IMG/VR virus record: IMGVR_UViG_3300011547_000001
Origin: an uncultured virus (IMG/VR IMGVR_UViG_3300011547_000001)
Lineage: Duplodnaviria; Heunggongvirae; Uroviricota; Caudoviricetes
Reading direction: 5' to 3' (one strand)
Length of the DNA: 43,934 nt
The notes under the pieces were generated by a model. The model did no database searches. It was given only the letters and a program-made list of their open reading frames with translations, and was not told the origin of the DNA. The translations under genes and the position numbers were made by a program. Within the stretch, counting starts at the first letter, position 1. The number at the start of each line of letters is the position of its first letter. Positions 1-43,934 of the stretch are shown here, one piece after another.

Positions 1-167
1 TCAGCCTTTACAGGGGCCGCGTCAGCAAGATAGAATGCTGGGATACCGGTCTTCTTGCTGACTTGCACAACGTACTGCTTACCCGAGAACAATTGAGCAT
101 CCTACCCCATGCCTTTCAAAGCCGAGGGCTCACTCGTTTCAAACATTAATGCCAGTTTGCTTTCCAT
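1..167 (-). pseudogene. Partial hypothetical gene with an in-frame TAG at 102-104
   Basis: Translated by hand: MESKLALMFETSEPSALKGMG*DAQLFSGKQYVVQVSKKTGIPAFYLADAAPVKA. The frame stays open to the window edge after the TAG. Confidence 0.45.
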
Positions 168-172
168 ATACC

Positions 173-709
173 CTACTTGTAAGTCCTTGTCCAGCGGAAA
201 TGAACATCCTCAGGCCCAACCTCTGCGAGTGGTTCCTTTGGATCGTTGAATGGGTGACTCCATGCAATCTTCGACTTGGTGGTATTCTTGACCTCAACTT
301 CACCAACCAGCTTCATTTGCACTTCATCGAGAATCAGATATTCTTGGCTGACATGTGCGTCCCAGACCATACGGTTCTCGGTAAGCATGCCAGGTGTTAC
401 AACCCGCTCATCTCCTTTGAATACTGGCGAGTACACAAAGAAGTTCATGTGCGGGTACTTGTTCTCCTTGAAGAACTTAACAACATTCGGGAATACACCA
501 AGGAAACAACCTCGAATGCTGTCAGACACGGAGATGCGTCCTAGGTTTGGTTCGGGATACCATTCCTCATTGCCAGCGTGATTCTCATCTGGCTTTTGAT
601 TGAACTCAGGATCCCAGACACCGGCGAGCTTTCCATTGAAACTGATATGGTACAACTGACCCACACCGAGTTTCGTTAACATTGACGCTGGGATACTTTT
701 GACTTTCAT
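173..709 (-). CDS. Hypothetical phage protein, possible ADP-ribosyltransferase-like fold
   Basis: 178-aa ORF with YHIS...RISVSDSI...DAHVSQEYLIL, recalling the ART strand1/strand2/Glu arrangement. Function is inferred. Confidence 0.75.
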   Translation of the reverse strand: MKVKSIPASMLTKLGVGQLYHISFNGKLAGVWDPEFNQKPDENHAGNEEWYPEPNLGRISVSDSIRGCFLGVFPNVVKFFKENKYPHMNFFVYSPVFKGDERVVTPGMLTENRMVWDAHVSQEYLILDEVQMKLVGEVEVKNTTKSKIAWSHPFNDPKEPLAEVGPEDVHFRWTRTYK

Positions 710-725
710 ACGACACCTGTAAGTA

Positions 726-756
726 AGTGGGTTCCTATCAAAAGATGGAACCCACT
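726..756 (-). terminator. Intergenic hairpin, possible terminator
   Basis: agtgggttcc...ggaacccact inverted repeat with a weak U tract. Confidence 0.4.
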
Positions 757-763
757 ACCTGGG

Positions 764-1525
764 TTATCCCCTCATCCAGGGTTGGAAGTCACGAGCGTGC
801 TTGTCGCGTACGCCCATCTTGGTGTACTCGTAGCGATCACCGCCGAGTACGAGCGGTTCAGCACGACGCACTTGCAGTTCCCGATGACCACCAGCGCCAG
901 CGACCATATTGATCATGTGCATGCTGGCGCCGCGATTGGTAGGTGCGTTTTGCACGATCAGACCCTGGCTGATTTCTGCGGCCCGCTCCCGGATATTTTC
1001 TAGACGGGTGCGCATTCCGTCCAGCCATTCACGCAGATGAGTTCCGGGGAAGTGGCTTTTGGAGATCGGGGTTTCGTCGCTGATGATCCCGATAGTACCC
1101 CGGCGAAACCCACCCTGCATAACGATTTCCGACAGGATGTTGGACTTCGGACGATCACCGAGGAAAGATGGCCACGCAACAATGGTGGTCATCTCACCGC
1201 GCTTGAGGCCGCGATTTTCGAAAGTCGGATCTTCTTCCGTGCGGTGTTTGTGGGGTTCGTAACCTTTACCACTACCCACGCGGCAGTCCTTGGTGAGAGA
1301 TGAATGACCGGAGTGCTTGGAATTCAGCACGGCGTCGGAAGAACGATTGGCGTAGTAATGCTTACGCCTGGTGGTGACCGAGTCGATGTACTGAGGACCC
1401 AGGTCGTGGACGATGCGGTCGCCTACTACCAGCTCGTTGTAATCGTTGATCTTGACGGTGTCGATCGAGGTCACGATGTTGTGCTCAGCCATCAAGGCAA
1501 AGCCAATGGTGTTTTTCAGCTTCAT
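764..1525 (-). CDS. Hypothetical protein with two degenerate DnaB/RecA-like P-loop segments
   Basis: 253-aa ORF containing GLKRGEMTTIVA...PKS and GGFRRGTIGIIS...SKS; ATGA overlap with the upstream gene. Confidence 0.8.
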   Translation of the reverse strand: MKLKNTIGFALMAEHNIVTSIDTVKINDYNELVVGDRIVHDLGPQYIDSVTTRRKHYYANRSSDAVLNSKHSGHSSLTKDCRVGSGKGYEPHKHRTEEDPTFENRGLKRGEMTTIVAWPSFLGDRPKSNILSEIVMQGGFRRGTIGIISDETPISKSHFPGTHLREWLDGMRTRLENIRERAAEISQGLIVQNAPTNRGASMHMINMVAGAGGHRELQVRRAEPLVLGGDRYEYTKMGVRDKHARDFQPWMRG

Positions 1526-1806
1526 TCACCGATACCTTTACGTTTGGCCCTTACCTTGGCCATGGCTTCTTTTACCCAATCAGGGCGTTCTTTGCTGCGG
1601 GGTTTGCGCTTCGGTTCAATCAGATGGGTCTGCGTGCGATCGACTACAAGCTCGTCTGGTTGAGAGATTGCGTGACCGTCTTTAAACACGGCCATCGACC
1701 GCCTTACATATGGAGTGGGCTGGCACATCATCTCCAACTCCTCCTGGCTCGGGCGATATCCCGCTTCGCCGTCGATTACATTGCCGTCTTTGTCCTTGAG
1801 ACCCAT
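1522..1806 (-). CDS. Hypothetical protein (94 aa, MGLKDKDG...)
   Basis: ATG at 1806 follows a GGAGGAG RBS and overlaps TAA 1806-1808; the longer ORF call runs into foreign sequence. Confidence 0.8.
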   Translation of the reverse strand: MGLKDKDGNVIDGEAGYRPSQEELEMMCQPTPYVRRSMAVFKDGHAISQPDELVVDRTQTHLIEPKRKPRSKERPDWVKEAMAKVRAKRKGIGE

Positions 1807-2753
1807 TACTTCTCCTCCAGAGAGCGTTTGGCCGTTTCCACGGCGCGTTGCAGCATGGCAACCGGGTCNNNNNNNNNNCTTCCCGGTCATTGAAGACCCG
1901 TCGATGGAGATTGCCCGCGCGTACGGCATGATTGACCCACAATCACCGACCAGCGCCACAGTACGAGCCACCTATGTGATTGATCCAAGCGGCTTGATCC
2001 GGGCGATCAGCTGGTACCCGATGAATGTCGGCCGCTCTATCGACGAAATGGTTCGCTTGGTTCAGGCCCTACAGGCAGCAGACGAATACAAGGCGTCTAC
2101 CCCCGCCGCATGGCAACCGGGTCAACCCCATACCAGGAATGGAAGCCGACTGGTGTATGCGGATAGAACTGAACCTCGAGAACTTCGTCCTTTTCCTCCA
2201 TGATCTTGCGGTCTTCCGGGGTTACCTCGCACCAGCCCGCTGCGTCAGGCTTGAACCTGCGTGGATCTTGAAGCTCTTCTTCAGCGAAGAACTGAACAGC
2301 AGTCGCGTCGTAGATCGGCCCGCGGACGTTCATTTGATCGAACGCGCCTTTGAAGGCGTTGAGTCTGAACTCAACCGACGCCTTACAGAGATCGCTCAGC
2401 TCTTGCAGCAACGCGGTTACGTTCTCGGCTGGGTACTCAATTACACCATCCCAGCCAAGTACCTCCTGGGCCTTCGCCAGCGCTGTAGCCGCGGCCGACT
2501 TGACATCGGCTCCGTGGGCGGTAAGGTAGAGCGCGCCGCGAGCTGGACGAAAATCGATTGCAACCATGGTGTCGGCTGCAATCATTGCCGCTTTGACGTC
2601 TTCGGAAACGGAGTCGTAGATGTGTGGGAAAGACTCGATCTCTTCCAGTACGGACTGGTAGCTAACGCGGTTGCCATTGATATCGATATCGATGTTACCC
2701 TGGCAGACCTTGTACAGAGCGAACAGCGGGTCTTGCGATGCAGTTGCAGACAT
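1806..2753 (-). CDS. Hypothetical protein with a tandem duplicated domain, split by the foreign segment
   Basis: Joining at the repeated 16-mer restores ...YGVDPVAMLQRAVETAKRSLEEK*, whose TAA overlaps the next ATG. The start ATG at 2753 overlaps the upstream TAA. Confidence 0.75.
1853..2123 (+). repeat. 16-bp direct repeat gcatggcaaccgggtc (1853-1868 and 2108-2123)
   Basis: Exact match read in the sequence. Confidence 0.9.
1879..2123 (+). other. Fragment of a bacterial peroxiredoxin (AhpC/Prx6-type C-terminal half), probable assembly chimera
   Basis: FPVIEDPSMEIARAYGMI...TVRATYVIDPSG.IRAI.WYPMNVGRSIDEMVRLVQALQ...TPAAWQPG. It adjoins an N gap and the repeated 16-mer. Confidence 0.85.
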
Positions 2754-3301
2754 TAGAGACTCTCCACGTAGTTGAACCATTCTTGTAAAGCCCATGAGGC
2801 TCTGGCATCCTGGCACTGTTTAATGTCCTCGGCCACACGCCGGTAAAAGATAGGCGCGTATTTCCGGTACATCGCTTCTTCGAGATCGAAATACGACAGT
2901 GGCCTGACGTACGGTTTCTTTTTCTCAGTTGGGCGATTGGCCATGGCGTAACGTGGATAAAGCTTGGCTACGGCGTCCCAGGTCCATTGCTCCAGGGGTT
3001 CCTTCAACCGGAGCATTTCCACCGGATAGAGCATTTCCAGCTCATCTACCGGATAACCGGCGGTCAGGTACCGCGGAGGTTCAGAGAACATGGCATCGAC
3101 CAAAGCAGTTACTTTCATCCCCGAGACGGAGAGTTCAGTAACCACCTGGTTGTCAGCCACGCTATGGTGTTGTGCGAAGCCAACGAGTGGGTCCACATAA
3201 GGGGCCACTTTAACGCAGGCAGCCTCACCCCCATCGTAAAACAGGATGTGCTCTTCACCCGTGACGGTCATCCGCACAATGTTCTTATTCAGCCAACCCA
3301 T
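2753..3301 (-). CDS. Hypothetical protein
   Basis: 182-aa ORF in a tightly coupled operon. Confidence 0.8.
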   Translation of the reverse strand: MGWLNKNIVRMTVTGEEHILFYDGGEAACVKVAPYVDPLVGFAQHHSVADNQVVTELSVSGMKVTALVDAMFSEPPRYLTAGYPVDELEMLYPVEMLRLKEPLEQWTWDAVAKLYPRYAMANRPTEKKKPYVRPLSYFDLEEAMYRKYAPIFYRRVAEDIKQCQDARASWALQEWFNYVESL

Positions 3302-3716
3302 GATCGTCTACCTTTTTTAGGGTGGTCAACATGTCCGCAATTTGATTTGCGAACTGCAGATTGGACTTGGTGGTGATACCAGGGCGCTTGATCACCAGAG
3401 TAGGACCTTCAGTTGTGACAGGACCCACTTGAGTGTCCAGGGTTGGATTGATTGGGAAACGCGGATGAGCCGCAGCGTGCATTGCACTCATCCACATACG
3501 CCGACGCGATGCGGACGTAAGACCACTGTCGGGTTCGACGACAACCTCGTTGAAGCCCAGACCGAGCAGGTGTTTACGAACGCCTTCCAGTGGGTCGATG
3601 CCGCCGCCAGGATGAGTGACGACTTGGTTGAAGTCGAACTTTGGCATTTTGTCGCCGATGTCTTTAACGAGTTTACGGTCCATATCGATCTTTCCTGAGT
3701 TAATTACGTAGGTCAT
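3285..3716 (-). CDS. Hypothetical protein (start MTYVINS)
   Basis: ATG at 3716 follows the upstream stop at 3719. Confidence 0.75.
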   Translation of the reverse strand: MTYVINSGKIDMDRKLVKDIGDKMPKFDFNQVVTHPGGGIDPLEGVRKHLLGLGFNEVVVEPDSGLTSASRRRMWMSAMHAAAHPRFPINPTLDTQVGPVTTEGPTLVIKRPGITTKSNLQFANQIADMLTTLKKVDDHGLAE

Positions 3717-3718
3717 GG

Positions 3719-4348
3719 TTATGCGCCAAGGGCTTCTACGATGGGGTGGGTGTGGAGAGAAACAATGCGATCGCCGGTGCCGTTGATATCCATCAAAACA
3801 GACGATGGTGCTTGAAGTGGCATCCGAGCGAACTCGACGTTGAGGAACAGGTTTTTCCAACGACCAGACAACGTCACATCAAAGCGAACGCTGTCATCCT
3901 TGTCGATAGTCTTGAAGTACTCCATGAAGAAGTGCTTCGCCAGATCATAAAGACGAATGCCCATTTGGGTGTCGTCCATGATGAGCGCCTTGAACAGGTT
4001 CAACCAGGCATCTTCAAAAGTACGGCTGGGAAGATTAGCCACGTAATGGGCTTTGGTGTTTTTGCCGAACCAGAAGTAACTGGTCTTGTTACCATCGCTC
4101 ATCGCAACGACCCGCATGCAGGGCGATTCCTGATTAGGTTTCGGATCGTTTTCACCGCGCACGTGAGTCACGCAGTAGAAATTGATGGGGTACTTCAGGC
4201 CAGGGCGAACGACACTATGCTCGCTGCTGGAAAGGAATGGCTCGAAGTCAGGCACGACAGGTACGCGGTCCACTTTACGCATGGCAAGCTTGCCACCGCG
4301 AAGGGAGAATGGGAAAGCACCCAACTGGGAAAATTCTTTTACGAGCAT
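3719..4348 (-). CDS. Hypothetical protein
   Basis: ORF MLVKEF...; catgataa is duplicated on both sides of the N gap, so the gap probably collapses and places the AGGAG RBS before the ATG. Confidence 0.8.
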   Translation of the reverse strand: MLVKEFSQLGAFPFSLRGGKLAMRKVDRVPVVPDFEPFLSSSEHSVVRPGLKYPINFYCVTHVRGENDPKPNQESPCMRVVAMSDGNKTSYFWFGKNTKAHYVANLPSRTFEDAWLNLFKALIMDDTQMGIRLYDLAKHFFMEYFKTIDKDDSVRFDVTLSGRWKNLFLNVEFARMPLQAPSSVLMDINGTGDRIVSLHTHPIVEALGA

Positions 4349-4417
4349 GATAANNNNNNNNNNCATGATAAGATCTCCTGATCTATCAGAGAGGGGATTA
4401 GTCTCTAGGGTTTACAT

Positions 4418-5224
4418 TTAGCCTTGGCAGAGGCCCTTATAAGAGGACACTGCGGTTTCGTTATCTTTCTGACCAACAAACATGTACATCTCGGCGTTCT
4501 TGAGGTAGATGTTACCCTTCCCGCCTTTCGTAACGTTCTGGCGTTTCCATTTGGCATTGCCGTCTTGGAACGCTTTAACGCTATCGATTTCCAGAATGAC
4601 GAACGGGGTACCGTTATCATTGAGGATGGTCTTCTCGGATGTTCTGGATTCGTCGATCAGGTGATAGCCGAAGAACGACGTGTAATAGAACGTGTACGTC
4701 CGTAGACCTGTGATCTCGTTGTCGCCGAACTTGATCGAGCAGTTCTGCGGTACGTTGTACGATCCCACCTGACGTGTTTCCAGGAAGTACTGGTAAATGT
4801 AGGCACCCGCACCGCCCAGCAAGCAGAGCAGCAAGGGGAACCACAGCAACCAACGCCTCAGGAGGCGTTTCTTACGCGCTTTACGCTCTTCCTGTACCCG
4901 ACGTAGCGCCCCGAGCGCCAACAGGCCCTTGTCGAGTTCTGCGTCCACGCCAGAGGCGTTCTCCTCGATATTGCGTTCCAGCTTGAGGATAGCCTCGCCC
5001 AGATCCAGCTTACTACCTTCGTCGATGGCATCACGAATGACATTACGACGAAGTTCCTCAGCCGAATAACGATCCGGCGGAGTAGACGAGGGGTTGCTCA
5101 GGAAACGATCAGGTGCGTCGTGAATAACACAGGTGTGTTCATCCAAGAGATGCTTAACCTCCTCATCGGTCAACTTAACCGCGCCGTCTTTCTTTACGCT
5201 ATCGGGAATGTGATCCAGCATCAA
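4418..5224 (-). CDS. Single-pass membrane protein
   Basis: 268 aa with a basic stretch followed by a TM helix WLLWFPLLLCLLGGAGAYIY. Confidence 0.85.
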   Translation of the reverse strand: MMLDHIPDSVKKDGAVKLTDEEVKHLLDEHTCVIHDAPDRFLSNPSSTPPDRYSAEELRRNVIRDAIDEGSKLDLGEAILKLERNIEENASGVDAELDKGLLALGALRRVQEERKARKKRLLRRWLLWFPLLLCLLGGAGAYIYQYFLETRQVGSYNVPQNCSIKFGDNEITGLRTYTFYYTSFFGYHLIDESRTSEKTILNDNGTPFVILEIDSVKAFQDGNAKWKRQNVTKGGKGNIYLKNAEMYMFVGQKDNETAVSSYKGLCQG

Positions 5225-5239
5225 GTTACTCCAGTTTGC

Positions 5240-5293
5240 AAAAATAAAGACACGCCCTGTCCCAAGTCTTTCGACCGGGACAGGTGCGCGTCT
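5240..5293 (-). terminator. Rho-independent terminator
   Basis: agacacgccctgtccc...gggacaggtgcgcgtct hairpin followed by TTTATTTTT on the minus strand. Confidence 0.7.
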
Positions 5294-5307
5294 ATAAGAC
5301 CAGGCGA

Positions 5308-5901
5308 TTAAGCCTGGGGTTCAGGTGTCGCATTCAGCCTGTGCGAAAAGAAGGGAATCGCGACCTCGACATCACTGTGCGTGTCAGTGAAGCGGAGAAT
5401 CGAAAAGCCCGGCACGGTAGCAATGCTGCGCGCCAGTGTGAATTGGTACTGTACCCCGTCCAAAGTGAAAGCCGCAAATGGGAATCCGGACGCTGTGAGG
5501 AGCTTGTTGATAAGCACCAGGTACTTGTAGTCGAAGAACTCGCTGACCAGGTTGTAGACTTCTTGGGTGACTGCGATACCACGCATGTTTTCAACACCCG
5601 TTTGTACGGCCAGCATTGGGAAACGTTTGATCGCCGCAACCTTCCCCTCGCGGCTTGCGATGTCAACGTTATTCAGAAGCCGCCCAGATGGGAACCCCTT
5701 GGTCTTCCCGATCTCTATCAGAGTGTCCACCGCGTACACAAACTCTTCGAGCTGAGCAGGGTCCGGCATGATGGACTTGAAGAGACTCTCGAACTCGGCG
5801 TTAAACACCCAGTTCCTTTTAACCACGTCAGAATTCGCGATAGGCGTCAGTCCATTGATCCCCTCCAACTTCATTGCTTGATTCATAGATATTTCCCTCA
5901 A
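5308..5901 (-). CDS. Hypothetical protein, paralog of 6141-6725
   Basis: Shared KGF.xG(R/K)L.xN.D, FTLDG and V.IPF motifs. Confidence 0.85.
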   Translation of the reverse strand: MREISMNQAMKLEGINGLTPIANSDVVKRNWVFNAEFESLFKSIMPDPAQLEEFVYAVDTLIEIGKTKGFPSGRLLNNVDIASREGKVAAIKRFPMLAVQTGVENMRGIAVTQEVYNLVSEFFDYKYLVLINKLLTASGFPFAAFTLDGVQYQFTLARSIATVPGFSILRFTDTHSDVEVAIPFFSHRLNATPEPQA

Positions 5902-5932
5902 AAACAGTTTAAGTATAACGTCATGTTACTTA

Positions 5933-5950
5933 CTAATGATGTAGATTTGA
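5933..5950 (-). promoter_or_regulatory. phiKZ-type early promoter P1
   Basis: Minus strand TCAAATCTACATCATTAG, intergenic, matches the repeated motif. Confidence 0.7.
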
Positions 5951-5963
5951 TTACCTCTTGAAG

Positions 5964-6134
5964 TTAAAGGAAAGCCCAGCCAATAACGAAGCCGATCACA
6001 AAGGTCGACAGGCCGAGCAAAATGCCCTTATGGTAGGGACTTAGTTTAAAGCGACGCTTGGGGCGCGTTTCTTCGTACAGCCAACTATTGCCACCCCAAC
6101 CGCTTTGATAATTTGGATCTGTTGGATCAATCAT
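5964..6134 (-). CDS. Small membrane protein (56 aa, below the ORF-track cutoff)
   Basis: MIDPTDPNYQSGWGGNSWLYEETRPKRRFKLSPYHKGILLGLSTFVIGFVIGWAFL; fills the gap between neighbours and ends in a TM helix. Confidence 0.7.
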   Translation of the reverse strand: MIDPTDPNYQSGWGGNSWLYEETRPKRRFKLSPYHKGILLGLSTFVIGFVIGWAFL

Positions 6135-6140
6135 TTCTAC

Positions 6141-6725
6141 TTAGCCAGCTCGTTGCAAGATGTTTTGTTTTACCAGTGCTGGGCGCAGACGGTCTTTCAT
6201 GAACGGTATACGAACAGCTACCCGGCGTTTCACGTCGATGTAGTCGATGAAGGAGTAATCGTAGTGCGGTGTATCCACCTGGATAAACACACGGAGGGGA
6301 TTACCATCCAGCGTGAAGTCCAGCTCCGACATTCTCATACGTAACATCAAGAGGTAGATCGGGTCAATGTAGCTCTCAAGGAAGAACTCATTGATACTCT
6401 CCTCGACCTCAGAGGAAACCGGGACAATCCGGTAGCTGCTGTCGNNNNNNNNNNAGCTTTTGGCAAAGCTGGCAAATACCTTGGTGACACCAGGATGATG
6501 AACTCGATCGTCAACACGGGTGTCCATATTGGTCATCAGCTTGCCATTCTTGAACCCCTTCATCTCGCTGATTTCGCGGAAGTGATCCATTGCGTAAACG
6601 AATTCGCGCATTACCCCATACATCGTATCCGTTTTCTGGAACGCAGCCACGAACTCAGGATTCAGCTGTCCAAACAAACGGTTATAATACTCCATCGAGT
6701 CAAATACAACACGACCAAGACGCAT
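6141..6725 (-). CDS. Hypothetical protein, paralog of 5308-5901
   Basis: 194-aa ORF spanning an N gap, with an AAGGA RBS. Confidence 0.85.
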   Translation of the reverse strand: MRLGRVVFDSMEYYNRLFGQLNPEFVAAFQKTDTMYGVMREFVYAMDHFREISEMKGFKNGKLMTNMDTRVDDRVHHPGVTKVFASFAKSXXXXDSSYRIVPVSSEVEESINEFFLESYIDPIYLLMLRMRMSELDFTLDGNPLRVFIQVDTPHYDYSFIDYIDVKRRVAVRIPFMKDRLRPALVKQNILQRAG

Positions 6726-6792
6726 GCTTTAATTCCTTGTGATGTTTTATACTGGTCTAAAGGATAGCCCATGCTGTTTTATTAAATTGCGT

Positions 6793-6830
6793 AATAAACC
6801 CTACTGTGCGGGGCAACCCGCACAGTAGGG
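6793..6830 (-). terminator. Rho-independent terminator
   Basis: Perfect 14-bp stem ccctactgtgcggg-gcaa-cccgcacagtaggg followed by TTTATT. Confidence 0.9.
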
Positions 6831-6836
6831 GTTCTA

Positions 6837-7436
6837 TCAGCTCGGGACGAACTCGTCGCCCAGGTCGCCGTAGTAGGTCGGAGGAATCTCGACCACAGGC
6901 TCGGAACCTTGGGCCCATTCCAGCGCACCGTTGAAGGTATCACCGGTCAGAACGACAGTGGTGCCGCCATCGGGTACGTTGACGGTGGGGATGTCGTACA
7001 CCAGCGCGGCACGCAGGGTGGCTTCGACCGCGGTAGCGAAGTCAGCCGCATCCACGTCGGAACCGATGACAATACCCACCTTTTCCACACCGCCGTCCAG
7101 ATAGACGTAGGCGCCGGCCGCGGTCTGGTCAGCCAGATCGGCGAGGGCGGCCAGAGGCTCTTCCTCGTTTTGCAGGATGTACAGCTTGAGCTTGGTCTGG
7201 GCAACCGCCGGGGTCCAGTCCTGCTGGATACCGTGGAAGTTGCGACCCAGCGAGGTTACGGTGGAACGGCGACTGCCGGCTACCGGTTGGGCGATCTCGG
7301 TGATGTCGGTGATGGTGACATCGGCTTCGGTCAGCCCGGTGAACTTCGCGAGCATTTCAGCGTTGTTCTTGTAACGATCCAGGTTGAAAGCCAGGAAGCG
7401 TTCGAAGAACAACGCGCTGTGAGTTTTTGCGGCCAT
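6837..7436 (-). CDS. Hypothetical acidic protein, possibly a virion structural protein
   Basis: AGGAG RBS, strong C/G-ending codon bias, its own terminator and an upstream TATG. Confidence 0.85.
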   Translation of the reverse strand: MAAKTHSALFFERFLAFNLDRYKNNAEMLAKFTGLTEADVTITDITEIAQPVAGSRRSTVTSLGRNFHGIQQDWTPAVAQTKLKLYILQNEEEPLAALADLADQTAAGAYVYLDGGVEKVGIVIGSDVDAADFATAVEATLRAALVYDIPTVNVPDGGTTVVLTGDTFNGALEWAQGSEPVVEIPPTYYGDLGDEFVPS

Positions 7437-7504
7437 GAAAAAGTCTCCTGTAGGGGTTAGCAAATGGGCAAAAGTCCGTTCGCATAGAATCCACAGGGCA
7501 TGGA

Positions 7505-7741
7505 TTAGGCCACGATCAGATGGAAAATCATAGATCCGATAAACACGCCCACTGCTGCGCCAATCGCTGTTTGAAGGCTTTCCTTAAACGAGCGCCCTTT
7601 AATCAGCATGTCTCCGCTAAAGAAGAGAACAGCGAAGAAAGTGATGGTGGCTGTGAGGAAAGAGACCTTTGCAAAGGCATATAAGAACAAGAACAAAAGC
7701 AGTGTCGGAAGCTTAAGGAACTTCCGCATATTGTCTGTCAT
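7505..7741 (-). CDS. Small membrane protein
   Basis: AGGAG RBS before ATG 7741; 2-3 hydrophobic helices. Confidence 0.75.
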   Translation of the reverse strand: MTDNMRKFLKLPTLLLFLFLYAFAKVSFLTATITFFAVLFFSGDMLIKGRSFKESLQTAIGAAVGVFIGSMIFHLIVA

Positions 7742-7750
7742 GACATCTCC

Positions 7751-7777
7751 TAAAAGAAGGGGGTGGTTGCCCACCCC
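7751..7777 (-). terminator. Terminator after the chaperonin gene
   Basis: ggggtgg-ttgc-ccacccc hairpin followed by CTTCTTTT. Confidence 0.7.
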
Positions 7778-7785
7778 GATTGGAT

Positions 7786-9456
7786 TTAGCTCAGGCGTTG
7801 AGCGCTCAGTTTGCTACCCAGCAGAACAGTCGACAGAGTTGCCAGGATCTTCGCCGTCTTCAGACCGCCACGAAGCGCGGTGATGGTGGCGTATGCCGTG
7901 TCATAGATCCCGAGTTCTTCCGGAGTACCTTTCTCGCCAGTGGTGAGGTCGGTAACTTCCAGAGTACCCACTTCTGGATCGAAAACCTCAGCAGCATCTT
8001 CACCGCCCATGAGGTGAGTGGTTGGAGCGAAGGTCATATGGAGGATCGCATTGACAATGTCGAACTCGACTTTATCCGTCTCACCCTTAACCGAATCATT
8101 AAGCTCCTTACGGAAAGCTTCGCCAGCCCGGATAAGACCGAGTCCCACACCTGGCAGGATACCGTTGGTCAGCGCACTGGCCACAGCGCGATCGACGTCC
8201 ACGTAACGGTCCATGCGTTCGCCTTGCTCAGCGTCAGTCTCGCCACCCACCAGCACGGTGACCAGCTCGGATTTGAGACTACGGATGCGCGCCTGCTGAT
8301 ACTTGACCCGCGGGCTGTTCATCTCGCCCATGTCGGCACTGGCGATGGATTCTTCGATGCCTTTGATGCGCTCAGCAACACGCGCCCTGGCTGCCTCGTC
8401 CATATCCATGATCAGAGAACGACCAGTACCGATAACCAGATTCGCCTTGGTCGGCTGCTCCGGTGTAGGGTCTTGCAGGACGTCGATCAGGTTGGTGTAG
8501 GTCTTGGTCCCCAGGATCGTTGCGATATCACCCATGAGGGCAGTACCGACCGAACCACCGAAGTTGGTCTGCGCGACGATGATGCGGTTGTACAGACCCA
8601 GGGTCTTGTTGTTGAGACCGGCGATGACGCTGTTCACCTCGTGGTCCACGCCACGCACGATCAGCAGGATGTGAGGAAGACCTTTGGTAGGATCACAGCC
8701 CTTGTAGACACGCGCCGCGAAGCTTTCCAGGATGTCAGAGATCTCGGAAGGTTTTGCCGACCGCAGTAGTTCGTCTACCACGATCGGGTAGAACTCATTG
8801 ACGTTGGTACGACCGCCGTTACGATCCGCCGCGTAACCCGGGTTGCTGAGTTCCATTTTCATGGTCAGACCGGCAGTGCGCTGGACGATGTCATGGTCGC
8901 TGACCGATTTGCGGAACTCGATGTAGGGGAAGCCGTTCGACTCGCGGTAGATGGTGGTGATGGTTTTGGTCAGAGGCTCGTCGTTGTTGGATGAGGTCAG
9001 AGCCAGGTGGTACAGCTCTGGACTTTCCGGTGTGATACGGATGGTCTGCTCGCCGAGATGGTGGATGATGCGACCGACGTACTTCTCGATGAGTGCGTGG
9101 TTGCGGAAGCCAGGGAACTGGTCGAAGATCTTGTGCAGCAGCGCCGTGAGCATGGTGGTGGTGGTGGTGCCATCACCACAGTCCACATCGGTCTTGATGG
9201 CCGCTTCGGTCATGAGACGGCCAACGATCTCGTGAATAGGGTGAGTGAACTTCAGGCTACGTGCAACGGTCACGCCGTCCTTGGTAACCTTGTAGGCATT
9301 TCCGCCGTCGGAGATCAGAACGAGCCGACCGTTAGGACCCATGGTGGAAGTTACCGACTTGTCGATAACGTCGATGGCGTACTTAACAGCACTGTGTACG
9401 TCGTCTCCGTGCGCGATGAAATTTTCGGAACTGGTGCGCATATCGGGGTTCATCAT
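7786..9456 (-). CDS. groEL: Phage GroEL-like chaperonin
   Basis: 556 aa with TMGPNG, TKDGVTVA, GDGTTT, VGGET and GILPGVG motifs; no GGM tail. Confidence 0.95.
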   Translation of the reverse strand: MMNPDMRTSSENFIAHGDDVHSAVKYAIDVIDKSVTSTMGPNGRLVLISDGGNAYKVTKDGVTVARSLKFTHPIHEIVGRLMTEAAIKTDVDCGDGTTTTTMLTALLHKIFDQFPGFRNHALIEKYVGRIIHHLGEQTIRITPESPELYHLALTSSNNDEPLTKTITTIYRESNGFPYIEFRKSVSDHDIVQRTAGLTMKMELSNPGYAADRNGGRTNVNEFYPIVVDELLRSAKPSEISDILESFAARVYKGCDPTKGLPHILLIVRGVDHEVNSVIAGLNNKTLGLYNRIIVAQTNFGGSVGTALMGDIATILGTKTYTNLIDVLQDPTPEQPTKANLVIGTGRSLIMDMDEAARARVAERIKGIEESIASADMGEMNSPRVKYQQARIRSLKSELVTVLVGGETDAEQGERMDRYVDVDRAVASALTNGILPGVGLGLIRAGEAFRKELNDSVKGETDKVEFDIVNAILHMTFAPTTHLMGGEDAAEVFDPEVGTLEVTDLTTGEKGTPEELGIYDTAYATITALRGGLKTAKILATLSTVLLGSKLSAQRLS

Positions 9457-9492
9457 TTACTTCTCCAGATAAAAAGGATGTCGTGTTACAAC

Positions 9493-9510
9493 CTAGTGAT
9501 ATAGGTTTCA
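9493..9510 (-). promoter_or_regulatory. Early promoter P2
   Basis: Minus strand TGAAACCTATATCACTAG. Confidence 0.75.
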
Positions 9511-9626
9511 AAAACTCTCAGTGCTTGACTTCACCAAAGAACGAAATGAAAATGCAGACACATAGTAATACACCGAGAGCTTTTAATAAATCACGTACAA
9601 CGCGTCTAGGAGCGCGTTTCTTGGGT

Positions 9627-10295
9627 TTAAGGTCCATCGAGGTCTAACTCCCGGTTAAAGAACTTACGCAGCTCCTGGATAGCTCGTACGGCCTTGTCGA
9701 GGCCCTTACCAAAACCCTCCAGAGCTTTGATTGTTTTCTGACGTTGTTTGTCGTGTTTGGACGGGGAGCCGTCATCATTTACCCACAGCGCATCAACCCA
9801 CCAGTGGATAGTACGATGACAATCAGCAATGGCAAAATGCCCACTACCGAACTTGTCGAGTTTGTAGGTCACATGGCCGGTGTAATGACTGCCTTCTTCA
9901 TTGAGCCAGGTGCGATCAGTCAACTCATTGTCAGCGAGCTTCTTGATACGTTTCTTGTACTCAGCTAAGAAGGTGTCGAGTTTTGAACGAGCCAGTAGGA
10001 GCTTCTCTTCCATCTTCACCAGCCCTACATCGGTAGTCGCATTGTGGAGGTGAATGCGGGTGTTCCCTACCCCCAGATTGAAATGCCCGGTCCAGTGATA
10101 GTTGTAAAGGGTCGACGTGTCTTTCTTTTTCTTACGTTTCTTCTTTTCTTCGTCGGTGAGGTATTCCGGATGGGCCTCCACACTGAACGCATAGTCGAAG
10201 AACGAAATGTCATTCCTCCAGGTAGAGGGCAAAAAATCACGGCCCAGTACTAGCAAGTTTTCAAACGTTATGCTTCCCTTTTCCCTTAGGTCCAT
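9627..10295 (-). CDS. Hypothetical protein with an apparent internal duplication
   Basis: GHFNLGVGNTRIHLH versus GHFAIADCHRTIHWW. Confidence 0.8.
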   Translation of the reverse strand: MDLREKGSITFENLLVLGRDFLPSTWRNDISFFDYAFSVEAHPEYLTDEEKKKRKKKKDTSTLYNYHWTGHFNLGVGNTRIHLHNATTDVGLVKMEEKLLLARSKLDTFLAEYKKRIKKLADNELTDRTWLNEEGSHYTGHVTYKLDKFGSGHFAIADCHRTIHWWVDALWVNDDGSPSKHDKQRQKTIKALEGFGKGLDKAVRAIQELRKFFNRELDLDGP

Positions 10296-10304
10296 AATTC
10301 CCCC

Positions 10305-10347
10305 AAACAAATAAAGATCCCCTAGCCTAGGCGAACCTAGGCAGGGG
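10305..10347 (-). terminator. Rho-independent terminator
   Basis: cccct.gcctagg-cgaa-cctaggcagggg (UUCG loop on the minus strand) with a U-rich tail. Confidence 0.8.
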
Positions 10348-10355
10348 CATACAAC

Positions 10356-10628
10356 TTACTCGGCGATACGTTGGAGGATGAACTTCCCGTCACGCCGCGT
10401 GAAGTGGTAGTCGGTGAAAGCCTGGGGTGGCTCGATCACGACTTCCAGCTTCTTGCCGAGATTGAACACCGACTTCACGTAACCGCCCACGCTCAGATAC
10501 TCGATACTCGGGTTATGGTTGACGACTTCGATAAACCCTTTCTCTTTGAGCTGAGCCTGGAGTTGCTTGAAGGCGTCAAGACCCAACTTCTGGTGGATCT
10601 TGATCTTCTGGGTTTTAGCTTCAGTCAT
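10356..10628 (-). CDS. Hypothetical protein
   Basis: 90-aa ORF with an AAGGA RBS. Confidence 0.8.
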   Translation of the reverse strand: MTEAKTQKIKIHQKLGLDAFKQLQAQLKEKGFIEVVNHNPSIEYLSVGGYVKSVFNLGKKLEVVIEPPQAFTDYHFTRRDGKFILQRIAE

Positions 10629-10643
10629 TGCATTTTCCTTGTG

Positions 10644-11197
10644 CTAGAGGCCGAATGCCGGGATCAAAATTACCGAGATAATGGCAACCGCAATAGAAAG
10701 CACAGAAAGGCCGACAAAATCGCTGTCTGCTTCTTCCCAGGTAATGCGCCGCATAACCGGTACTTCGCGGGTTTTCCATGGGAAGAAAGATTTCACTTCC
10801 CGAACCTTGTCTCCGTCCTGAACGTACCAGAGGTGGCGGAGTACCTTACAGACGATGGCCACAGCGATCATGGCGAACAATTTGCCGAAGATCTTGATCA
10901 GGATGATCGCAACCGTCAGCAGGCCCGCCGGAGTGGTAATGAAGTTGTTCACTTCCACGCCCAGGTTCTTTGCAGCAAGGCCGATGGCCGTGGCAACTTC
11001 CGTTGCGATACCGGCGTACGCAGAGATCTTTTCAGCATCCGGGATCGGGGTGGCCTTCGCAGACTCTTGAGCTTTGAGGCACTCCAGCTCCAGCTGCTTC
11101 CGAGCCACGTCGGTGATATCACCACCGGTGATGGTGCAACCCGCCCAGCTCGACAAGCTGAACAACGACAGCATTACAACGNNNNNNNNNNTTTCAT
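10644..11197 (-). CDS. Membrane protein with an N-terminal signal peptide
   Basis: Start probably ATG 11197 across the N gap (AAGGA RBS); several TM segments. Confidence 0.8.
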
Positions 11198-11207
11198 TAA
11201 CAATTCC

Positions 11208-11435
11208 TTATGAGAGATTACTGAGGCGGTGCATGAAGATGAGCAACATCCCGCCGAGGTAGAAGAAACAGATGACGGTCCAAAACACGAACCGTTTGTC
11301 AGCGTCTACCCAAGCTTGGTTGTTCTCAGACGACCCAATGTGGATAAACGCGTGGTACGTCTTTCCACGTGCCATATAAAGCTGTACCCAGATAAACATC
11401 ATGAGAACAGCGATCAACAAAGTTATCACGTCCAC
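11208..11435 (-). CDS. Small two-TM membrane protein
   Basis: TAAGGAGG RBS before GTG 11435. Confidence 0.75.
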   Translation of the reverse strand: MDVITLLIAVLMMFIWVQLYMARGKTYHAFIHIGSSENNQAWVDADKRFVFWTVICFFYLGGMLLIFMHRLSNLS

Positions 11436-11446
11436 GTCATGCCTCC

Positions 11447-11701
11447 TTAGGCAGGTTGCTTGAGCAATGCCGGGTTCCACGGAATGCGACCTTCGAGCAT
11501 CTTCTCGCGCTCTGTGAGTTCGCTGATGGGTTTACGTCCTTCCATGCTCCGCCATTTCTCATCCAGTTTCTCCATGTGGAGTTCAAGCCACATCGGTGCG
11601 TTGGGGCGTTTAACGACCCTTGGGGGATGGTGGTGGAGTTCCCAGGCGGTGGTTCCCTCCATGATCTTGGTACCGTCTTTGTAACGGATGAACTTTGCCA
11701 T
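11447..11701 (-). CDS. Hypothetical protein
   Basis: 84 aa; TAATG coupling. Confidence 0.8.
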   Translation of the reverse strand: MAKFIRYKDGTKIMEGTTAWELHHHPPRVVKRPNAPMWLELHMEKLDEKWRSMEGRKPISELTEREKMLEGRIPWNPALLKQPA

Positions 11702-11940
11702 TAAACGTGTCCTTGTAGGGCGCTACCGAGGTTCATGGAGAGCAAGAGCCACATGGCCAAGGTAGCGATATTGAACGCGACGTTGTCGCAGGTGTGGAAG
11801 ATCTGACCTGCGCGGGTGCTGTAGCGGGTGCAAAGCCACAGGTAGATCTTGGGACTCCAAACGATGGTCCACGGCATCATGATCGCTGCAATAGCCAGCA
11901 TGGTGTACGTGTAAATCGAGATGAAATCAAAACCCGTCAT
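11701..11940 (-). CDS. Small two-TM membrane protein
   Basis: 79 aa with a GGAGG RBS. Confidence 0.75.
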   Translation of the reverse strand: MTGFDFISIYTYTMLAIAAIMMPWTIVWSPKIYLWLCTRYSTRAGQIFHTCDNVAFNIATLAMWLLLSMNLGSALQGHV

Positions 11941-12604
11941 CGAAACCCCTCCGCTGCATGATTACCGAACGGTCGTACTCATCATTGAGCAGACGCGCTT
12001 GGTGTTGTGGTTCTTCGACACACTCGGGGCAAATGTGCAGCGTGAGTTCTTCCCGAGTCGCATCACCTTTGTCGACCGGGATGTACTTCAACAGCTCGCC
12101 AGGACGAAACTCCTGACCGCAGTCGCTGCACTCCATGGTCCCTTCGAGCGGCGCTGGCTCATCGTGGCATGCAGGGCCAACGCCCGGGTCCAGTACTTCG
12201 ATATCGCCCTGAGCTTCTTCCTGCTGCTTGTCAGCGTCGATCTGGAGGCGTTCCAGGTGGATGTCGCCTACCAGACAGCCGGGGCACAGTTCGAGCTGTG
12301 CTTCTTCTTCGCTCAGTCCCTCGCGGTCGTAGGGAACGTAACGCTGGATCAGACCACGGGGGAAGTAGTTCTTGCAGTCAGAACAGCAGACTGCTTCTTT
12401 TGCTCGCTTGATCAGGTATTGCTCGTAGCACTCGCCGCAGTACAACGTAACCTGCAGATTGTCTTCGCTATCTTTGATAGACGAGTAGCCATGAGCCTGC
12501 TGACCAAAACGGAGGTGTCCGCAGTCACCGGCTTCCTTGAAGAAACCGCGACTCTTGAAGCCAGCACACAGTTTGGTCAACCCGTGACCGTGCCATTCAC
12601 CCAT
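11927..12604 (-). CDS. Zinc-ribbon repeat protein
   Basis: Two CSDC-x3-F...Y(V/I)P...CPxC units plus CGH/CGEC. Confidence 0.85.
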   Translation of the reverse strand: MGEWHGHGLTKLCAGFKSRGFFKEAGDCGHLRFGQQAHGYSSIKDSEDNLQVTLYCGECYEQYLIKRAKEAVCCSDCKNYFPRGLIQRYVPYDREGLSEEEAQLELCPGCLVGDIHLERLQIDADKQQEEAQGDIEVLDPGVGPACHDEPAPLEGTMECSDCGQEFRPGELLKYIPVDKGDATREELTLHICPECVEEPQHQARLLNDEYDRSVIMQRRGFDDGF

Positions 12605-12620
12605 TTTAAATCTCCACATG

Positions 12621-12661
12621 AAAACGCAAGGAACCCAGACTATAAGTTAGGCCCCCTGGCG
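12621..12661 (-). terminator. Possible terminator
   Basis: Imperfect hairpin cgccaggggcct.../...gggttccttgcg followed by TTTT on the minus strand. Confidence 0.5.
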
Positions 12662-12672
12662 ATAAAAGTTTG

Positions 12673-13248
12673 CTAGTACGCGGGCCAGATATCTGTACCG
12701 GTCACTACGATTTTCTGGATACCGTTGGAGTAACGACCACCGTTAATGCGGCCCTTCTCGTATACTGTGAACGTCCATTTCTCTCGTTCAAGTTCCGGTG
12801 GTTCTTCATCGTCATCATCCGGTTCTTCATCCGGACCATGGATGTCGTACCATTCTTGATCGCGGATGTCATCCAGCTCACGGCTGTGGGCATCACTCTC
12901 CAAACGGAGAAGGTGGCGAGGCATGCCCTGGCAGGAAGCACAGAGCCACAGCTTGGCATCTTCTTGCTCGCTTGGAGAGCCGTCGAGGAAATACGGGATA
13001 TAACGATGCAGCGTATTGCGTGGGAACTCGTTGCCACAGTCGCTACATTCGATGGGCTCAGTCTTGCGATGAGCGAGGAACGCTTCGTAGCAGGGTTTGC
13101 ACTTCAGGTAGCGTTCTTCACCGAAGCTGTCGGCCTCACCCGAATAGCCGTAAGCCACGTCACCTTTCTTCAGGTGCTTGCAATAGCCACCTTCATCGGG
13201 TTCTTCACCGACTACCTGCGGATTTACACCGTGTACGTACCAGTTCAT
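12673..13248 (-). CDS. Zinc-ribbon protein, paralog of 11927-12604
   Basis: CKH, CKPC and CSDCGNEF...YIP...CASC motifs with an acidic tract. Confidence 0.85.
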   Translation of the reverse strand: MNWYVHGVNPQVVGEEPDEGGYCKHLKKGDVAYGYSGEADSFGEERYLKCKPCYEAFLAHRKTEPIECSDCGNEFPRNTLHRYIPYFLDGSPSEQEDAKLWLCASCQGMPRHLLRLESDAHSRELDDIRDQEWYDIHGPDEEPDDDDEEPPELEREKWTFTVYEKGRINGGRYSNGIQKIVVTGTDIWPAY

Positions 13249-13913
13249 TTGGCTTTCCTCCCGTTCTTTTCCATGAACTCTGCGATCTGATTGGCCGCGG
13301 TCATACCGCGTTCGTCAGCATAGTTCCAGGCCAAGTCCAGCCATTCTCCTGGAACGTTGTCGTAGAACTCACCCTCTTTGTCCGCATAACTTTTGAGGAG
13401 ATGCGCACACTGATCGAGGACTGCGCTCATCCTTGGGTTAATCGCCGCTGTCCCATCTTGACGAGCGTCGTCCCAGTTCTGAAGCATCTTCACATACGCA
13501 TGCGGGTCTTCGCAGAGGCCCAGGTAGGTGAAACTCGCCGCTGGCAGGGAAGGCGACTTGTCTACCATCCGACAGAGACCCCCCACGACCACGTCATTCA
13601 GACGCTTTCCGAGCTTATCGTTGAAGGCGTCTTCAGCAAACTCGTTACCAACGAGTTCACGATAGAGATCGAAAGGAGCACCGTCATCTACGATTTCGGT
13701 TATCTCGAACTTGGTGCCCGCCTGGAAGATGTACATCATCCCTAGACTCACATTTTTCACGAGCCCAGGCTGTGGTTCGTAACGATCATCTTTATTGAAG
13801 ATGACGTCCATACCGATGAAGTGTCCAGTCAGCTCATGAATCATGACCTTGATCATGGGCTTAGGCACACCCACCGGTGAATAGATCAAGACCTTCCTTT
13901 TATCGTTGCTCAT
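13245..13913 (-). CDS. Hypothetical protein
   Basis: 222 aa; ATGA coupling. Confidence 0.8.
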   Translation of the reverse strand: MSNDKRKVLIYSPVGVPKPMIKVMIHELTGHFIGMDVIFNKDDRYEPQPGLVKNVSLGMMYIFQAGTKFEITEIVDDGAPFDLYRELVGNEFAEDAFNDKLGKRLNDVVVGGLCRMVDKSPSLPAASFTYLGLCEDPHAYVKMLQNWDDARQDGTAAINPRMSAVLDQCAHLLKSYADKEGEFYDNVPGEWLDLAWNYADERGMTAANQIAEFMEKNGRKAK

Positions 13914-14111
13914 TTACTGCCCCTCGAATGCTGCTTCGTAAATGCCGAGCATGTTGCCCTTCTTGCTGAAGATGTACGCGTACTGATTTTGTGCAACAGT
14001 GCGGACATAATGCTCAACGGTTTTATTACGGGGATTGATCCGAGCGTAAACGATCTCCGCCCCTTCTGGGAGTTTAGGCGGTGTTACGTCGTAAGCATTT
14101 TCAAATGCCAT
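13914..14111 (-). CDS. Hypothetical protein
   Basis: 65 aa with a GGAG RBS; first gene after P3. Confidence 0.75.
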   Translation of the reverse strand: MAFENAYDVTPPKLPEGAEIVYARINPRNKTVEHYVRTVAQNQYAYIFSKKGNMLGIYEAAFEGQ

Positions 14112-14122
14112 GGTATTTCTCC

Positions 14123-14158
14123 AAAAGAAAAAGCTAGAAGGATGTTACTCCTTCTAGC
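14123..14158 (-). terminator. Terminator-like hairpin directly downstream of P3
   Basis: gctagaagga-(6)-tccttctagc followed by TTTTTCTTTT. Confidence 0.75.
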
Positions 14159-14176
14159 CTAGTGATATAGGTTCGT
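14159..14176 (-). promoter_or_regulatory. Early promoter P3
   Basis: Minus strand ACGAACCTATATCACTAG. Confidence 0.75.
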
Positions 14177-14183
14177 CTTTTGT

Positions 14184-14666
14184 TTAGAAGGTGTACGAGA
14201 CGCGCGTAAAAGAGGTCACCTGTTGCATAGCTGGTGACGGAGAAAGTGCGCAATCTTTGAACACCGCCTTATCGGCGAACCCGGCATCTGAATCTTCGAT
14301 AAGTTGGCTAATACCAATCTCCAGCTTATCACCCACCATGTACAGGTAGAGGACTTCAATTCCTATCATGTACGTGGCGACCCCTTTATCAAAACCAACC
14401 GATTCAGGGGGTACCCAGGTATACGTACGGCCGATCTTGGTAATGACCTTGGAAGGCATGATGGTGAATTGCTCCTCCAGGTCCTCCATGTCGATCTCGT
14501 GGAACTTTTCTGGGTCAGCCGTGTAGCCGTACTGCTTGCAGGTGAGGGTGCGGCCGTCGTCTGCTTGGGCGACATTCATGAACATGCACATAAAGGCCAA
14601 CGCAGCCGCGGCAGCGAAAACAGCAACCGTCAGTTGCGCCAGAGTAGTGGTGAAAATCCGTTTCAT
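14184..14666 (-). CDS. Exported/periplasmic protein
   Basis: Signal-like N-terminus ending AQA; Cys pair (LTC ... VFKDC). Confidence 0.8.
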   Translation of the reverse strand: MKRIFTTTLAQLTVAVFAAAAALAFMCMFMNVAQADDGRTLTCKQYGYTADPEKFHEIDMEDLEEQFTIMPSKVITKIGRTYTWVPPESVGFDKGVATYMIGIEVLYLYMVGDKLEIGISQLIEDSDAGFADKAVFKDCALSPSPAMQQVTSFTRVSYTF

Positions 14667-15220
14667 TTATTGGCTCCTTTGAAGATTTCGTTGGCAGGGG
14701 TGTTCTCGATGTGAACAATATGGTTTTGCAGCAACTTAATCAGGTCATCGACTTTCCCGAAGAAGTTCTTTTGTGCCATTGGGGATTCTTCATAATTGTA
14801 CTTGATCTCCAGATCGTAAGCGCCCTCGGTGAAGATTTGCAGGTTGTAGGACTTGGGGGCACGAACGCAGTGAACCATGACCGGAACTTCGGTGCACAGT
14901 ACGCGGTTGAAGATATCACCTACGCCGTTCTCAACAGGCTTGGCCAGCGAGTTCTTTACGAAGCGCTTCAGCTCTTCGAAGATACCGATCAGCTCCAACA
15001 GGTCGCCGACGTATTCGTCGAGTTGTTTCTTGACTATCTCGTGCTGAGTGGTAACAGGGTAAAGCCTTACGCGGCGGCGCAGCTTGCCCATGGTGCCGAA
15101 CTCAGCGGCTACTACAAATTCTACTTCCCCGTTAGTGGTGCGAATGCCGATAGAGTTGTTAACAACATTACGGGCGGTGTGAACGTCGGAGAGTTTTACG
15201 TGTTTGAACAGAAGGGCCAT
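14663..15220 (-). CDS. Hypothetical protein
   Basis: GGAG RBS before ATG 15220. Confidence 0.8.
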   Translation of the reverse strand: MALLFKHVKLSDVHTARNVVNNSIGIRTTNGEVEFVVAAEFGTMGKLRRRVRLYPVTTQHEIVKKQLDEYVGDLLELIGIFEELKRFVKNSLAKPVENGVGDIFNRVLCTEVPVMVHCVRAPKSYNLQIFTEGAYDLEIKYNYEESPMAQKNFFGKVDDLIKLLQNHIVHIENTPANEIFKGANK

Positions 15221-15262
15221 GATGTAACTCCAATATTTCAAAAGGCATAGTGCCTTTACGGT

Positions 15263-15298
15263 AAAAGGAAACCCACCTCCTCCCATGAAGAGGTGGGG
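15263..15298 (-). terminator. Rho-independent terminator
   Basis: cccacctc...gaggtggg hairpin followed by TTTCCTTTT. Confidence 0.7.
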
Positions 15299-15304
15299 TA
15301 CTAC

Positions 15305-15589
15305 TCAGTGCAGTACGGCGGGTCGTGCTGCGTTGTAAAACTCACGGAGAGAGCGCAATGCCTTCACCCGCGTTTCCCAGCACTCCACGCCGAACCCGAG
15401 GGCGGCGGATACATGCACGTAATCTGCATTGAAGCCCTTGCGTTTCATCGTGTCGTAAACCAGCTTCGCTGGGTGTTCCTTGGACTTGCTAGGATTGACG
15501 TTGAGGAGTTTGAACAACTCACGCGACTCCTTCATCCAATCCTGTCTTGCCTGTTTAGCTTCTTCCGTCACCATCATCCTTGTCCCCAT
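15305..15589 (-). CDS. Hypothetical protein
   Basis: ORF MGTRMMVTEE...; start uncertain. Confidence 0.65.
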   Translation of the reverse strand: MGTRMMVTEEAKQARQDWMKESRELFKLLNVNPSKSKEHPAKLVYDTMKRKGFNADYVHVSAALGFGVECWETRVKALRSLREFYNAARPAVLH

Positions 15590-16565
15590 TGCTACCCCCA
15601 GTAGGAATGAACTTGCGTTGATTACTGTCGATCGTTTCGGGCGTGTCATCGCCAAACAGATCACGAACTTGTTGTTGCGAAACCGCGATACCCTCATCCA
15701 CCAGGGCAATCACGGTATTGAACGCTTCTTTACGAGCTGTGAAAGAAGACGCGTCCAGACCGATTGCCCGACGAGTAAGCCACGGTGCATGCGTCAAGAT
15801 ACGTTTCCCCGATGGTGCGAGAATGATCAGGCGCTCGATCCGGCTAATGAACTGCTCGTTGTTGAGGATCATGGAATTGAGCCCCAACTTGGTTGCGAGT
15901 TTGTTTACTTCCTCGAACCATTCAGCCGGCGTCTTGATATCGGGTTCTTCCTGCTTTACCAGAACTGCTGCAGAACGACATTCGAGGACACGCTCGCTGA
16001 GATCGGTCAGACCCTCAGTGTAGCTATACGTGAGAGAGTCACGTTTGGCTTGATGGATGATGGGTTCCATAGGAGCGCCCTGGACTTCCAGCATGGACAC
16101 GTAGAGCATTGCACCCATCATCTCGGCATCTTCCTCGGAGAGGCCGAAGTTCTTAATCTGCCACTTGACCCATTCCGCATTGACGATCTTGGTGCGACTG
16201 ACGGGGTCCTCGTTGATCAACGACGGCATGGCGTGGATATTTGGCTTGGGTTTCTCGTAGCCAGGGTAGGTACCGTTGGCCATGGCCAGTTGACGCGACA
16301 GCCAACGCATGCGCTGTTGAATCGCCGTCATGAAAGCGATCTTCGGCACATGGTCGGTGGAACCATCCAGCTGACCCACCAGTATTGCCGCCTCTTCATC
16401 CATCGAGCGGTTGTATTGCATGAATCCGTAGTTGGCGAGTTCATCGGAAGTCCAGTCTGCCATCGGCAGTTCGTCGAAAGGACGATCGCAGTAACGAGCG
16501 AACGGATCTTCCTTCCCTTCTTCGAGCCAACGGAAGCCAGGAGCAGGTTTCTTTTCAGTGGACAT
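15555..16565 (-). CDS. Hypothetical protein with an internal WxxW module
   Basis: 336 aa containing PSLINEDPVSRTKIVNAEWVKWQIKNFGLSEEDAEMMG. Confidence 0.85.
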   Translation of the reverse strand: MSTEKKPAPGFRWLEEGKEDPFARYCDRPFDELPMADWTSDELANYGFMQYNRSMDEEAAILVGQLDGSTDHVPKIAFMTAIQQRMRWLSRQLAMANGTYPGYEKPKPNIHAMPSLINEDPVSRTKIVNAEWVKWQIKNFGLSEEDAEMMGAMLYVSMLEVQGAPMEPIIHQAKRDSLTYSYTEGLTDLSERVLECRSAAVLVKQEEPDIKTPAEWFEEVNKLATKLGLNSMILNNEQFISRIERLIILAPSGKRILTHAPWLTRRAIGLDASSFTARKEAFNTVIALVDEGIAVSQQQVRDLFGDDTPETIDSNQRKFIPTGGSNGDKDDGDGRS

Positions 16566-16767
16566 AAATCACCTTCAAGTAAGTTTCAACAAAGATAACC
16601 GTAAACGCGATCAACGTAATAATGAACATCACCAGAAAGAAAGTTGCTTCAATGGTGGTAGTCCGTTGTTGAAAGTCATGATCGCGACGGTCGAGAACCC
16701 TGGTCGTGTAATACAACCCAACCAGGTAAAGCAAAGCGGCCAGGTAGGCAAAGAAAACGTAGATCAT
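16555..16767 (-). CDS. Small two-TM membrane protein
   Basis: 70-aa hydrophobic ORF immediately after P4. Confidence 0.7.
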   Translation of the reverse strand: MIYVFFAYLAALLYLVGLYYTTRVLDRRDHDFQQRTTTIEATFFLVMFIITLIAFTVIFVETYLKVIYVH

Positions 16768-16775
16768 GTTCTGCC

Positions 16776-16793
16776 CTAATGATGTAGGCGTGA
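16776..16793 (-). promoter_or_regulatory. Early promoter P4
   Basis: Minus strand TCACGCCTACATCATTAG. Confidence 0.6.
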
Positions 16794-16806
16794 AAAGACC
16801 CAGAAG

Positions 16807-17319
16807 TTAATGAACGACCCCAATAGGTTTACCTTCCCGTATTCCGTTCAACACCCCCGGACAATCTTCGTTACCCGTGAATACGAACCCAAGCGATTCG
16901 TAGAACTTCAAGGCACGTTTATTGTCGTCGTAGCAGAACACGGAAACGCCGTTGTAGGGATCGCGGTTAATAACCGACATGACCATCAGCGAACCAAAGC
17001 CCGTGCTACGGCATTCTTCAACGATAAACAAACTAGCAATCTCGTTAGGGTTGCCGTAGTCCATAGCCAGGAATCCAATGATCCGACCAGTCCCGAAATT
17101 GGTCAAGATGTACAGATCACTGATCGTGATCAAGAACTCTTCGGCCAAGGCGAAATCTTCGTCGTCATAATGAAGCTCTGGATCGGAGAACTGGTTCTCG
17201 TACTTCATCAGTTCGATGTAAAGGGCGATCACTTGCTCACGCTGTTCCGGGAACAGGTCTTCTGGTTTTACAAACTGTCCTGAACAACCCTTGCTCATGT
17301 CTATCGCAGCAAGTCCCAT
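16807..17319 (-). CDS. GNAT family N-acetyltransferase
   Basis: IASLFIVEECRSTGFGSLM (acetyl-CoA motif A) and NKRALKFYESLGF (motif B). Confidence 0.9.
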   Translation of the reverse strand: MGLAAIDMSKGCSGQFVKPEDLFPEQREQVIALYIELMKYENQFSDPELHYDDEDFALAEEFLITISDLYILTNFGTGRIIGFLAMDYGNPNEIASLFIVEECRSTGFGSLMVMSVINRDPYNGVSVFCYDDNKRALKFYESLGFVFTGNEDCPGVLNGIREGKPIGVVH

Positions 17320-17346
17320 GTTGATCTTCCCATAATTAAAATGCGT

Positions 17347-17379
17347 TAAAAACAGAGCAGAGGCGAACCCCTGCCCTGT
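17347..17379 (-). terminator. Rho-independent terminator
   Basis: Minus strand acagggcagggg-ttcg-cctctgctctgt followed by TTT. Confidence 0.75.
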
Positions 17380-17400
17380 ATAGTGATTGTGCCGTAGTGC

Positions 17401-17820
17401 TTACTTACGCTCGCAATCGAAGAACACTACACCACGATGCAGGTCAGCATCAGGGTCGTCCTTTGTTGCGTATAGGAACATCATGAAGTACGGCTTGCCA
17501 TCGTTGTCATCATGCTTGAAGATGATGGCCCGACTGGTACCAGCAAAGCCACTGATAGAGCCACCCACCTCGTTGGTGAAAGTCTTCTCTTCACGAATCG
17601 CACCATTCGGCTTAACGATGAATTCCTTATCGTTTTGCAGAATGGTAGTCGTCATGTCGATCGGTTGGTTGTCGGTGAGGAACTGGGCAGCGGCATCGAC
17701 TTCGTTGTCGCTGAGCTTCTTGCACTCGTACTTGGTTTCGGTCGAGATATAAACGCTCGTATCAACCGAAGCAAAGCACACAGTTGGGACGAGGAGGAAC
17801 AAGAGACCAAAAGCTTTCAT
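17401..17820 (-). CDS. Exported/periplasmic protein
   Basis: Signal peptide MKAFGLLFLLVPTVCFA; Cys pair (YEC ... VFFDC). Confidence 0.8.
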   Translation of the reverse strand: MKAFGLLFLLVPTVCFASVDTSVYISTETKYECKKLSDNEVDAAAQFLTDNQPIDMTTTILQNDKEFIVKPNGAIREEKTFTNEVGGSISGFAGTSRAIIFKHDDNDGKPYFMMFLYATKDDPDADLHRGVVFFDCERK

Positions 17821-17831
17821 GCGAGATATCC

Positions 17832-18149
17832 TTATTGACTGAGGGTACAGATTGCGTGGGTGCCCAGGACGGTAGTGCCGTAACGGTCACCTCGTTTGAA
17901 TTCTTCGACATGCACATCCCACTTGCTGCCGATTTTTACACGCTCCGCCTCGCTCCTCCTGCAACTCAGTCGCTGATCGGTGTAAACTTGATTGGCGCCG
18001 ATTACCTTGAGGTTTACAGTGCTGTGGCTTTTATTCCTGAGCGTAACGGAAACCACTTCCATGGTAACCACTTTACTGCTGGTGACAATACGTTCTTCAA
18101 AACAACCTGCGAGAAGAACGGTCATCATCAAAATCAGAACAACTTTCAT
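17832..18149 (-). CDS. Lipoprotein
   Basis: Lipobox LLAGC after a hydrophobic signal. Confidence 0.85.
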   Translation of the reverse strand: MKVVLILMMTVLLAGCFEERIVTSSKVVTMEVVSVTLRNKSHSTVNLKVIGANQVYTDQRLSCRRSEAERVKIGSKWDVHVEEFKRGDRYGTTVLGTHAICTLSQ

Positions 18150-18503
18150 CTATCCCTCCTTAAGACGTTTGATGAGCCTTAGTTGTTGACGAAGTGCGGC
18201 GCCGGTCGTGGCAAAGTAATCCTTCAGTCGAACAGTCCCAAGCATCCGCAGTCCTTCATCGATTTCAAGAGACGTGTCGTCACGCTCTTCTCTTTCCTTT
18301 GCATCGAAGAGTGCGTAAGCGCGATTGAGTGCAATGCGACGATCGCAACCCATTTGTTCCATGTACCACTCCACCCACTCGTTCGAGGGGTGATTACCAC
18401 AGGCCGATTTAAAAACAGGTTCTACAGAAACAGCCCGTTTAATGCGCGAAAGAACAAGGGCCGCATTCGACCCAAGTACTTCAGAGATTGCTTTGTGTTT
18501 CAT
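18150..18503 (-). CDS. WxxW-module protein
   Basis: EPVFKSACGNHPSNEWVEWYMEQMGCDRRIALNRA. Confidence 0.8.
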   Translation of the reverse strand: MKHKAISEVLGSNAALVLSRIKRAVSVEPVFKSACGNHPSNEWVEWYMEQMGCDRRIALNRAYALFDAKEREERDDTSLEIDEGLRMLGTVRLKDYFATTGAALRQQLRLIKRLKEG

Positions 18504-18820
18504 ACCTTTATTTCCTGTTTCATGTCACGGCTAAACCGATGGGCGGCCATCCAGAGGATAGCATCAAGGGTATTCGTTTTAACGTGATTGTAACGCCCAC
18601 CGAAAATGCCCTTTTCGTTACCCATCTTCTCAGCGGTTTCATGAGAAACGTTGTGTTTCGCCATACACCAAACAACCCACAGAGGATTCAAGTTGATCTG
18701 GCTATCCACGTACAGCGGTGGTTCATGGGTGGTGTCAATTTGCTGTATCGTTTCTCGCGCAACTCCCACGCCAGGTGGGAGGAAATCAACGAGACCATAT
18801 GGGTCAATGGTGATTTTCAT
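18500..18820 (-). CDS. WxxW-module protein
   Basis: EPPLYVDSQINLNPLWVVWCMAKHNVSHETAEKMG. Confidence 0.8.
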   Translation of the reverse strand: MKITIDPYGLVDFLPPGVGVARETIQQIDTTHEPPLYVDSQINLNPLWVVWCMAKHNVSHETAEKMGNEKGIFGGRYNHVKTNTLDAILWMAAHRFSRDMKQEIKV

Positions 18821-19005
18821 ACGAACTTCCTTTTAGGAGGGGCGATGGCCATGCGTGACTCACCTCGCTGGATGGCCTCTCCAAACGAGGTGTTGTATGT
18901 GTCCATGCACCAGAGGACCCAGGCGTAACTCAGTTCACCTGTGCCTGGATCCACTAGCTTTGGTTCTGTTGTTATTTTCTTTTCGTTTTTGATATCTTTT
19001 TTCAT
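18817..19005 (-). CDS. Stand-alone WxxW-module protein (62 aa)
   Basis: EPKLVDPGTGELSYAWVLWCMDTYNTSFGEAIQRG; AAGGAG RBS. Confidence 0.8.
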   Translation of the reverse strand: MKKDIKNEKKITTEPKLVDPGTGELSYAWVLWCMDTYNTSFGEAIQRGESRMAIAPPKRKFV

Positions 19006-19006
19006 A

Positions 19007-20887
19007 TTACTCCTTCTGTAGTTTAATTGATTTGCCCAGCTTCAGGGCAGTGCTTTCGAAGCTGTAAAGAGCTTCTACCATAGGTTTCTCACCTTGGTTC
19101 AAAAAGAAGATCAGGTCAACCTGCTCTTCCCAGGTGAGCTCCGCCCTACGGCCAGGGATGGAAGTCTTCAGCTTGCCTTTCTTGTCGAATGGCAGATCTT
19201 GCAGACCGAGTCCCCTTTTGTTTAGCTCCGCACGCAGATAACGGATCCAGGAATTGGAGAACCCATTGTCTTCCAGCTTCTTGTGAGCCTTCCTGCAAGC
19301 GACCCACTTCGGATCAAGGTTGACTTTGGAATCAACCACGGTGTTATGATAGGCCGAGATCGCCGCAAAATACCCACCAAAACGCGACACGTTCTTCTGA
19401 TACCACGCGGTCCAGGCAATGGCGTTGTCCCAACCGTCATCTTGCATGAGCGGTGGAGCAGGCTCTGTCGGCGGCGTCTTGCTTGCCAACAAAGTATCCA
19501 GTCCGTTCACAAGCATTTCAAGTTCGGGCGTTGGAACACCCATGCGACGCGCAGCACGTCCGCCAGCAGCTTCTGGATAAAGAAAAGGTGACGCAGCAAG
19601 CCGACGGATAGGATTATCTCCGTCGAAATCAGCTTGCTGGCTTTTACCAGCTACGTTCGACAGCAGTGCCTCGTGACTGTACGAGAGTTCAGCTTCACCC
19701 GTGCTCTTTGTGGGCGCCTCATAAGGACGGCAACCATCGCTTCCACTGCGGTTCAGCACCTGATCCAGCAGAGGTGCCGAATCGATCATCTCGAGCTTCT
19801 TGTGCAACGGTGGAGAAATCTCTGTCTCTCCAATGTCGCGATTGCTCGTGATCACACTCCTCCCTGTGAACGGAATGGCACCATCGAGATGTTTGCGAAG
19901 GATGACAACCTCGTTGAAGCCCTGAGGGTCCCCGAATTTCAGGAGCTCGAGCAACTTCGCTGCGCCAGGCAAGATCACCCGATGATCGAAACCTGGAATA
20001 CCCTTGAAGGAGTACGCCAGATCTTTGGTTACTTGGAAGTGCTCCTGCCAACCGCTGCCGGTGACAACAACGCCGACGATGTTCTTGATCTCCTTGTTCT
20101 CGAAGCTCTCGAAGTCGACGTTGAGTTCTTCCAGGGTCTTGCCCGACACGGTTTCACCGCGCAGGATCACCGAACCACCATCTTCCATGTTGACGGTTAC
20201 CGACAGAGCCCTGAGGGGCTTCGTCGCCGCAGTCTGGATAAAGCTCAGGAGAGTCCCCGTCGCAAGCAGGATGTTAGACCCGTTATGGCGAAGGATGGTT
20301 CGAAGATCAACCGCCATGGTCTTCTTGGCAACCCCGTGAGGATTGAGCACGGTGATCCCTGCTTTGGCTGCACGGCGGTACTTGAGGGACTCGTCAAGCC
20401 ACGCTTTGGTGAGCGACCCATCGTTGATGGCTTTCAGAGGTTCGCCGAAACCAAACATCCCGCGAATGCGTTCTTTTTGCTCGGGGGTCGCTTCTGGTGG
20501 TTCTTGAAGGTAAAAACCCGCATCCAGATAGCTGGTTGGCTTGGGGGCTTGTGCCATGAAGTTGGCGAAGTCGGCGCTTTGCTGTGGAGTGGGGGTGTGG
20601 GCGGCGCGCCAGGCGAACTCATCGACATTGAGGGCGCCTTCACGCAGCAGGTTGGCCACGGGATTTTTGGAAGACAGCACCAGGTCGCGGATGTAGCGGC
20701 CGATCTCGCTCACTGGCTCTTGAGCCATGACGTGTTTGAACACACGTTCTTCCATGACCTTTGGATCAGTCATCATCTCACGAATTTCTTCGTTGGTCAT
20801 GCCCTCGATGAGAGCGCGAACAGAAGCAACACCTTCCTCGGCGACCATTTGATCAACCATTTTCAACAGCTGGGTTTTCTCGTTCAT
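19007..20887 (-). CDS. 626-aa mosaic protein with degenerate RNAP beta-prime motifs and a WxxW module
   Basis: LRKH..FTGRSVITS, VLNR and ADFDGD, then EPAPPL...AWTAWYQK. Confidence 0.85.
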   Translation of the reverse strand: MNEKTQLLKMVDQMVAEEGVASVRALIEGMTNEEIREMMTDPKVMEERVFKHVMAQEPVSEIGRYIRDLVLSSKNPVANLLREGALNVDEFAWRAAHTPTPQQSADFANFMAQAPKPTSYLDAGFYLQEPPEATPEQKERIRGMFGFGEPLKAINDGSLTKAWLDESLKYRRAAKAGITVLNPHGVAKKTMAVDLRTILRHNGSNILLATGTLLSFIQTAATKPLRALSVTVNMEDGGSVILRGETVSGKTLEELNVDFESFENKEIKNIVGVVVTGSGWQEHFQVTKDLAYSFKGIPGFDHRVILPGAAKLLELLKFGDPQGFNEVVILRKHLDGAIPFTGRSVITSNRDIGETEISPPLHKKLEMIDSAPLLDQVLNRSGSDGCRPYEAPTKSTGEAELSYSHEALLSNVAGKSQQADFDGDNPIRRLAASPFLYPEAAGGRAARRMGVPTPELEMLVNGLDTLLASKTPPTEPAPPLMQDDGWDNAIAWTAWYQKNVSRFGGYFAAISAYHNTVVDSKVNLDPKWVACRKAHKKLEDNGFSNSWIRYLRAELNKRGLGLQDLPFDKKGKLKTSIPGRRAELTWEEQVDLIFFLNQGEKPMVEALYSFESTALKLGKSIKLQKE

Positions 20888-20922
20888 TGCGTAAGTTCCT
20901 TAGAAATGAAGAGGTAGGTTAT

Positions 20923-21231
20923 CTACCAGTCTCTGATGCGGTGAATGTCGGCGTTTATGTCCGGATTGAATTCACCTTTTTGAATGTAGAGTTTCGCGAT
21001 GTTCTTTGCGATGTTAGTGGAAACTCGTTTACGGAACTTGTACCAGGTCACCCATACAGGATTAACACCCCCTCGCCCATTTCGGAGCGAGGGAGGGTCC
21101 ATGGCTATGATTGCTTCCTGGCGTTTTGCGTGAGCAGCTTTATACTCACACTGATGCTCGGCCATATACAACGTGGTCCAAGCGTCATTGATCTCACCGT
21201 TAGGCAAGATCGGCTCAGGCCTAGCGCTCAT
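20923..21231 (-). CDS. Protein made of two WxxW-type modules
   Basis: PEPILPNGEINDAWTTLYM...A and PPSLRNGRGGVNPVWVTWYK...A. Confidence 0.8.
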   Translation of the reverse strand: MSARPEPILPNGEINDAWTTLYMAEHQCEYKAAHAKRQEAIIAMDPPSLRNGRGGVNPVWVTWYKFRKRVSTNIAKNIAKLYIQKGEFNPDINADIHRIRDW

Positions 21232-21243
21232 GGCGTCGACCTT

Positions 21244-22041
21244 TTAACTGAGCTGGAAGTAGAACAGCGGATTGCCGTCCATGGTTTTCACGACCAGGTA
21301 CTCGACCTCGAAGTGTTTGCGGTAACCTTTGACGATTTCCACGACTCGCTCCATGTAGAAGTCTTCTGGACCCTTCTCGACGCCAACTCGGCGATGAAGA
21401 TCGGGCTCCTTGTGCAGGTTGGAACTGAGCACGAAGCGCAGCGCGCCAACGTGCTCGCTGAAGAGACCGGATTTACCACACAGACGCTCTTCCAGTTTCT
21501 TGCCCAGATTCAGACCGAGGGCAGGCTTGAAGCCGTTTTCCTTTAGGGTTGCCCATTCCCGCAGGGCGTGGAAGTCGGTGTTCGGGGTCTTGATGAACAC
21601 TGGGCCGTATTTCGTGGGGAGGTCGGCAACGAGTTCTTTGAAGCTTTCGATCCAGAGCGCCGCTTCTTTCACGAGGTCGAACTTGGTGTCGTTACGACGC
21701 AGGCGCTGGAAGATGTTGAAATGACTCGTGTCGCCGACGATTACTTTTTCGAACTCGACGTAAGGGTACAGCTCCAGCAGTTGCTTCAGCGCCGTATCAC
21801 TGAAAATGGCTGCTTTGACCTGGGCGACGGTCATACTGTCCGGATGCACCAGTCCTTCGAGGTTACGCATGACTTGGGCAGCTTCTTCGTCTTTCGCCTT
21901 GCGTTCTTTCTGGGACTTGTACGGCATGGCGCTGACGCCGACGACGTGTTTGATCAGCTCTTCCAGCGGGTTGAGTTTACGACGAGGGTAAGCGCCCACG
22001 GCGTTGATTTGACGTTGCTCAGAGCGGGTCACGTATTGCAT
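21244..22041 (-). CDS. Hypothetical early protein
   Basis: 265 aa with an AAGGAG RBS; first gene after P5. Confidence 0.85.
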   Translation of the reverse strand: MQYVTRSEQRQINAVGAYPRRKLNPLEELIKHVVGVSAMPYKSQKERKAKDEEAAQVMRNLEGLVHPDSMTVAQVKAAIFSDTALKQLLELYPYVEFEKVIVGDTSHFNIFQRLRRNDTKFDLVKEAALWIESFKELVADLPTKYGPVFIKTPNTDFHALREWATLKENGFKPALGLNLGKKLEERLCGKSGLFSEHVGALRFVLSSNLHKEPDLHRRVGVEKGPEDFYMERVVEIVKGYRKHFEVEYLVVKTMDGNPLFYFQLS

Positions 22042-22085
22042 GTAAAACTCCTTGTAGATGAAATGAAATGTTTCGGCTTTACACT

Positions 22086-22103
22086 GTAGTAATATAGATA
22101 CCA
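22086..22103 (-). promoter_or_regulatory. Early promoter P5
   Basis: Minus strand TGGTATCTATATTACTAC, containing exact TATATTAC. Confidence 0.8.
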
Positions 22104-22128
22104 GTCCGGCTGTAACTTAATTACGTGG

Positions 22129-22821
22129 TCAGGATTTATCAGGTTCCACAAAATTGAGTGGGAGAATCTGGTTGTAGTACTGAATGCGCTGGTAGTGGAG
22201 CGCATGAATTACATGCACACTGTCGATCCAGTGGAAGGTTGTTTCACACCACCGCTGCCACGCAGCGCCGTTCTTACGTGGGTCTGGTTCACTGGCGTAG
22301 ATACCACCAAGCTCCGGATGACGCGGTGGTTTTACAGAGCGAATTGGGAAACCGAGTGCCAACTCGTAAAACTTCGCGTCCACGTCACTTTCAGATAATC
22401 CAGGATTGTCGGCTACGTACATTTCGATCCAGTCTTTCTTGTACCCCAGAAACTTTGCCGGATAGTCGTTGAGCGCCTCTTTATTAGTTCGACGTTGTTC
22501 CCGGATGCGGCGACCGCTTTCCACTTGCTTGTCAAAGAGCACCTGGCTCAGCTCTTTGATCCTTGCAGCGCGACCTTCGGGTGTATTGGGGTGTCCGTTG
22601 AAAACTCGGTTGTACACCACCGCGGCGCTGTAGAAGTCGACCGATGGGTTACGCAGGCGGTATCTGCGAATCCAGGCGGTGCGATCATCGAGTTGTTGGG
22701 CGACCGGATCTTGTTCTCGAACGATCTGGTTTTCAGCGTGCAGGCGACGAATAAACCCGTACTTGAAACCAGTGCAGAGATTCTCCCAGCGTTTAGCAAA
22801 GAAGGCTTTAATACGATTCAT
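22129..22821 (-). CDS. Hypothetical protein with degenerate WxxW-type modules
   Basis: TAWIRRY, KDWIEMY and EPDPRKNGAAWQRWC. Confidence 0.8.
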   Translation of the reverse strand: MNRIKAFFAKRWENLCTGFKYGFIRRLHAENQIVREQDPVAQQLDDRTAWIRRYRLRNPSVDFYSAAVVYNRVFNGHPNTPEGRAARIKELSQVLFDKQVESGRRIREQRRTNKEALNDYPAKFLGYKKDWIEMYVADNPGLSESDVDAKFYELALGFPIRSVKPPRHPELGGIYASEPDPRKNGAAWQRWCETTFHWIDSVHVIHALHYQRIQYYNQILPLNFVEPDKS

Positions 22822-22826
22822 GGGCT

Positions 22827-23159
22827 TTACTCGTAAGGTGGGAAACGATTGACTTTGAGACGAGGAACCAGTGGGCCAATTTCGCCGGTTATTGGGTTGC
22901 GGACCATATCCAGTAAAGGATACTGCGGTTCGTAGGTTTTGTTATCTGGTTCTTTGAGCCCACACCACTCGTCGATAACATCGTTTTGCAGACGGAGTTC
23001 GGTTTCAATGGTGCGTCGTTCTCGGGTTACAAGATAACCTTTGGTTTGAACGAGAAAGCCCAGTGGCTTCAGGTAGATCGTGTCCCAGTCAGGGTTAACT
23101 GTGCCGTCTAACATCAAAAGAGGCTGGGGTCGATGAAAATACTGATCGCGAAGATTCAT
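22827..23159 (-). CDS. Hypothetical protein with a partial module
   Basis: PQPLLMLDGTVNPDWDTIY; GAGG RBS. Confidence 0.75.
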   Translation of the reverse strand: MNLRDQYFHRPQPLLMLDGTVNPDWDTIYLKPLGFLVQTKGYLVTRERRTIETELRLQNDVIDEWCGLKEPDNKTYEPQYPLLDMVRNPITGEIGPLVPRLKVNRFPPYE

Positions 23160-23170
23160 AGGGACCTCTC

Positions 23171-23198
23171 ACCATTCCCCACCTAAGCAGGGAATGGT
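23171..23198. other. Intergenic hairpin
   Basis: accattccc...gggaatggt with no U tract on the coding strand. Confidence 0.5.
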
Positions 23199-23203
23199 TT
23201 TGG

Positions 23204-23782
23204 TTAAGGTTGGTTTGGATCGAGGGTATAGGTATATTCCGGGATGGTAACAGGAACGTTCAGCTTACCATCCGACCGTACCGTGTTCACTGGCCGAAGG
23301 TTCCGAATCAGGTAGCTACCATCAGCTGGTACGTTCGGACCCATGTCGATAGGCTTGTGCATCCCATCGATGAGGAGGAACGCCTCACCACCAATGACGT
23401 CAAGCTGGATGTCGATGCTCGCTACACTTTCCTGATCCAGGATCTTCTGGAGCATGTACGCCCTGGGACCCCACCAGTTTTCCATCTTCTCCTTAACGTC
23501 ACCTCCCCAGCCGGCGTTTCCATTACCGTAGGAAATGGACATGCTGTCGAGGAATGGTCGTTGGTCGTGAAGAGAAATGCTGGTAACGACGTCGCCGTTG
23601 ATGAGCTTGTCGAGGTTATCCGGTACCTTGGTAACGGGGAAACGTCTGCCATGGCCCAACAGGAAATACTTGCCCTCGTTCTTGACCAGCTTGAGTTGGT
23701 CGCCGTTCAGGTCTTTCACGTAGCCAATGATCTCGTCACTGATCAGCGGAATGCTTTTGTCGTCATTGTTTAGTTCATTCAT
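23204..23782 (-). CDS. Hypothetical protein
   Basis: AAGGAG RBS before ATG 23782 (MNELNNDD). Confidence 0.8.
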   Translation of the reverse strand: MNELNNDDKSIPLISDEIIGYVKDLNGDQLKLVKNEGKYFLLGHGRRFPVTKVPDNLDKLINGDVVTSISLHDQRPFLDSMSISYGNGNAGWGGDVKEKMENWWGPRAYMLQKILDQESVASIDIQLDVIGGEAFLLIDGMHKPIDMGPNVPADGSYLIRNLRPVNTVRSDGKLNVPVTIPEYTYTLDPNQP

Positions 23783-23792
23783 GGCCAACTCC

Positions 23793-24599
23793 TTAATCGC
23801 AGCTGGGACTGCTGCTATCGCCACCACCACCACTGTAGCTGTCGTCACTACGGCTATTGTCGCTTGGCGGAGAACATTGCGAACTGCTCTGTCGCGTATT
23901 CGATTCGCCGTTATCACTCATCATGGCGCCCAGCACGATACCTTGGGTGAGGCCCATGCCGCCATCATCATGGTGATGATGGTGGTGTTCCACATGAGTG
24001 ACGCGACGTGGCGCCGGAGGAGGTGGCGCCGGTGGAGTCTTCGGGAGGGGGTTGCGGGTAGGTGCCGGATTGATGTTGACCCCCTCGTTCAACCGTTCCA
24101 GCGCACGCGCCTTAGGCCGCTCGGACTTCAACAATGCAAGCTGCTCTGCAAAGATTTTCTCCCGCTCGCCATGATTGTCGGCGTTCAACAAAGCGCGCAG
24201 ACGCTTCGCCAGCTCTTCCGACTCAAGCTTAGTGATATCACCGATCTGCCAATGGATATTCGCCTGCTGAGTTCCCCACACCCGGGGAGCGACGATCTCG
24301 CACATATCACCGAGTGTCATAGGCTTCTGAGCAGCCAGGAGTGATTTACTAATTTTGTCAGCATCTGCAGCCCGCAGATGACCCTGGTCGACCAGATCCT
24401 TTACGAGGTCATTCAGCGCCTTGACACGCACATCCTCCAGAAACGCCTCAACAGAGTTCTCCTCCGCGTCGCACTTGGCCAAGTTGGCCACGCTACGCGC
24501 AGCACGACGATACGACGCATTCCGCCAGATAGCGGCCAGCGCCAGTGCCAGCGCTATACCAACAACCGCATAAAGACCAACTTCACTGATTTGAAACAT
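23793..24599 (-). CDS. Membrane-anchored protein with Pro-, His- and Ser/Gly/Asp-rich tail
   Basis: N-terminal TM helix, PPAPPPPAP, HHHHHH and SDDSYSGGGGDSSSPSCD. Confidence 0.85.
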   Translation of the reverse strand: MFQISEVGLYAVVGIALALALAAIWRNASYRRAARSVANLAKCDAEENSVEAFLEDVRVKALNDLVKDLVDQGHLRAADADKISKSLLAAQKPMTLGDMCEIVAPRVWGTQQANIHWQIGDITKLESEELAKRLRALLNADNHGEREKIFAEQLALLKSERPKARALERLNEGVNINPAPTRNPLPKTPPAPPPPAPRRVTHVEHHHHHHDDGGMGLTQGIVLGAMMSDNGESNTRQSSSQCSPPSDNSRSDDSYSGGGGDSSSPSCD

Positions 24600-24610
24600 G
24601 TTTGTACTCC

Positions 24611-24922
24611 TTACAGTTTAAGGCCTTTGACAAAGATGCACCAGTAGAGGGTTGCCCAGCCTCCCAGGTGCAATACCAGCAGCAACGCCGCACCAATCAT
24701 TTCCCAAGGGTTCCTGAAGGGCCAGTGGCGCTGCATGCGCTGCCAACGCGTGCGTTTAGGGGGAATGTACGGCTGATCCCCCAGTAGCTCCAGAAACGCC
24801 TCAGCGGAGCTTATGGAAGCCAAATGGTCAGCCACCATTTGTTTGGCCTCCTCAATGTTGTTTGGAACGGGTTCACTGATAATGTTCTTTTTATCAGGGA
24901 ACTTGTAGACTCTCGCCGTCAT
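24611..24922 (-). CDS. Membrane protein
   Basis: 103 aa with a C-terminal TM helix. Confidence 0.75.
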   Translation of the reverse strand: MTARVYKFPDKKNIISEPVPNNIEEAKQMVADHLASISSAEAFLELLGDQPYIPPKRTRWQRMQRHWPFRNPWEMIGAALLLVLHLGGWATLYWCIFVKGLKL

Positions 24923-25124
24923 TGGTTCTACGCTCCAGTTCTTGTTTTACCATCTCGAGATGCCGACGAGTGATGCTGATCGGAAACTCAAACCGATAGA
25001 AGCTGAAGGTAAATCCTCCCTCCAGCATCTTAGGCATTTCTTCTATTTCGTGCGGCTTGAGCTTTGGGAGGATATCCCTTATCCGCCGATCTTCCATGGA
25101 GAGGAAAGGCAGCACGTTGCTCAT
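24894..25124 (-). CDS. Hypothetical protein homologous to the C-terminus of 25597-26175
   Basis: GFTFSFY...HLEMVKQELERRT versus GNTFSYY...HLELVKQELRSRT. Confidence 0.8.
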   Translation of the reverse strand: MSNVLPFLSMEDRRIRDILPKLKPHEIEEMPKMLEGGFTFSFYRFEFPISITRRHLEMVKQELERRTNDGESLQVP

Positions 25125-25600
25125 GGGAAGGGTTTCCCTGGATTAACCAGTTGATGGAGATCTTTGTAGAGTTCGATCAGTTCAGGGGTTTGTGGCGGGT
25201 TCAGGGAATCCTGGATAGCACCGGTCGACGTCCGGTGAGTCGCCATCTTGTATTTATTGTCCATGAACGGCATCGCCATGAAGGTCTCCTTGGACTTGAT
25301 CAGTTCGTCCATGGTCTCCGTTATTGGCCTGAACCAGAAATTATCGAAATGTCCCCATTTGAAAGACTGGACCATTTGCTCCGTAGGGATATCACGGAAC
25401 GGATAACCCGGCCAAGGCCCATCGCCCTTCGCTTTCAGCTCTTCCATGATGTCAATCGGAGCGGCCACCTCCTTGTACATCGGTTGTCCCTTATTGTCGC
25501 AGGGAAGCCCGTTCTCATCGGAAAAGAACATTATCTTTTGACCTAGCGGCAGCAGGTCGTTGAATTTTTGGAGGTCACCCCAGCCAATACGTTGTTTCAT
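25121..25600 (-). CDS. Hypothetical protein
   Basis: 159 aa with ATGA overlaps at both ends. Confidence 0.8.
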   Translation of the reverse strand: MKQRIGWGDLQKFNDLLPLGQKIMFFSDENGLPCDNKGQPMYKEVAAPIDIMEELKAKGDGPWPGYPFRDIPTEQMVQSFKWGHFDNFWFRPITETMDELIKSKETFMAMPFMDNKYKMATHRTSTGAIQDSLNPPQTPELIELYKDLHQLVNPGKPFP

Positions 25601-26175
25601 ACGGTTCTGCTCCTCAGTTCTTGCTTGACGAGTTCCAGGTGTTCGATACCGATCACCAGGGTCGGAGTGTAGTTGTAGTAGCTAAAGGTATTACCCTTTG
25701 GCAGTTGGTCTTGGATCACCAGCAACTCATTCAGCGGTAAACCGCCGAGCACTTGCTTGACCTGCCAGAGGGTTTTACCTTTCTTATTGTCTTCGGCTTC
25801 TTGTTGGTGTTTGAGTGCAATGCCGAAACGAACAGCTTCCGTAGGCGGGATACGGTCAAAGTAACTTACATTCAAAACCCACGCCATGGAAAGCTTGAAG
25901 CGATCACCCAGGATCATTTGCGGTTCTTGGTGTTCGAACTCGAAATTGGCGTCGTAGTTCAGCAGATTCTTTTCCAGGGTGTTCATAACGTTGAGCGCAA
26001 TATTCACCTTGCCGGGCGTGGCTTCGATCAGTTCGTAAACCGGAGGGTGTGGTCGCCCGTTAGCCCGCAGGATGTTCCAGTTCAGCCAGCTGATCCAATC
26101 CAGCGATGGTGCTTGTTCGACGTGCGTCCAGAGAGATGGCTCTTCGTCTTGGACGGGATACGGAAACTTGTTCAT
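25597..26175 (-). CDS. Protein with two WxxW-type modules and a C-terminal domain shared with 24894-25124
   Basis: EEPSLW...PSLDWISW and QEPQMILGDRFKLSMAWV...TEAVRFG. Confidence 0.85.
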   Translation of the reverse strand: MNKFPYPVQDEEPSLWTHVEQAPSLDWISWLNWNILRANGRPHPPVYELIEATPGKVNIALNVMNTLEKNLLNYDANFEFEHQEPQMILGDRFKLSMAWVLNVSYFDRIPPTEAVRFGIALKHQQEAEDNKKGKTLWQVKQVLGGLPLNELLVIQDQLPKGNTFSYYNYTPTLVIGIEHLELVKQELRSRTV

Positions 26176-26238
26176 ACGGATTCCTTAAGGGCAAATGCCG
26201 TTATTTACCATTACAATGCATGTTGCCCTTTAAAGTTA

Positions 26239-26859
26239 TTAGCTCCTGTACTCAATGTTCAACGGTCGGTTGTCATCACGCCAGGTTTTGTAGGTACCGT
26301 CCGCATTGAAGATGAGGGTGATATGTGGGAAATTACCACCACTAATGCATTCCTGGACAGCTGCCAGAACAGCGGTGTTGAAACGCACTTTGTGGTCAAT
26401 AGCAAACCACACAGCGTAATCCCAGTTGAACTGACCACCGTGAAATGCGTCTTTGAACGTAGGCCGAGGAACCCCACCATTTACACGCTCAGTCAGATGC
26501 CGATAGAGGTTATAATCCCGATCAGTTTTCTTGCGATACTTCTTGAGCTTTTGATTTTCGGCCCAGGCTCTGAAATCACGATGATACGATGGCTCTGGAA
26601 GAGATGCCTTGAGAAGCACAAGCACGTCGGCTGTTGAGAGATCACTCTCCCTGGACATCTTCTTTTCGTAGACAGCAGACCATGCACTAATCACCGACTT
26701 TTCCCAGGGAGGATTGTTCATACCAATCCACTTGGCTTTTGTGGCGGCGTCCCATTTCTTAGCTTGCCTTTCCTTGTGTTTAATGTAGCCAGTGACAAAA
26801 GTCCAGGTGCCGAGAACCAGTACCACTGCGGCGATAACTTCTTTGAGACCGAATTCCAT
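26239..26859 (-). CDS. Membrane-anchored protein with a degenerate module
   Basis: N-terminal TM helix; PRPTFKDAFHGGQFNWDYAVWFAIDHKVRFNTAV. Confidence 0.8.
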   Translation of the reverse strand: MEFGLKEVIAAVVLVLGTWTFVTGYIKHKERQAKKWDAATKAKWIGMNNPPWEKSVISAWSAVYEKKMSRESDLSTADVLVLLKASLPEPSYHRDFRAWAENQKLKKYRKKTDRDYNLYRHLTERVNGGVPRPTFKDAFHGGQFNWDYAVWFAIDHKVRFNTAVLAAVQECISGGNFPHITLIFNADGTYKTWRDDNRPLNIEYRS

Positions 26860-26862
26860 TGA

Positions 26863-27099
26863 TTACTCCTTTCCGTTGTTCTTGAGGAAGTCCTTACCGA
26901 GCATCTTCGCAGCTGGGAGTGAGATGCCGTAGAAGTCACGAGCCCATTTCAGCCACTCCCAACTAAGCCCGCACTTCAGATCTCCCTCGATCTGTGGTTC
27001 ACCGGCGTTACGATGGTGGTCGCTTCCAGTCCGAGGCATCCAGGTGCGAAGATAGGTATGGACTGGAGCGTGGTTATTTTCATGCACAGTGAGTTTCAT
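26863..27099 (-). CDS. Near stand-alone WxxW-module protein
   Basis: EPQIEGDLKCGLSWEWLKWARDFYGISLPAAKMLG. Confidence 0.8.
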   Translation of the reverse strand: MKLTVHENNHAPVHTYLRTWMPRTGSDHHRNAGEPQIEGDLKCGLSWEWLKWARDFYGISLPAAKMLGKDFLKNNGKE

Positions 27100-27746
27100 T
27101 TGGGTTCCTCCACCCAGCCACGGAGTTCGCTGTACTTCTTGATTTCGTCGAGGTCTTCTTTACCCCAGATAACACGAAGCTTTTCCATGGTCTCCGCACT
27201 GAACTTCTTGTCCACTCCGAAGGTGCATCCAGAGAAGCCAAACTGGCGGAACATGGCAATACGCCCGTTGAACGACTCACGACGGTTAGCCGACATCCAC
27301 AGTAAAACGATTTCGTTGATGATCTCGTCTTCCTGTTCCTGAGCCCAGCGGTCATCGCGGCTCTTGATCCAGCTGGGGTTGGTTTTGATGCTCACCCCGT
27401 GGATTTCTTCGCCGTCCATGATCATCCCGTGGTTGCCGTCATCGATGAGATCCTGCATGACGACAGGGAACTCGTCCATCTGAGTGAAGTTACGTTTCAT
27501 CCACCCCACCGGGTCCTTGACGCAGAACAGGTTGTAGAAAAAGCCCTTCTGGATGGATTCCGGGCAGAGAGGGCGGATACGCTCTGCGAAGAGCAAGAGT
27601 TTCGTCTTGTTCGTCTTGAAGTGTTTGCGGAAGTAGTTGTACAGGTACAGTTCCTGATCGAACGGGTCCGCTTCATGGGGCCAGACGAAAGGCTCAGGCT
27701 TGTGAGCGGTGGTGTTGTAGTGGGCGAGGTTGCGTGCGGTAGACAT
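27096..27746 (-). CDS. Hypothetical protein
   Basis: 216 aa within an operon. Confidence 0.85.
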   Translation of the reverse strand: MSTARNLAHYNTTAHKPEPFVWPHEADPFDQELYLYNYFRKHFKTNKTKLLLFAERIRPLCPESIQKGFFYNLFCVKDPVGWMKRNFTQMDEFPVVMQDLIDDGNHGMIMDGEEIHGVSIKTNPSWIKSRDDRWAQEQEDEIINEIVLLWMSANRRESFNGRIAMFRQFGFSGCTFGVDKKFSAETMEKLRVIWGKEDLDEIKKYSELRGWVEEPK

Positions 27747-27748
27747 GA

Positions 27749-28114
27749 TCAGTTTTCCGTGTAAGGGACAGCGCCGTGAATGAGGAAGTTGAGAATGGTA
27801 TCATTGGCCTCGGTGATAAATGGGTACGTCATATAGATCCCAGCGATGACCTCATCTTCGGAGAGCCTGTATAACACATCAATCCGGCCATTTTCGTGCG
27901 CTTCTACAACTACACTACGAGAGATCGGGCAGGCTTCGCCTGGTTTACCAGAGTGTTCGGTTTTGTGGTAGGTGAGTTTATGACCTTCGATGGTCGAAAC
28001 AACCACACCGTTTTGTTCTTTGGCGTACTTGGGTTCCTTAGCCCATTCAGCTAATTCGCTCTCGAAGGCGATCAAGGACTTGAGAATAGTCCCTCGCAAG
28101 ATAGTAAAAGCCAT
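27749..28114 (-). CDS. Hypothetical protein, paralog of 28117-28452
   Basis: ILKSLIAFESEL...ILNFLIHG versus ILYALSAFHAEL...VLNYLVDG. Confidence 0.8.
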   Translation of the reverse strand: MAFTILRGTILKSLIAFESELAEWAKEPKYAKEQNGVVVSTIEGHKLTYHKTEHSGKPGEACPISRSVVVEAHENGRIDVLYRLSEDEVIAGIYMTYPFITEANDTILNFLIHGAVPYTEN

Positions 28115-28116
28115 GT

Positions 28117-28452
28117 TTATTCCTTAGGCGGTTCTACACCGTCGACCAGATAGTTGAGAACGTGGATGAGGTAGTCGTGTTTGATCTGGATATCCGCCAC
28201 ACGGAAATGACCCGTGCGGACGTACAGCCTGGCACCTACAAACAGCAGCGCCAACATTCCGTCAACAGAGATGACCTGAACGGAACGATCGCTGTCAGCC
28301 ACGCGGTAGACCCGAGTGTTATTGCCGTAAGGCGAGGCCACGATCTCGGTCTTCCGTTTGTAATGCTCGTACAGTTTGGTGGCTTTGACCAGTTCTGCGT
28401 GAAAAGCACTCAGTGCGTACAGAATAGCGTCGTTAGCGACTGAAACACCCAT
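28117..28452 (-). CDS. Hypothetical protein, paralog of 27749-28114
   Basis: 111 aa with a GGAG RBS. Confidence 0.8.
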   Translation of the reverse strand: MGVSVANDAILYALSAFHAELVKATKLYEHYKRKTEIVASPYGNNTRVYRVADSDRSVQVISVDGMLALLFVGARLYVRTGHFRVADIQIKHDYLIHVLNYLVDGVEPPKE

Positions 28453-28455
28453 AAC

Positions 28456-28788
28456 TCACTCCCTTGCCTTTTCGTGGTCGTCTTGGGTGAGTTCATCGAG
28501 CACTAAGAAGGCACGACCACATTTACATTCTGATTGGCTCTTAACCTTAAACCCGTATGCTGAGATCAGCATAGCGCGGCCGTTGGCAAGAGGTTGGAAA
28601 CTTACGGCTTTACCGCCAGAGGCGAGCTTAACCTTGCGTACCTCGCTCATGACGGTAAAGCCTGCGGTACCGAGGATGTAATCGTCGATCAGTTCTTCGA
28701 GGGCCTTACGGCATTCTTCAACATCAAGACCCTCGAACAACTTAGCCACCCGCTCGCTAAGAACCTCTTGTATCTCAAAGCGGTTCAT
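28456..28788 (-). CDS. Hypothetical protein
   Basis: 110 aa; TAATG coupling. Confidence 0.8.
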   Translation of the reverse strand: MNRFEIQEVLSERVAKLFEGLDVEECRKALEELIDDYILGTAGFTVMSEVRKVKLASGGKAVSFQPLANGRAMLISAYGFKVKSQSECKCGRAFLVLDELTQDDHEKARE

Positions 28789-29393
28789 TATTCCCCCTGT
28801 GGTTTCACCATGTAGGTGTTATCGGTCGTCATTTTGTTGATCTGCGGCTCTCCGTCCTTGAGGTGACCCACTACCCGACCTGCATCGTTGACCAGCCGTA
28901 CTGGTGGTCGCTCTGGGCGAACAGGGCGGCTTTTTCCACGTTTGACGAGGCCCACAAACTTACCGCGTTCTAGCAGTACTTCTGGCTCGCGGTCTGGAAG
29001 TACAGGTGCGGGTTGGTTTGGCACGTCCATTTGTTTGAATCCTTCCTCCGTGCCATAAATGGCCAGTGGCGTCTTGGCTTTTTCAAGCGACTTCTTCAGT
29101 CGATCCACCTGGCTGCGCATGCGGCGATTGGAACGACGCAACGCATTGATTTCACCAGTGCTCCAGAGGATACGCTGGGCCAAGGCTACCATCATTTCTT
29201 CGGGGGTTTCGTTATGAGCCATGTTGTTGACCATGACTTTCTTGAGCAGAGTTACGATGTCCTGTTCTGGCAGGAGGAAATTCTCCTTGTGAACAGGGAT
29301 GTCCAGATTGTGTTTAGACACCAGGTCATTGAGGTAATCTTGAACGGCGAACAGGTCACCTTTAAAGTGCATGCGATTGTCTAAGCTGGTCAT
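28788..29393 (-). CDS. Hypothetical early protein with a coiled coil
   Basis: 201 aa with an AAGGAG RBS; first gene after P6. Confidence 0.85.
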   Translation of the reverse strand: MTSLDNRMHFKGDLFAVQDYLNDLVSKHNLDIPVHKENFLLPEQDIVTLLKKVMVNNMAHNETPEEMMVALAQRILWSTGEINALRRSNRRMRSQVDRLKKSLEKAKTPLAIYGTEEGFKQMDVPNQPAPVLPDREPEVLLERGKFVGLVKRGKSRPVRPERPPVRLVNDAGRVVGHLKDGEPQINKMTTDNTYMVKPQGE

Positions 29394-29419
29394 GTAAAAC
29401 TCCTTGCATTAGTTACATC

Positions 29420-29437
29420 GTGGTAATATAGGTTTAA
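29420..29437 (-). promoter_or_regulatory. Early promoter P6
   Basis: Minus strand TTAAACCTATATTACCAC. Confidence 0.8.
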
Positions 29438-29453
29438 TAAATTGTGCGGTGCC

Positions 29454-29488
29454 AAAAATAAAGCCTTAGGGGACTAGGTCCCCTAAGG
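29454..29488 (-). terminator. Rho-independent terminator
   Basis: ccttaggggac-tag-gtcccctaagg followed by CTTTATTTTT. Confidence 0.85.
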
Positions 29489-29494
29489 TTGGTA

Positions 29495-30679
29495 TTACTG
29501 GGCGTCCTGGTAATCTGGACCGGCGTGCGTCAGGCGCTTGGTGTAATCGATCTGATACACGTTATGGATGTTCGGATGCCAGGCGTGCTTGAAGAGTGCT
29601 TCTTCCTTACGGAACTTGTTTGTCATGAGGCGCCGGGCGCCCTCTTCCCAGGCAACATCGAAGCCACAGGAATGGGTACGGCGGAACCATTGCACCCATT
29701 CCTTCGAAAGGGTGAGCCCGTTGGAGTCACGAGAATCCTTGATTTCCGGTTCAGTGGGCCCTTCCTCGATGCGGCGCTGGATGGCCTGGGTGAAACGCAC
29801 CATGGCGTTGATCGGGCTAACGACCTTTTCATCGCCGAGATCGATAACGAGCATGTTCTCGGTAACGCGAGGTTGGGCCAGACGACGTGCCACTTCTTTA
29901 CCCAGGGCACTCAGGTACTTGCGGCCGAAGGTTACGGGATTACCCACGGGACCGCAGGGAACAGTGAAGGAACCGCCCATCTGGAGATGGAGCGTCTGGA
30001 AGAAGCCGGTGAGCCAGGTGTCGGAGCAGTTTTCCAGGGTGCGGACGAGCTGCTGCTCTTTATATTCTTCGAGCGGCTCTTCGATCACGGCACGCTCTTC
30101 CAGTGCCATCTCACCCATTCGAGCACGTTCGTAGAGAACGGAGATGGCCTGGGAGCGGAACTTGGGCAACAGCGTGATCGGAGTAGGGCAGCCGTCGAAG
30201 GTGAAGGTGGTGGGCTCGACGTCGTTGGGATTGCGCTTGACTTCGGTGTTTTTCAGGAAGTTGAACACCTGCTCGGTGGTCATGGCTTCGAGGGTTTTCA
30301 TGCTGCTTTGTGCTTTTTTGTCGTCCACGTTTTCATTCCTTGGTGAAGCATCATGTTGTCTGGCAAAGGCCAGGAGTTCGGAGAGGCGTTCCGCGGCGTC
30401 TTCTACGCTGCCAGGAATGTCACATTGCACGAGATCGGTGCCCGAGATATTGATGACGAAGCGGAAATCCTTCAGGGAGTCATGTTCCTCACCGACGCGC
30501 GGAGCGCTGTACTTGATCTCGGTGCCTTCGTCGATAATCCGCACCACGAGCATGCAGTCACCGATGGTCATGAACGTATTACCTTTTTGGTCACTGAGGT
30601 AAGTCCAGTTATTACGGATGAAGATGTGGCTGAGTTCCTCACCTTCTTTGACCATCTTGGCAACCAATGGACTGGTCAT
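29495..30679 (-). CDS. 394-aa protein with a C-terminal WxxW module
   Basis: EPEIKDSRDSNGLTLSKEWVQWFRRTHSCGFDVAWEEG. Confidence 0.85.
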   Translation of the reverse strand: MTSPLVAKMVKEGEELSHIFIRNNWTYLSDQKGNTFMTIGDCMLVVRIIDEGTEIKYSAPRVGEEHDSLKDFRFVINISGTDLVQCDIPGSVEDAAERLSELLAFARQHDASPRNENVDDKKAQSSMKTLEAMTTEQVFNFLKNTEVKRNPNDVEPTTFTFDGCPTPITLLPKFRSQAISVLYERARMGEMALEERAVIEEPLEEYKEQQLVRTLENCSDTWLTGFFQTLHLQMGGSFTVPCGPVGNPVTFGRKYLSALGKEVARRLAQPRVTENMLVIDLGDEKVVSPINAMVRFTQAIQRRIEEGPTEPEIKDSRDSNGLTLSKEWVQWFRRTHSCGFDVAWEEGARRLMTNKFRKEEALFKHAWHPNIHNVYQIDYTKRLTHAGPDYQDAQ

Positions 30680-31449
30680 TGCTGTTCCCCCTTTACCTTG
30701 TGAATGAGTGTGACTGAGCCGTTGCTGACATCGACGGTGAAATCGAAATCAGGCCAGGAGGTTGGGTAATACTTCTTGATGAGCAACCTGGCGGTGAGTT
30801 TGAACGCCTCGGACAGATTAGCGCACATCGTGTTCTTTACCAGCCACAGGCACCAGCTCCGACCAATCCGGATATTCTCCTTGTTACTGCCATGGATCTC
30901 CTGGATCGGGGGACTCCCAACGACAGTCCCAATGGACTCTTTGACCAACCCGCGATCCTCACCGCCAGATTCAATGAGCCGTATGTATTTGATAGTGCGG
31001 TGGTGCTCGCTTGATAAACTTGAATCGAATACCGTAAGTCGCAGCAGCACGTCGCGATTACCGCGGACACCGCCGACGATGGCGTCCAACAGAGGAGCGA
31101 AATAACCCTGACGCCCGCGCTGGGTGGTGATGTAGTGAGTGAATCTACCCAGCTCGAAAAACGCGCTATAGATGGTGTGCATCGCGGTCTCACGCACGTC
31201 GTAAACGGCGTATTGGTTCGGACTGAACTCACTGACCATTTCATCGGGAATGTTTCTGATGTAACGGCGCTTTACGTCGTTTTCCTTATTCCCGAAGATA
31301 GCGGCGAGTTGTTTCTCGTCCGAGCATGGAACCCCTCCTTCCCCGATGAACTCCTCGCCGTTCATGGCGGCAAGCAGTGGATAGGCTCCGGCGTAGTCCA
31401 GTTGGATAATATCCAATGCAATGACATAATCTTCGTCATGAGCTGCCAT
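30676..31449 (-). CDS. 257-aa protein with a C-terminal WxxW module
   Basis: PPIQEIHGSNKENIRIGRSWCLWLVKNTMCANLSEAF. Confidence 0.85.
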   Translation of the reverse strand: MAAHDEDYVIALDIIQLDYAGAYPLLAAMNGEEFIGEGGVPCSDEKQLAAIFGNKENDVKRRYIRNIPDEMVSEFSPNQYAVYDVRETAMHTIYSAFFELGRFTHYITTQRGRQGYFAPLLDAIVGGVRGNRDVLLRLTVFDSSLSSEHHRTIKYIRLIESGGEDRGLVKESIGTVVGSPPIQEIHGSNKENIRIGRSWCLWLVKNTMCANLSEAFKLTARLLIKKYYPTSWPDFDFTVDVSNGSVTLIHKVKGEQQ

Positions 31450-31701
31450 TTATTCCCCCTTGATTGGATTGCAGGTTACATTAACCGAGGTATTACCGAC
31501 CAGAAGGCTCCCTTCCTTACTGGCCCGGATATGGGTAGGACCAGAAGACTTGATGTGATTCTTCAGGCCAGCGTGTTTGACAACTGTCATCATTGCCGAC
31601 TTACACTCACTGGCGTCGATGACATTGTTGGTGACCGTCCTGACCTGCTCACTGGGTGGGCCACCGCCAATAAGGAACGTGGCGAGTAGGAGCGCTTTCA
31701 T
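31450..31701 (-). CDS. Small exported protein
   Basis: Hydrophobic N-terminus and two Cys. Confidence 0.75.
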   Translation of the reverse strand: MKALLLATFLIGGGPPSEQVRTVTNNVIDASECKSAMMTVVKHAGLKNHIKSSGPTHIRASKEGSLLVGNTSVNVTCNPIKGE

Positions 31702-31731
31702 AAATGATTGTCCTTCTGGTTATTAAAGACG

Positions 31732-31764
31732 AAAAATAAAAGTGGGTCACGAGGACCCACTTTT
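31732..31764 (-). terminator. Rho-independent terminator, possibly bidirectional
   Basis: aaaagtgggtc-acgag-gacccactttt followed by ATTTTT on the minus strand. Confidence 0.8.
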
Positions 31765-31775
31765 ACTACAACGGT

Positions 31776-33492
31776 TTACAGGCCGTTCAGGAATGCCAGC
31801 CCGGCAGGAGCGCCGATAGCTTCGCTTGGAGCATTGCCCAGGACCAGAGTCGCGTTACCGCTGCGACCGGCCATGACGTTGCGACCCACGCGGGAACCGA
31901 TGGCGCCCAGGCCCAGGCCGATGGTGCCGGCGAGGGTGTAGCGACCGAAGGTGCTTTCGATGTTGTCGTCCACGAGTTCACCGAGGAAGAACGCACCGAT
32001 CGCACCTGCCAGGGTACCCACGCCACTGCCCACGGTCAGGCTACCGCTGGCGAAGGTTTCCATGCCGCCACCGATCACCGCCGCACCAGCCGCGATCCAG
32101 GAGCTGCGAATGCCTTGGTCGCTTTCACCGGTGAGGGTGAAACGCGAACGGGCTTCGACGTAGCTCTGAGCCGAAGGTTGGTACTCGGTTTTCAGCCAGG
32201 TCAGATACAGGACGGTGGTCTGCTCGTTGGCCGGCTGGGCCAGGAAGTTGTAGATGGCCTGGTCCTTGTTCTGGTTCTTCATGAACGGCTCGGCCGAGTA
32301 CGCCTGGAAGGCGGCGTTGGTCGCGGCATTGGTGCCCAGGAAGGTGGTCCAGGCTTCCTCGCGTTGTTCAGGGGTGGTGAGACCCATGGTGATGAACGCT
32401 TGCAGGAAGGTTGCGTAGTCTTGCTGTTGCTCAGCAGCGCCGTTGGTGTTGGCGTTGTTGTTTGCTGCGGTGTTTGCGTTAGCCATGGTGTTGCCCTCTT
32501 CGGAAGTAACGATAGTTGGTTGCTGTTCAGGAGCTGCGGTATTTTCCGCAGTGGTTGGTTGAACATGGGTATGCGTACTGCTGGCTTGGAAACCTTCAGG
32601 GATAGAAGTCCCCCTGATTTCGTTGACGGTTTCCAATGGGTCTTTGAAGACGGTGGAGATGTCCCCTACCGGCGACGTCGCACGGAAAATATTGCCGTGG
32701 GCGTCGGTCAGGATCTTGAGTTCTTCACCAGCCGGTGTAGTGAAGATGTGGGTGAGGAAAGTCGTGTCGAGACCGGCAAGCGTACCTTGGTGGGTACATC
32801 CGTCGATCAGCTTCGAGATAACCCGATCACGGTGCTTGGCCATGATCATGTCGGTCCAAGAAACACGATTCAGAACGGGGATCGGAGCCANNNNNNNNNN
32901 CAGTTGCGCCAGGGGCTACCGTAACAGCAACCCCACCGTCACCCAACTCTTCGATGAGTGGGAACTTGTGGTTGAACTCAGGGGCAGGCGCTTCGCTACC
33001 CAGCGCTTCTTCGAGCGCCCCGTGAATACGCCGGCCGAGGATGATCGTTTCGGCAGTGACACCCTCGTCGGTTTTAGGGAAATCACCATCACCGATTACT
33101 TTCACGGTTACGCCCTTGTCGCCCTGGATAGCGTCACCCACTTTCACATCCTCTACCGCTTTAACGCCGTCAGCCTTTTCGACCGAGGTACCGGCCATAA
33201 CCGTAACCGAGCCTTTCAGCTCGGTTACGGGAATAGCGCCGTTGGTGTTCTCGTAGTCGCTCTTGTCACCCGCTTTAACCTTGGTCATGGACCAGGAGGT
33301 CCCGAACTTCTGGTTGATCAGGCGCAACGCAGCGGCACGTTGAGACTGGTGGAACGTCTTCGAGTCCAGGAGCTGAACGCGGAGATACCCTTGTTGCTTT
33401 TCGACCGGTACGCCTTGCGAGCGCAGTGCTTTCAGCGCGGAAACAATTTCTTCGACATGTGCGCTGAGTTCGGCATTCTGATCTTTCGACAT
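31776..33492 (-). CDS. Probable single ~570-aa gene across the N gap, with C-terminal glycine-zipper membrane helices
   Basis: Closing gap 32891-32900 joins ...APGAT-V-APIPVLNRVSWTDMIM in frame; AAGGAG RBS before ATG 33492; GxxxG-rich C-terminus. Confidence 0.7.
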
Positions 33493-33553
33493 AATCTCAA
33501 ACTCCTTCACTCAGGTGAATGTTCATAACAAATAATCTTGTTATTTATTCACC

Positions 33554-33571
33554 TAAGTGATGTAGATTTGA
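33554..33571 (-). promoter_or_regulatory. Early promoter P7
   Basis: Minus strand TCAAATCTACATCACTTA. Confidence 0.75.
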
Positions 33572-33591
33572 AATCAACTGTAACTTAAAAA

Positions 33592-33975
33592 TCAGCTACA
33601 GACGATAGTGGGCTTTTCAGTAGGTGCCGATGCGACAGGGCGCCGTACGAACTGCAAGTGGTCACTACGAACCATTGAAAATGGTCCATAATCAGTCATG
33701 CCGTCTTTGTCGACATACTTCAGGTCGCACTCGTAGTGCTTATTCTGAGAAACGACCCAGACACCGGTATCGGTATTGTTCTCGAACCGGTAGAACGATG
33801 ACTCGTAACGAGGGTTGCCATCACGAGCACAGGGAATGTACTTGATAAGCACTACCTCGGTTCCGACGTCATCATGGATGGTGGTGGCACCCGTGATGAC
33901 GCAGATATCACCCTCCTCTTTGGGCCCTTCTGGCGGTAGGAGTACTACGCGGCTTTTGGTCGAAAGTGTTGGCAT
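33592..33975 (-). CDS. Hypothetical protein, paralog of 33985-34293
   Basis: VGTEVVLIKYI...WVVS...DHLQ versus IGREVILIKFL...WMVS...EHLR. Confidence 0.8.
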   Translation of the reverse strand: MPTLSTKSRVVLLPPEGPKEEGDICVITGATTIHDDVGTEVVLIKYIPCARDGNPRYESSFYRFENNTDTGVWVVSQNKHYECDLKYVDKDGMTDYGPFSMVRSDHLQFVRRPVASAPTEKPTIVCS

Positions 33976-33984
33976 GGTCCTTCC

Positions 33985-34293
33985 TCAGCAAATTTGTATC
34001 TTGGGGCGACTATCGATGTCTGGTGGGGTCCTCCTGAGATGCTCCTCGTAAATAAGGACCTTCTTCATTGGGTAGGTATCCCCGGTCGATAGAGCGGCTA
34101 ACAGAGGTTCGCCATTCGTAGCGCTCACCATCCAGCCAGACCAGCTGGAGTGATAAATGGTGTCACCTTCCTTTACCTTCTCACCAGCCTCGAGGAACTT
34201 GATCAGGATGACCTCCCGTCCAATATTCGCGCGGCAGGTCAAATTGAAACAGTCCGTGATGAAAAGTTTTTCGCCTACTTTGAAATATTTCAT
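33985..34293 (-). CDS. Hypothetical protein, paralog of 33592-33975
   Basis: 102-aa ORF. Confidence 0.8.
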   Translation of the reverse strand: MKYFKVGEKLFITDCFNLTCRANIGREVILIKFLEAGEKVKEGDTIYHSSWSGWMVSATNGEPLLAALSTGDTYPMKKVLIYEEHLRRTPPDIDSRPKIQIC

Positions 34294-34302
34294 TGCACCC
34301 CC

Positions 34303-34737
34303 TTAGGGTTTCTTGAACCCGTAATCGGCTTTCCAGAATACCAGCTCTTTACCGAGCCAGTCCGAGAATGCAGCATCCAGAGCGAGTACGTCGTACTTGT
34401 CAGGATCGTAGGTGATCGACATGTGATGGAGTGGGGTTACAAACGAATGCTCGTAACCAGCTTCCTTCAGACGACGGAACTCCTCGGAGAGGTCCTTGCT
34501 CGACATGTGGAAGACGTAGCCGTCGCCGAGGTGTTCGAGCTTTGTGAGGTGAGCACGGAACTCACGACGAGGATCCATGACCGCCAGAGGCTTGTCATGC
34601 TTACGCTCGTCGTAGACCAGTGTACAGTGCAGGTCGTACTTCGGAGGGGCCACGTTGGCTTCCAGGAGCTTGGCGAAGATCTCTTCAACGTACTCCGGCT
34701 TCAGCTCGGCGGAGATATAACTGTAATCACGCTCCAA
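34303..34737 (-). CDS. acb1: 2H phosphodiesterase, Acb1/T4 57B-like putative anti-CBASS nuclease
   Basis: TTG start after AAGGAG; YISAEL, LHCTLVYD and G.EHSF...HMSITYD give two HxT/S motifs; ~144 aa. Confidence 0.8.
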   Translation of the reverse strand: MERDYSYISAELKPEYVEEIFAKLLEANVAPPKYDLHCTLVYDERKHDKPLAVMDPRREFRAHLTKLEHLGDGYVFHMSSKDLSEEFRRLKEAGYEHSFVTPLHHMSITYDPDKYDVLALDAAFSDWLGKELVFWKADYGFKKP

Positions 34738-34948
34738 GAGTGTTCTCCTTTTTCTTTTCAACGAAGATGGAATGGATGCAGTTGCTTTTGAGAACGCGGT
34801 TGTTGACATCACATGCCACTCGCAGTCTCGATTTGTCCAGTTGGAGATCAACAGCGCTAAACGAAGAACCGTTAGCATAAAAGAAGATCCCCGGTCTCAG
34901 TCCATCAGGACTGAACCGGTCGATCCCTTGAAGCTTAAGGAGATCCAT
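34727..34948 (-). CDS. Hypothetical protein
   Basis: ATG 34948 after AAGGAAAGG; overlaps the acb1 start. Confidence 0.6.
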   Translation of the reverse strand: MDLLKLQGIDRFSPDGLRPGIFFYANGSSFSAVDLQLDKSRLRVACDVNNRVLKSNCIHSIFVEKKKENTLGA

Positions 34949-34967
34949 AACCTTTCCTTGTAAAGAC

Positions 34968-34998
34968 AAAATAAAAACCGCCAGTGTGACCTGGCGGG
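34968..34998 (-). terminator. Rho-independent terminator
   Basis: ccgccag...ctggcgg followed by TTTTTATTTT. Confidence 0.8.
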
Positions 34999-35003
34999 AT
35001 TTG

Positions 35004-35207
35004 CTAACTCATGCGAACGACATGTGAAACTGCAACGCGTTTGATAAGTCCGCGCTTGATGCGGCTCTGCACACGGAGAATCGCCTCACGCTGTGGGCCG
35101 TCTTTAGGTAAGACACGATCCGCCAAAAGGCAATTCCACAGGATTTCGATTCGCAGTGCCTTGATGCAAAACGGGGTGTAGACCGTGTAAAGCTCTTTGA
35201 GCTTCAC
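35004..35207 (-). CDS. Hypothetical protein
   Basis: 67 aa with a GTG start, followed by a terminator. Confidence 0.65.
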   Translation of the reverse strand: MKLKELYTVYTPFCIKALRIEILWNCLLADRVLPKDGPQREAILRVQSRIKRGLIKRVAVSHVVRMS

Positions 35208-35209
35208 GA

Positions 35210-35383
35210 TTAGTTCCAGCCCTTGAAGCGAGGGTTCTTGATGTGAACCTCGACGAAGGTACGGCCGTCACGGCATTTGGCCTGGAGACGTTTTACGGCA
35301 GCTTCGGCGGCTTCGAAGGTCAACTCGTTACCACGATAACTGGCACGTTCTGCATTGACAAACATTTCGTATTCGCTTTCCAT
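35210..35383 (-). CDS. Hypothetical protein (57 aa, MESEYEMF)
   Basis: AAGGA RBS; starts just after the upstream stop. Confidence 0.7.
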   Translation of the reverse strand: MESEYEMFVNAERASYRGNELTFEAAEAAVKRLQAKCRDGRTFVEVHIKNPRFKGWN

Positions 35384-35384
35384 T

Positions 35385-36359
35385 TCATTGTTCCTTCTTG
35401 ATACGGACGTAATAGGGTGCTGTGTGCGAGGAGGAGTAAGGTACGATTTCGGCTTCCTTACCTTCGAAAACAGCTGGGTTATTTCGGACAACGTGGTCCT
35501 TAGCTTCTTGCAAAGCCTGTGACCAAGATTGTGCTGGATCATGATCATCCTTACCTGTCATCTGTGCCGTATAGGTGATCTTGGTGGCTCGCCATTCCAA
35601 CCAGTCGCGATTGACGGCGAACTGATTGATACCCGAGGGATGAATGATCGGCGGAGGTGGAGACTGGGTGTCGAGACCGAACAGGTGCGGGTATTCACGG
35701 ACAGTGTCGGTAGCCAGCTGACGAACGTCTTCAGATGTGAGAAGAGGAATGACCGGTGTCTTGAATGGCATCTCCGCAGCTTCTTGTTGAGGACCACCGA
35801 AAGCAAGCCACCACTTCTTACGGTCGTCTGGTGTCATGAAATGATCGAGTTCTTCAAGGGTCTTGGCGTCGATCGCATAAAGGGATTTGATGCTGGCAAA
35901 CCCCTCCGGCGCTTCAGTCCTCTCGACAATACCACCAAGGAACCCTGACGCAAAACTGTCAGCAAACCCTTCCGGGACTTTGATGTCATTCAGATGATCG
36001 AAATACCACTTCTTGTTCTGGAGGCATTCACGAACTGCCTCACGAAGCAAGTGCCGAAGCAACTTGTGATTTTCGAAGGCTGGATTGAGCACGGTGATCA
36101 ACCCGCCCACGGTGATCTGTGCGACCGGCGCCGGAGATACGTCGAACGCGTAGAAGGTAACGACTGGACGTTCAATGCCATCGACGTCCATCAGCCACAC
36201 ACGGGTGAACGCATTGGCACGAATGCAGGTATGCTGAAGCTTCCACGAGCCACGGAGACTCTCCAATGCGTCGTAGAGTTCTTCCATCGAGAGTTCGTCC
36301 TTCAAGAAACGATCAGGATCGAACTCGATTTCTATTCCATTAACAAGGTAAGTCATCAC
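35385..36359 (-). CDS. 324-aa protein: N-terminal domain paralogous to 36368-36655, C-terminal WxxW module
   Basis: VTFYAFDVSPAPV and PPPIIHPSGINQFAVNRDWLEW. Confidence 0.85.
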   Translation of the reverse strand: MMTYLVNGIEIEFDPDRFLKDELSMEELYDALESLRGSWKLQHTCIRANAFTRVWLMDVDGIERPVVTFYAFDVSPAPVAQITVGGLITVLNPAFENHKLLRHLLREAVRECLQNKKWYFDHLNDIKVPEGFADSFASGFLGGIVERTEAPEGFASIKSLYAIDAKTLEELDHFMTPDDRKKWWLAFGGPQQEAAEMPFKTPVIPLLTSEDVRQLATDTVREYPHLFGLDTQSPPPPIIHPSGINQFAVNRDWLEWRATKITYTAQMTGKDDHDPAQSWSQALQEAKDHVVRNNPAVFEGKEAEIVPYSSSHTAPYYVRIKKEQ

Positions 36360-36367
36360 CCATCCTC

Positions 36368-36655
36368 CTAGTCGAAAACGAAATTGGCACAGAAGATAGA
36401 GAGCATTTCCCTAACTTCCTCTTCGGTGATTTGTGCGGAGAAGATCAGAACTTTCACCTCTCCGTCACCCACCGAACGATACACTCGGCCCAAAGGATTA
36501 GGGCTCCGATTGAAGTCATAGAAGTGAACGGCCATTGGGAGACGACCACCCACTTCACGCTTTGCCATGACGATTCGGTGACGGGTAAGGGTGTTGGTGT
36601 AAATATCAAGCTCAAGACGCTCAACCCGTGCAAACAACTCCTCGATGGTCAACAT
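36368..36655 (-). CDS. Hypothetical protein
   Basis: LTIEELF...VHFYDFNRSPNPL. Confidence 0.8.
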   Translation of the reverse strand: MLTIEELFARVERLELDIYTNTLTRHRIVMAKREVGGRLPMAVHFYDFNRSPNPLGRVYRSVGDGEVKVLIFSAQITEEEVREMLSIFCANFVFD

Positions 36656-36665
36656 TTCTTCTTCC

Positions 36666-36941
36666 TTAGAACTCAGTAATGGTGAATTCGTTAACCTCGG
36701 TGAAACGAAGACCGTTCATGAAGTCTTCGGCGATCTCGGCCTTGGTAATGAAACCGTTCTCGACGGTGATCACCAACTCGTGGTCAGGCGAGTTCTCGAT
36801 CTTCCGATGAACAACGACTTTAGGACCGCCCAACACCCCCAGCACATTCAGTGCACGGGTATCGACGTCACGGACATCGGTCTCTGCCTTTGCACGATAA
36901 CGCCAGGTGTCTTTGTATTTGAAGAACTTGTAAGTAACCAT
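36666..36941 (-). CDS. Hypothetical protein
   Basis: 91 aa with an AAGGA RBS. Confidence 0.8.
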   Translation of the reverse strand: MVTYKFFKYKDTWRYRAKAETDVRDVDTRALNVLGVLGGPKVVVHRKIENSPDHELVITVENGFITKAEIAEDFMNGLRFTEVNEFTITEF

Positions 36942-36949
36942 CGGATTCC

Positions 36950-37354
36950 TTATTTCCGGTTATTGTCGGTAATCGAAATGACCTTAACTTCTAGATCGAA
37001 CATCAATGAACAGTGGTCATTGTCGATGTGGGTTGCGATGTGGGTGTAAGTATGCGCATGAAGGAATGTCCGCATGTCGGTTTGGAACCATTGCTTGTTG
37101 ATGCGGCAAACCCATTCACCGGCCTTACGTCCTTCATCGTAAGTAAAGGAGCACAAGACATCTACCGTGTGCTCGATGCGATCAACACCATTGATCACAC
37201 AAAGCGCTTCGCACAGCTGCCATTTACCAAACGTAAGCGCCTGCTCATACGACAACGCAGGGCGCTCCCGTTTAATGAAAAGAGCTGCAAGTCGCTCACC
37301 CATGCCCTTGGGGTAGTTGGGCTTAACCCATTCAGTTGCCATTGACGTATCCAT
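36950..37354 (-). CDS. Hypothetical protein
   Basis: 134 aa; start may be 37342. Confidence 0.75.
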   Translation of the reverse strand: MDTSMATEWVKPNYPKGMGERLAALFIKRERPALSYEQALTFGKWQLCEALCVINGVDRIEHTVDVLCSFTYDEGRKAGEWVCRINKQWFQTDMRTFLHAHTYTHIATHIDNDHCSLMFDLEVKVISITDNNRK

Positions 37355-37850
37355 GATCGATAGTGGTTGGATTCTTACCAGCTTCTTTGGCTAGTTTATC
37401 GGCTTCTTCGTTATCCGGGATGCCTGAGTGGGCAGGCACCTTGATGAACTTAACCTTGTTGACTGCCAGCAGTTCCAGCAGGATTTCCCACAGGTCACGG
37501 TTTTTCACCGGCTGTTGAGCCCGGGTGAGCCAACCAGTACGTCGCCAGCTGCGAGCCCACTTGGTAGCTACGTCGATGACAAACTGGGAGTCAATGTAAA
37601 TCTCGAAATGCTTACCTGGACCAAACTCTTCCAGGGTTGCAATAACTGCCATCGCTTCCATGCGATTGTTGGTCGTGTGAAAATAACCTTTAGAAAGAGT
37701 AGCTTTGGTTTCACCCAGTCGCACAATGGCGGCATAGCCGCCAGGTCCAGGGTTAGGCGAGGAGGAACCGTCCGTGTGGACTTTGTAGATTTCCTCGCCA
37801 GACGGTGGGCCATCCTTCTTTTTCGATCTTTGCTTCTTTGTCTTCGACAT
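37332..37850 (-). CDS. rnhA: Ribonuclease HI
   Basis: TDGSSSPNPGPGG, TTNNRMEAMA, IDSQFV, VKNRDLW and AHSG..DNEEADKLA. Confidence 0.95.
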   Translation of the reverse strand: MSKTKKQRSKKKDGPPSGEEIYKVHTDGSSSPNPGPGGYAAIVRLGETKATLSKGYFHTTNNRMEAMAVIATLEEFGPGKHFEIYIDSQFVIDVATKWARSWRRTGWLTRAQQPVKNRDLWEILLELLAVNKVKFIKVPAHSGIPDNEEADKLAKEAGKNPTTIDHGYVNGN

Positions 37851-38916
37851 AGGAATCCCCAACTTCTTTCAGTAGCTCGATGAGAGACAGTCGAGATACC
37901 ACGCTATCAACAACAAACCGAGTAGCCTCTTCCGGATACATTTGTTCCAGTACGAAGATCATCGCGTACACATTCGCGTAATTCTTGTCGTAGTGTTCAA
38001 CGAGTACGTCGAATTTCCACGAGTTGTCCAGACTGTCCCAGAGATCCTCATAACACGCTGTATCCAGACACAGCCTATAAGAGTCCGCTTCAGTGTGATA
38101 CAAGTGGAAGATACCGCCTGTAACTGAAATGGCTGCCCAGTCGAAACAACTCCTGATAGCAACCTGACGGCAGTCTGTGGCGACAACATTACCACCCATC
38201 ATTGTGGCATTGTTTACATAAATCTGGCCTTCCACACACTCCAGATTAACACCATTGATCTTGGAGTGGTCGATGCTGATGGTGGTTCTGGCCTTCAGCC
38301 GAGATGCCTTTATGGTGCTGGACGCCACAGTAACACTAGACGGTTCGTAATCCGTTAGGAGATGCGTGTCTTCGATATGGCAACCGTAAAAGAATGTGCT
38401 GAGCGGTCTGTTACTAGGCGTGACCACCCCCTTCAAATAGGACCCAATACAACTGGCCGAGAAGAAATCACCCTCTTCACCCTCAGACTTACAATCGATC
38501 ATAAGCGTGTCGACTAAGTCTGAATTTTCGCTAAACGTGTTCTCAATCAGACAGTCGCCAATGAACGTATCGTTGTAACTCGAGGAATTAACAATGAAGA
38601 CCTTGGCCTTCCCGTATTTCTCCATGGCCTCGTATTGAACAAGAGACCAGCGATTGGCATTAATCCTAACGTTGGAGCTGTGGTCAACATAAAGCTCAAC
38701 GGAGAACTTGCCTTCTGGTGACACGATCGTAATACCTTGCTCACTTATGGCAAGGTTGAACTGATATCGATCGAAAACACCACTGCCCATAGCCCGCATG
38801 ACGAAAGGGTTTTGAGGGATCACCGTGGTTTCGATAGGATTCAATGGAATCTCTATTACCTCTGCTTCTCGCGAAAGAGTAATAATGCTAACACGGCTTT
38901 CATTAACTTGCTGCAT
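37753..38916 (-). CDS. Hypothetical protein with beta-helix-like repeats, paralog of 38979-40610
   Basis: C-terminal FVVDSVVSRLSLIELL; Ser/Thr/Ile periodic repeats. Confidence 0.85.
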   Translation of the reverse strand: MQQVNESRVSIITLSREAEVIEIPLNPIETTVIPQNPFVMRAMGSGVFDRYQFNLAISEQGITIVSPEGKFSVELYVDHSSNVRINANRWSLVQYEAMEKYGKAKVFIVNSSSYNDTFIGDCLIENTFSENSDLVDTLMIDCKSEGEEGDFFSASCIGSYLKGVVTPSNRPLSTFFYGCHIEDTHLLTDYEPSSVTVASSTIKASRLKARTTISIDHSKINGVNLECVEGQIYVNNATMMGGNVVATDCRQVAIRSCFDWAAISVTGGIFHLYHTEADSYRLCLDTACYEDLWDSLDNSWKFDVLVEHYDKNYANVYAMIFVLEQMYPEEATRFVVDSVVSRLSLIELLKEVGDSYVEDKEAKIEKEGWPTVWRGNLQSPHGRFLLA

Positions 38917-38937
38917 AAAGAATCCCTCATAAAGAAT

Positions 38938-38966
38938 AACCTGGTGGGCGTAAAGCCCACCAGGTT
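38938..38966 (-). terminator. Strong hairpin, probable terminator
   Basis: aacctggtgggc-gtaaa-gcccaccaggtt followed by ATCTTT. Confidence 0.75.
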
Positions 38967-38978
38967 ACAGGTTGGTTA

Positions 38979-40610
38979 TTACAGTTCGTAAGCACTGAAC
39001 CATTCGTTGTCGAACGGCTGATGCGTGTAGTCACGAACAACGGTCTCGGCGGCCGCCAGGATGTTGATCACGCTCAGGCGAGAAACGATCGAGTCGACGA
39101 CGTAGTCTTCGATGCTCTGATCGATCAGGTTGGTAGGAACACCGCTGTTGTCCCGCTCTTGCCACATCGAGGCGATCTTGCGGACGGTCTTGCGGATCTC
39201 GTCCTCGTCTGCGCTCAGCGGGAACTTCATTGCGTTGCTGTGATAGAAATACAGCCCCATGGTGTCCTTGTCGAGACGCACCAGCGACAAATCTTCGCCA
39301 TGGTTCGGCGAAGTGATCTTGGCCACGGCGAACTTGTTGTTCATGAACAGGGCGGGCGCCTGGATCTCTTCACGACGGCTGGAGAAACCGTGGTGTTTGA
39401 ACCCCTCCTGGATAACGAAACGGCTGTCGTAGATCTGGCCACCCTTCACCGAGATGTCACGGCCCTCGATGTAGGTGCCGACGACGTAGGTGTTGGTCAG
39501 CCGGGCGGTCTGGTTGGCCTGGATGGTCGAGTCAGTCACAGTCGAACGATGAACGAAAGCGCCCTTGGAAAGCTTGGCGTTTTCCACGGAAGCATGGCGC
39601 AGACGAACGCAGTCGAACTTGTGACGCTGGTCGGCATTGAAGGTGACGAAAATGGGGTTACCATCTTCGTCGTAACGCGACGGACGACGCTCGTTGATGC
39701 TACCCCAGCGAGAAGGGCCTTGCTCGTGGGAACTGGCGATCAACGAGGAATTGTTGAACACGCCGGCTTTGGAGTCGATGTTGCGCAGCAGGTTGGAACC
39801 GATGAACACGTCATCGACGCTGACCGAGTTCTCCAGAACAGCACTGGAGATGTTGAGACCAGCACGATGACCACGGATGCAGGTGTAATCAGCACCGGTA
39901 TCGGCGTTGATATCACGGCGGTTGATGATCACGCTGGATTTGTCATCCAGCAAGAAGCTGATCTGCACGCCGTCGATGATGCCGTTGAACGCAGTGTGGG
40001 TGCCTACACCGGCACTGGCCTTATACAGCACGCCGCGGAAAGGAGAACCGGCTTGGCCGTTTTCACGCCAGTGGTAGTTGTCTTGGGAGTAATGAATAGC
40101 TCCCTCCACTGGTTTCAGCTGAACGCCATGGATGACCACGAATGGTGGTTCCAGTTGGGCGATTTCCTGCGAGGTGAGGACCTTGACTTCAGGGGAGTAC
40201 TGACCCTGGGAGTCGATGCTGGTAGCGCCGATCGGAGCGTAGGCCCAGGGCATCTTCTCAGCGGTGAATTCCGGGGTCGGGTTGAACGAGAAGGGCGAAG
40301 CTTTCCGCTGTTTACCGCCACGGGGGATTCTGTCGCCACCCTGGCGTTGCAGATCCCACAGCGCCTTCTGCGCACCCTCGCGCACCTGCTCGATGGTGTT
40401 CAGGGCATTGGCCACGGACTCCTGCATGACCTTCTTCGAGTCGTCTTCTGCTGGTGCAGCGGCGGTGGCGGCAACGGTTTCCACCACAGGCTTGGGCTTG
40501 GCCAGCTTTTCCTTCATGGGCACCACGTTGTCTTTTGGGGGTTCAGCCTTGACGGCGGGCTTGGCCGCAACAACCGGTTTAACTTCGGCCACAGCTTCTA
40601 CTTTAGCCAT
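38979..40610 (-). CDS. Hypothetical protein with an Ala/Lys/Pro-rich N-terminus and beta-helix-like repeats
   Basis: AAGGAG RBS; C-terminal YVVDSIVSRLSVINIL. Confidence 0.9.
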   Translation of the reverse strand: MAKVEAVAEVKPVVAAKPAVKAEPPKDNVVPMKEKLAKPKPVVETVAATAAAPAEDDSKKVMQESVANALNTIEQVREGAQKALWDLQRQGGDRIPRGGKQRKASPFSFNPTPEFTAEKMPWAYAPIGATSIDSQGQYSPEVKVLTSQEIAQLEPPFVVIHGVQLKPVEGAIHYSQDNYHWRENGQAGSPFRGVLYKASAGVGTHTAFNGIIDGVQISFLLDDKSSVIINRRDINADTGADYTCIRGHRAGLNISSAVLENSVSVDDVFIGSNLLRNIDSKAGVFNNSSLIASSHEQGPSRWGSINERRPSRYDEDGNPIFVTFNADQRHKFDCVRLRHASVENAKLSKGAFVHRSTVTDSTIQANQTARLTNTYVVGTYIEGRDISVKGGQIYDSRFVIQEGFKHHGFSSRREEIQAPALFMNNKFAVAKITSPNHGEDLSLVRLDKDTMGLYFYHSNAMKFPLSADEDEIRKTVRKIASMWQERDNSGVPTNLIDQSIEDYVVDSIVSRLSVINILAAAETVVRDYTHQPFDNEWFSAYEL

Positions 40611-42552
40611 TCGATACAACTCCTTTTACGTGCTGGATGAGTGAATCAATACTTTCGAAGGCGGTACCATCTACCATAGTGATACCGTTTTCAGTTGCTT
40701 TTAACACTTTCGCTTTGCCTGGCTTTTCTCCTGTGATGAGCACTTGGCAATCGTTGGTGAGTTTGTCCACCAGTTCAATGCCGTTATCACCGAAGTAGTT
40801 GATAAGAGTAACTCTGGATTGTCCCAGCTCGCCTGTTACGCAGACCTTGATTTCGTGATCAGGTCCTTGTTGGCTAGCGGTGATCTCCATTTCCATGAGG
40901 ATGCCGTGAGCGTTTTCCTCAAAGTCCCAGTCGTTGAAGGCCGCTGCAATGGGGAGAGCCAGCCCAACACCGAACCCTGGGATCTTAACGATCTCCTCGG
41001 CCAACACCAGCCAGTCAGTGATGTCCGGATAGAGATCCTTAGGCCATGCCTTCACCAACTTCTTGGCACGCCCCAAATGGATGTTAGGAAGCCCCAAGGC
41101 AACCAGCACACGCTCCATGGGTTGTTTCTTGGCCTGGTTGATCAGATCAACGATCTTCTGGCTCACGTTGTACTCGTGAAGTCTGAGGATATCACTGGTC
41201 GATTTAATCGAACGGTTGTTGATCAGCTTGGTAAGGGTTACAGGGCCCAGACCGTCGATATCCAGGCAGCGCTTGTGAACAAACGCCAGGCACCGTGCTA
41301 ACAACTGTGCCTCGCAGCTCAGGGTGTTCTCACAGTAGAGATCGGCGCTGGTCTTGGTCACCTTAAGGGTCAGCGGGGAACCGCAGCTAGGACACTCTGT
41401 AGGCGCTTCAAACGGCTCTCCGACGCCCTGCTCGACTACACCGCTCACCTGGGGGATGACGTCACCATTCCGAGTGATCGAAACAATGGAGTCACGCCTT
41501 AGCCCAAGTTCCATGAACTCGCGGTAGTTGTGCAACGAAGCGCGACTGCATTTCACACCGCCGATGTTTACGGTGGCGTAAATACCGGTTGGGGTAAGTG
41601 CACCCGTCTTACCCGTACTCCAGACCACATCGCCAAACGGAGTGGTGTGTTCTTGGTCTGGGAACTTGTAGGCAACAGCCCACTTAGGCTCCCTGGAGTT
41701 ACCCCCCAGCTTCTTCTGATGCTCAAGGTTATCCACCTTAAGTACGATGCCATCAGTCGGCCAGTTGGTCAGACCATTATTGTTCCTGATGTCGTCCATG
41801 GTAGCCAAGGGAGCTGGCCTGAATCGCGCACCTTCCCATTGCTTACGCAGATCTTTGTAACTGGTCTGTTTCAGATTGTCCTTGGAGCCGTAGATGAAGA
41901 AGTTCAGTTGTCCGATAACTTCTTTGTCTTGGTTCTCCGGGAGGGAGCGCACCCACCCCNNNNNNNNNNTAGCCCGTGGCTTCTCGGCAGCCTCGTTGTA
42001 GAGCTGGAAGAACTCGTAGCTGCAAACACCTTCACCAGTAACGTAGTAGTCATCTGGCCACGAGGTAGGAATGGTTCTTGGCAGATCCCAGTCGTTGAAC
42101 AGGTGGATCGCGTGAGTGATGTCTTCCCCCACCATGCCGTCCCCACGCGTAACGCCGGAATAAAGCTTGTGGTTGAGGTAACGGAACCGCAATGCGAGTC
42201 CGTCCATCTTGTATTCTTCGCACAAAGGCTCCACGACACCCACGTCGTCGGTGAAACGGTTAACCTCTTCCTCGGTGAAAACCTTCCTGAGGCTGAGCAT
42301 GGGGTCTTTGAATTCGACCAGGGTCAGTCCAGCGCCTGTGGGAGCATGGATTGGGACTGGCTTGTTGTGGATTTCGAACAGCTCGGTCAGCTCTGGATAT
42401 TGATCTTCCAGTTCACGCCACCGTTTGACCAACGCGTCGTAAGCAGCATCGGTAATTTCCGGCTTATCTTCGACGTGATACTTGTGGGCGTGATACGCGA
42501 TTTGATCACTCAATCGCTGCATCTCTTCCATTAATTCTTTACGTTCGCTCAT
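40603..42552 (-). CDS. ligA: NAD-dependent DNA ligase
   Basis: Y(H)..DKPEITDAAYD, PMLSL, EYKMDG, TRGDG..GEDIT, DGIVLK, PKWAVAYKF, GDVIP, CPSC zinc finger and BRCT VCVTG. Confidence 0.97.
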   Translation of the reverse strand: MSERKELMEEMQRLSDQIAYHAHKYHVEDKPEITDAAYDALVKRWRELEDQYPELTELFEIHNKPVPIHAPTGAGLTLVEFKDPMLSLRKVFTEEEVNRFTDDVGVVEPLCEEYKMDGLALRFRYLNHKLYSGVTRGDGMVGEDITHAIHLFNDWDLPRTIPTSWPDDYYVTGEGVCSYEFFQLYNEAAEKPRAXXXXGWVRSLPENQDKEVIGQLNFFIYGSKDNLKQTSYKDLRKQWEGARFRPAPLATMDDIRNNNGLTNWPTDGIVLKVDNLEHQKKLGGNSREPKWAVAYKFPDQEHTTPFGDVVWSTGKTGALTPTGIYATVNIGGVKCSRASLHNYREFMELGLRRDSIVSITRNGDVIPQVSGVVEQGVGEPFEAPTECPSCGSPLTLKVTKTSADLYCENTLSCEAQLLARCLAFVHKRCLDIDGLGPVTLTKLINNRSIKSTSDILRLHEYNVSQKIVDLINQAKKQPMERVLVALGLPNIHLGRAKKLVKAWPKDLYPDITDWLVLAEEIVKIPGFGVGLALPIAAAFNDWDFEENAHGILMEMEITASQQGPDHEIKVCVTGELGQSRVTLINYFGDNGIELVDKLTNDCQVLITGEKPGKAKVLKATENGITMVDGTAFESIDSLIQHVKGVVSNG

Positions 42553-42589
42553 GGCAACCTCGTTTCAAAAATAGTAAAGCAGCTATAAG

Positions 42590-42627
42590 GCTAGCCGCCA
42601 GGGGGTTGCCCACCCTGGCGGTTTAGC
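42590..42627 (-). terminator. Hairpin, probable terminator
   Basis: ccgccaggg...ccctggcgg inverted repeat after the NTase genes. Confidence 0.6.
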
Positions 42628-42629
42628 AA

Positions 42630-43070
42630 TTACGCACGGACCTTGTTCTTTTCGTACAGCACGGCTTCGAGTTGCCTGATGTCCAACAGATCTTGTTCAC
42701 GCTTTTCGATCGGACGTCGCACTTCCATGTAACCGCCGCGCTTGTGGATCATGAGGGTCAGTGGATCGAAGACCTGAACACCACCAGCCCACACGCTTTT
42801 GAAGTAGCGGTTCCGCTTGCGCACGTAGATCTTTTCTTCGGGGATCGCTACCACCGTGTCCGCCATGGGGTGACAAATAACTTTGTGGTAATCGGCGATC
42901 TTGGTGAAGTACGGCTCGTCGACCCAAACGTTCAGGTCTTGAGTGGATTCCCGCAAATCCATACAGACAAGAGCCCCACCGCCGCCGACACAAATCTGGT
43001 CGGCTGGAACTCCGTAACCGCCGCGTAACACAGCGAGTTTGGTGACAATATCGTAGGGAGAATCAAACAT
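42630..43070 (-). CDS. Nucleotidyltransferase-fold protein (DxN variant)
   Basis: VGGGGALVCMDLRESTQDLNVWV...KREQDLLDI. Confidence 0.8.
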   Translation of the reverse strand: MFDSPYDIVTKLAVLRGGYGVPADQICVGGGGALVCMDLRESTQDLNVWVDEPYFTKIADYHKVICHPMADTVVAIPEEKIYVRKRNRYFKSVWAGGVQVFDPLTLMIHKRGGYMEVRRPIEKREQDLLDIRQLEAVLYEKNKVRA

Positions 43071-43079
43071 GGTTTACCT

Positions 43080-43520
43080 TTAACTCAGTACGCTGGCTGT
43101 GAATTTCTGTTCTTTCATGACTTCCTCAAGGCGCGCGATATCCTTGAGGTCCTGGTCCCGTTTGGCAGACGGACGCCGATCCAATGCCGCCAAATGGCGT
43201 TTCTGGACCAACAGTGAATTCGGGCTGTAGCACCACACCCCGGAGATCTTCACCACGCCAGCATCTTCGTCACGGATGTGGAAGTCCACATCTTCGGCGT
43301 AGTTGATCAGAGGGTTGAGGTTGGTGGCGGTGGTGACTTTGCGACCACGCGCAGCCCAGTTAAACGTGCCCTTGCTTACGTCCAGATCGAGGTCTTCCGC
43401 CTCTTCCCGGACACCCATCATGACCAGCGCGCCGCCGGCACTCAGGATGATATCCTGAGGCTCCTCCTCCAGCTCACGAACGACTTCGAAATAACGAGCC
43501 ATCACTTGCGACTTGTTCAT
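43080..43520 (-). CDS. Nucleotidyltransferase (Pol-beta superfamily, AbiEii/MNT-like)
   Basis: SAGGALVMMGVREEAEDLDLDV...VDFH...KRDQDLKDI. Confidence 0.85.
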   Translation of the reverse strand: MNKSQVMARYFEVVRELEEEPQDIILSAGGALVMMGVREEAEDLDLDVSKGTFNWAARGRKVTTATNLNPLINYAEDVDFHIRDEDAGVVKISGVWCYSPNSLLVQKRHLAALDRRPSAKRDQDLKDIARLEEVMKEQKFTASVLS

Positions 43521-43537
43521 AACAGAATCCCTGTGTG

Positions 43538-43792
43538 TTAGTGTATTGTGTTGTTCAGGTAGTGAATGATATTCTCGATGCTCCGAATGTTCACTTCAAC
43601 AAACGCATGGTAACTAACGATCATTTGACCGGAAGCATCGAAGTACAGCACCGCTTGGTTTACCCCTGCAAAACCCAACATACCGGTTTTACCGTCTGGA
43701 GTGATCTGGGTCGTGATGATCGCCACACCTTCGCCTTGTGGGTGGGGGATCAGCGACCCGTCATTTTGTTGCGTAACATTAATCTGATTCAT
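43538..43792 (-). CDS. Hypothetical early protein
   Basis: GAGGA RBS before ATG 43792; first gene after P8. Confidence 0.75.
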   Translation of the reverse strand: MNQINVTQQNDGSLIPHPQGEGVAIITTQITPDGKTGMLGFAGVNQAVLYFDASGQMIVSYHAFVEVNIRSIENIIHYLNNTIH

Positions 43793-43850
43793 AATCCGTA
43801 TCCTCTTTTGGGGGTAATCGCTAAAATGTTGCTGAACGAGAACAACCAAA

Positions 43851-43883
43851 AGAGCCCGGAAGATGAAAGATCATCCAGACTCT
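43851..43883 (-). terminator. Hairpin with a U-rich tail just downstream of P8
   Basis: Minus strand agagtctgga...tccgggctct followed by TTTGGTTGTT. Confidence 0.55.
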
Positions 43884-43888
43884 ACTCA

Positions 43889-43906
43889 ATAGTAATATAG
43901 GTTTAA
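43889..43906 (-). promoter_or_regulatory. Early promoter P8
   Basis: Minus strand TTAAACCTATATTACTAT. Confidence 0.8.
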
Positions 43907-43934
43907 ATTACTTTTGAATTACGGTTGACGTCGC

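Follow-up and report, generated by a model that had tools for sequence, protein, structure and literature searches.

Does a short peptide pattern that recurs across otherwise unrelated phage proteins mark a true protein module and, if so, what does that module do? The question is raised by a 43,934-nucleotide stretch of DNA from an uncultured virus (hereafter the window), in which an initial annotation had described an E-P...W-x2-W pattern on about a dozen early proteins and proposed that it is a tagging or docking system. The module comprises about 42 residues, running from an E-P-x-L arm through a W-x2-W-Y helix and a G-V-S turn to an A-x3-G helix. It is real, an autonomous folded mini-domain on otherwise unrelated small proteins of the window phage and its relatives.

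Every peptide quoted in the initial annotation was found, on the minus strand, in the ORF named. Across the 73 minus-strand window proteins (14,057 aa, W 1.53%) W-x2-W occurs 15 times, against about 3.3 expected from protein count, amino acid total and W frequency, and 13 of these 15 occurrences are in proteins that had been named. An HMM built from 90 module copies taken exclusively from non-window proteins (the external HMM) retrieved 11 copies in nine window proteins, each scoring over all 1,460 shuffled decoys, with control ceilings of 4.9 bits for the best shuffled decoy and -0.4 bits for the best reversed sequence. Leave-one-protein-out HMMs likewise placed 8 of the 12 seed proteins higher than any of the 1,460 shuffled decoys. 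When both W were held and the remaining residues shuffled (500 controls per copy), the real score was matched by 0/500 controls for six copies, and was reached by 1/500 for 35385, 5/500 for 26863, 25/500 for 19007, 48/500 for 30676, 52/500 for 22129 and 219/500 for the first copy of 25597. The module-coding segments share exact matches of at most 12 nt, in agreement with the claim that no DNA-level repeat is present. The view that a Trp-containing motif recurs here by chance, with neither common descent nor a common fold behind it, could draw on the 5 of 14 claimed proteins that the HMM did not separate from shuffled controls, but its probability is negligible: nine window proteins score far over 1,460 decoys, about 65 external members were found at E down to 1e-15 in 1.84 billion proteins, and the predicted fold agrees between copies. 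On these grounds chance was rejected for the nine robust carriers, and the HMM tests bear out a genuine, portable, protein-level module.

All copies lie on the minus strand. The 62-aa g18817_19005 is nearly a stand-alone module protein (module at 18847..18975, residues 11-53; external HMM 54.3 bits, leave-one-out E 1.7e-9) with a basic C-terminal tail, and its full-length orthologues P0060 and P0077 are 41-43% identical. Further copies are found in the 106-aa g18500_18820 (18611..18730, residues 31-70; 51.0 bits, leave-one-out E 5.8e-9) and in the 117-aa g18150_18503 (18309..18425, residues 27-65; 37.4 bits), the latter with full-length orthologues P0037, P0048 and P0084-87 at 41-45% identity. 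The 102-aa tandem protein g20923_21231 has a strong second module (20980..21102, residues 44-84; 45.4 bits) and a diverged first module with the second W replaced (21112..21219, residues ~5-40; 16.9 bits); the first modules of its orthologues score 17-23 bits. In g26863_27099, which is 78 aa long, or 58 aa from a later start, the module is at 26878..27009 (residues 31-74; 47.3 bits), and the orthologues P0022, P0031 and P0020 (44-60% identity) have a longer N-terminus. The 394-aa g29495_30679 carries its module near the C-terminus (29621..29758, residues 308-353; 44.9 bits), and its cargo part had no match in family libraries or the Atlas. A mid-protein module is present in the 336-aa g15555_16565 (16101..16226, residues ~114-155; 20.9 bits, leave-one-out E 8.2e-5), whose N-terminal domain is phrog_36034, and a module with a degenerate second helix in the 324-aa g35385_36359 (35535..35660, residues ~234-275; 10.4 bits, above all decoys). 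The 192-aa g25597_26175 contains two diverged modules, the first at 26026..26145 (residues 11-50; 8.1 bits) and the second at 25816..25929 (residues 83-120; 9.7 bits), both above all decoys; the first does not pass the leave-one-out and fixed-W tests, and an alignment with the two-module protein P0039 spans both (28% over 118 aa).

These nine proteins had been listed among eleven with clear copies, but of the other two 19007 is marginal and 30676 unsupported, while among the supposedly weaker copies 22827 and 26239 are marginal and 22129 is unsupported. External HMM scores did not exceed the decoys for 19007 (-0.3 bits), 22129 (0.9), 26239 (2.9) and 22827 (3.4), and 30676 was not among the best 40 matches listed. 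With phmmer against the 65 external members, these five proteins took ranks 10-14 of 73 (10.2-6.9 bits; next window protein 6.6), ranks that depend on how the initial annotation had picked them. At E <= 0.1, 19007 matched 10 external members, 22827 six and 26239 five, compared with at most two in 30 shuffles. The 626-aa g19007_20887 possibly holds a pair of degenerate modules (19226..19465, residues 475-554) and aligns with the tandem proteins P0030 and P0028 over 71-80 aa (E ~1e-3 in a set of 79); possible degenerate modules are also present in g26239_26859 (26347..26469, residues 131-171) and, limited to the arm and the first helix, in g22827_23159 (23043..23138, residues 8-39). The claimed copies in g30676_31449 (30766..30915, residues 179-228) and g22129_22821 (22237..22467, residues 119-195) are not supported, their phmmer matches being at shuffle level.

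As had been described, the module makes up almost the whole of some window proteins (62 aa; 78 or 58 aa) and is in tandem or fused in others, and the cargo is unrelated, with 0 BLASTP pairs at E <= 1e-3 among the nine carriers outside the module. Cargo also occurs without the module, as in g24894_25124 of the window and in a homologue of the g15555_16565 N-terminal domain in the complete relative G002. The 65 external proteins (46-618 aa) include 31 with one copy, 31 with two and 3 with three, and their copies are located in the N-terminal (22), middle (44) and C-terminal (36) thirds of the chain; in G002, four adjacent ORFs have two modules each. Further, the 46-aa P0047 is essentially the module and nothing else, and the module must therefore act by itself.

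Searching 1.84 billion proteins with a profile yielded the roughly 65 external members (77 proteins at E <= 1e-3, minus 8 window proteins and 4 doubtful ones), and four of the ten clusters looked up reside on contigs of 217-237 kb. Pfam, PHROGs, NCBIfam and PDB sequences held no entry covering the module, which is thus absent from the family libraries searched and previously uncatalogued in them. The proposed check in phiKZ-related phages gave a divided result: the module is present in the cultured Pseudomonas phage EL, in gp133 and gp084, but phiKZ, 201phi2-1 and RisingSun gave no module match. EL gp133 (89 aa, UniProt Q2Z0U8, 'hypothetical protein') is a true family member with two modules and the orthologue of g20923_21231 (38% identity by tblastn; model of g20923_21231 versus BFVD model of Q2Z0U8, E 1.5e-6, TM 0.76/0.87), which has tblastn matches in nine EL-like phage records. 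A full-text literature search, judged by title and abstract, returned no relevant paper on EL gp133. EL gp084 (143 aa, Q2Z0Z7, 'hypothetical protein') is also a true member, with a single C-terminal module (38.7 bits). For at least four window carriers, full-length orthologues exist in other phages, so that these paralogues must be of old origin and have been maintained separately; sequence comparison indicates that the carriers are old orthologue groups and not one recent array of paralogues. The number of carriers varies between genomes, from only two in EL and about 4-5 in G002 to at least nine within 21 kb in the window.

The module genes lie in a variable island between acetyltransferase and RNA-ligase genes, about 17 kb long in the window, 9 kb in G002 and 5 kb in EL, as is typical of accessory genes. 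Gene order in EL is as in the window, the gp133 gene being located between RNA ligase (gp126) and acetyltransferase (gp137) and directly downstream of EL's annotated promoter. A promoter-like 12-mer pattern, YCTAYATYAYYW, resembles that promoter and has 8 matches, all minus-strand and intergenic, against 0.10 expected. The match at 33555..33566 is upstream of the gene run from 33510 to 29495, of which g29495_30679 is the last gene; that at 29421..29432, which follows a GC hairpin and a T run, is upstream of the run from 29393 to 22129, including the module proteins 26863 and 25597; that at 22087..22098 is upstream of the run from 22041 to about 17401, including 20923, 18817, 18500 and 18150; and that at 16777..16788 is upstream of g16555_16767 and the module protein g15555_16565. 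This EL-type motif ahead of the module genes is probably an early promoter, and the claim that the carriers are early proteins agrees with it, early expression being deduced from this motif.

AlphaFold2 predicts with confidence that the isolated module folds as a self-contained unit (pLDDT 89.3), and both halves of the tandem g20923_21231 show the same predicted fold (pLDDT 82.2), the first module (helices 16-26 and 30-43) having the same bridge-helix-helix layout as the second (helices 58-68 and 72-85). The structure comparison suggested in the initial annotation thus finds a predicted fold that is consistent between copies. The model of the tandem is a single unit (pTM 0.67) and superimposes on the BFVD model made independently for EL gp133 with an rmsd of 0.6 A over 79 columns; the two halves therefore appear to hold a fixed mutual orientation. 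Structure comparison of the predicted fold returned no significant match, all Z scores being under 5, which according to the comparison tool denotes a common arrangement.

Conserved family-wide are E (89%), P (98%), L/I, an N/S cap, W (100%), V/I/L, W (97%), Y/F, the G-V/C-S/T turn, A (97%), G (74%) and L/I/M. Common to all orthologue groups are only E-P, the two W, A and the hydrophobic/turn pattern, and these residues look fold-building, with core and surface positions assigned from helical periodicity and residue type. The helix surfaces are conserved solely within orthologue groups; the 26863-like group, for instance, keeps KWARD.YGISL.AA and the 18150-like group keeps MR...C.R.VA..RAYA. 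Among the 90 external copies, net charge spans -5 to +8, and 29 copies are net acidic. Because the groups share only fold-building residues, differ in their helix surfaces and vary this widely in charge, our tentative preference is for a diversified small binding scaffold rather than one common docking tag. In the predicted fold, the Glu-Pro-x-Leu arm with its tight turn packs back onto the helix-turn-helix hairpin, whose two invariant Trp, Tyr/Phe, Ala and Gly appear to form a tiny core. On the scaffold reading, the role of the conserved residues would end with building the fold, and the specificity of binding would reside, copy by copy, in the exposed helix faces, which differ by orthologue group; stand-alone copies may be small binders or inhibitors, and fused copies may tether the attached domain to that copy's binding target. 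In sum, the module is a mobile building block, and the small accessory proteins that contain it, in jumbo phages of the EL-like (phiKZ-type) kind, are probably expressed early.

Counterpoints to a scaffold are that the invariant Glu is charged and could belong to a common binding face, that group-specific conservation may partly reflect shallow within-group divergence, and that half of the external proteins have two copies, so that the working unit could be a pair. If the module were a common docking or address tag, all copies would bind one phage or host partner via the invariant E-P...W-x2-W face and deliver cargo, and stand-alone copies would compete or regulate. The identical invariant residues, charged Glu included, in every orthologue group argue for this, as do the unrelated cargo, carried at any chain position and known both with and without the module; additionally, a review describes nucleus import as reading folded-protein surfaces (PMC12908238), and a small folded domain could present one. 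We nevertheless consider a common tag unlikely, since what the groups have in common seems to serve the fold, helix surfaces and charge being highly variable, the external HMM finds no module on the DNA ligase, RNase H and RNA-ligase-like protein of the window, enzymes that should act on phage DNA or RNA, and stand-alone copies are kept as orthologues, which fits a function of their own. The few carriers in EL and G002, the lack of matches in phiKZ, 201phi2-1 and RisingSun, and the review's statement that nucleus import does not depend on a signal sequence point the same way, and the proposal of one common partner or a phage-nucleus address is not supported by these data; a nucleus address in particular is unlikely.

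Self-pairing, in which two modules, in one chain or by association of single-copy proteins, would be the working unit and assemble carriers into complexes, accords with the 34 of 65 external proteins holding two or three copies, the four neighbouring two-module ORFs of G002 and the fixed orientation of the halves in the tandem model. It appears rather improbable, given that one module in isolation already has a confident fold prediction and that 31 of the 65 external proteins are single-copy. A nucleic-acid-binding HTH-like unit, with the hairpin and G-V-S turn contacting DNA or RNA as in small HTH, HeH/SAP or homing-endonuclease repeats, is similarly doubtful. Strongly basic groups, such as the gp133-like second module and the tails of several stand-alone copies, would suit it, and HTH, HMG and IHF helices are among the weak structural neighbours (Z 3.3-3.5), while repeats in the REase_MTES_1575-like P0055 and P0075 match the hairpin (hhalign probability 85%); this last link, however, spans 18 columns only, all structural matches are below Z 5, Pfam and NCBIfam give no DNA-binding family match, and the charge range with its 29 net acidic copies speaks against it.

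UBA-like domains (EF-Ts N-terminal domain, HypK-THB, NAC UBA, ubiquitin-associated domains) are also small helical hairpins with a conserved turn, and structure comparison ranks them closest to the second module taken together with the helix that follows it (7vmx_A Z 4.5, 5nnp_G 4.4, 1tr8_B 3.4). The UBA/NAC resemblance noted earlier holds as a weak structural likeness (Z 3.3-4.7) but goes no further, and UBA-type Pfam models gave no match in a scan of 20 + 69 proteins. A UBA domain is a bundle of three helices, whereas the module has its N-terminal E-P-x-L arm in place of the third helix; by analogy with UBA-like domains, which work as protein-protein interaction modules, the module may do likewise. 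The concept of a single element that is shared by different cargo and sets its destination is also met in the portable targeting sequences of phage proteins. That of the T4 capsid is a short peptide, cleaved from the N-terminus, whereas the module is a folded domain at any chain position. PicA/Imp1-dependent import into the phage nucleus is comparable in concept; according to the review, cargo is recognised via surface residues of folded proteins, with no signal sequence and no shared signal (PMC12908238), whereas the module is a shared folded domain.

The module under study, some 42 residues comprising an E-P-x-L arm, a W-x2-W-Y helix, a G-V-S turn and an A-x3-G helix, is on sequence evidence a real protein family. 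The W-x2-W pattern occurs 15 times in the 14,057 residues of the window's proteins, where a tryptophan frequency of 1.53% leads, by arithmetic from these figures, to an expectation of about 3.3. Twelve seed segments were aligned and each protein was scored by a hidden Markov model (HMM) built without it, together with 1,460 shuffled decoys; eight of the 12 seeds beat all decoys. Because the seeds had been chosen for W-x2-W, we added a control in which both tryptophans were kept in place and the remaining residues shuffled (500 controls per copy). The real score was matched by none of these for six copies, by one for the copy in 35385 and by five for that in 26863 (window proteins are named by ORF coordinates), while the four weak seeds, matched by 25, 48, 52 and 219, were indistinguishable from controls. 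The cleanest test was an HMM from 90 copies in other genomes only, containing no window sequence, which gave 11 matches in nine window proteins at 54.3 to 8.1 bits (best of 1,460 decoys, 4.9 bits; best reversed sequence, -0.4).

The initial annotation had described a recurring module on about a dozen proteins and named shuffled controls as a check. Nine of these module-bearing proteins (carriers) stand, each scoring above all decoys with the external-only HMM, but the copies claimed in 22129 and 30676 are unsupported and those in 19007, 22827 and 26239 appear marginal, none of the five being supported by that HMM. In pairwise phmmer comparisons with 65 external members these five rank 10-14 of 73, directly above the other window proteins, a ranking tied to the initial choice of candidates and hence not independent; external members matched at E <= 0.1 number 10 for 19007, 6 for 22827 and 5 for 26239, and at most 2 for any one of 30 shuffles. 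A window-only HMM applied to the six-frame translation revealed no extra copy above noise, the best non-seed match (6.9 bits) being an out-of-frame piece. The earlier statement that copies share no repeat at the DNA level also holds, since the longest exact match between module-coding segments is 12 nt.

To look beyond the window, eight of its copies were made into a profile (A1), and a search of 1,835,955,588 representative proteins with it returned 77 at E <= 0.001, of which 10 reached E <= 1e-10. After setting aside the window's own eight, two giant, repetitive proteins (P0063 and P0067) that are probably false members, and the pair P0055 and P0075, about 65 real members remain; when A1 was run in a word-indexed search (27-88 aa), nothing but two small proteins of the window itself came back. 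The 65 external members are 46-618 aa long (median 150) and carry one copy in 31 cases, two in 31 and three in 3, with 22 copies in the N-terminal third of the chain, 44 in the middle and 36 in the C-terminal third. Ten clusters were looked up; none is informatively named, and four come from contigs of 217,967-237,275 bases. The HMM search of phiKZ-related phages proposed in the initial annotation covered the whole genomes of four cultured phages and yielded two matches in EL (E 6.8e-11 and 4.5e-9) and none in RisingSun, phiKZ and 201phi2-1. Both EL proteins carry the annotation 'hypothetical': the 89-aa gp133 has two modules and the 143-aa gp084 a single C-terminal one. By tblastn, the window's orthologue of gp133, a 102-aa tandem protein with two modules (g20923_21231), matched only nine of 50,697 phage records, all of them EL-like Pseudomonas phages of ~210 kb (38-41% identity). 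In P0055 and P0075 (365-368 aa) a weak REase_MTES_1575-like C-terminus is combined with three or four N-terminal vEWQMxKHNISxEEAExKI-type repeats. Their match to the module is confined to helix 2, the turn and the latter half of helix 1 (hhalign probability 85%, 18 columns), and they may be distantly related to it or have reached a similar hairpin by convergence.

The family is absent from the libraries searched. In Pfam-A 2025 none of 20 window proteins matched over the module, a GNAT neighbour being the only match, and none of the 65 external members reached the Pfam curated cut-off. None of 22 window proteins matched PHROGs v4 over the module (phrog_36034 spans only residues 5-92 of g15555_16565, outside it), and none of 22 reached the NCBIfam 20.0 cut-off. 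Among 177,635 distinct PDB sequences, hmmsearch with module profile A2 returned a single match, a synthetic nanobody at E 2.5, which is noise. Full-text literature searches, judged by titles and abstracts, found no description of the module or of a function for EL gp133, in line with the initial annotation, which knew of none.

With modules masked, the nine carriers show no BLASTP similarity to one another (0 pairs at E <= 1e-3). The minus-strand protein g24894_25124 (76 aa) is a module-free paralogue of residues 138-191 of the carrier g25597_26175, also on the minus strand (37% identity, E 9e-8), and therefore one cargo exists both with and without the module; similarly, the N-terminal domain of g15555_16565 occurs as a short module-free protein in G002, a related complete IMG/VR phage record. 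Other phages encode full-length orthologues of carriers 18817, 18150, 20923 and 26863 (37-60% identity among the matches listed), so the paralogues are old and individually maintained. Module positions in window proteins include residues 11-53, 114-155, 234-275 and 308-353; a terminal targeting or cleaved tag was ruled out because copies are also internal, in any third of the chain. Conserved family-wide are E (89%), P (98%), L/I, an N/S helix cap, W (100%), V/I/L, W (97%) and Y/F, followed in the second half by a G-V/C-S/T turn, A (97%), G (74%) and L/I/M, and nothing beyond these. Judging from residue type and helical spacing, they look like a tiny Trp-centred core clasped by a Pro-containing arm. 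Each orthologue group keeps further residues of its own on the helices, and net charge ranges from -5 to +8 over 90 external copies. One external protein of 46 aa is essentially the module alone, so the module must act on its own.

Structure predictions show a layout that is consistent between copies. The AlphaFold2 model of a 50-residue module (eight aligned sequences; mean pLDDT 89.3, pTM 0.70) begins with an extended arm, in which residues 12 and 19 form a single internal bridge, and continues with helices at 21-31 and 35-48. That of the 102-aa tandem protein (nine orthologues aligned; pLDDT 82.2, pTM 0.67) has the same layout twice, with one bridge pair per half and a low-confidence third helix after module 2, and the identical layout of both halves confirms the diverged first copy; it agrees with the BFVD model of EL gp133 (rmsd 0.6 A, 79 columns, E 1.5e-6). 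Foldseek gave no match at E <= 0.001 against the PDB, VIA-align found no significant match among solved structures (best Z: module 3.6, tandem protein 4.7), and the ESM Atlas held no usable match for the tandem protein or a 394-aa carrier (g29495_30679). From these searches no fold assignment follows, and a new fold is not thereby proven. Complex prediction for two copies of the 62-aa carrier g18817_19005 (alignment A4), run without controls, gave a score of 0.05 against a mark of 0.42, an outcome that speaks on neither side of self-association.

Long ORFs in the window lie nearly all on the minus strand. The recognisable genes include a GroEL-like chaperonin (7786-9456; phrog_5725; 38-39% identity to the chaperonins of Pseudomonas phage EL and Erwinia phage RisingSun), a GNAT acetyltransferase (16807-17319), an RNA-ligase-like protein (34303-34878), an RNase H (37332-37862) and a protein at 40603-42552 which, from reading its translation, we take to be a DNA ligase and which has a G002 homologue at 35% identity. 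A protein identical to the 62-aa carrier is recorded on one contig of 167,934 bases. G002 (229,109 bases) is collinear with the window over its 55-91 kb stretch, and tblastn matched 21 of the 73 window proteins. G002 encodes a phiKZ-type capsid protein, internal head proteins, a divergent DnaB and family B polymerase, and an RNA-polymerase fragment, and is assigned to the phiKZ type because of its capsid, internal head protein, polymerase and RNA-polymerase matches. The order RNA ligase ... acetyltransferase ... GroEL parallels, by annotation, EL gp126 ... gp137 ... gp146. From this gene order, the collinearity and the phiKZ-type proteins of G002, we infer that the source is an uncultured, EL-related jumbo phage of phiKZ type. 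Megablast of 17800-21300 against phages gave no match, and the 626-aa protein g19007_20887 had no relative in viral_contigs or INPHARED by tblastn. Short runs of N (X in translations) lie, for example, within 1522-1971, 3719-4366, 6141-6725, 32827-33510 and 40603-42552 and in the gap at 11175-11207, interrupting several genes and one intergenic gap and touching no module copy. Adjacent minus-strand paralogue pairs also occur outside the module family, at 11927-12619/12673-13248 (Cys-rich, phrog_8344, with repeated C-x2-C motifs), 5308-5901/6141-6725 (g5308 without a PHROG match at E <= 0.001) and 42630-43070/43080-43520 (phrog_12854). As listed, the minus-strand ORFs 35210-35548 and 35385-36359 share 164 nt; the former probably starts at an internal Met, and the C-terminal tail of carrier g35385_36359 is therefore likely true coding sequence.

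All robust module copies are on the minus strand between 15.5 and 36.4 kb, and nine of the 11 lie in an island (17.3-34.3 kb) bounded by the acetyltransferase and RNA-ligase genes. The corresponding island of G002 (73.7-78.8 kb) holds four adjacent ORFs, each carrying two copies, and EL gp133 sits in that of EL (gp126-gp137); the islands are syntenic and measure ~17 kb in the window, ~9 kb in G002 and ~5 kb in EL. Outside the island, a ~220-aa protein of G002 (52124-52828, minus strand) has a weaker module-like stretch, IPEPEV...GEWITWYRN (11.4 bits), and in EL, too, one carrier (gp084) lies far from the island. Eight copies of a 12-mer, YCTAYATYAYYW, are present where 0.10 would be expected, each of them intergenic and on the minus strand (5934-5945, 9494-9505, 14160-14171, 16777-16788, 22087-22098, 29421-29432, 33555-33566 and 43890-43901); some copies, for example at 29394-29494, are preceded by a GC hairpin and a T run. 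It resembles the annotated 'putative phage promoter' just upstream of gp132-gp133 in EL and is probably the early-promoter consensus of the clade. According to the accessible text of a review, the conserved AT-rich motifs that bioinformatics detects upstream of jumbo-phage operons are early virion-RNAP promoters wherever tested, and middle and late promoters cannot be found in this way (PMC7598289). From this account and the EL-like 12-mer, early expression of the module genes is a reasonable inference.

As to function, we tentatively favour a compact binding scaffold, in which the shared residues would build the fold, the variable helix surface would give each copy its own target, and fused copies would act as tethers; the group-specific helix residues, the span of net charge and the 46-aa module-only protein are the reasons for this preference. 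That all copies instead bind one target as a common tag, as the initial annotation proposed, is best supported by the promiscuous fusions and by a charged Glu that is invariant, and seems unlikely. Doublets are frequent and models of the tandem protein keep its two halves in a fixed orientation, which suggests self-pairing, yet we consider it improbable. Some groups are very basic and there is the weak link to the repeats of the two endonuclease-like proteins (hhalign probability 85%, 18 columns), which would suit a nucleic-acid-binding unit, but the breadth of the charge range speaks against this as a general property, and we give it as little credence as self-pairing.

The more specific suggestion of a phage-nucleus address is unlikely, since the window's RNase H, RNA-ligase-like protein and the protein read as a DNA ligase lack the module, carriers are few in relatives (two in EL, four or five in G002), and phiKZ, 201phi2-1 and RisingSun have no module match. 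Moreover, in the accessible part of one review, phage-nucleus import depends on surface residues of the folded cargo that differ between species, and for PicA/Imp1 import no shared signal of the address-domain kind is described (PMC12908238). With phiKZ gp054 as a single-sequence chimallin query and no positive control, tblastn gave no match in G002 or the window, and a genome search none in G002, EL or RisingSun, results that say nothing either way on whether this clade builds a nucleus; 'virus EL', 'Elvirus', 'RisingSun' and 'Joad' are absent from the main text of Prichard et al. 2023 (PMC10299810), whose figures or supplements may list them. A broader version, to which we assign a very low probability, would make the module a transferable folded localisation domain, its invariant E-P/W-x2-W face being read by one host hub or by a sorting machine encoded by EL-like jumbo phages, either a PicA/Imp1-type importer reading folded surfaces or a component of the early-infection vesicle, so that any module-bearing protein would be taken to the recogniser's place.

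Most giant-phage genes have no known family, and here one 42-residue domain explains part of at least nine proteins in one phage; with ~65 proteins of uncultured relatives sharing it, the family is fit for adding to domain libraries. Should the copies bind different targets, they would form a natural library of very small binders for host takeover; should they bind one, the module would be a portable address domain, and if the localisation reading were true, the first for a phage-built compartment. Because the cultured Pseudomonas aeruginosa phage EL carries two members, gp133 and gp084, partners, localisation and timing are directly testable at the bench.

Compared with known folds, the resemblance to UBA/NAC noted in the initial annotation is a fair description (UBA-like chains at VIA-align Z 3.3-4.7) but carries no evidential weight: UBA-like rows (EF-Ts N-terminus, HypK, NAC) appear together with HTH, HMG and IHF helices among many unrelated ones, and no UBA-type Pfam family matched at E <= 0.01 in 20 window proteins or at E <= 0.1 in 69 further proteins. 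UBA is a compact three-helix bundle; the isolated module is modelled as two helices and an N-terminal arm, and in the tandem model a third helix of low confidence comes after module 2. The order of extended arm, helix and helix recalls ribbon-helix-helix proteins, none of which was prominent in the fold searches; there, however, the strand pairs with a second subunit, whereas the bridge between residues 12 and 19 forms in the single-chain model, apparently within one module, and the ribbon-helix-helix reading was provisionally set aside for this reason. Clustering in a variable region, co-orientation and restriction to a single lineage were all found, as in early accessory families of jumbo phages. 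A lineage-specific family of that sort is of a familiar kind, and what is unusual here is that its unit is a shuffled domain of 42 residues, not an array of whole-protein paralogues.

Follow-up and report, generated by a model that had tools for sequence, protein, structure and literature searches.

An accessory protein of an uncultured virus, which we call P0001, contains about 120 residues derived from the β′ subunit of a phage RNA polymerase (RNAP). On balance, we favor the view that P0001 captured a fragment of the N-terminal β′ subunit (β′-N) of a non-virion RNAP (nvRNAP), that the fragment has since eroded in a protein that is not a polymerase, and that two islands of it have been kept by selection on the peptide, with mimicry of the active center as the likeliest reason. 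The captured fragment (aa ~305–425) covers switch 2, the opening strand of the double-psi β-barrel (DPBB), and the loop that carries the Asp triad. P0001 (626 aa; ORF list) is encoded at 19007..20887 of the 43,934-nucleotide viral sequence that was analyzed (the window), on the minus strand, as are all features described below.

Organization and Genomic Location of P0001

The P0001 gene lies in an expanded variable region, between an RNA-ligase/Acb1-like gene and a GNAT gene, in synteny with EL gp122–gp146. The analysis shows that the source is an EL-like nucleus-forming jumbo phage and that the protein is lineage-specific, modular, and accessory. P0001 begins with a helical part, followed by an α/β core, a flexible middle, and a helical C-terminal part that carries W-x2-W modules. 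The family-conserved core (aa 166–316, 19940..20392) is defined by alignment A1 and contains the invariant pattern TGxGWQEHxQxT..LxYSFKGxPGxDxRxIL. AF2 run with A1 predicted an α/β sandwich for aa 178–316 (pLDDT 65–78), whose fold matches were weak (best Foldseek E 0.012; VIA Z 5.0–5.5 to Mog1/DcrB/SciW-type folds). Judged from the predicted model, the core is unrelated to RNAP. The W-x2-W module (aa 478–520, PPLMQDDGWDNAIAWTAWYQKN..., 19328..19456) is common to P0001, P0004, and neighboring small genes; A1 and the sequence place it downstream of the β′ segment, where it had previously been noticed. The conserved C-terminal tail, ALxSFxxTAxKLGKxIKxQKE (19010..19090), is defined by A1 and also occurs in P0082.

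Generic searches were run with the whole protein and with parts of it. Pfam returned no family at E ≤ 10, PF00623 (domain 2 of RNAP β′/Rpb1, which forms the double-psi β-barrel) included, for whole P0001 or for three pieces of it; PHROGs gave no match, and a tblastn search of 50,697 phage records with full-length P0001 gave none at E ≤ 1e-3. Searching the PDB with phmmer revealed no RNAP match for whole P0001 or a 130-aa segment, and the segment had no match at E ≤ 10, phiKZ gp55 included. The family profile found no RNAP in the PDB; its best match there, the KMT2A SET domain (7u5v_A), was weak at E 1.5, and no SET chain was among the matches listed in the Foldseek and VIA fold searches. The AF2 model from the single sequence (pLDDT 36.4) was unusable, and of the model made with A1 (pLDDT 47.1) only the core was usable. 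Foldseek found no PDB match at E ≤ 0.001. VIA-align wide peaked at Z 5.7, with no match at 8 or more, which falls within the noise as the tool defines it, and the top ESM Atlas feature score of 0.78 (integrase N-terminal clusters) came with TM ≤0.22, short of the level given for chance. Compared with the β′ profile, the family profile was weakly similar (E 0.025, probability 2%). These profile, AF2, and fold results agree with a sequence-only reading of the window, which had judged P0001 outside the β′ segment not to be RNAP-like.

The negative Pfam result for P0001 is weak because Pfam also misses the genuine split β′ gene of EL. PF00623 was silent on the six-frame EL genome despite matches in all 14 of 14 control genomes, and 36 of 75 β′-N homologs have no precomputed PF00623 match.

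The β′ Origin of the Segment

A lineage-specific profile (A2; 538 positions) was made from 29 EL-clade nvRNAP β′-N subunits of the phiKZ gp55 type. Its authenticity was checked by a profile search of the PDB, which returned PHIKZ055 (7ogp_A) at 1.8e-48 and then bacterial β′ (329–476); in the EL genome, it matches gp024 and gp026 only. When A2 was used in hmmsearch against the 392 stop-to-stop ORFs of the window, P0001 scored best (E 8.1e-6) and matched in two colinear domains. Domain 1 (16.2 bits, i-E 1.4e-7, HMM 339–386) is block 1, aa 324–369 (FNEVVILRKHLDGAIPFTGRSVITSNRDIGETEISPPLHKKLEMID, 19781..19918), and corresponds to the switch-2 and first-barrel-strand region of β′. Domain 2 (i-E 0.011, HMM 467–480) is block 2, aa 412–425 (VAGKSQQADFDGDN, 19613..19654), and contains the Asp-triad motif ADFDGD (aa 419–424, 19616..19633). 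None of 3000 shuffles of P0001 attained 18.9 bits, the best reaching 5.1. A2 was aligned by hhalign to aa 319–355 over 37 columns (probability 91.8%, E 7.5e-7), and BLASTP against EL gp024 gave 17 of 30 identities (pairwise E 1e-4). The aligned extent given by hhalign and HMMER is 37–48 plus 14 of the 538 positions. Block 1 is identical at 21 of 34 residues to the β′-N protein P0019 (tblastn) and includes PFTGRSVITS (aa 339–348, 19844..19873), ten consecutive residues that equal the family consensus in A2. The similarity reaches past the motifs (FN..RKH, P..KK).

When 75 β′-N proteins were searched against the window with tblastn, the best 25 matches all fell at 19613–19987 in the frame of the gene. 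The segment itself, searched against the 50,697 phage records at E ≤ 10, produced eight matches, all eight at the same site of an EL-type β′ gene, with E values (5–9) that are not significant alone. HMMER, hhalign, tblastn, and a MAFFT fragment alignment delimit the β′-derived segment to aa 305–425 (19613..19975), equivalent to positions of about 322–481 in the β′-N profile and about 329–465 in E. coli β′. At the level of sequence comparison, the match to β′ is confirmed as real and more than chance; BLASTP, tblastn, hhalign, and HMMER uphold the proposal that a phage RNAP β′ gene gave rise to this segment, which is colinear with it and eroded. As far as sequence can tell, the source is shown to be an EL-clade nvRNAP β′-N subunit of the phiKZ gp55/EL gp024 type. 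Its assignment to nvRNAP, as opposed to vRNAP, is a probable one drawn from the best matches, which are nvRNAP proteins.

The motifs named in the sequence-only reading, ILRKHLDGAIPFTGRSVITS, QVLNR, and QQADFDGD, do occur colinearly in the translation, with the claimed spacing of 77 aa from G342 to A419; QADFDGD (aa 418–424) keeps all three Asp residues, its Gln replacing Asn. The placement of QVLNR differs between methods: the MAFFT fragment alignment sets it on the NRAPTLH-equivalent "QxGRNPSIEY," and local tblastn sets it on "FLYRRGH," about 40 residues earlier. Similarity to β′ profiles, also anticipated, was found with A2 and was absent with generic Pfam.

Erosion and Predicted Loss of the Barrel

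Comparison of A2 with P0001 indicates that 13 of the 29 invariant β′ columns survive and 16 are lost. Retention is uneven: 7/10 in the stretch L327–P379, 1/14 in W380–I468, 5/5 in DFDGD, and 0/7 after DFDGD. The segment is about 40 aa shorter than its β′-N counterpart. The NRAPTLH-type motif (GRNPSIEYLS in the EL clade) is not retained, with R439, P441, L446, and S447 all replaced; both its equivalent and the hydrophobic barrel strands have become hydrophilic sequence. In the strand after DFDGD, the conserved xMYxV of β′ reads NPIRRL. The Zn-finger cysteines of A2 (C106/C108/C123/C126) lie outside all aligned stretches and are not kept. Since capture, about 40 aa have been deleted and the barrel strands replaced. 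A frameshift origin of the eroded parts was considered and rejected: tblastn of the 75 β′-N proteins in six frames gave no other-frame match better than E 0.15 within 19400–20150, and 94 of the 140 matches there were in the gene's own frame.

A double-psi β-barrel, which the sequence-only reading had thought worth seeking by structure prediction, was not predicted by AF2; aa 320–420 were modeled as coil with pLDDT of about 20–24 from shallow alignments of one and four sequences. These low values may stem from an alignment of just four sequences and not from true disorder. We infer that P0001 is not a polymerase and has no DPBB fold.

Relatives of P0001

A search of 1.84 billion representatives, together with the members of their clusters, found only four relatives (P0002, P0003, P0082, and P0004; E values 2e-31 to 1e-18). 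All four share the α/β core, and P0001 bears the family hallmarks, the invariant core pattern given above and the tail motif KLGKxIKxQKE (A1; P0082). Searches with P0001 and/or A1 found no relatives encoded in viral, metagenome, or genome contigs, and the profile search with A1 returned P0001 and P0002 only.

Among the relatives, the β′ region varies in length and aligns poorly (A1). Conservation of the two motifs in homologs, which the β′ interpretation had looked to, held in part: the first block is present in three of the four, in degenerate form only, and ADFDGD is absent from all four, so that the family must be able to do without it. The best-scoring place of the β′ HMM in P0002 is the orthologous KFNRAGISRRHLA; P0001 and P0002 have 10 of 24 residues in common in this block (a by-eye count from the alignment midline) versus 43% in the core. 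Alignment by eye suggests that "HPFGKGILV" of P0004 and "VPTLGEVIKI" of P0082 are degenerate forms of the block; P0004 was not reported by the β′ HMM. These alignments show that at least P0001 and P0002 inherited the fragment from a shared ancestor.

Preservation of Two Islands

The islands RKH..PFTGRSVITS and ADFDGD are both letter-perfect while 13 of the 14 intervening invariant columns have been lost, which suggests peptide-level selection on them. The DNA that encodes TGRSVITS is identical to that of EL at 13 of 24 nucleotides and differs at 11, with AGY set against TCN at each of the two Ser positions; we count the identical peptide despite divergent codons as an indication of conservation at the peptide level.

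The main alternative, which we hold to be possible and clearly the less probable of the two, is that the β′ piece sits in a variable linker as functionless baggage, that the core and W-modules do all of the work, and that the islands either outlasted a patchy decay or were copied in as short gene-conversion tracts from the β′ gene that the phage itself carries. The lack of ADFDGD in every relative, the variable length and poor alignment of the region, the segment pLDDT of about 22, and the loss of 16 invariant columns and about 40 aa are all consistent with such a neutral leftover. However, runs of 10 and 6 identities beside 1/14 retained invariants are hard to obtain by uniform decay; the peptide is the same as in EL, yet 11/24 nucleotides differ, serine codon switches included; and block 1 has diverged between P0001 and P0002 at a rate equal to that of the conserved core. 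Recent patchy gene conversion may be the source of the two islands, whose DNA was compared with the β′ gene of EL.

It is very improbable that P0001 has a catalytic or trans-complementing role, in which it would supply the Mg-binding DFDGD loop, whether as a minimal nucleotidyl transferase or to restore the active-site piece missing from a β′-N gene that a homing endonuclease has split, as in EL. The intact Asp triad and GRSVITS strand would suit such a role, as would the HNH/NUMOD endonuclease gene that interrupts EL β′-N precisely at YNA|DFDGD and the many β′-N homologs (36/75) lacking a precomputed PF00623 match; against it, the NRAPTLH-equivalent and barrel strands are gone, NPIRRL has replaced xMYxV, the Zn-finger cysteines are not kept, AF2 predicts no barrel, and the relatives lack the Asp triad. 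Chance coincidence of short motifs can be dismissed almost outright: the Pfam, PHROGs, and PDB sequence searches were silent and the β′ 8-mer NPSIEYLS also occurs, apparently fortuitously, in an unrelated 90-aa ORF of the window, but BLASTP, tblastn, hhalign, and HMMER agree, no shuffle of 3000 came near the observed score, and the similarity continues past the motifs.

Discussion

If P0001 is a captured and eroded β′-N fragment whose islands are under selection, the flexible linker would present a mimic of the β′ active-center strand and of the acidic Mg-binding loop, while the core and W-modules would carry the main function of the protein. The partner of the mimic would be something that ordinarily contacts these residues, most plausibly the β-like barrel subunit as RNAP assembles, or else a metal ion. 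This mimicry step is pure inference, and the roles put forward from the sequence (pseudo-subunit, RNAP inhibitor, or defense decoy) are speculation. In a more specific version, which we think unlikely, the stolen polymerase piece would be a weapon or regulator, a pseudo-subunit peptide that docks on the β-like barrel subunit and poisons or tunes RNAP assembly. It would act either on the nvRNAP of its own phage, serving as a timing switch, or on the RNAP of a related jumbo phage in the same cell, as interference competition; the latter would, by analogy and with equally little likelihood, parallel the attack of intron endonucleases on RNAP genes.

P0001 resembles nvRNAP β′-N (phiKZ gp55, PDB 7OGP chain A; EL gp024+gp026) locally, being colinear over switch 2, the GRSVITS strand, and the DFDGD loop, and is closest to the EL clade. 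phiKZ gp55 bears both the DPBB and DFDGD (PMC7618050). Only about 120 of the 626 residues of P0001 are related to this subunit; P0001 is without the Zn-finger cysteines, an NRAPTLH-equivalent, and a predicted barrel, and its gene is in an accessory region, not beside the shell-protein gene. A second comparison is with the σ-like fifth subunit, phiKZ gp68/AR9 gp226, in which a flexible acidic linker connects two domains and, in gp68, enters the active-site cleft (PMC7618050). P0001 is alike in size and layout, and the analogy is one of layout only; in the searches run, P0001 had no sequence or fold similarity to any PDB chain.

Chimallivirus RNAP genes are also disrupted by introns and endonucleases; phiPA3 gp210, for one, targets phiKZ gp178 (PMC11620839). 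Together with the HNH/NUMOD gene at YNA|DFDGD of EL, these cases point to the DNA of the active-site motifs as a hotspot of recombination and conflict. P0001 differs from them in having no endonuclease domain (Pfam) and an uninterrupted ADFDGD.

YonO, gp66 of crAss-like phages, the P23-45 tape-measure RNAP, and QDE-1 are single-chain two-barrel RNA polymerases. Such enzymes retain two complete barrels, and their homologs retain the Asp triad. P0001 is like them in having a DxDGD motif in a protein unseen by generic profiles and unlike them in having no predicted barrel and relatives without the triad. The generic profile PF00623 misses both the relic and the true split β′ genes of the EL clade, which is a warning for its use.

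Few sequences in biology are as conserved as those of the active sites of multisubunit RNA polymerases, which, to our knowledge, are normally absent outside polymerases. A literature search that was not exhaustive found no earlier report of a β′ fragment in an accessory protein. P0001 is a statistically supported case in which about 120 residues of a catalytic subunit reside in an unrelated accessory protein, with the Asp loop and the adjoining strand kept and the fold apparently lost. If the islands are non-functional, P0001 nonetheless illustrates cleanly how a gene fragment was captured in a hypervariable region of these genomes. If they are functional, mimicry by a subunit fragment would be a new viral route to regulate or attack a polymerase, and P0001 would strengthen the case that co-infecting chimalliviruses fight one another over RNAP genes.

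Identification of a beta-prime segment in P0001

The gene for P0001, the 626-aa accessory protein, occupies 19007..20887 (-). The sequence-only reading had claimed three colinear motifs resembling the RNA polymerase (RNAP) beta-prime subunit, and translation of 19613-19975 confirmed them in that order: ILRKHLDGAIPFTGRSVITS (aa 329-348), QVLNR (aa ~377-381), and QQADFDGD (aa 417-424). The claimed spacing of about 77 aa was also borne out, as G342 and A419 lie 77 residues apart; the equivalent distance in the N-terminal beta-prime subunit (beta-prime-N) of the EL clade is 116 (R361 to D477). A 427-aa open frame antisense to the gene (19634-20917 (+)) is probably a shadow ORF.

Generic searches were silent. 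Whole P0001 and three pieces of it gave no Pfam match at E ≤ 10, PHROGs contained no match to P0001, phmmer against PDB sequences returned no RNAP, and a tblastn search with full-length P0001 matched none of 50,697 phage records. The Pfam result is no argument against beta-prime ancestry in this clade, because PF00623, positive in 14/14 control cellular genomes, also misses the six-frame translated genome of Pseudomonas phage EL (NC_007623). EL gp024, encoded beside the nuclear-shell gene and labelled 'RNA polymerase beta subunit', reads ...FNKHGINRKHVCAGPVPLTGRSVITSQTGI... at the matching site and aligns to P0001 with 17/30 identities (BLASTP, E 1e-4). We gathered 75 gp024 homologs and built an alignment (A2) from the 29 full-length ones. 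Its consensus includes PFTGRSVITS and NADFDGD. Searched against PDB, A2 matches PHIKZ055 (7ogp_A) best, at E 1.8e-48, and next residues 329-476 of bacterial beta-prime, which identifies A2 as genuine beta-prime. The phiKZ gp55 subunit has a double-psi beta-barrel and 417-DFDGD-421 (PMC7618050).

The profile similarity that was absent from Pfam appeared with this lineage-specific profile: hhalign of A2 against P0001 gave a probability of 91.8% and E 7.5e-7 over 37 columns. In hmmsearch with A2, P0001 ranked first among 392 stop-to-stop ORFs of the window (E 8.1e-6), with two colinear domains (HMM 339-386 to aa 324-369, 16.2 bits; HMM 467-480 to aa 412-425); its score of 18.9 bits was reached by 0/3000 shuffles, the best of which scored 5.1. 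When the 75 beta-prime-N proteins were searched against the window by tblastn, the best 25 matches all fell at 19613-19987 in the frame of the P0001 gene (top E 5.5e-6), and one of these proteins, P0019, was identical to P0001 at 21/34 residues. Residues 318-430 searched against the whole phage collection (tblastn, E ≤ 10) gave eight matches, all to the same site in the beta-prime gene of EL-like phages; their E-values of 5-9 are not significant alone, and it is the shared placement that counts. On these sequence comparisons, the match of P0001 to its lineage's own beta-prime is real, and the proposed origin of the segment stands. The fragment lies inside an otherwise unrelated protein.

Erosion of the segment

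Retention of invariant A2 columns, counted on a MAFFT fragment alignment, was uneven. Across L327-P379 (switch 2, GRSVITS) 7/10 are kept, and across W380-I468 (helical insert, the NRAPTLH-equivalent GRNPSIEYLS, barrel strands) only 1/14; DFDGD retains 5/5 and the stretch after it 0/7. With about 40 residues missing as well, the fragment is heavily eroded. The placement of QVLNR varies, corresponding to the NRAPTLH-equivalent in the MAFFT alignment versus FLYRRGH in local tblastn alignments. AF2 with a four-sequence alignment gave pLDDT 65-78 for aa 178-316 and coil at ~20-24 for aa 320-420; the double-psi beta-barrel suggested for inspection was not predicted from this alignment. That the eroded parts are beta-prime in another frame was rejected, since tblastn with the 75 beta-prime-N proteins revealed no explanatory other-frame similarity.

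When the 392 ORFs are ranked by the beta-prime HMM, second place (E 0.041) goes to a 90-aa ORF at 10356-10628 (-) that contains NPSIEYLS, identical to part of the GRNPSIEYLS missing from P0001. Its EL ortholog, gp144, reads NPVEGEVV at this position, which makes chance or micro-conversion likelier than common descent.

The P0001 family

An exhaustive phmmer search of 1.84 billion representatives yielded just three relatives, P0002 (366 aa), P0003 (317 aa), and P0004 (619 aa), and a cluster look-up contributed a fourth, P0082 (392 aa). Two elements recur in all of them, the core (TGxGWQEHxQxT..LxYSFKGxPGxDxRxIL, aa 166-316) and a C-terminal tail; the N-terminus is common to P0001, P0003, P0004, and P0082, and P0002 begins at the core. 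An alpha/beta sandwich is predicted for the core, and fold searches with it gave only weak matches: Foldseek reached E 0.012 at best, and VIA gave Z 5.0-5.5 to Mog1/DcrB/SciW-type chains, with no match at Z ≥ 8.

The family profile matches the beta-prime profile weakly (E 0.025). In the beta-prime block, P0002 FNRAGISRRHLAVPKTFIGMKAIT aligns to P0001 FNEVVILRKHLDGAIPFTGRSVIT with 10/24 residues identical by our own count, similar to the 43% in the core, and this orthologous block is exactly where the beta-prime HMM places best in P0002. The split between the two proteins thus postdates the fragment, which is old within this small family. By eye alone, HPFGKGILV of P0004 and VPTLGEVIKI of P0082 look like further-degenerated forms of the first block. 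In the homologs, then, the first block would persist in three, in degenerate form, and ADFDGD is absent at the matching place from 4/4 relatives. An FDGD does follow the W-module of P0004 but is unrelated.

Genomic context

The window comes from a jumbo phage of the nucleus-forming type, related to EL. Its GroEL-like chaperonin (7786-9456) is 38-39% identical to those of EL and Erwinia phage RisingSun and matched 117 phage records. An NAD-dependent ligase, RNase H, GNAT, and an Acb1/RNA-ligase-like protein (34303-34878 (-); Pfam Acb1 (anti-CBASS) E 1.9e-8; PHROG 'RNA ligase'; syntenic with EL gp126) follow the EL gp122-gp146 order. The P0001 gene sits between the RNA-ligase-like and GNAT genes. 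This interval (17400-34300) spans ~17 kb, versus ~5 kb in EL, is filled by ORFs with no Pfam or PHROG match, and thus resembles an accessory island that has expanded. The window has six stretches of exactly 10 N (1869-1878, 4354-4363, 6445-6454, 11182-11191, 32891-32900, 41960-41969), all outside the P0001 gene.

Seven copies of a module, [N/D]PxW[V/I/T]xW[Y/C]M...S...A, were found by regex across six consecutive minus-strand ORFs of 18150-23159 (18150-18503, 18500-18820, 18817-19005, 19007-20887, 20923-21231, 22129-22821), with weaker look-alikes in 22827-23159 (-). Elsewhere in the window the regex hit three stray minus-strand ORFs and no plus-strand ORF. P0004 likewise carries an [N/D]PxW...W module. 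The module-bearing ORFs have no Pfam or PHROGs match and look like a local paralog family.

The motif TTyAAAyCTACATnATy, labelled 'putative phage promoter' in EL, has seven matches in the window with ≤3 mismatches, a count not above chance (11/100 shuffles yield ≥7). All are on the gene strand (-), at 5935-5950, 9495-9510, 16778-16793, 29422-29437, 32844-32859, 33556-33571, and 43891-43906; one of them fits the motif fully and another differs at one position. Because none occurs between 29437 and 16778, the 29.4-kb promoter-like site may serve the P0001 gene. A partial look-alike, AACCTACCTCTTCATTT, lies immediately upstream of the gene start.

Origin and nature of the fragment

Among chimalliviruses, the intron-encoded HNH endonuclease gp210 of phiPA3 attacks conserved Asp codons in the RNAP gene of a phage infecting the same cell (PMC11620839). 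EL gp025 is an HNH/NUMOD1 endonuclease gene (NUMOD1 E 3e-8; HNH_3 22.6 bits, just below cut-off) inserted in beta-prime-N (NC_007623, 4227-7275) exactly at ...GPYNA | DFDGD...; RefSeq labels the pieces 'RNA polymerase beta subunit', 'putative replication protein', and 'hypothetical protein'. Precomputed PF00623 matches are missing from 36/75 beta-prime-N homologs, many of them ~470-515 aa rather than ~540, which suggests that splitting at DFDGD is common. DNA that encodes these motifs is thus a hotspot of recombination and conflict, offering a plausible, unproven route for capture of a beta-prime fragment into P0001.

With the fold determinants lost, no barrel predicted, and the triad lost in relatives, we infer that P0001 is not a polymerase. 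The defining features tested are lacking, placing it outside the beta-prime family despite the beta-prime-derived segment, and we rate it a captured or eroded enzyme fragment, pseudo-enzyme-like. The literature that we searched contained no description of a beta-prime fragment within an accessory protein. Two islands, PFTGRSVITS and ADFDGD, are letter-perfect over 10 and 6 residues beside a stretch retaining 1/14 invariants, and the TGRSVITS coding DNA is identical to EL at only 13/24 nucleotides, both serines being AGY versus TCN. The islands could alternatively stem from patchy gene conversion, with the phage's own copy of beta-prime as donor. We read the intact islands and differing codons as selection at the peptide level, which suggests that the P0001 linker would act as a mimic of the active-centre strand of beta-prime together with its acidic loop.
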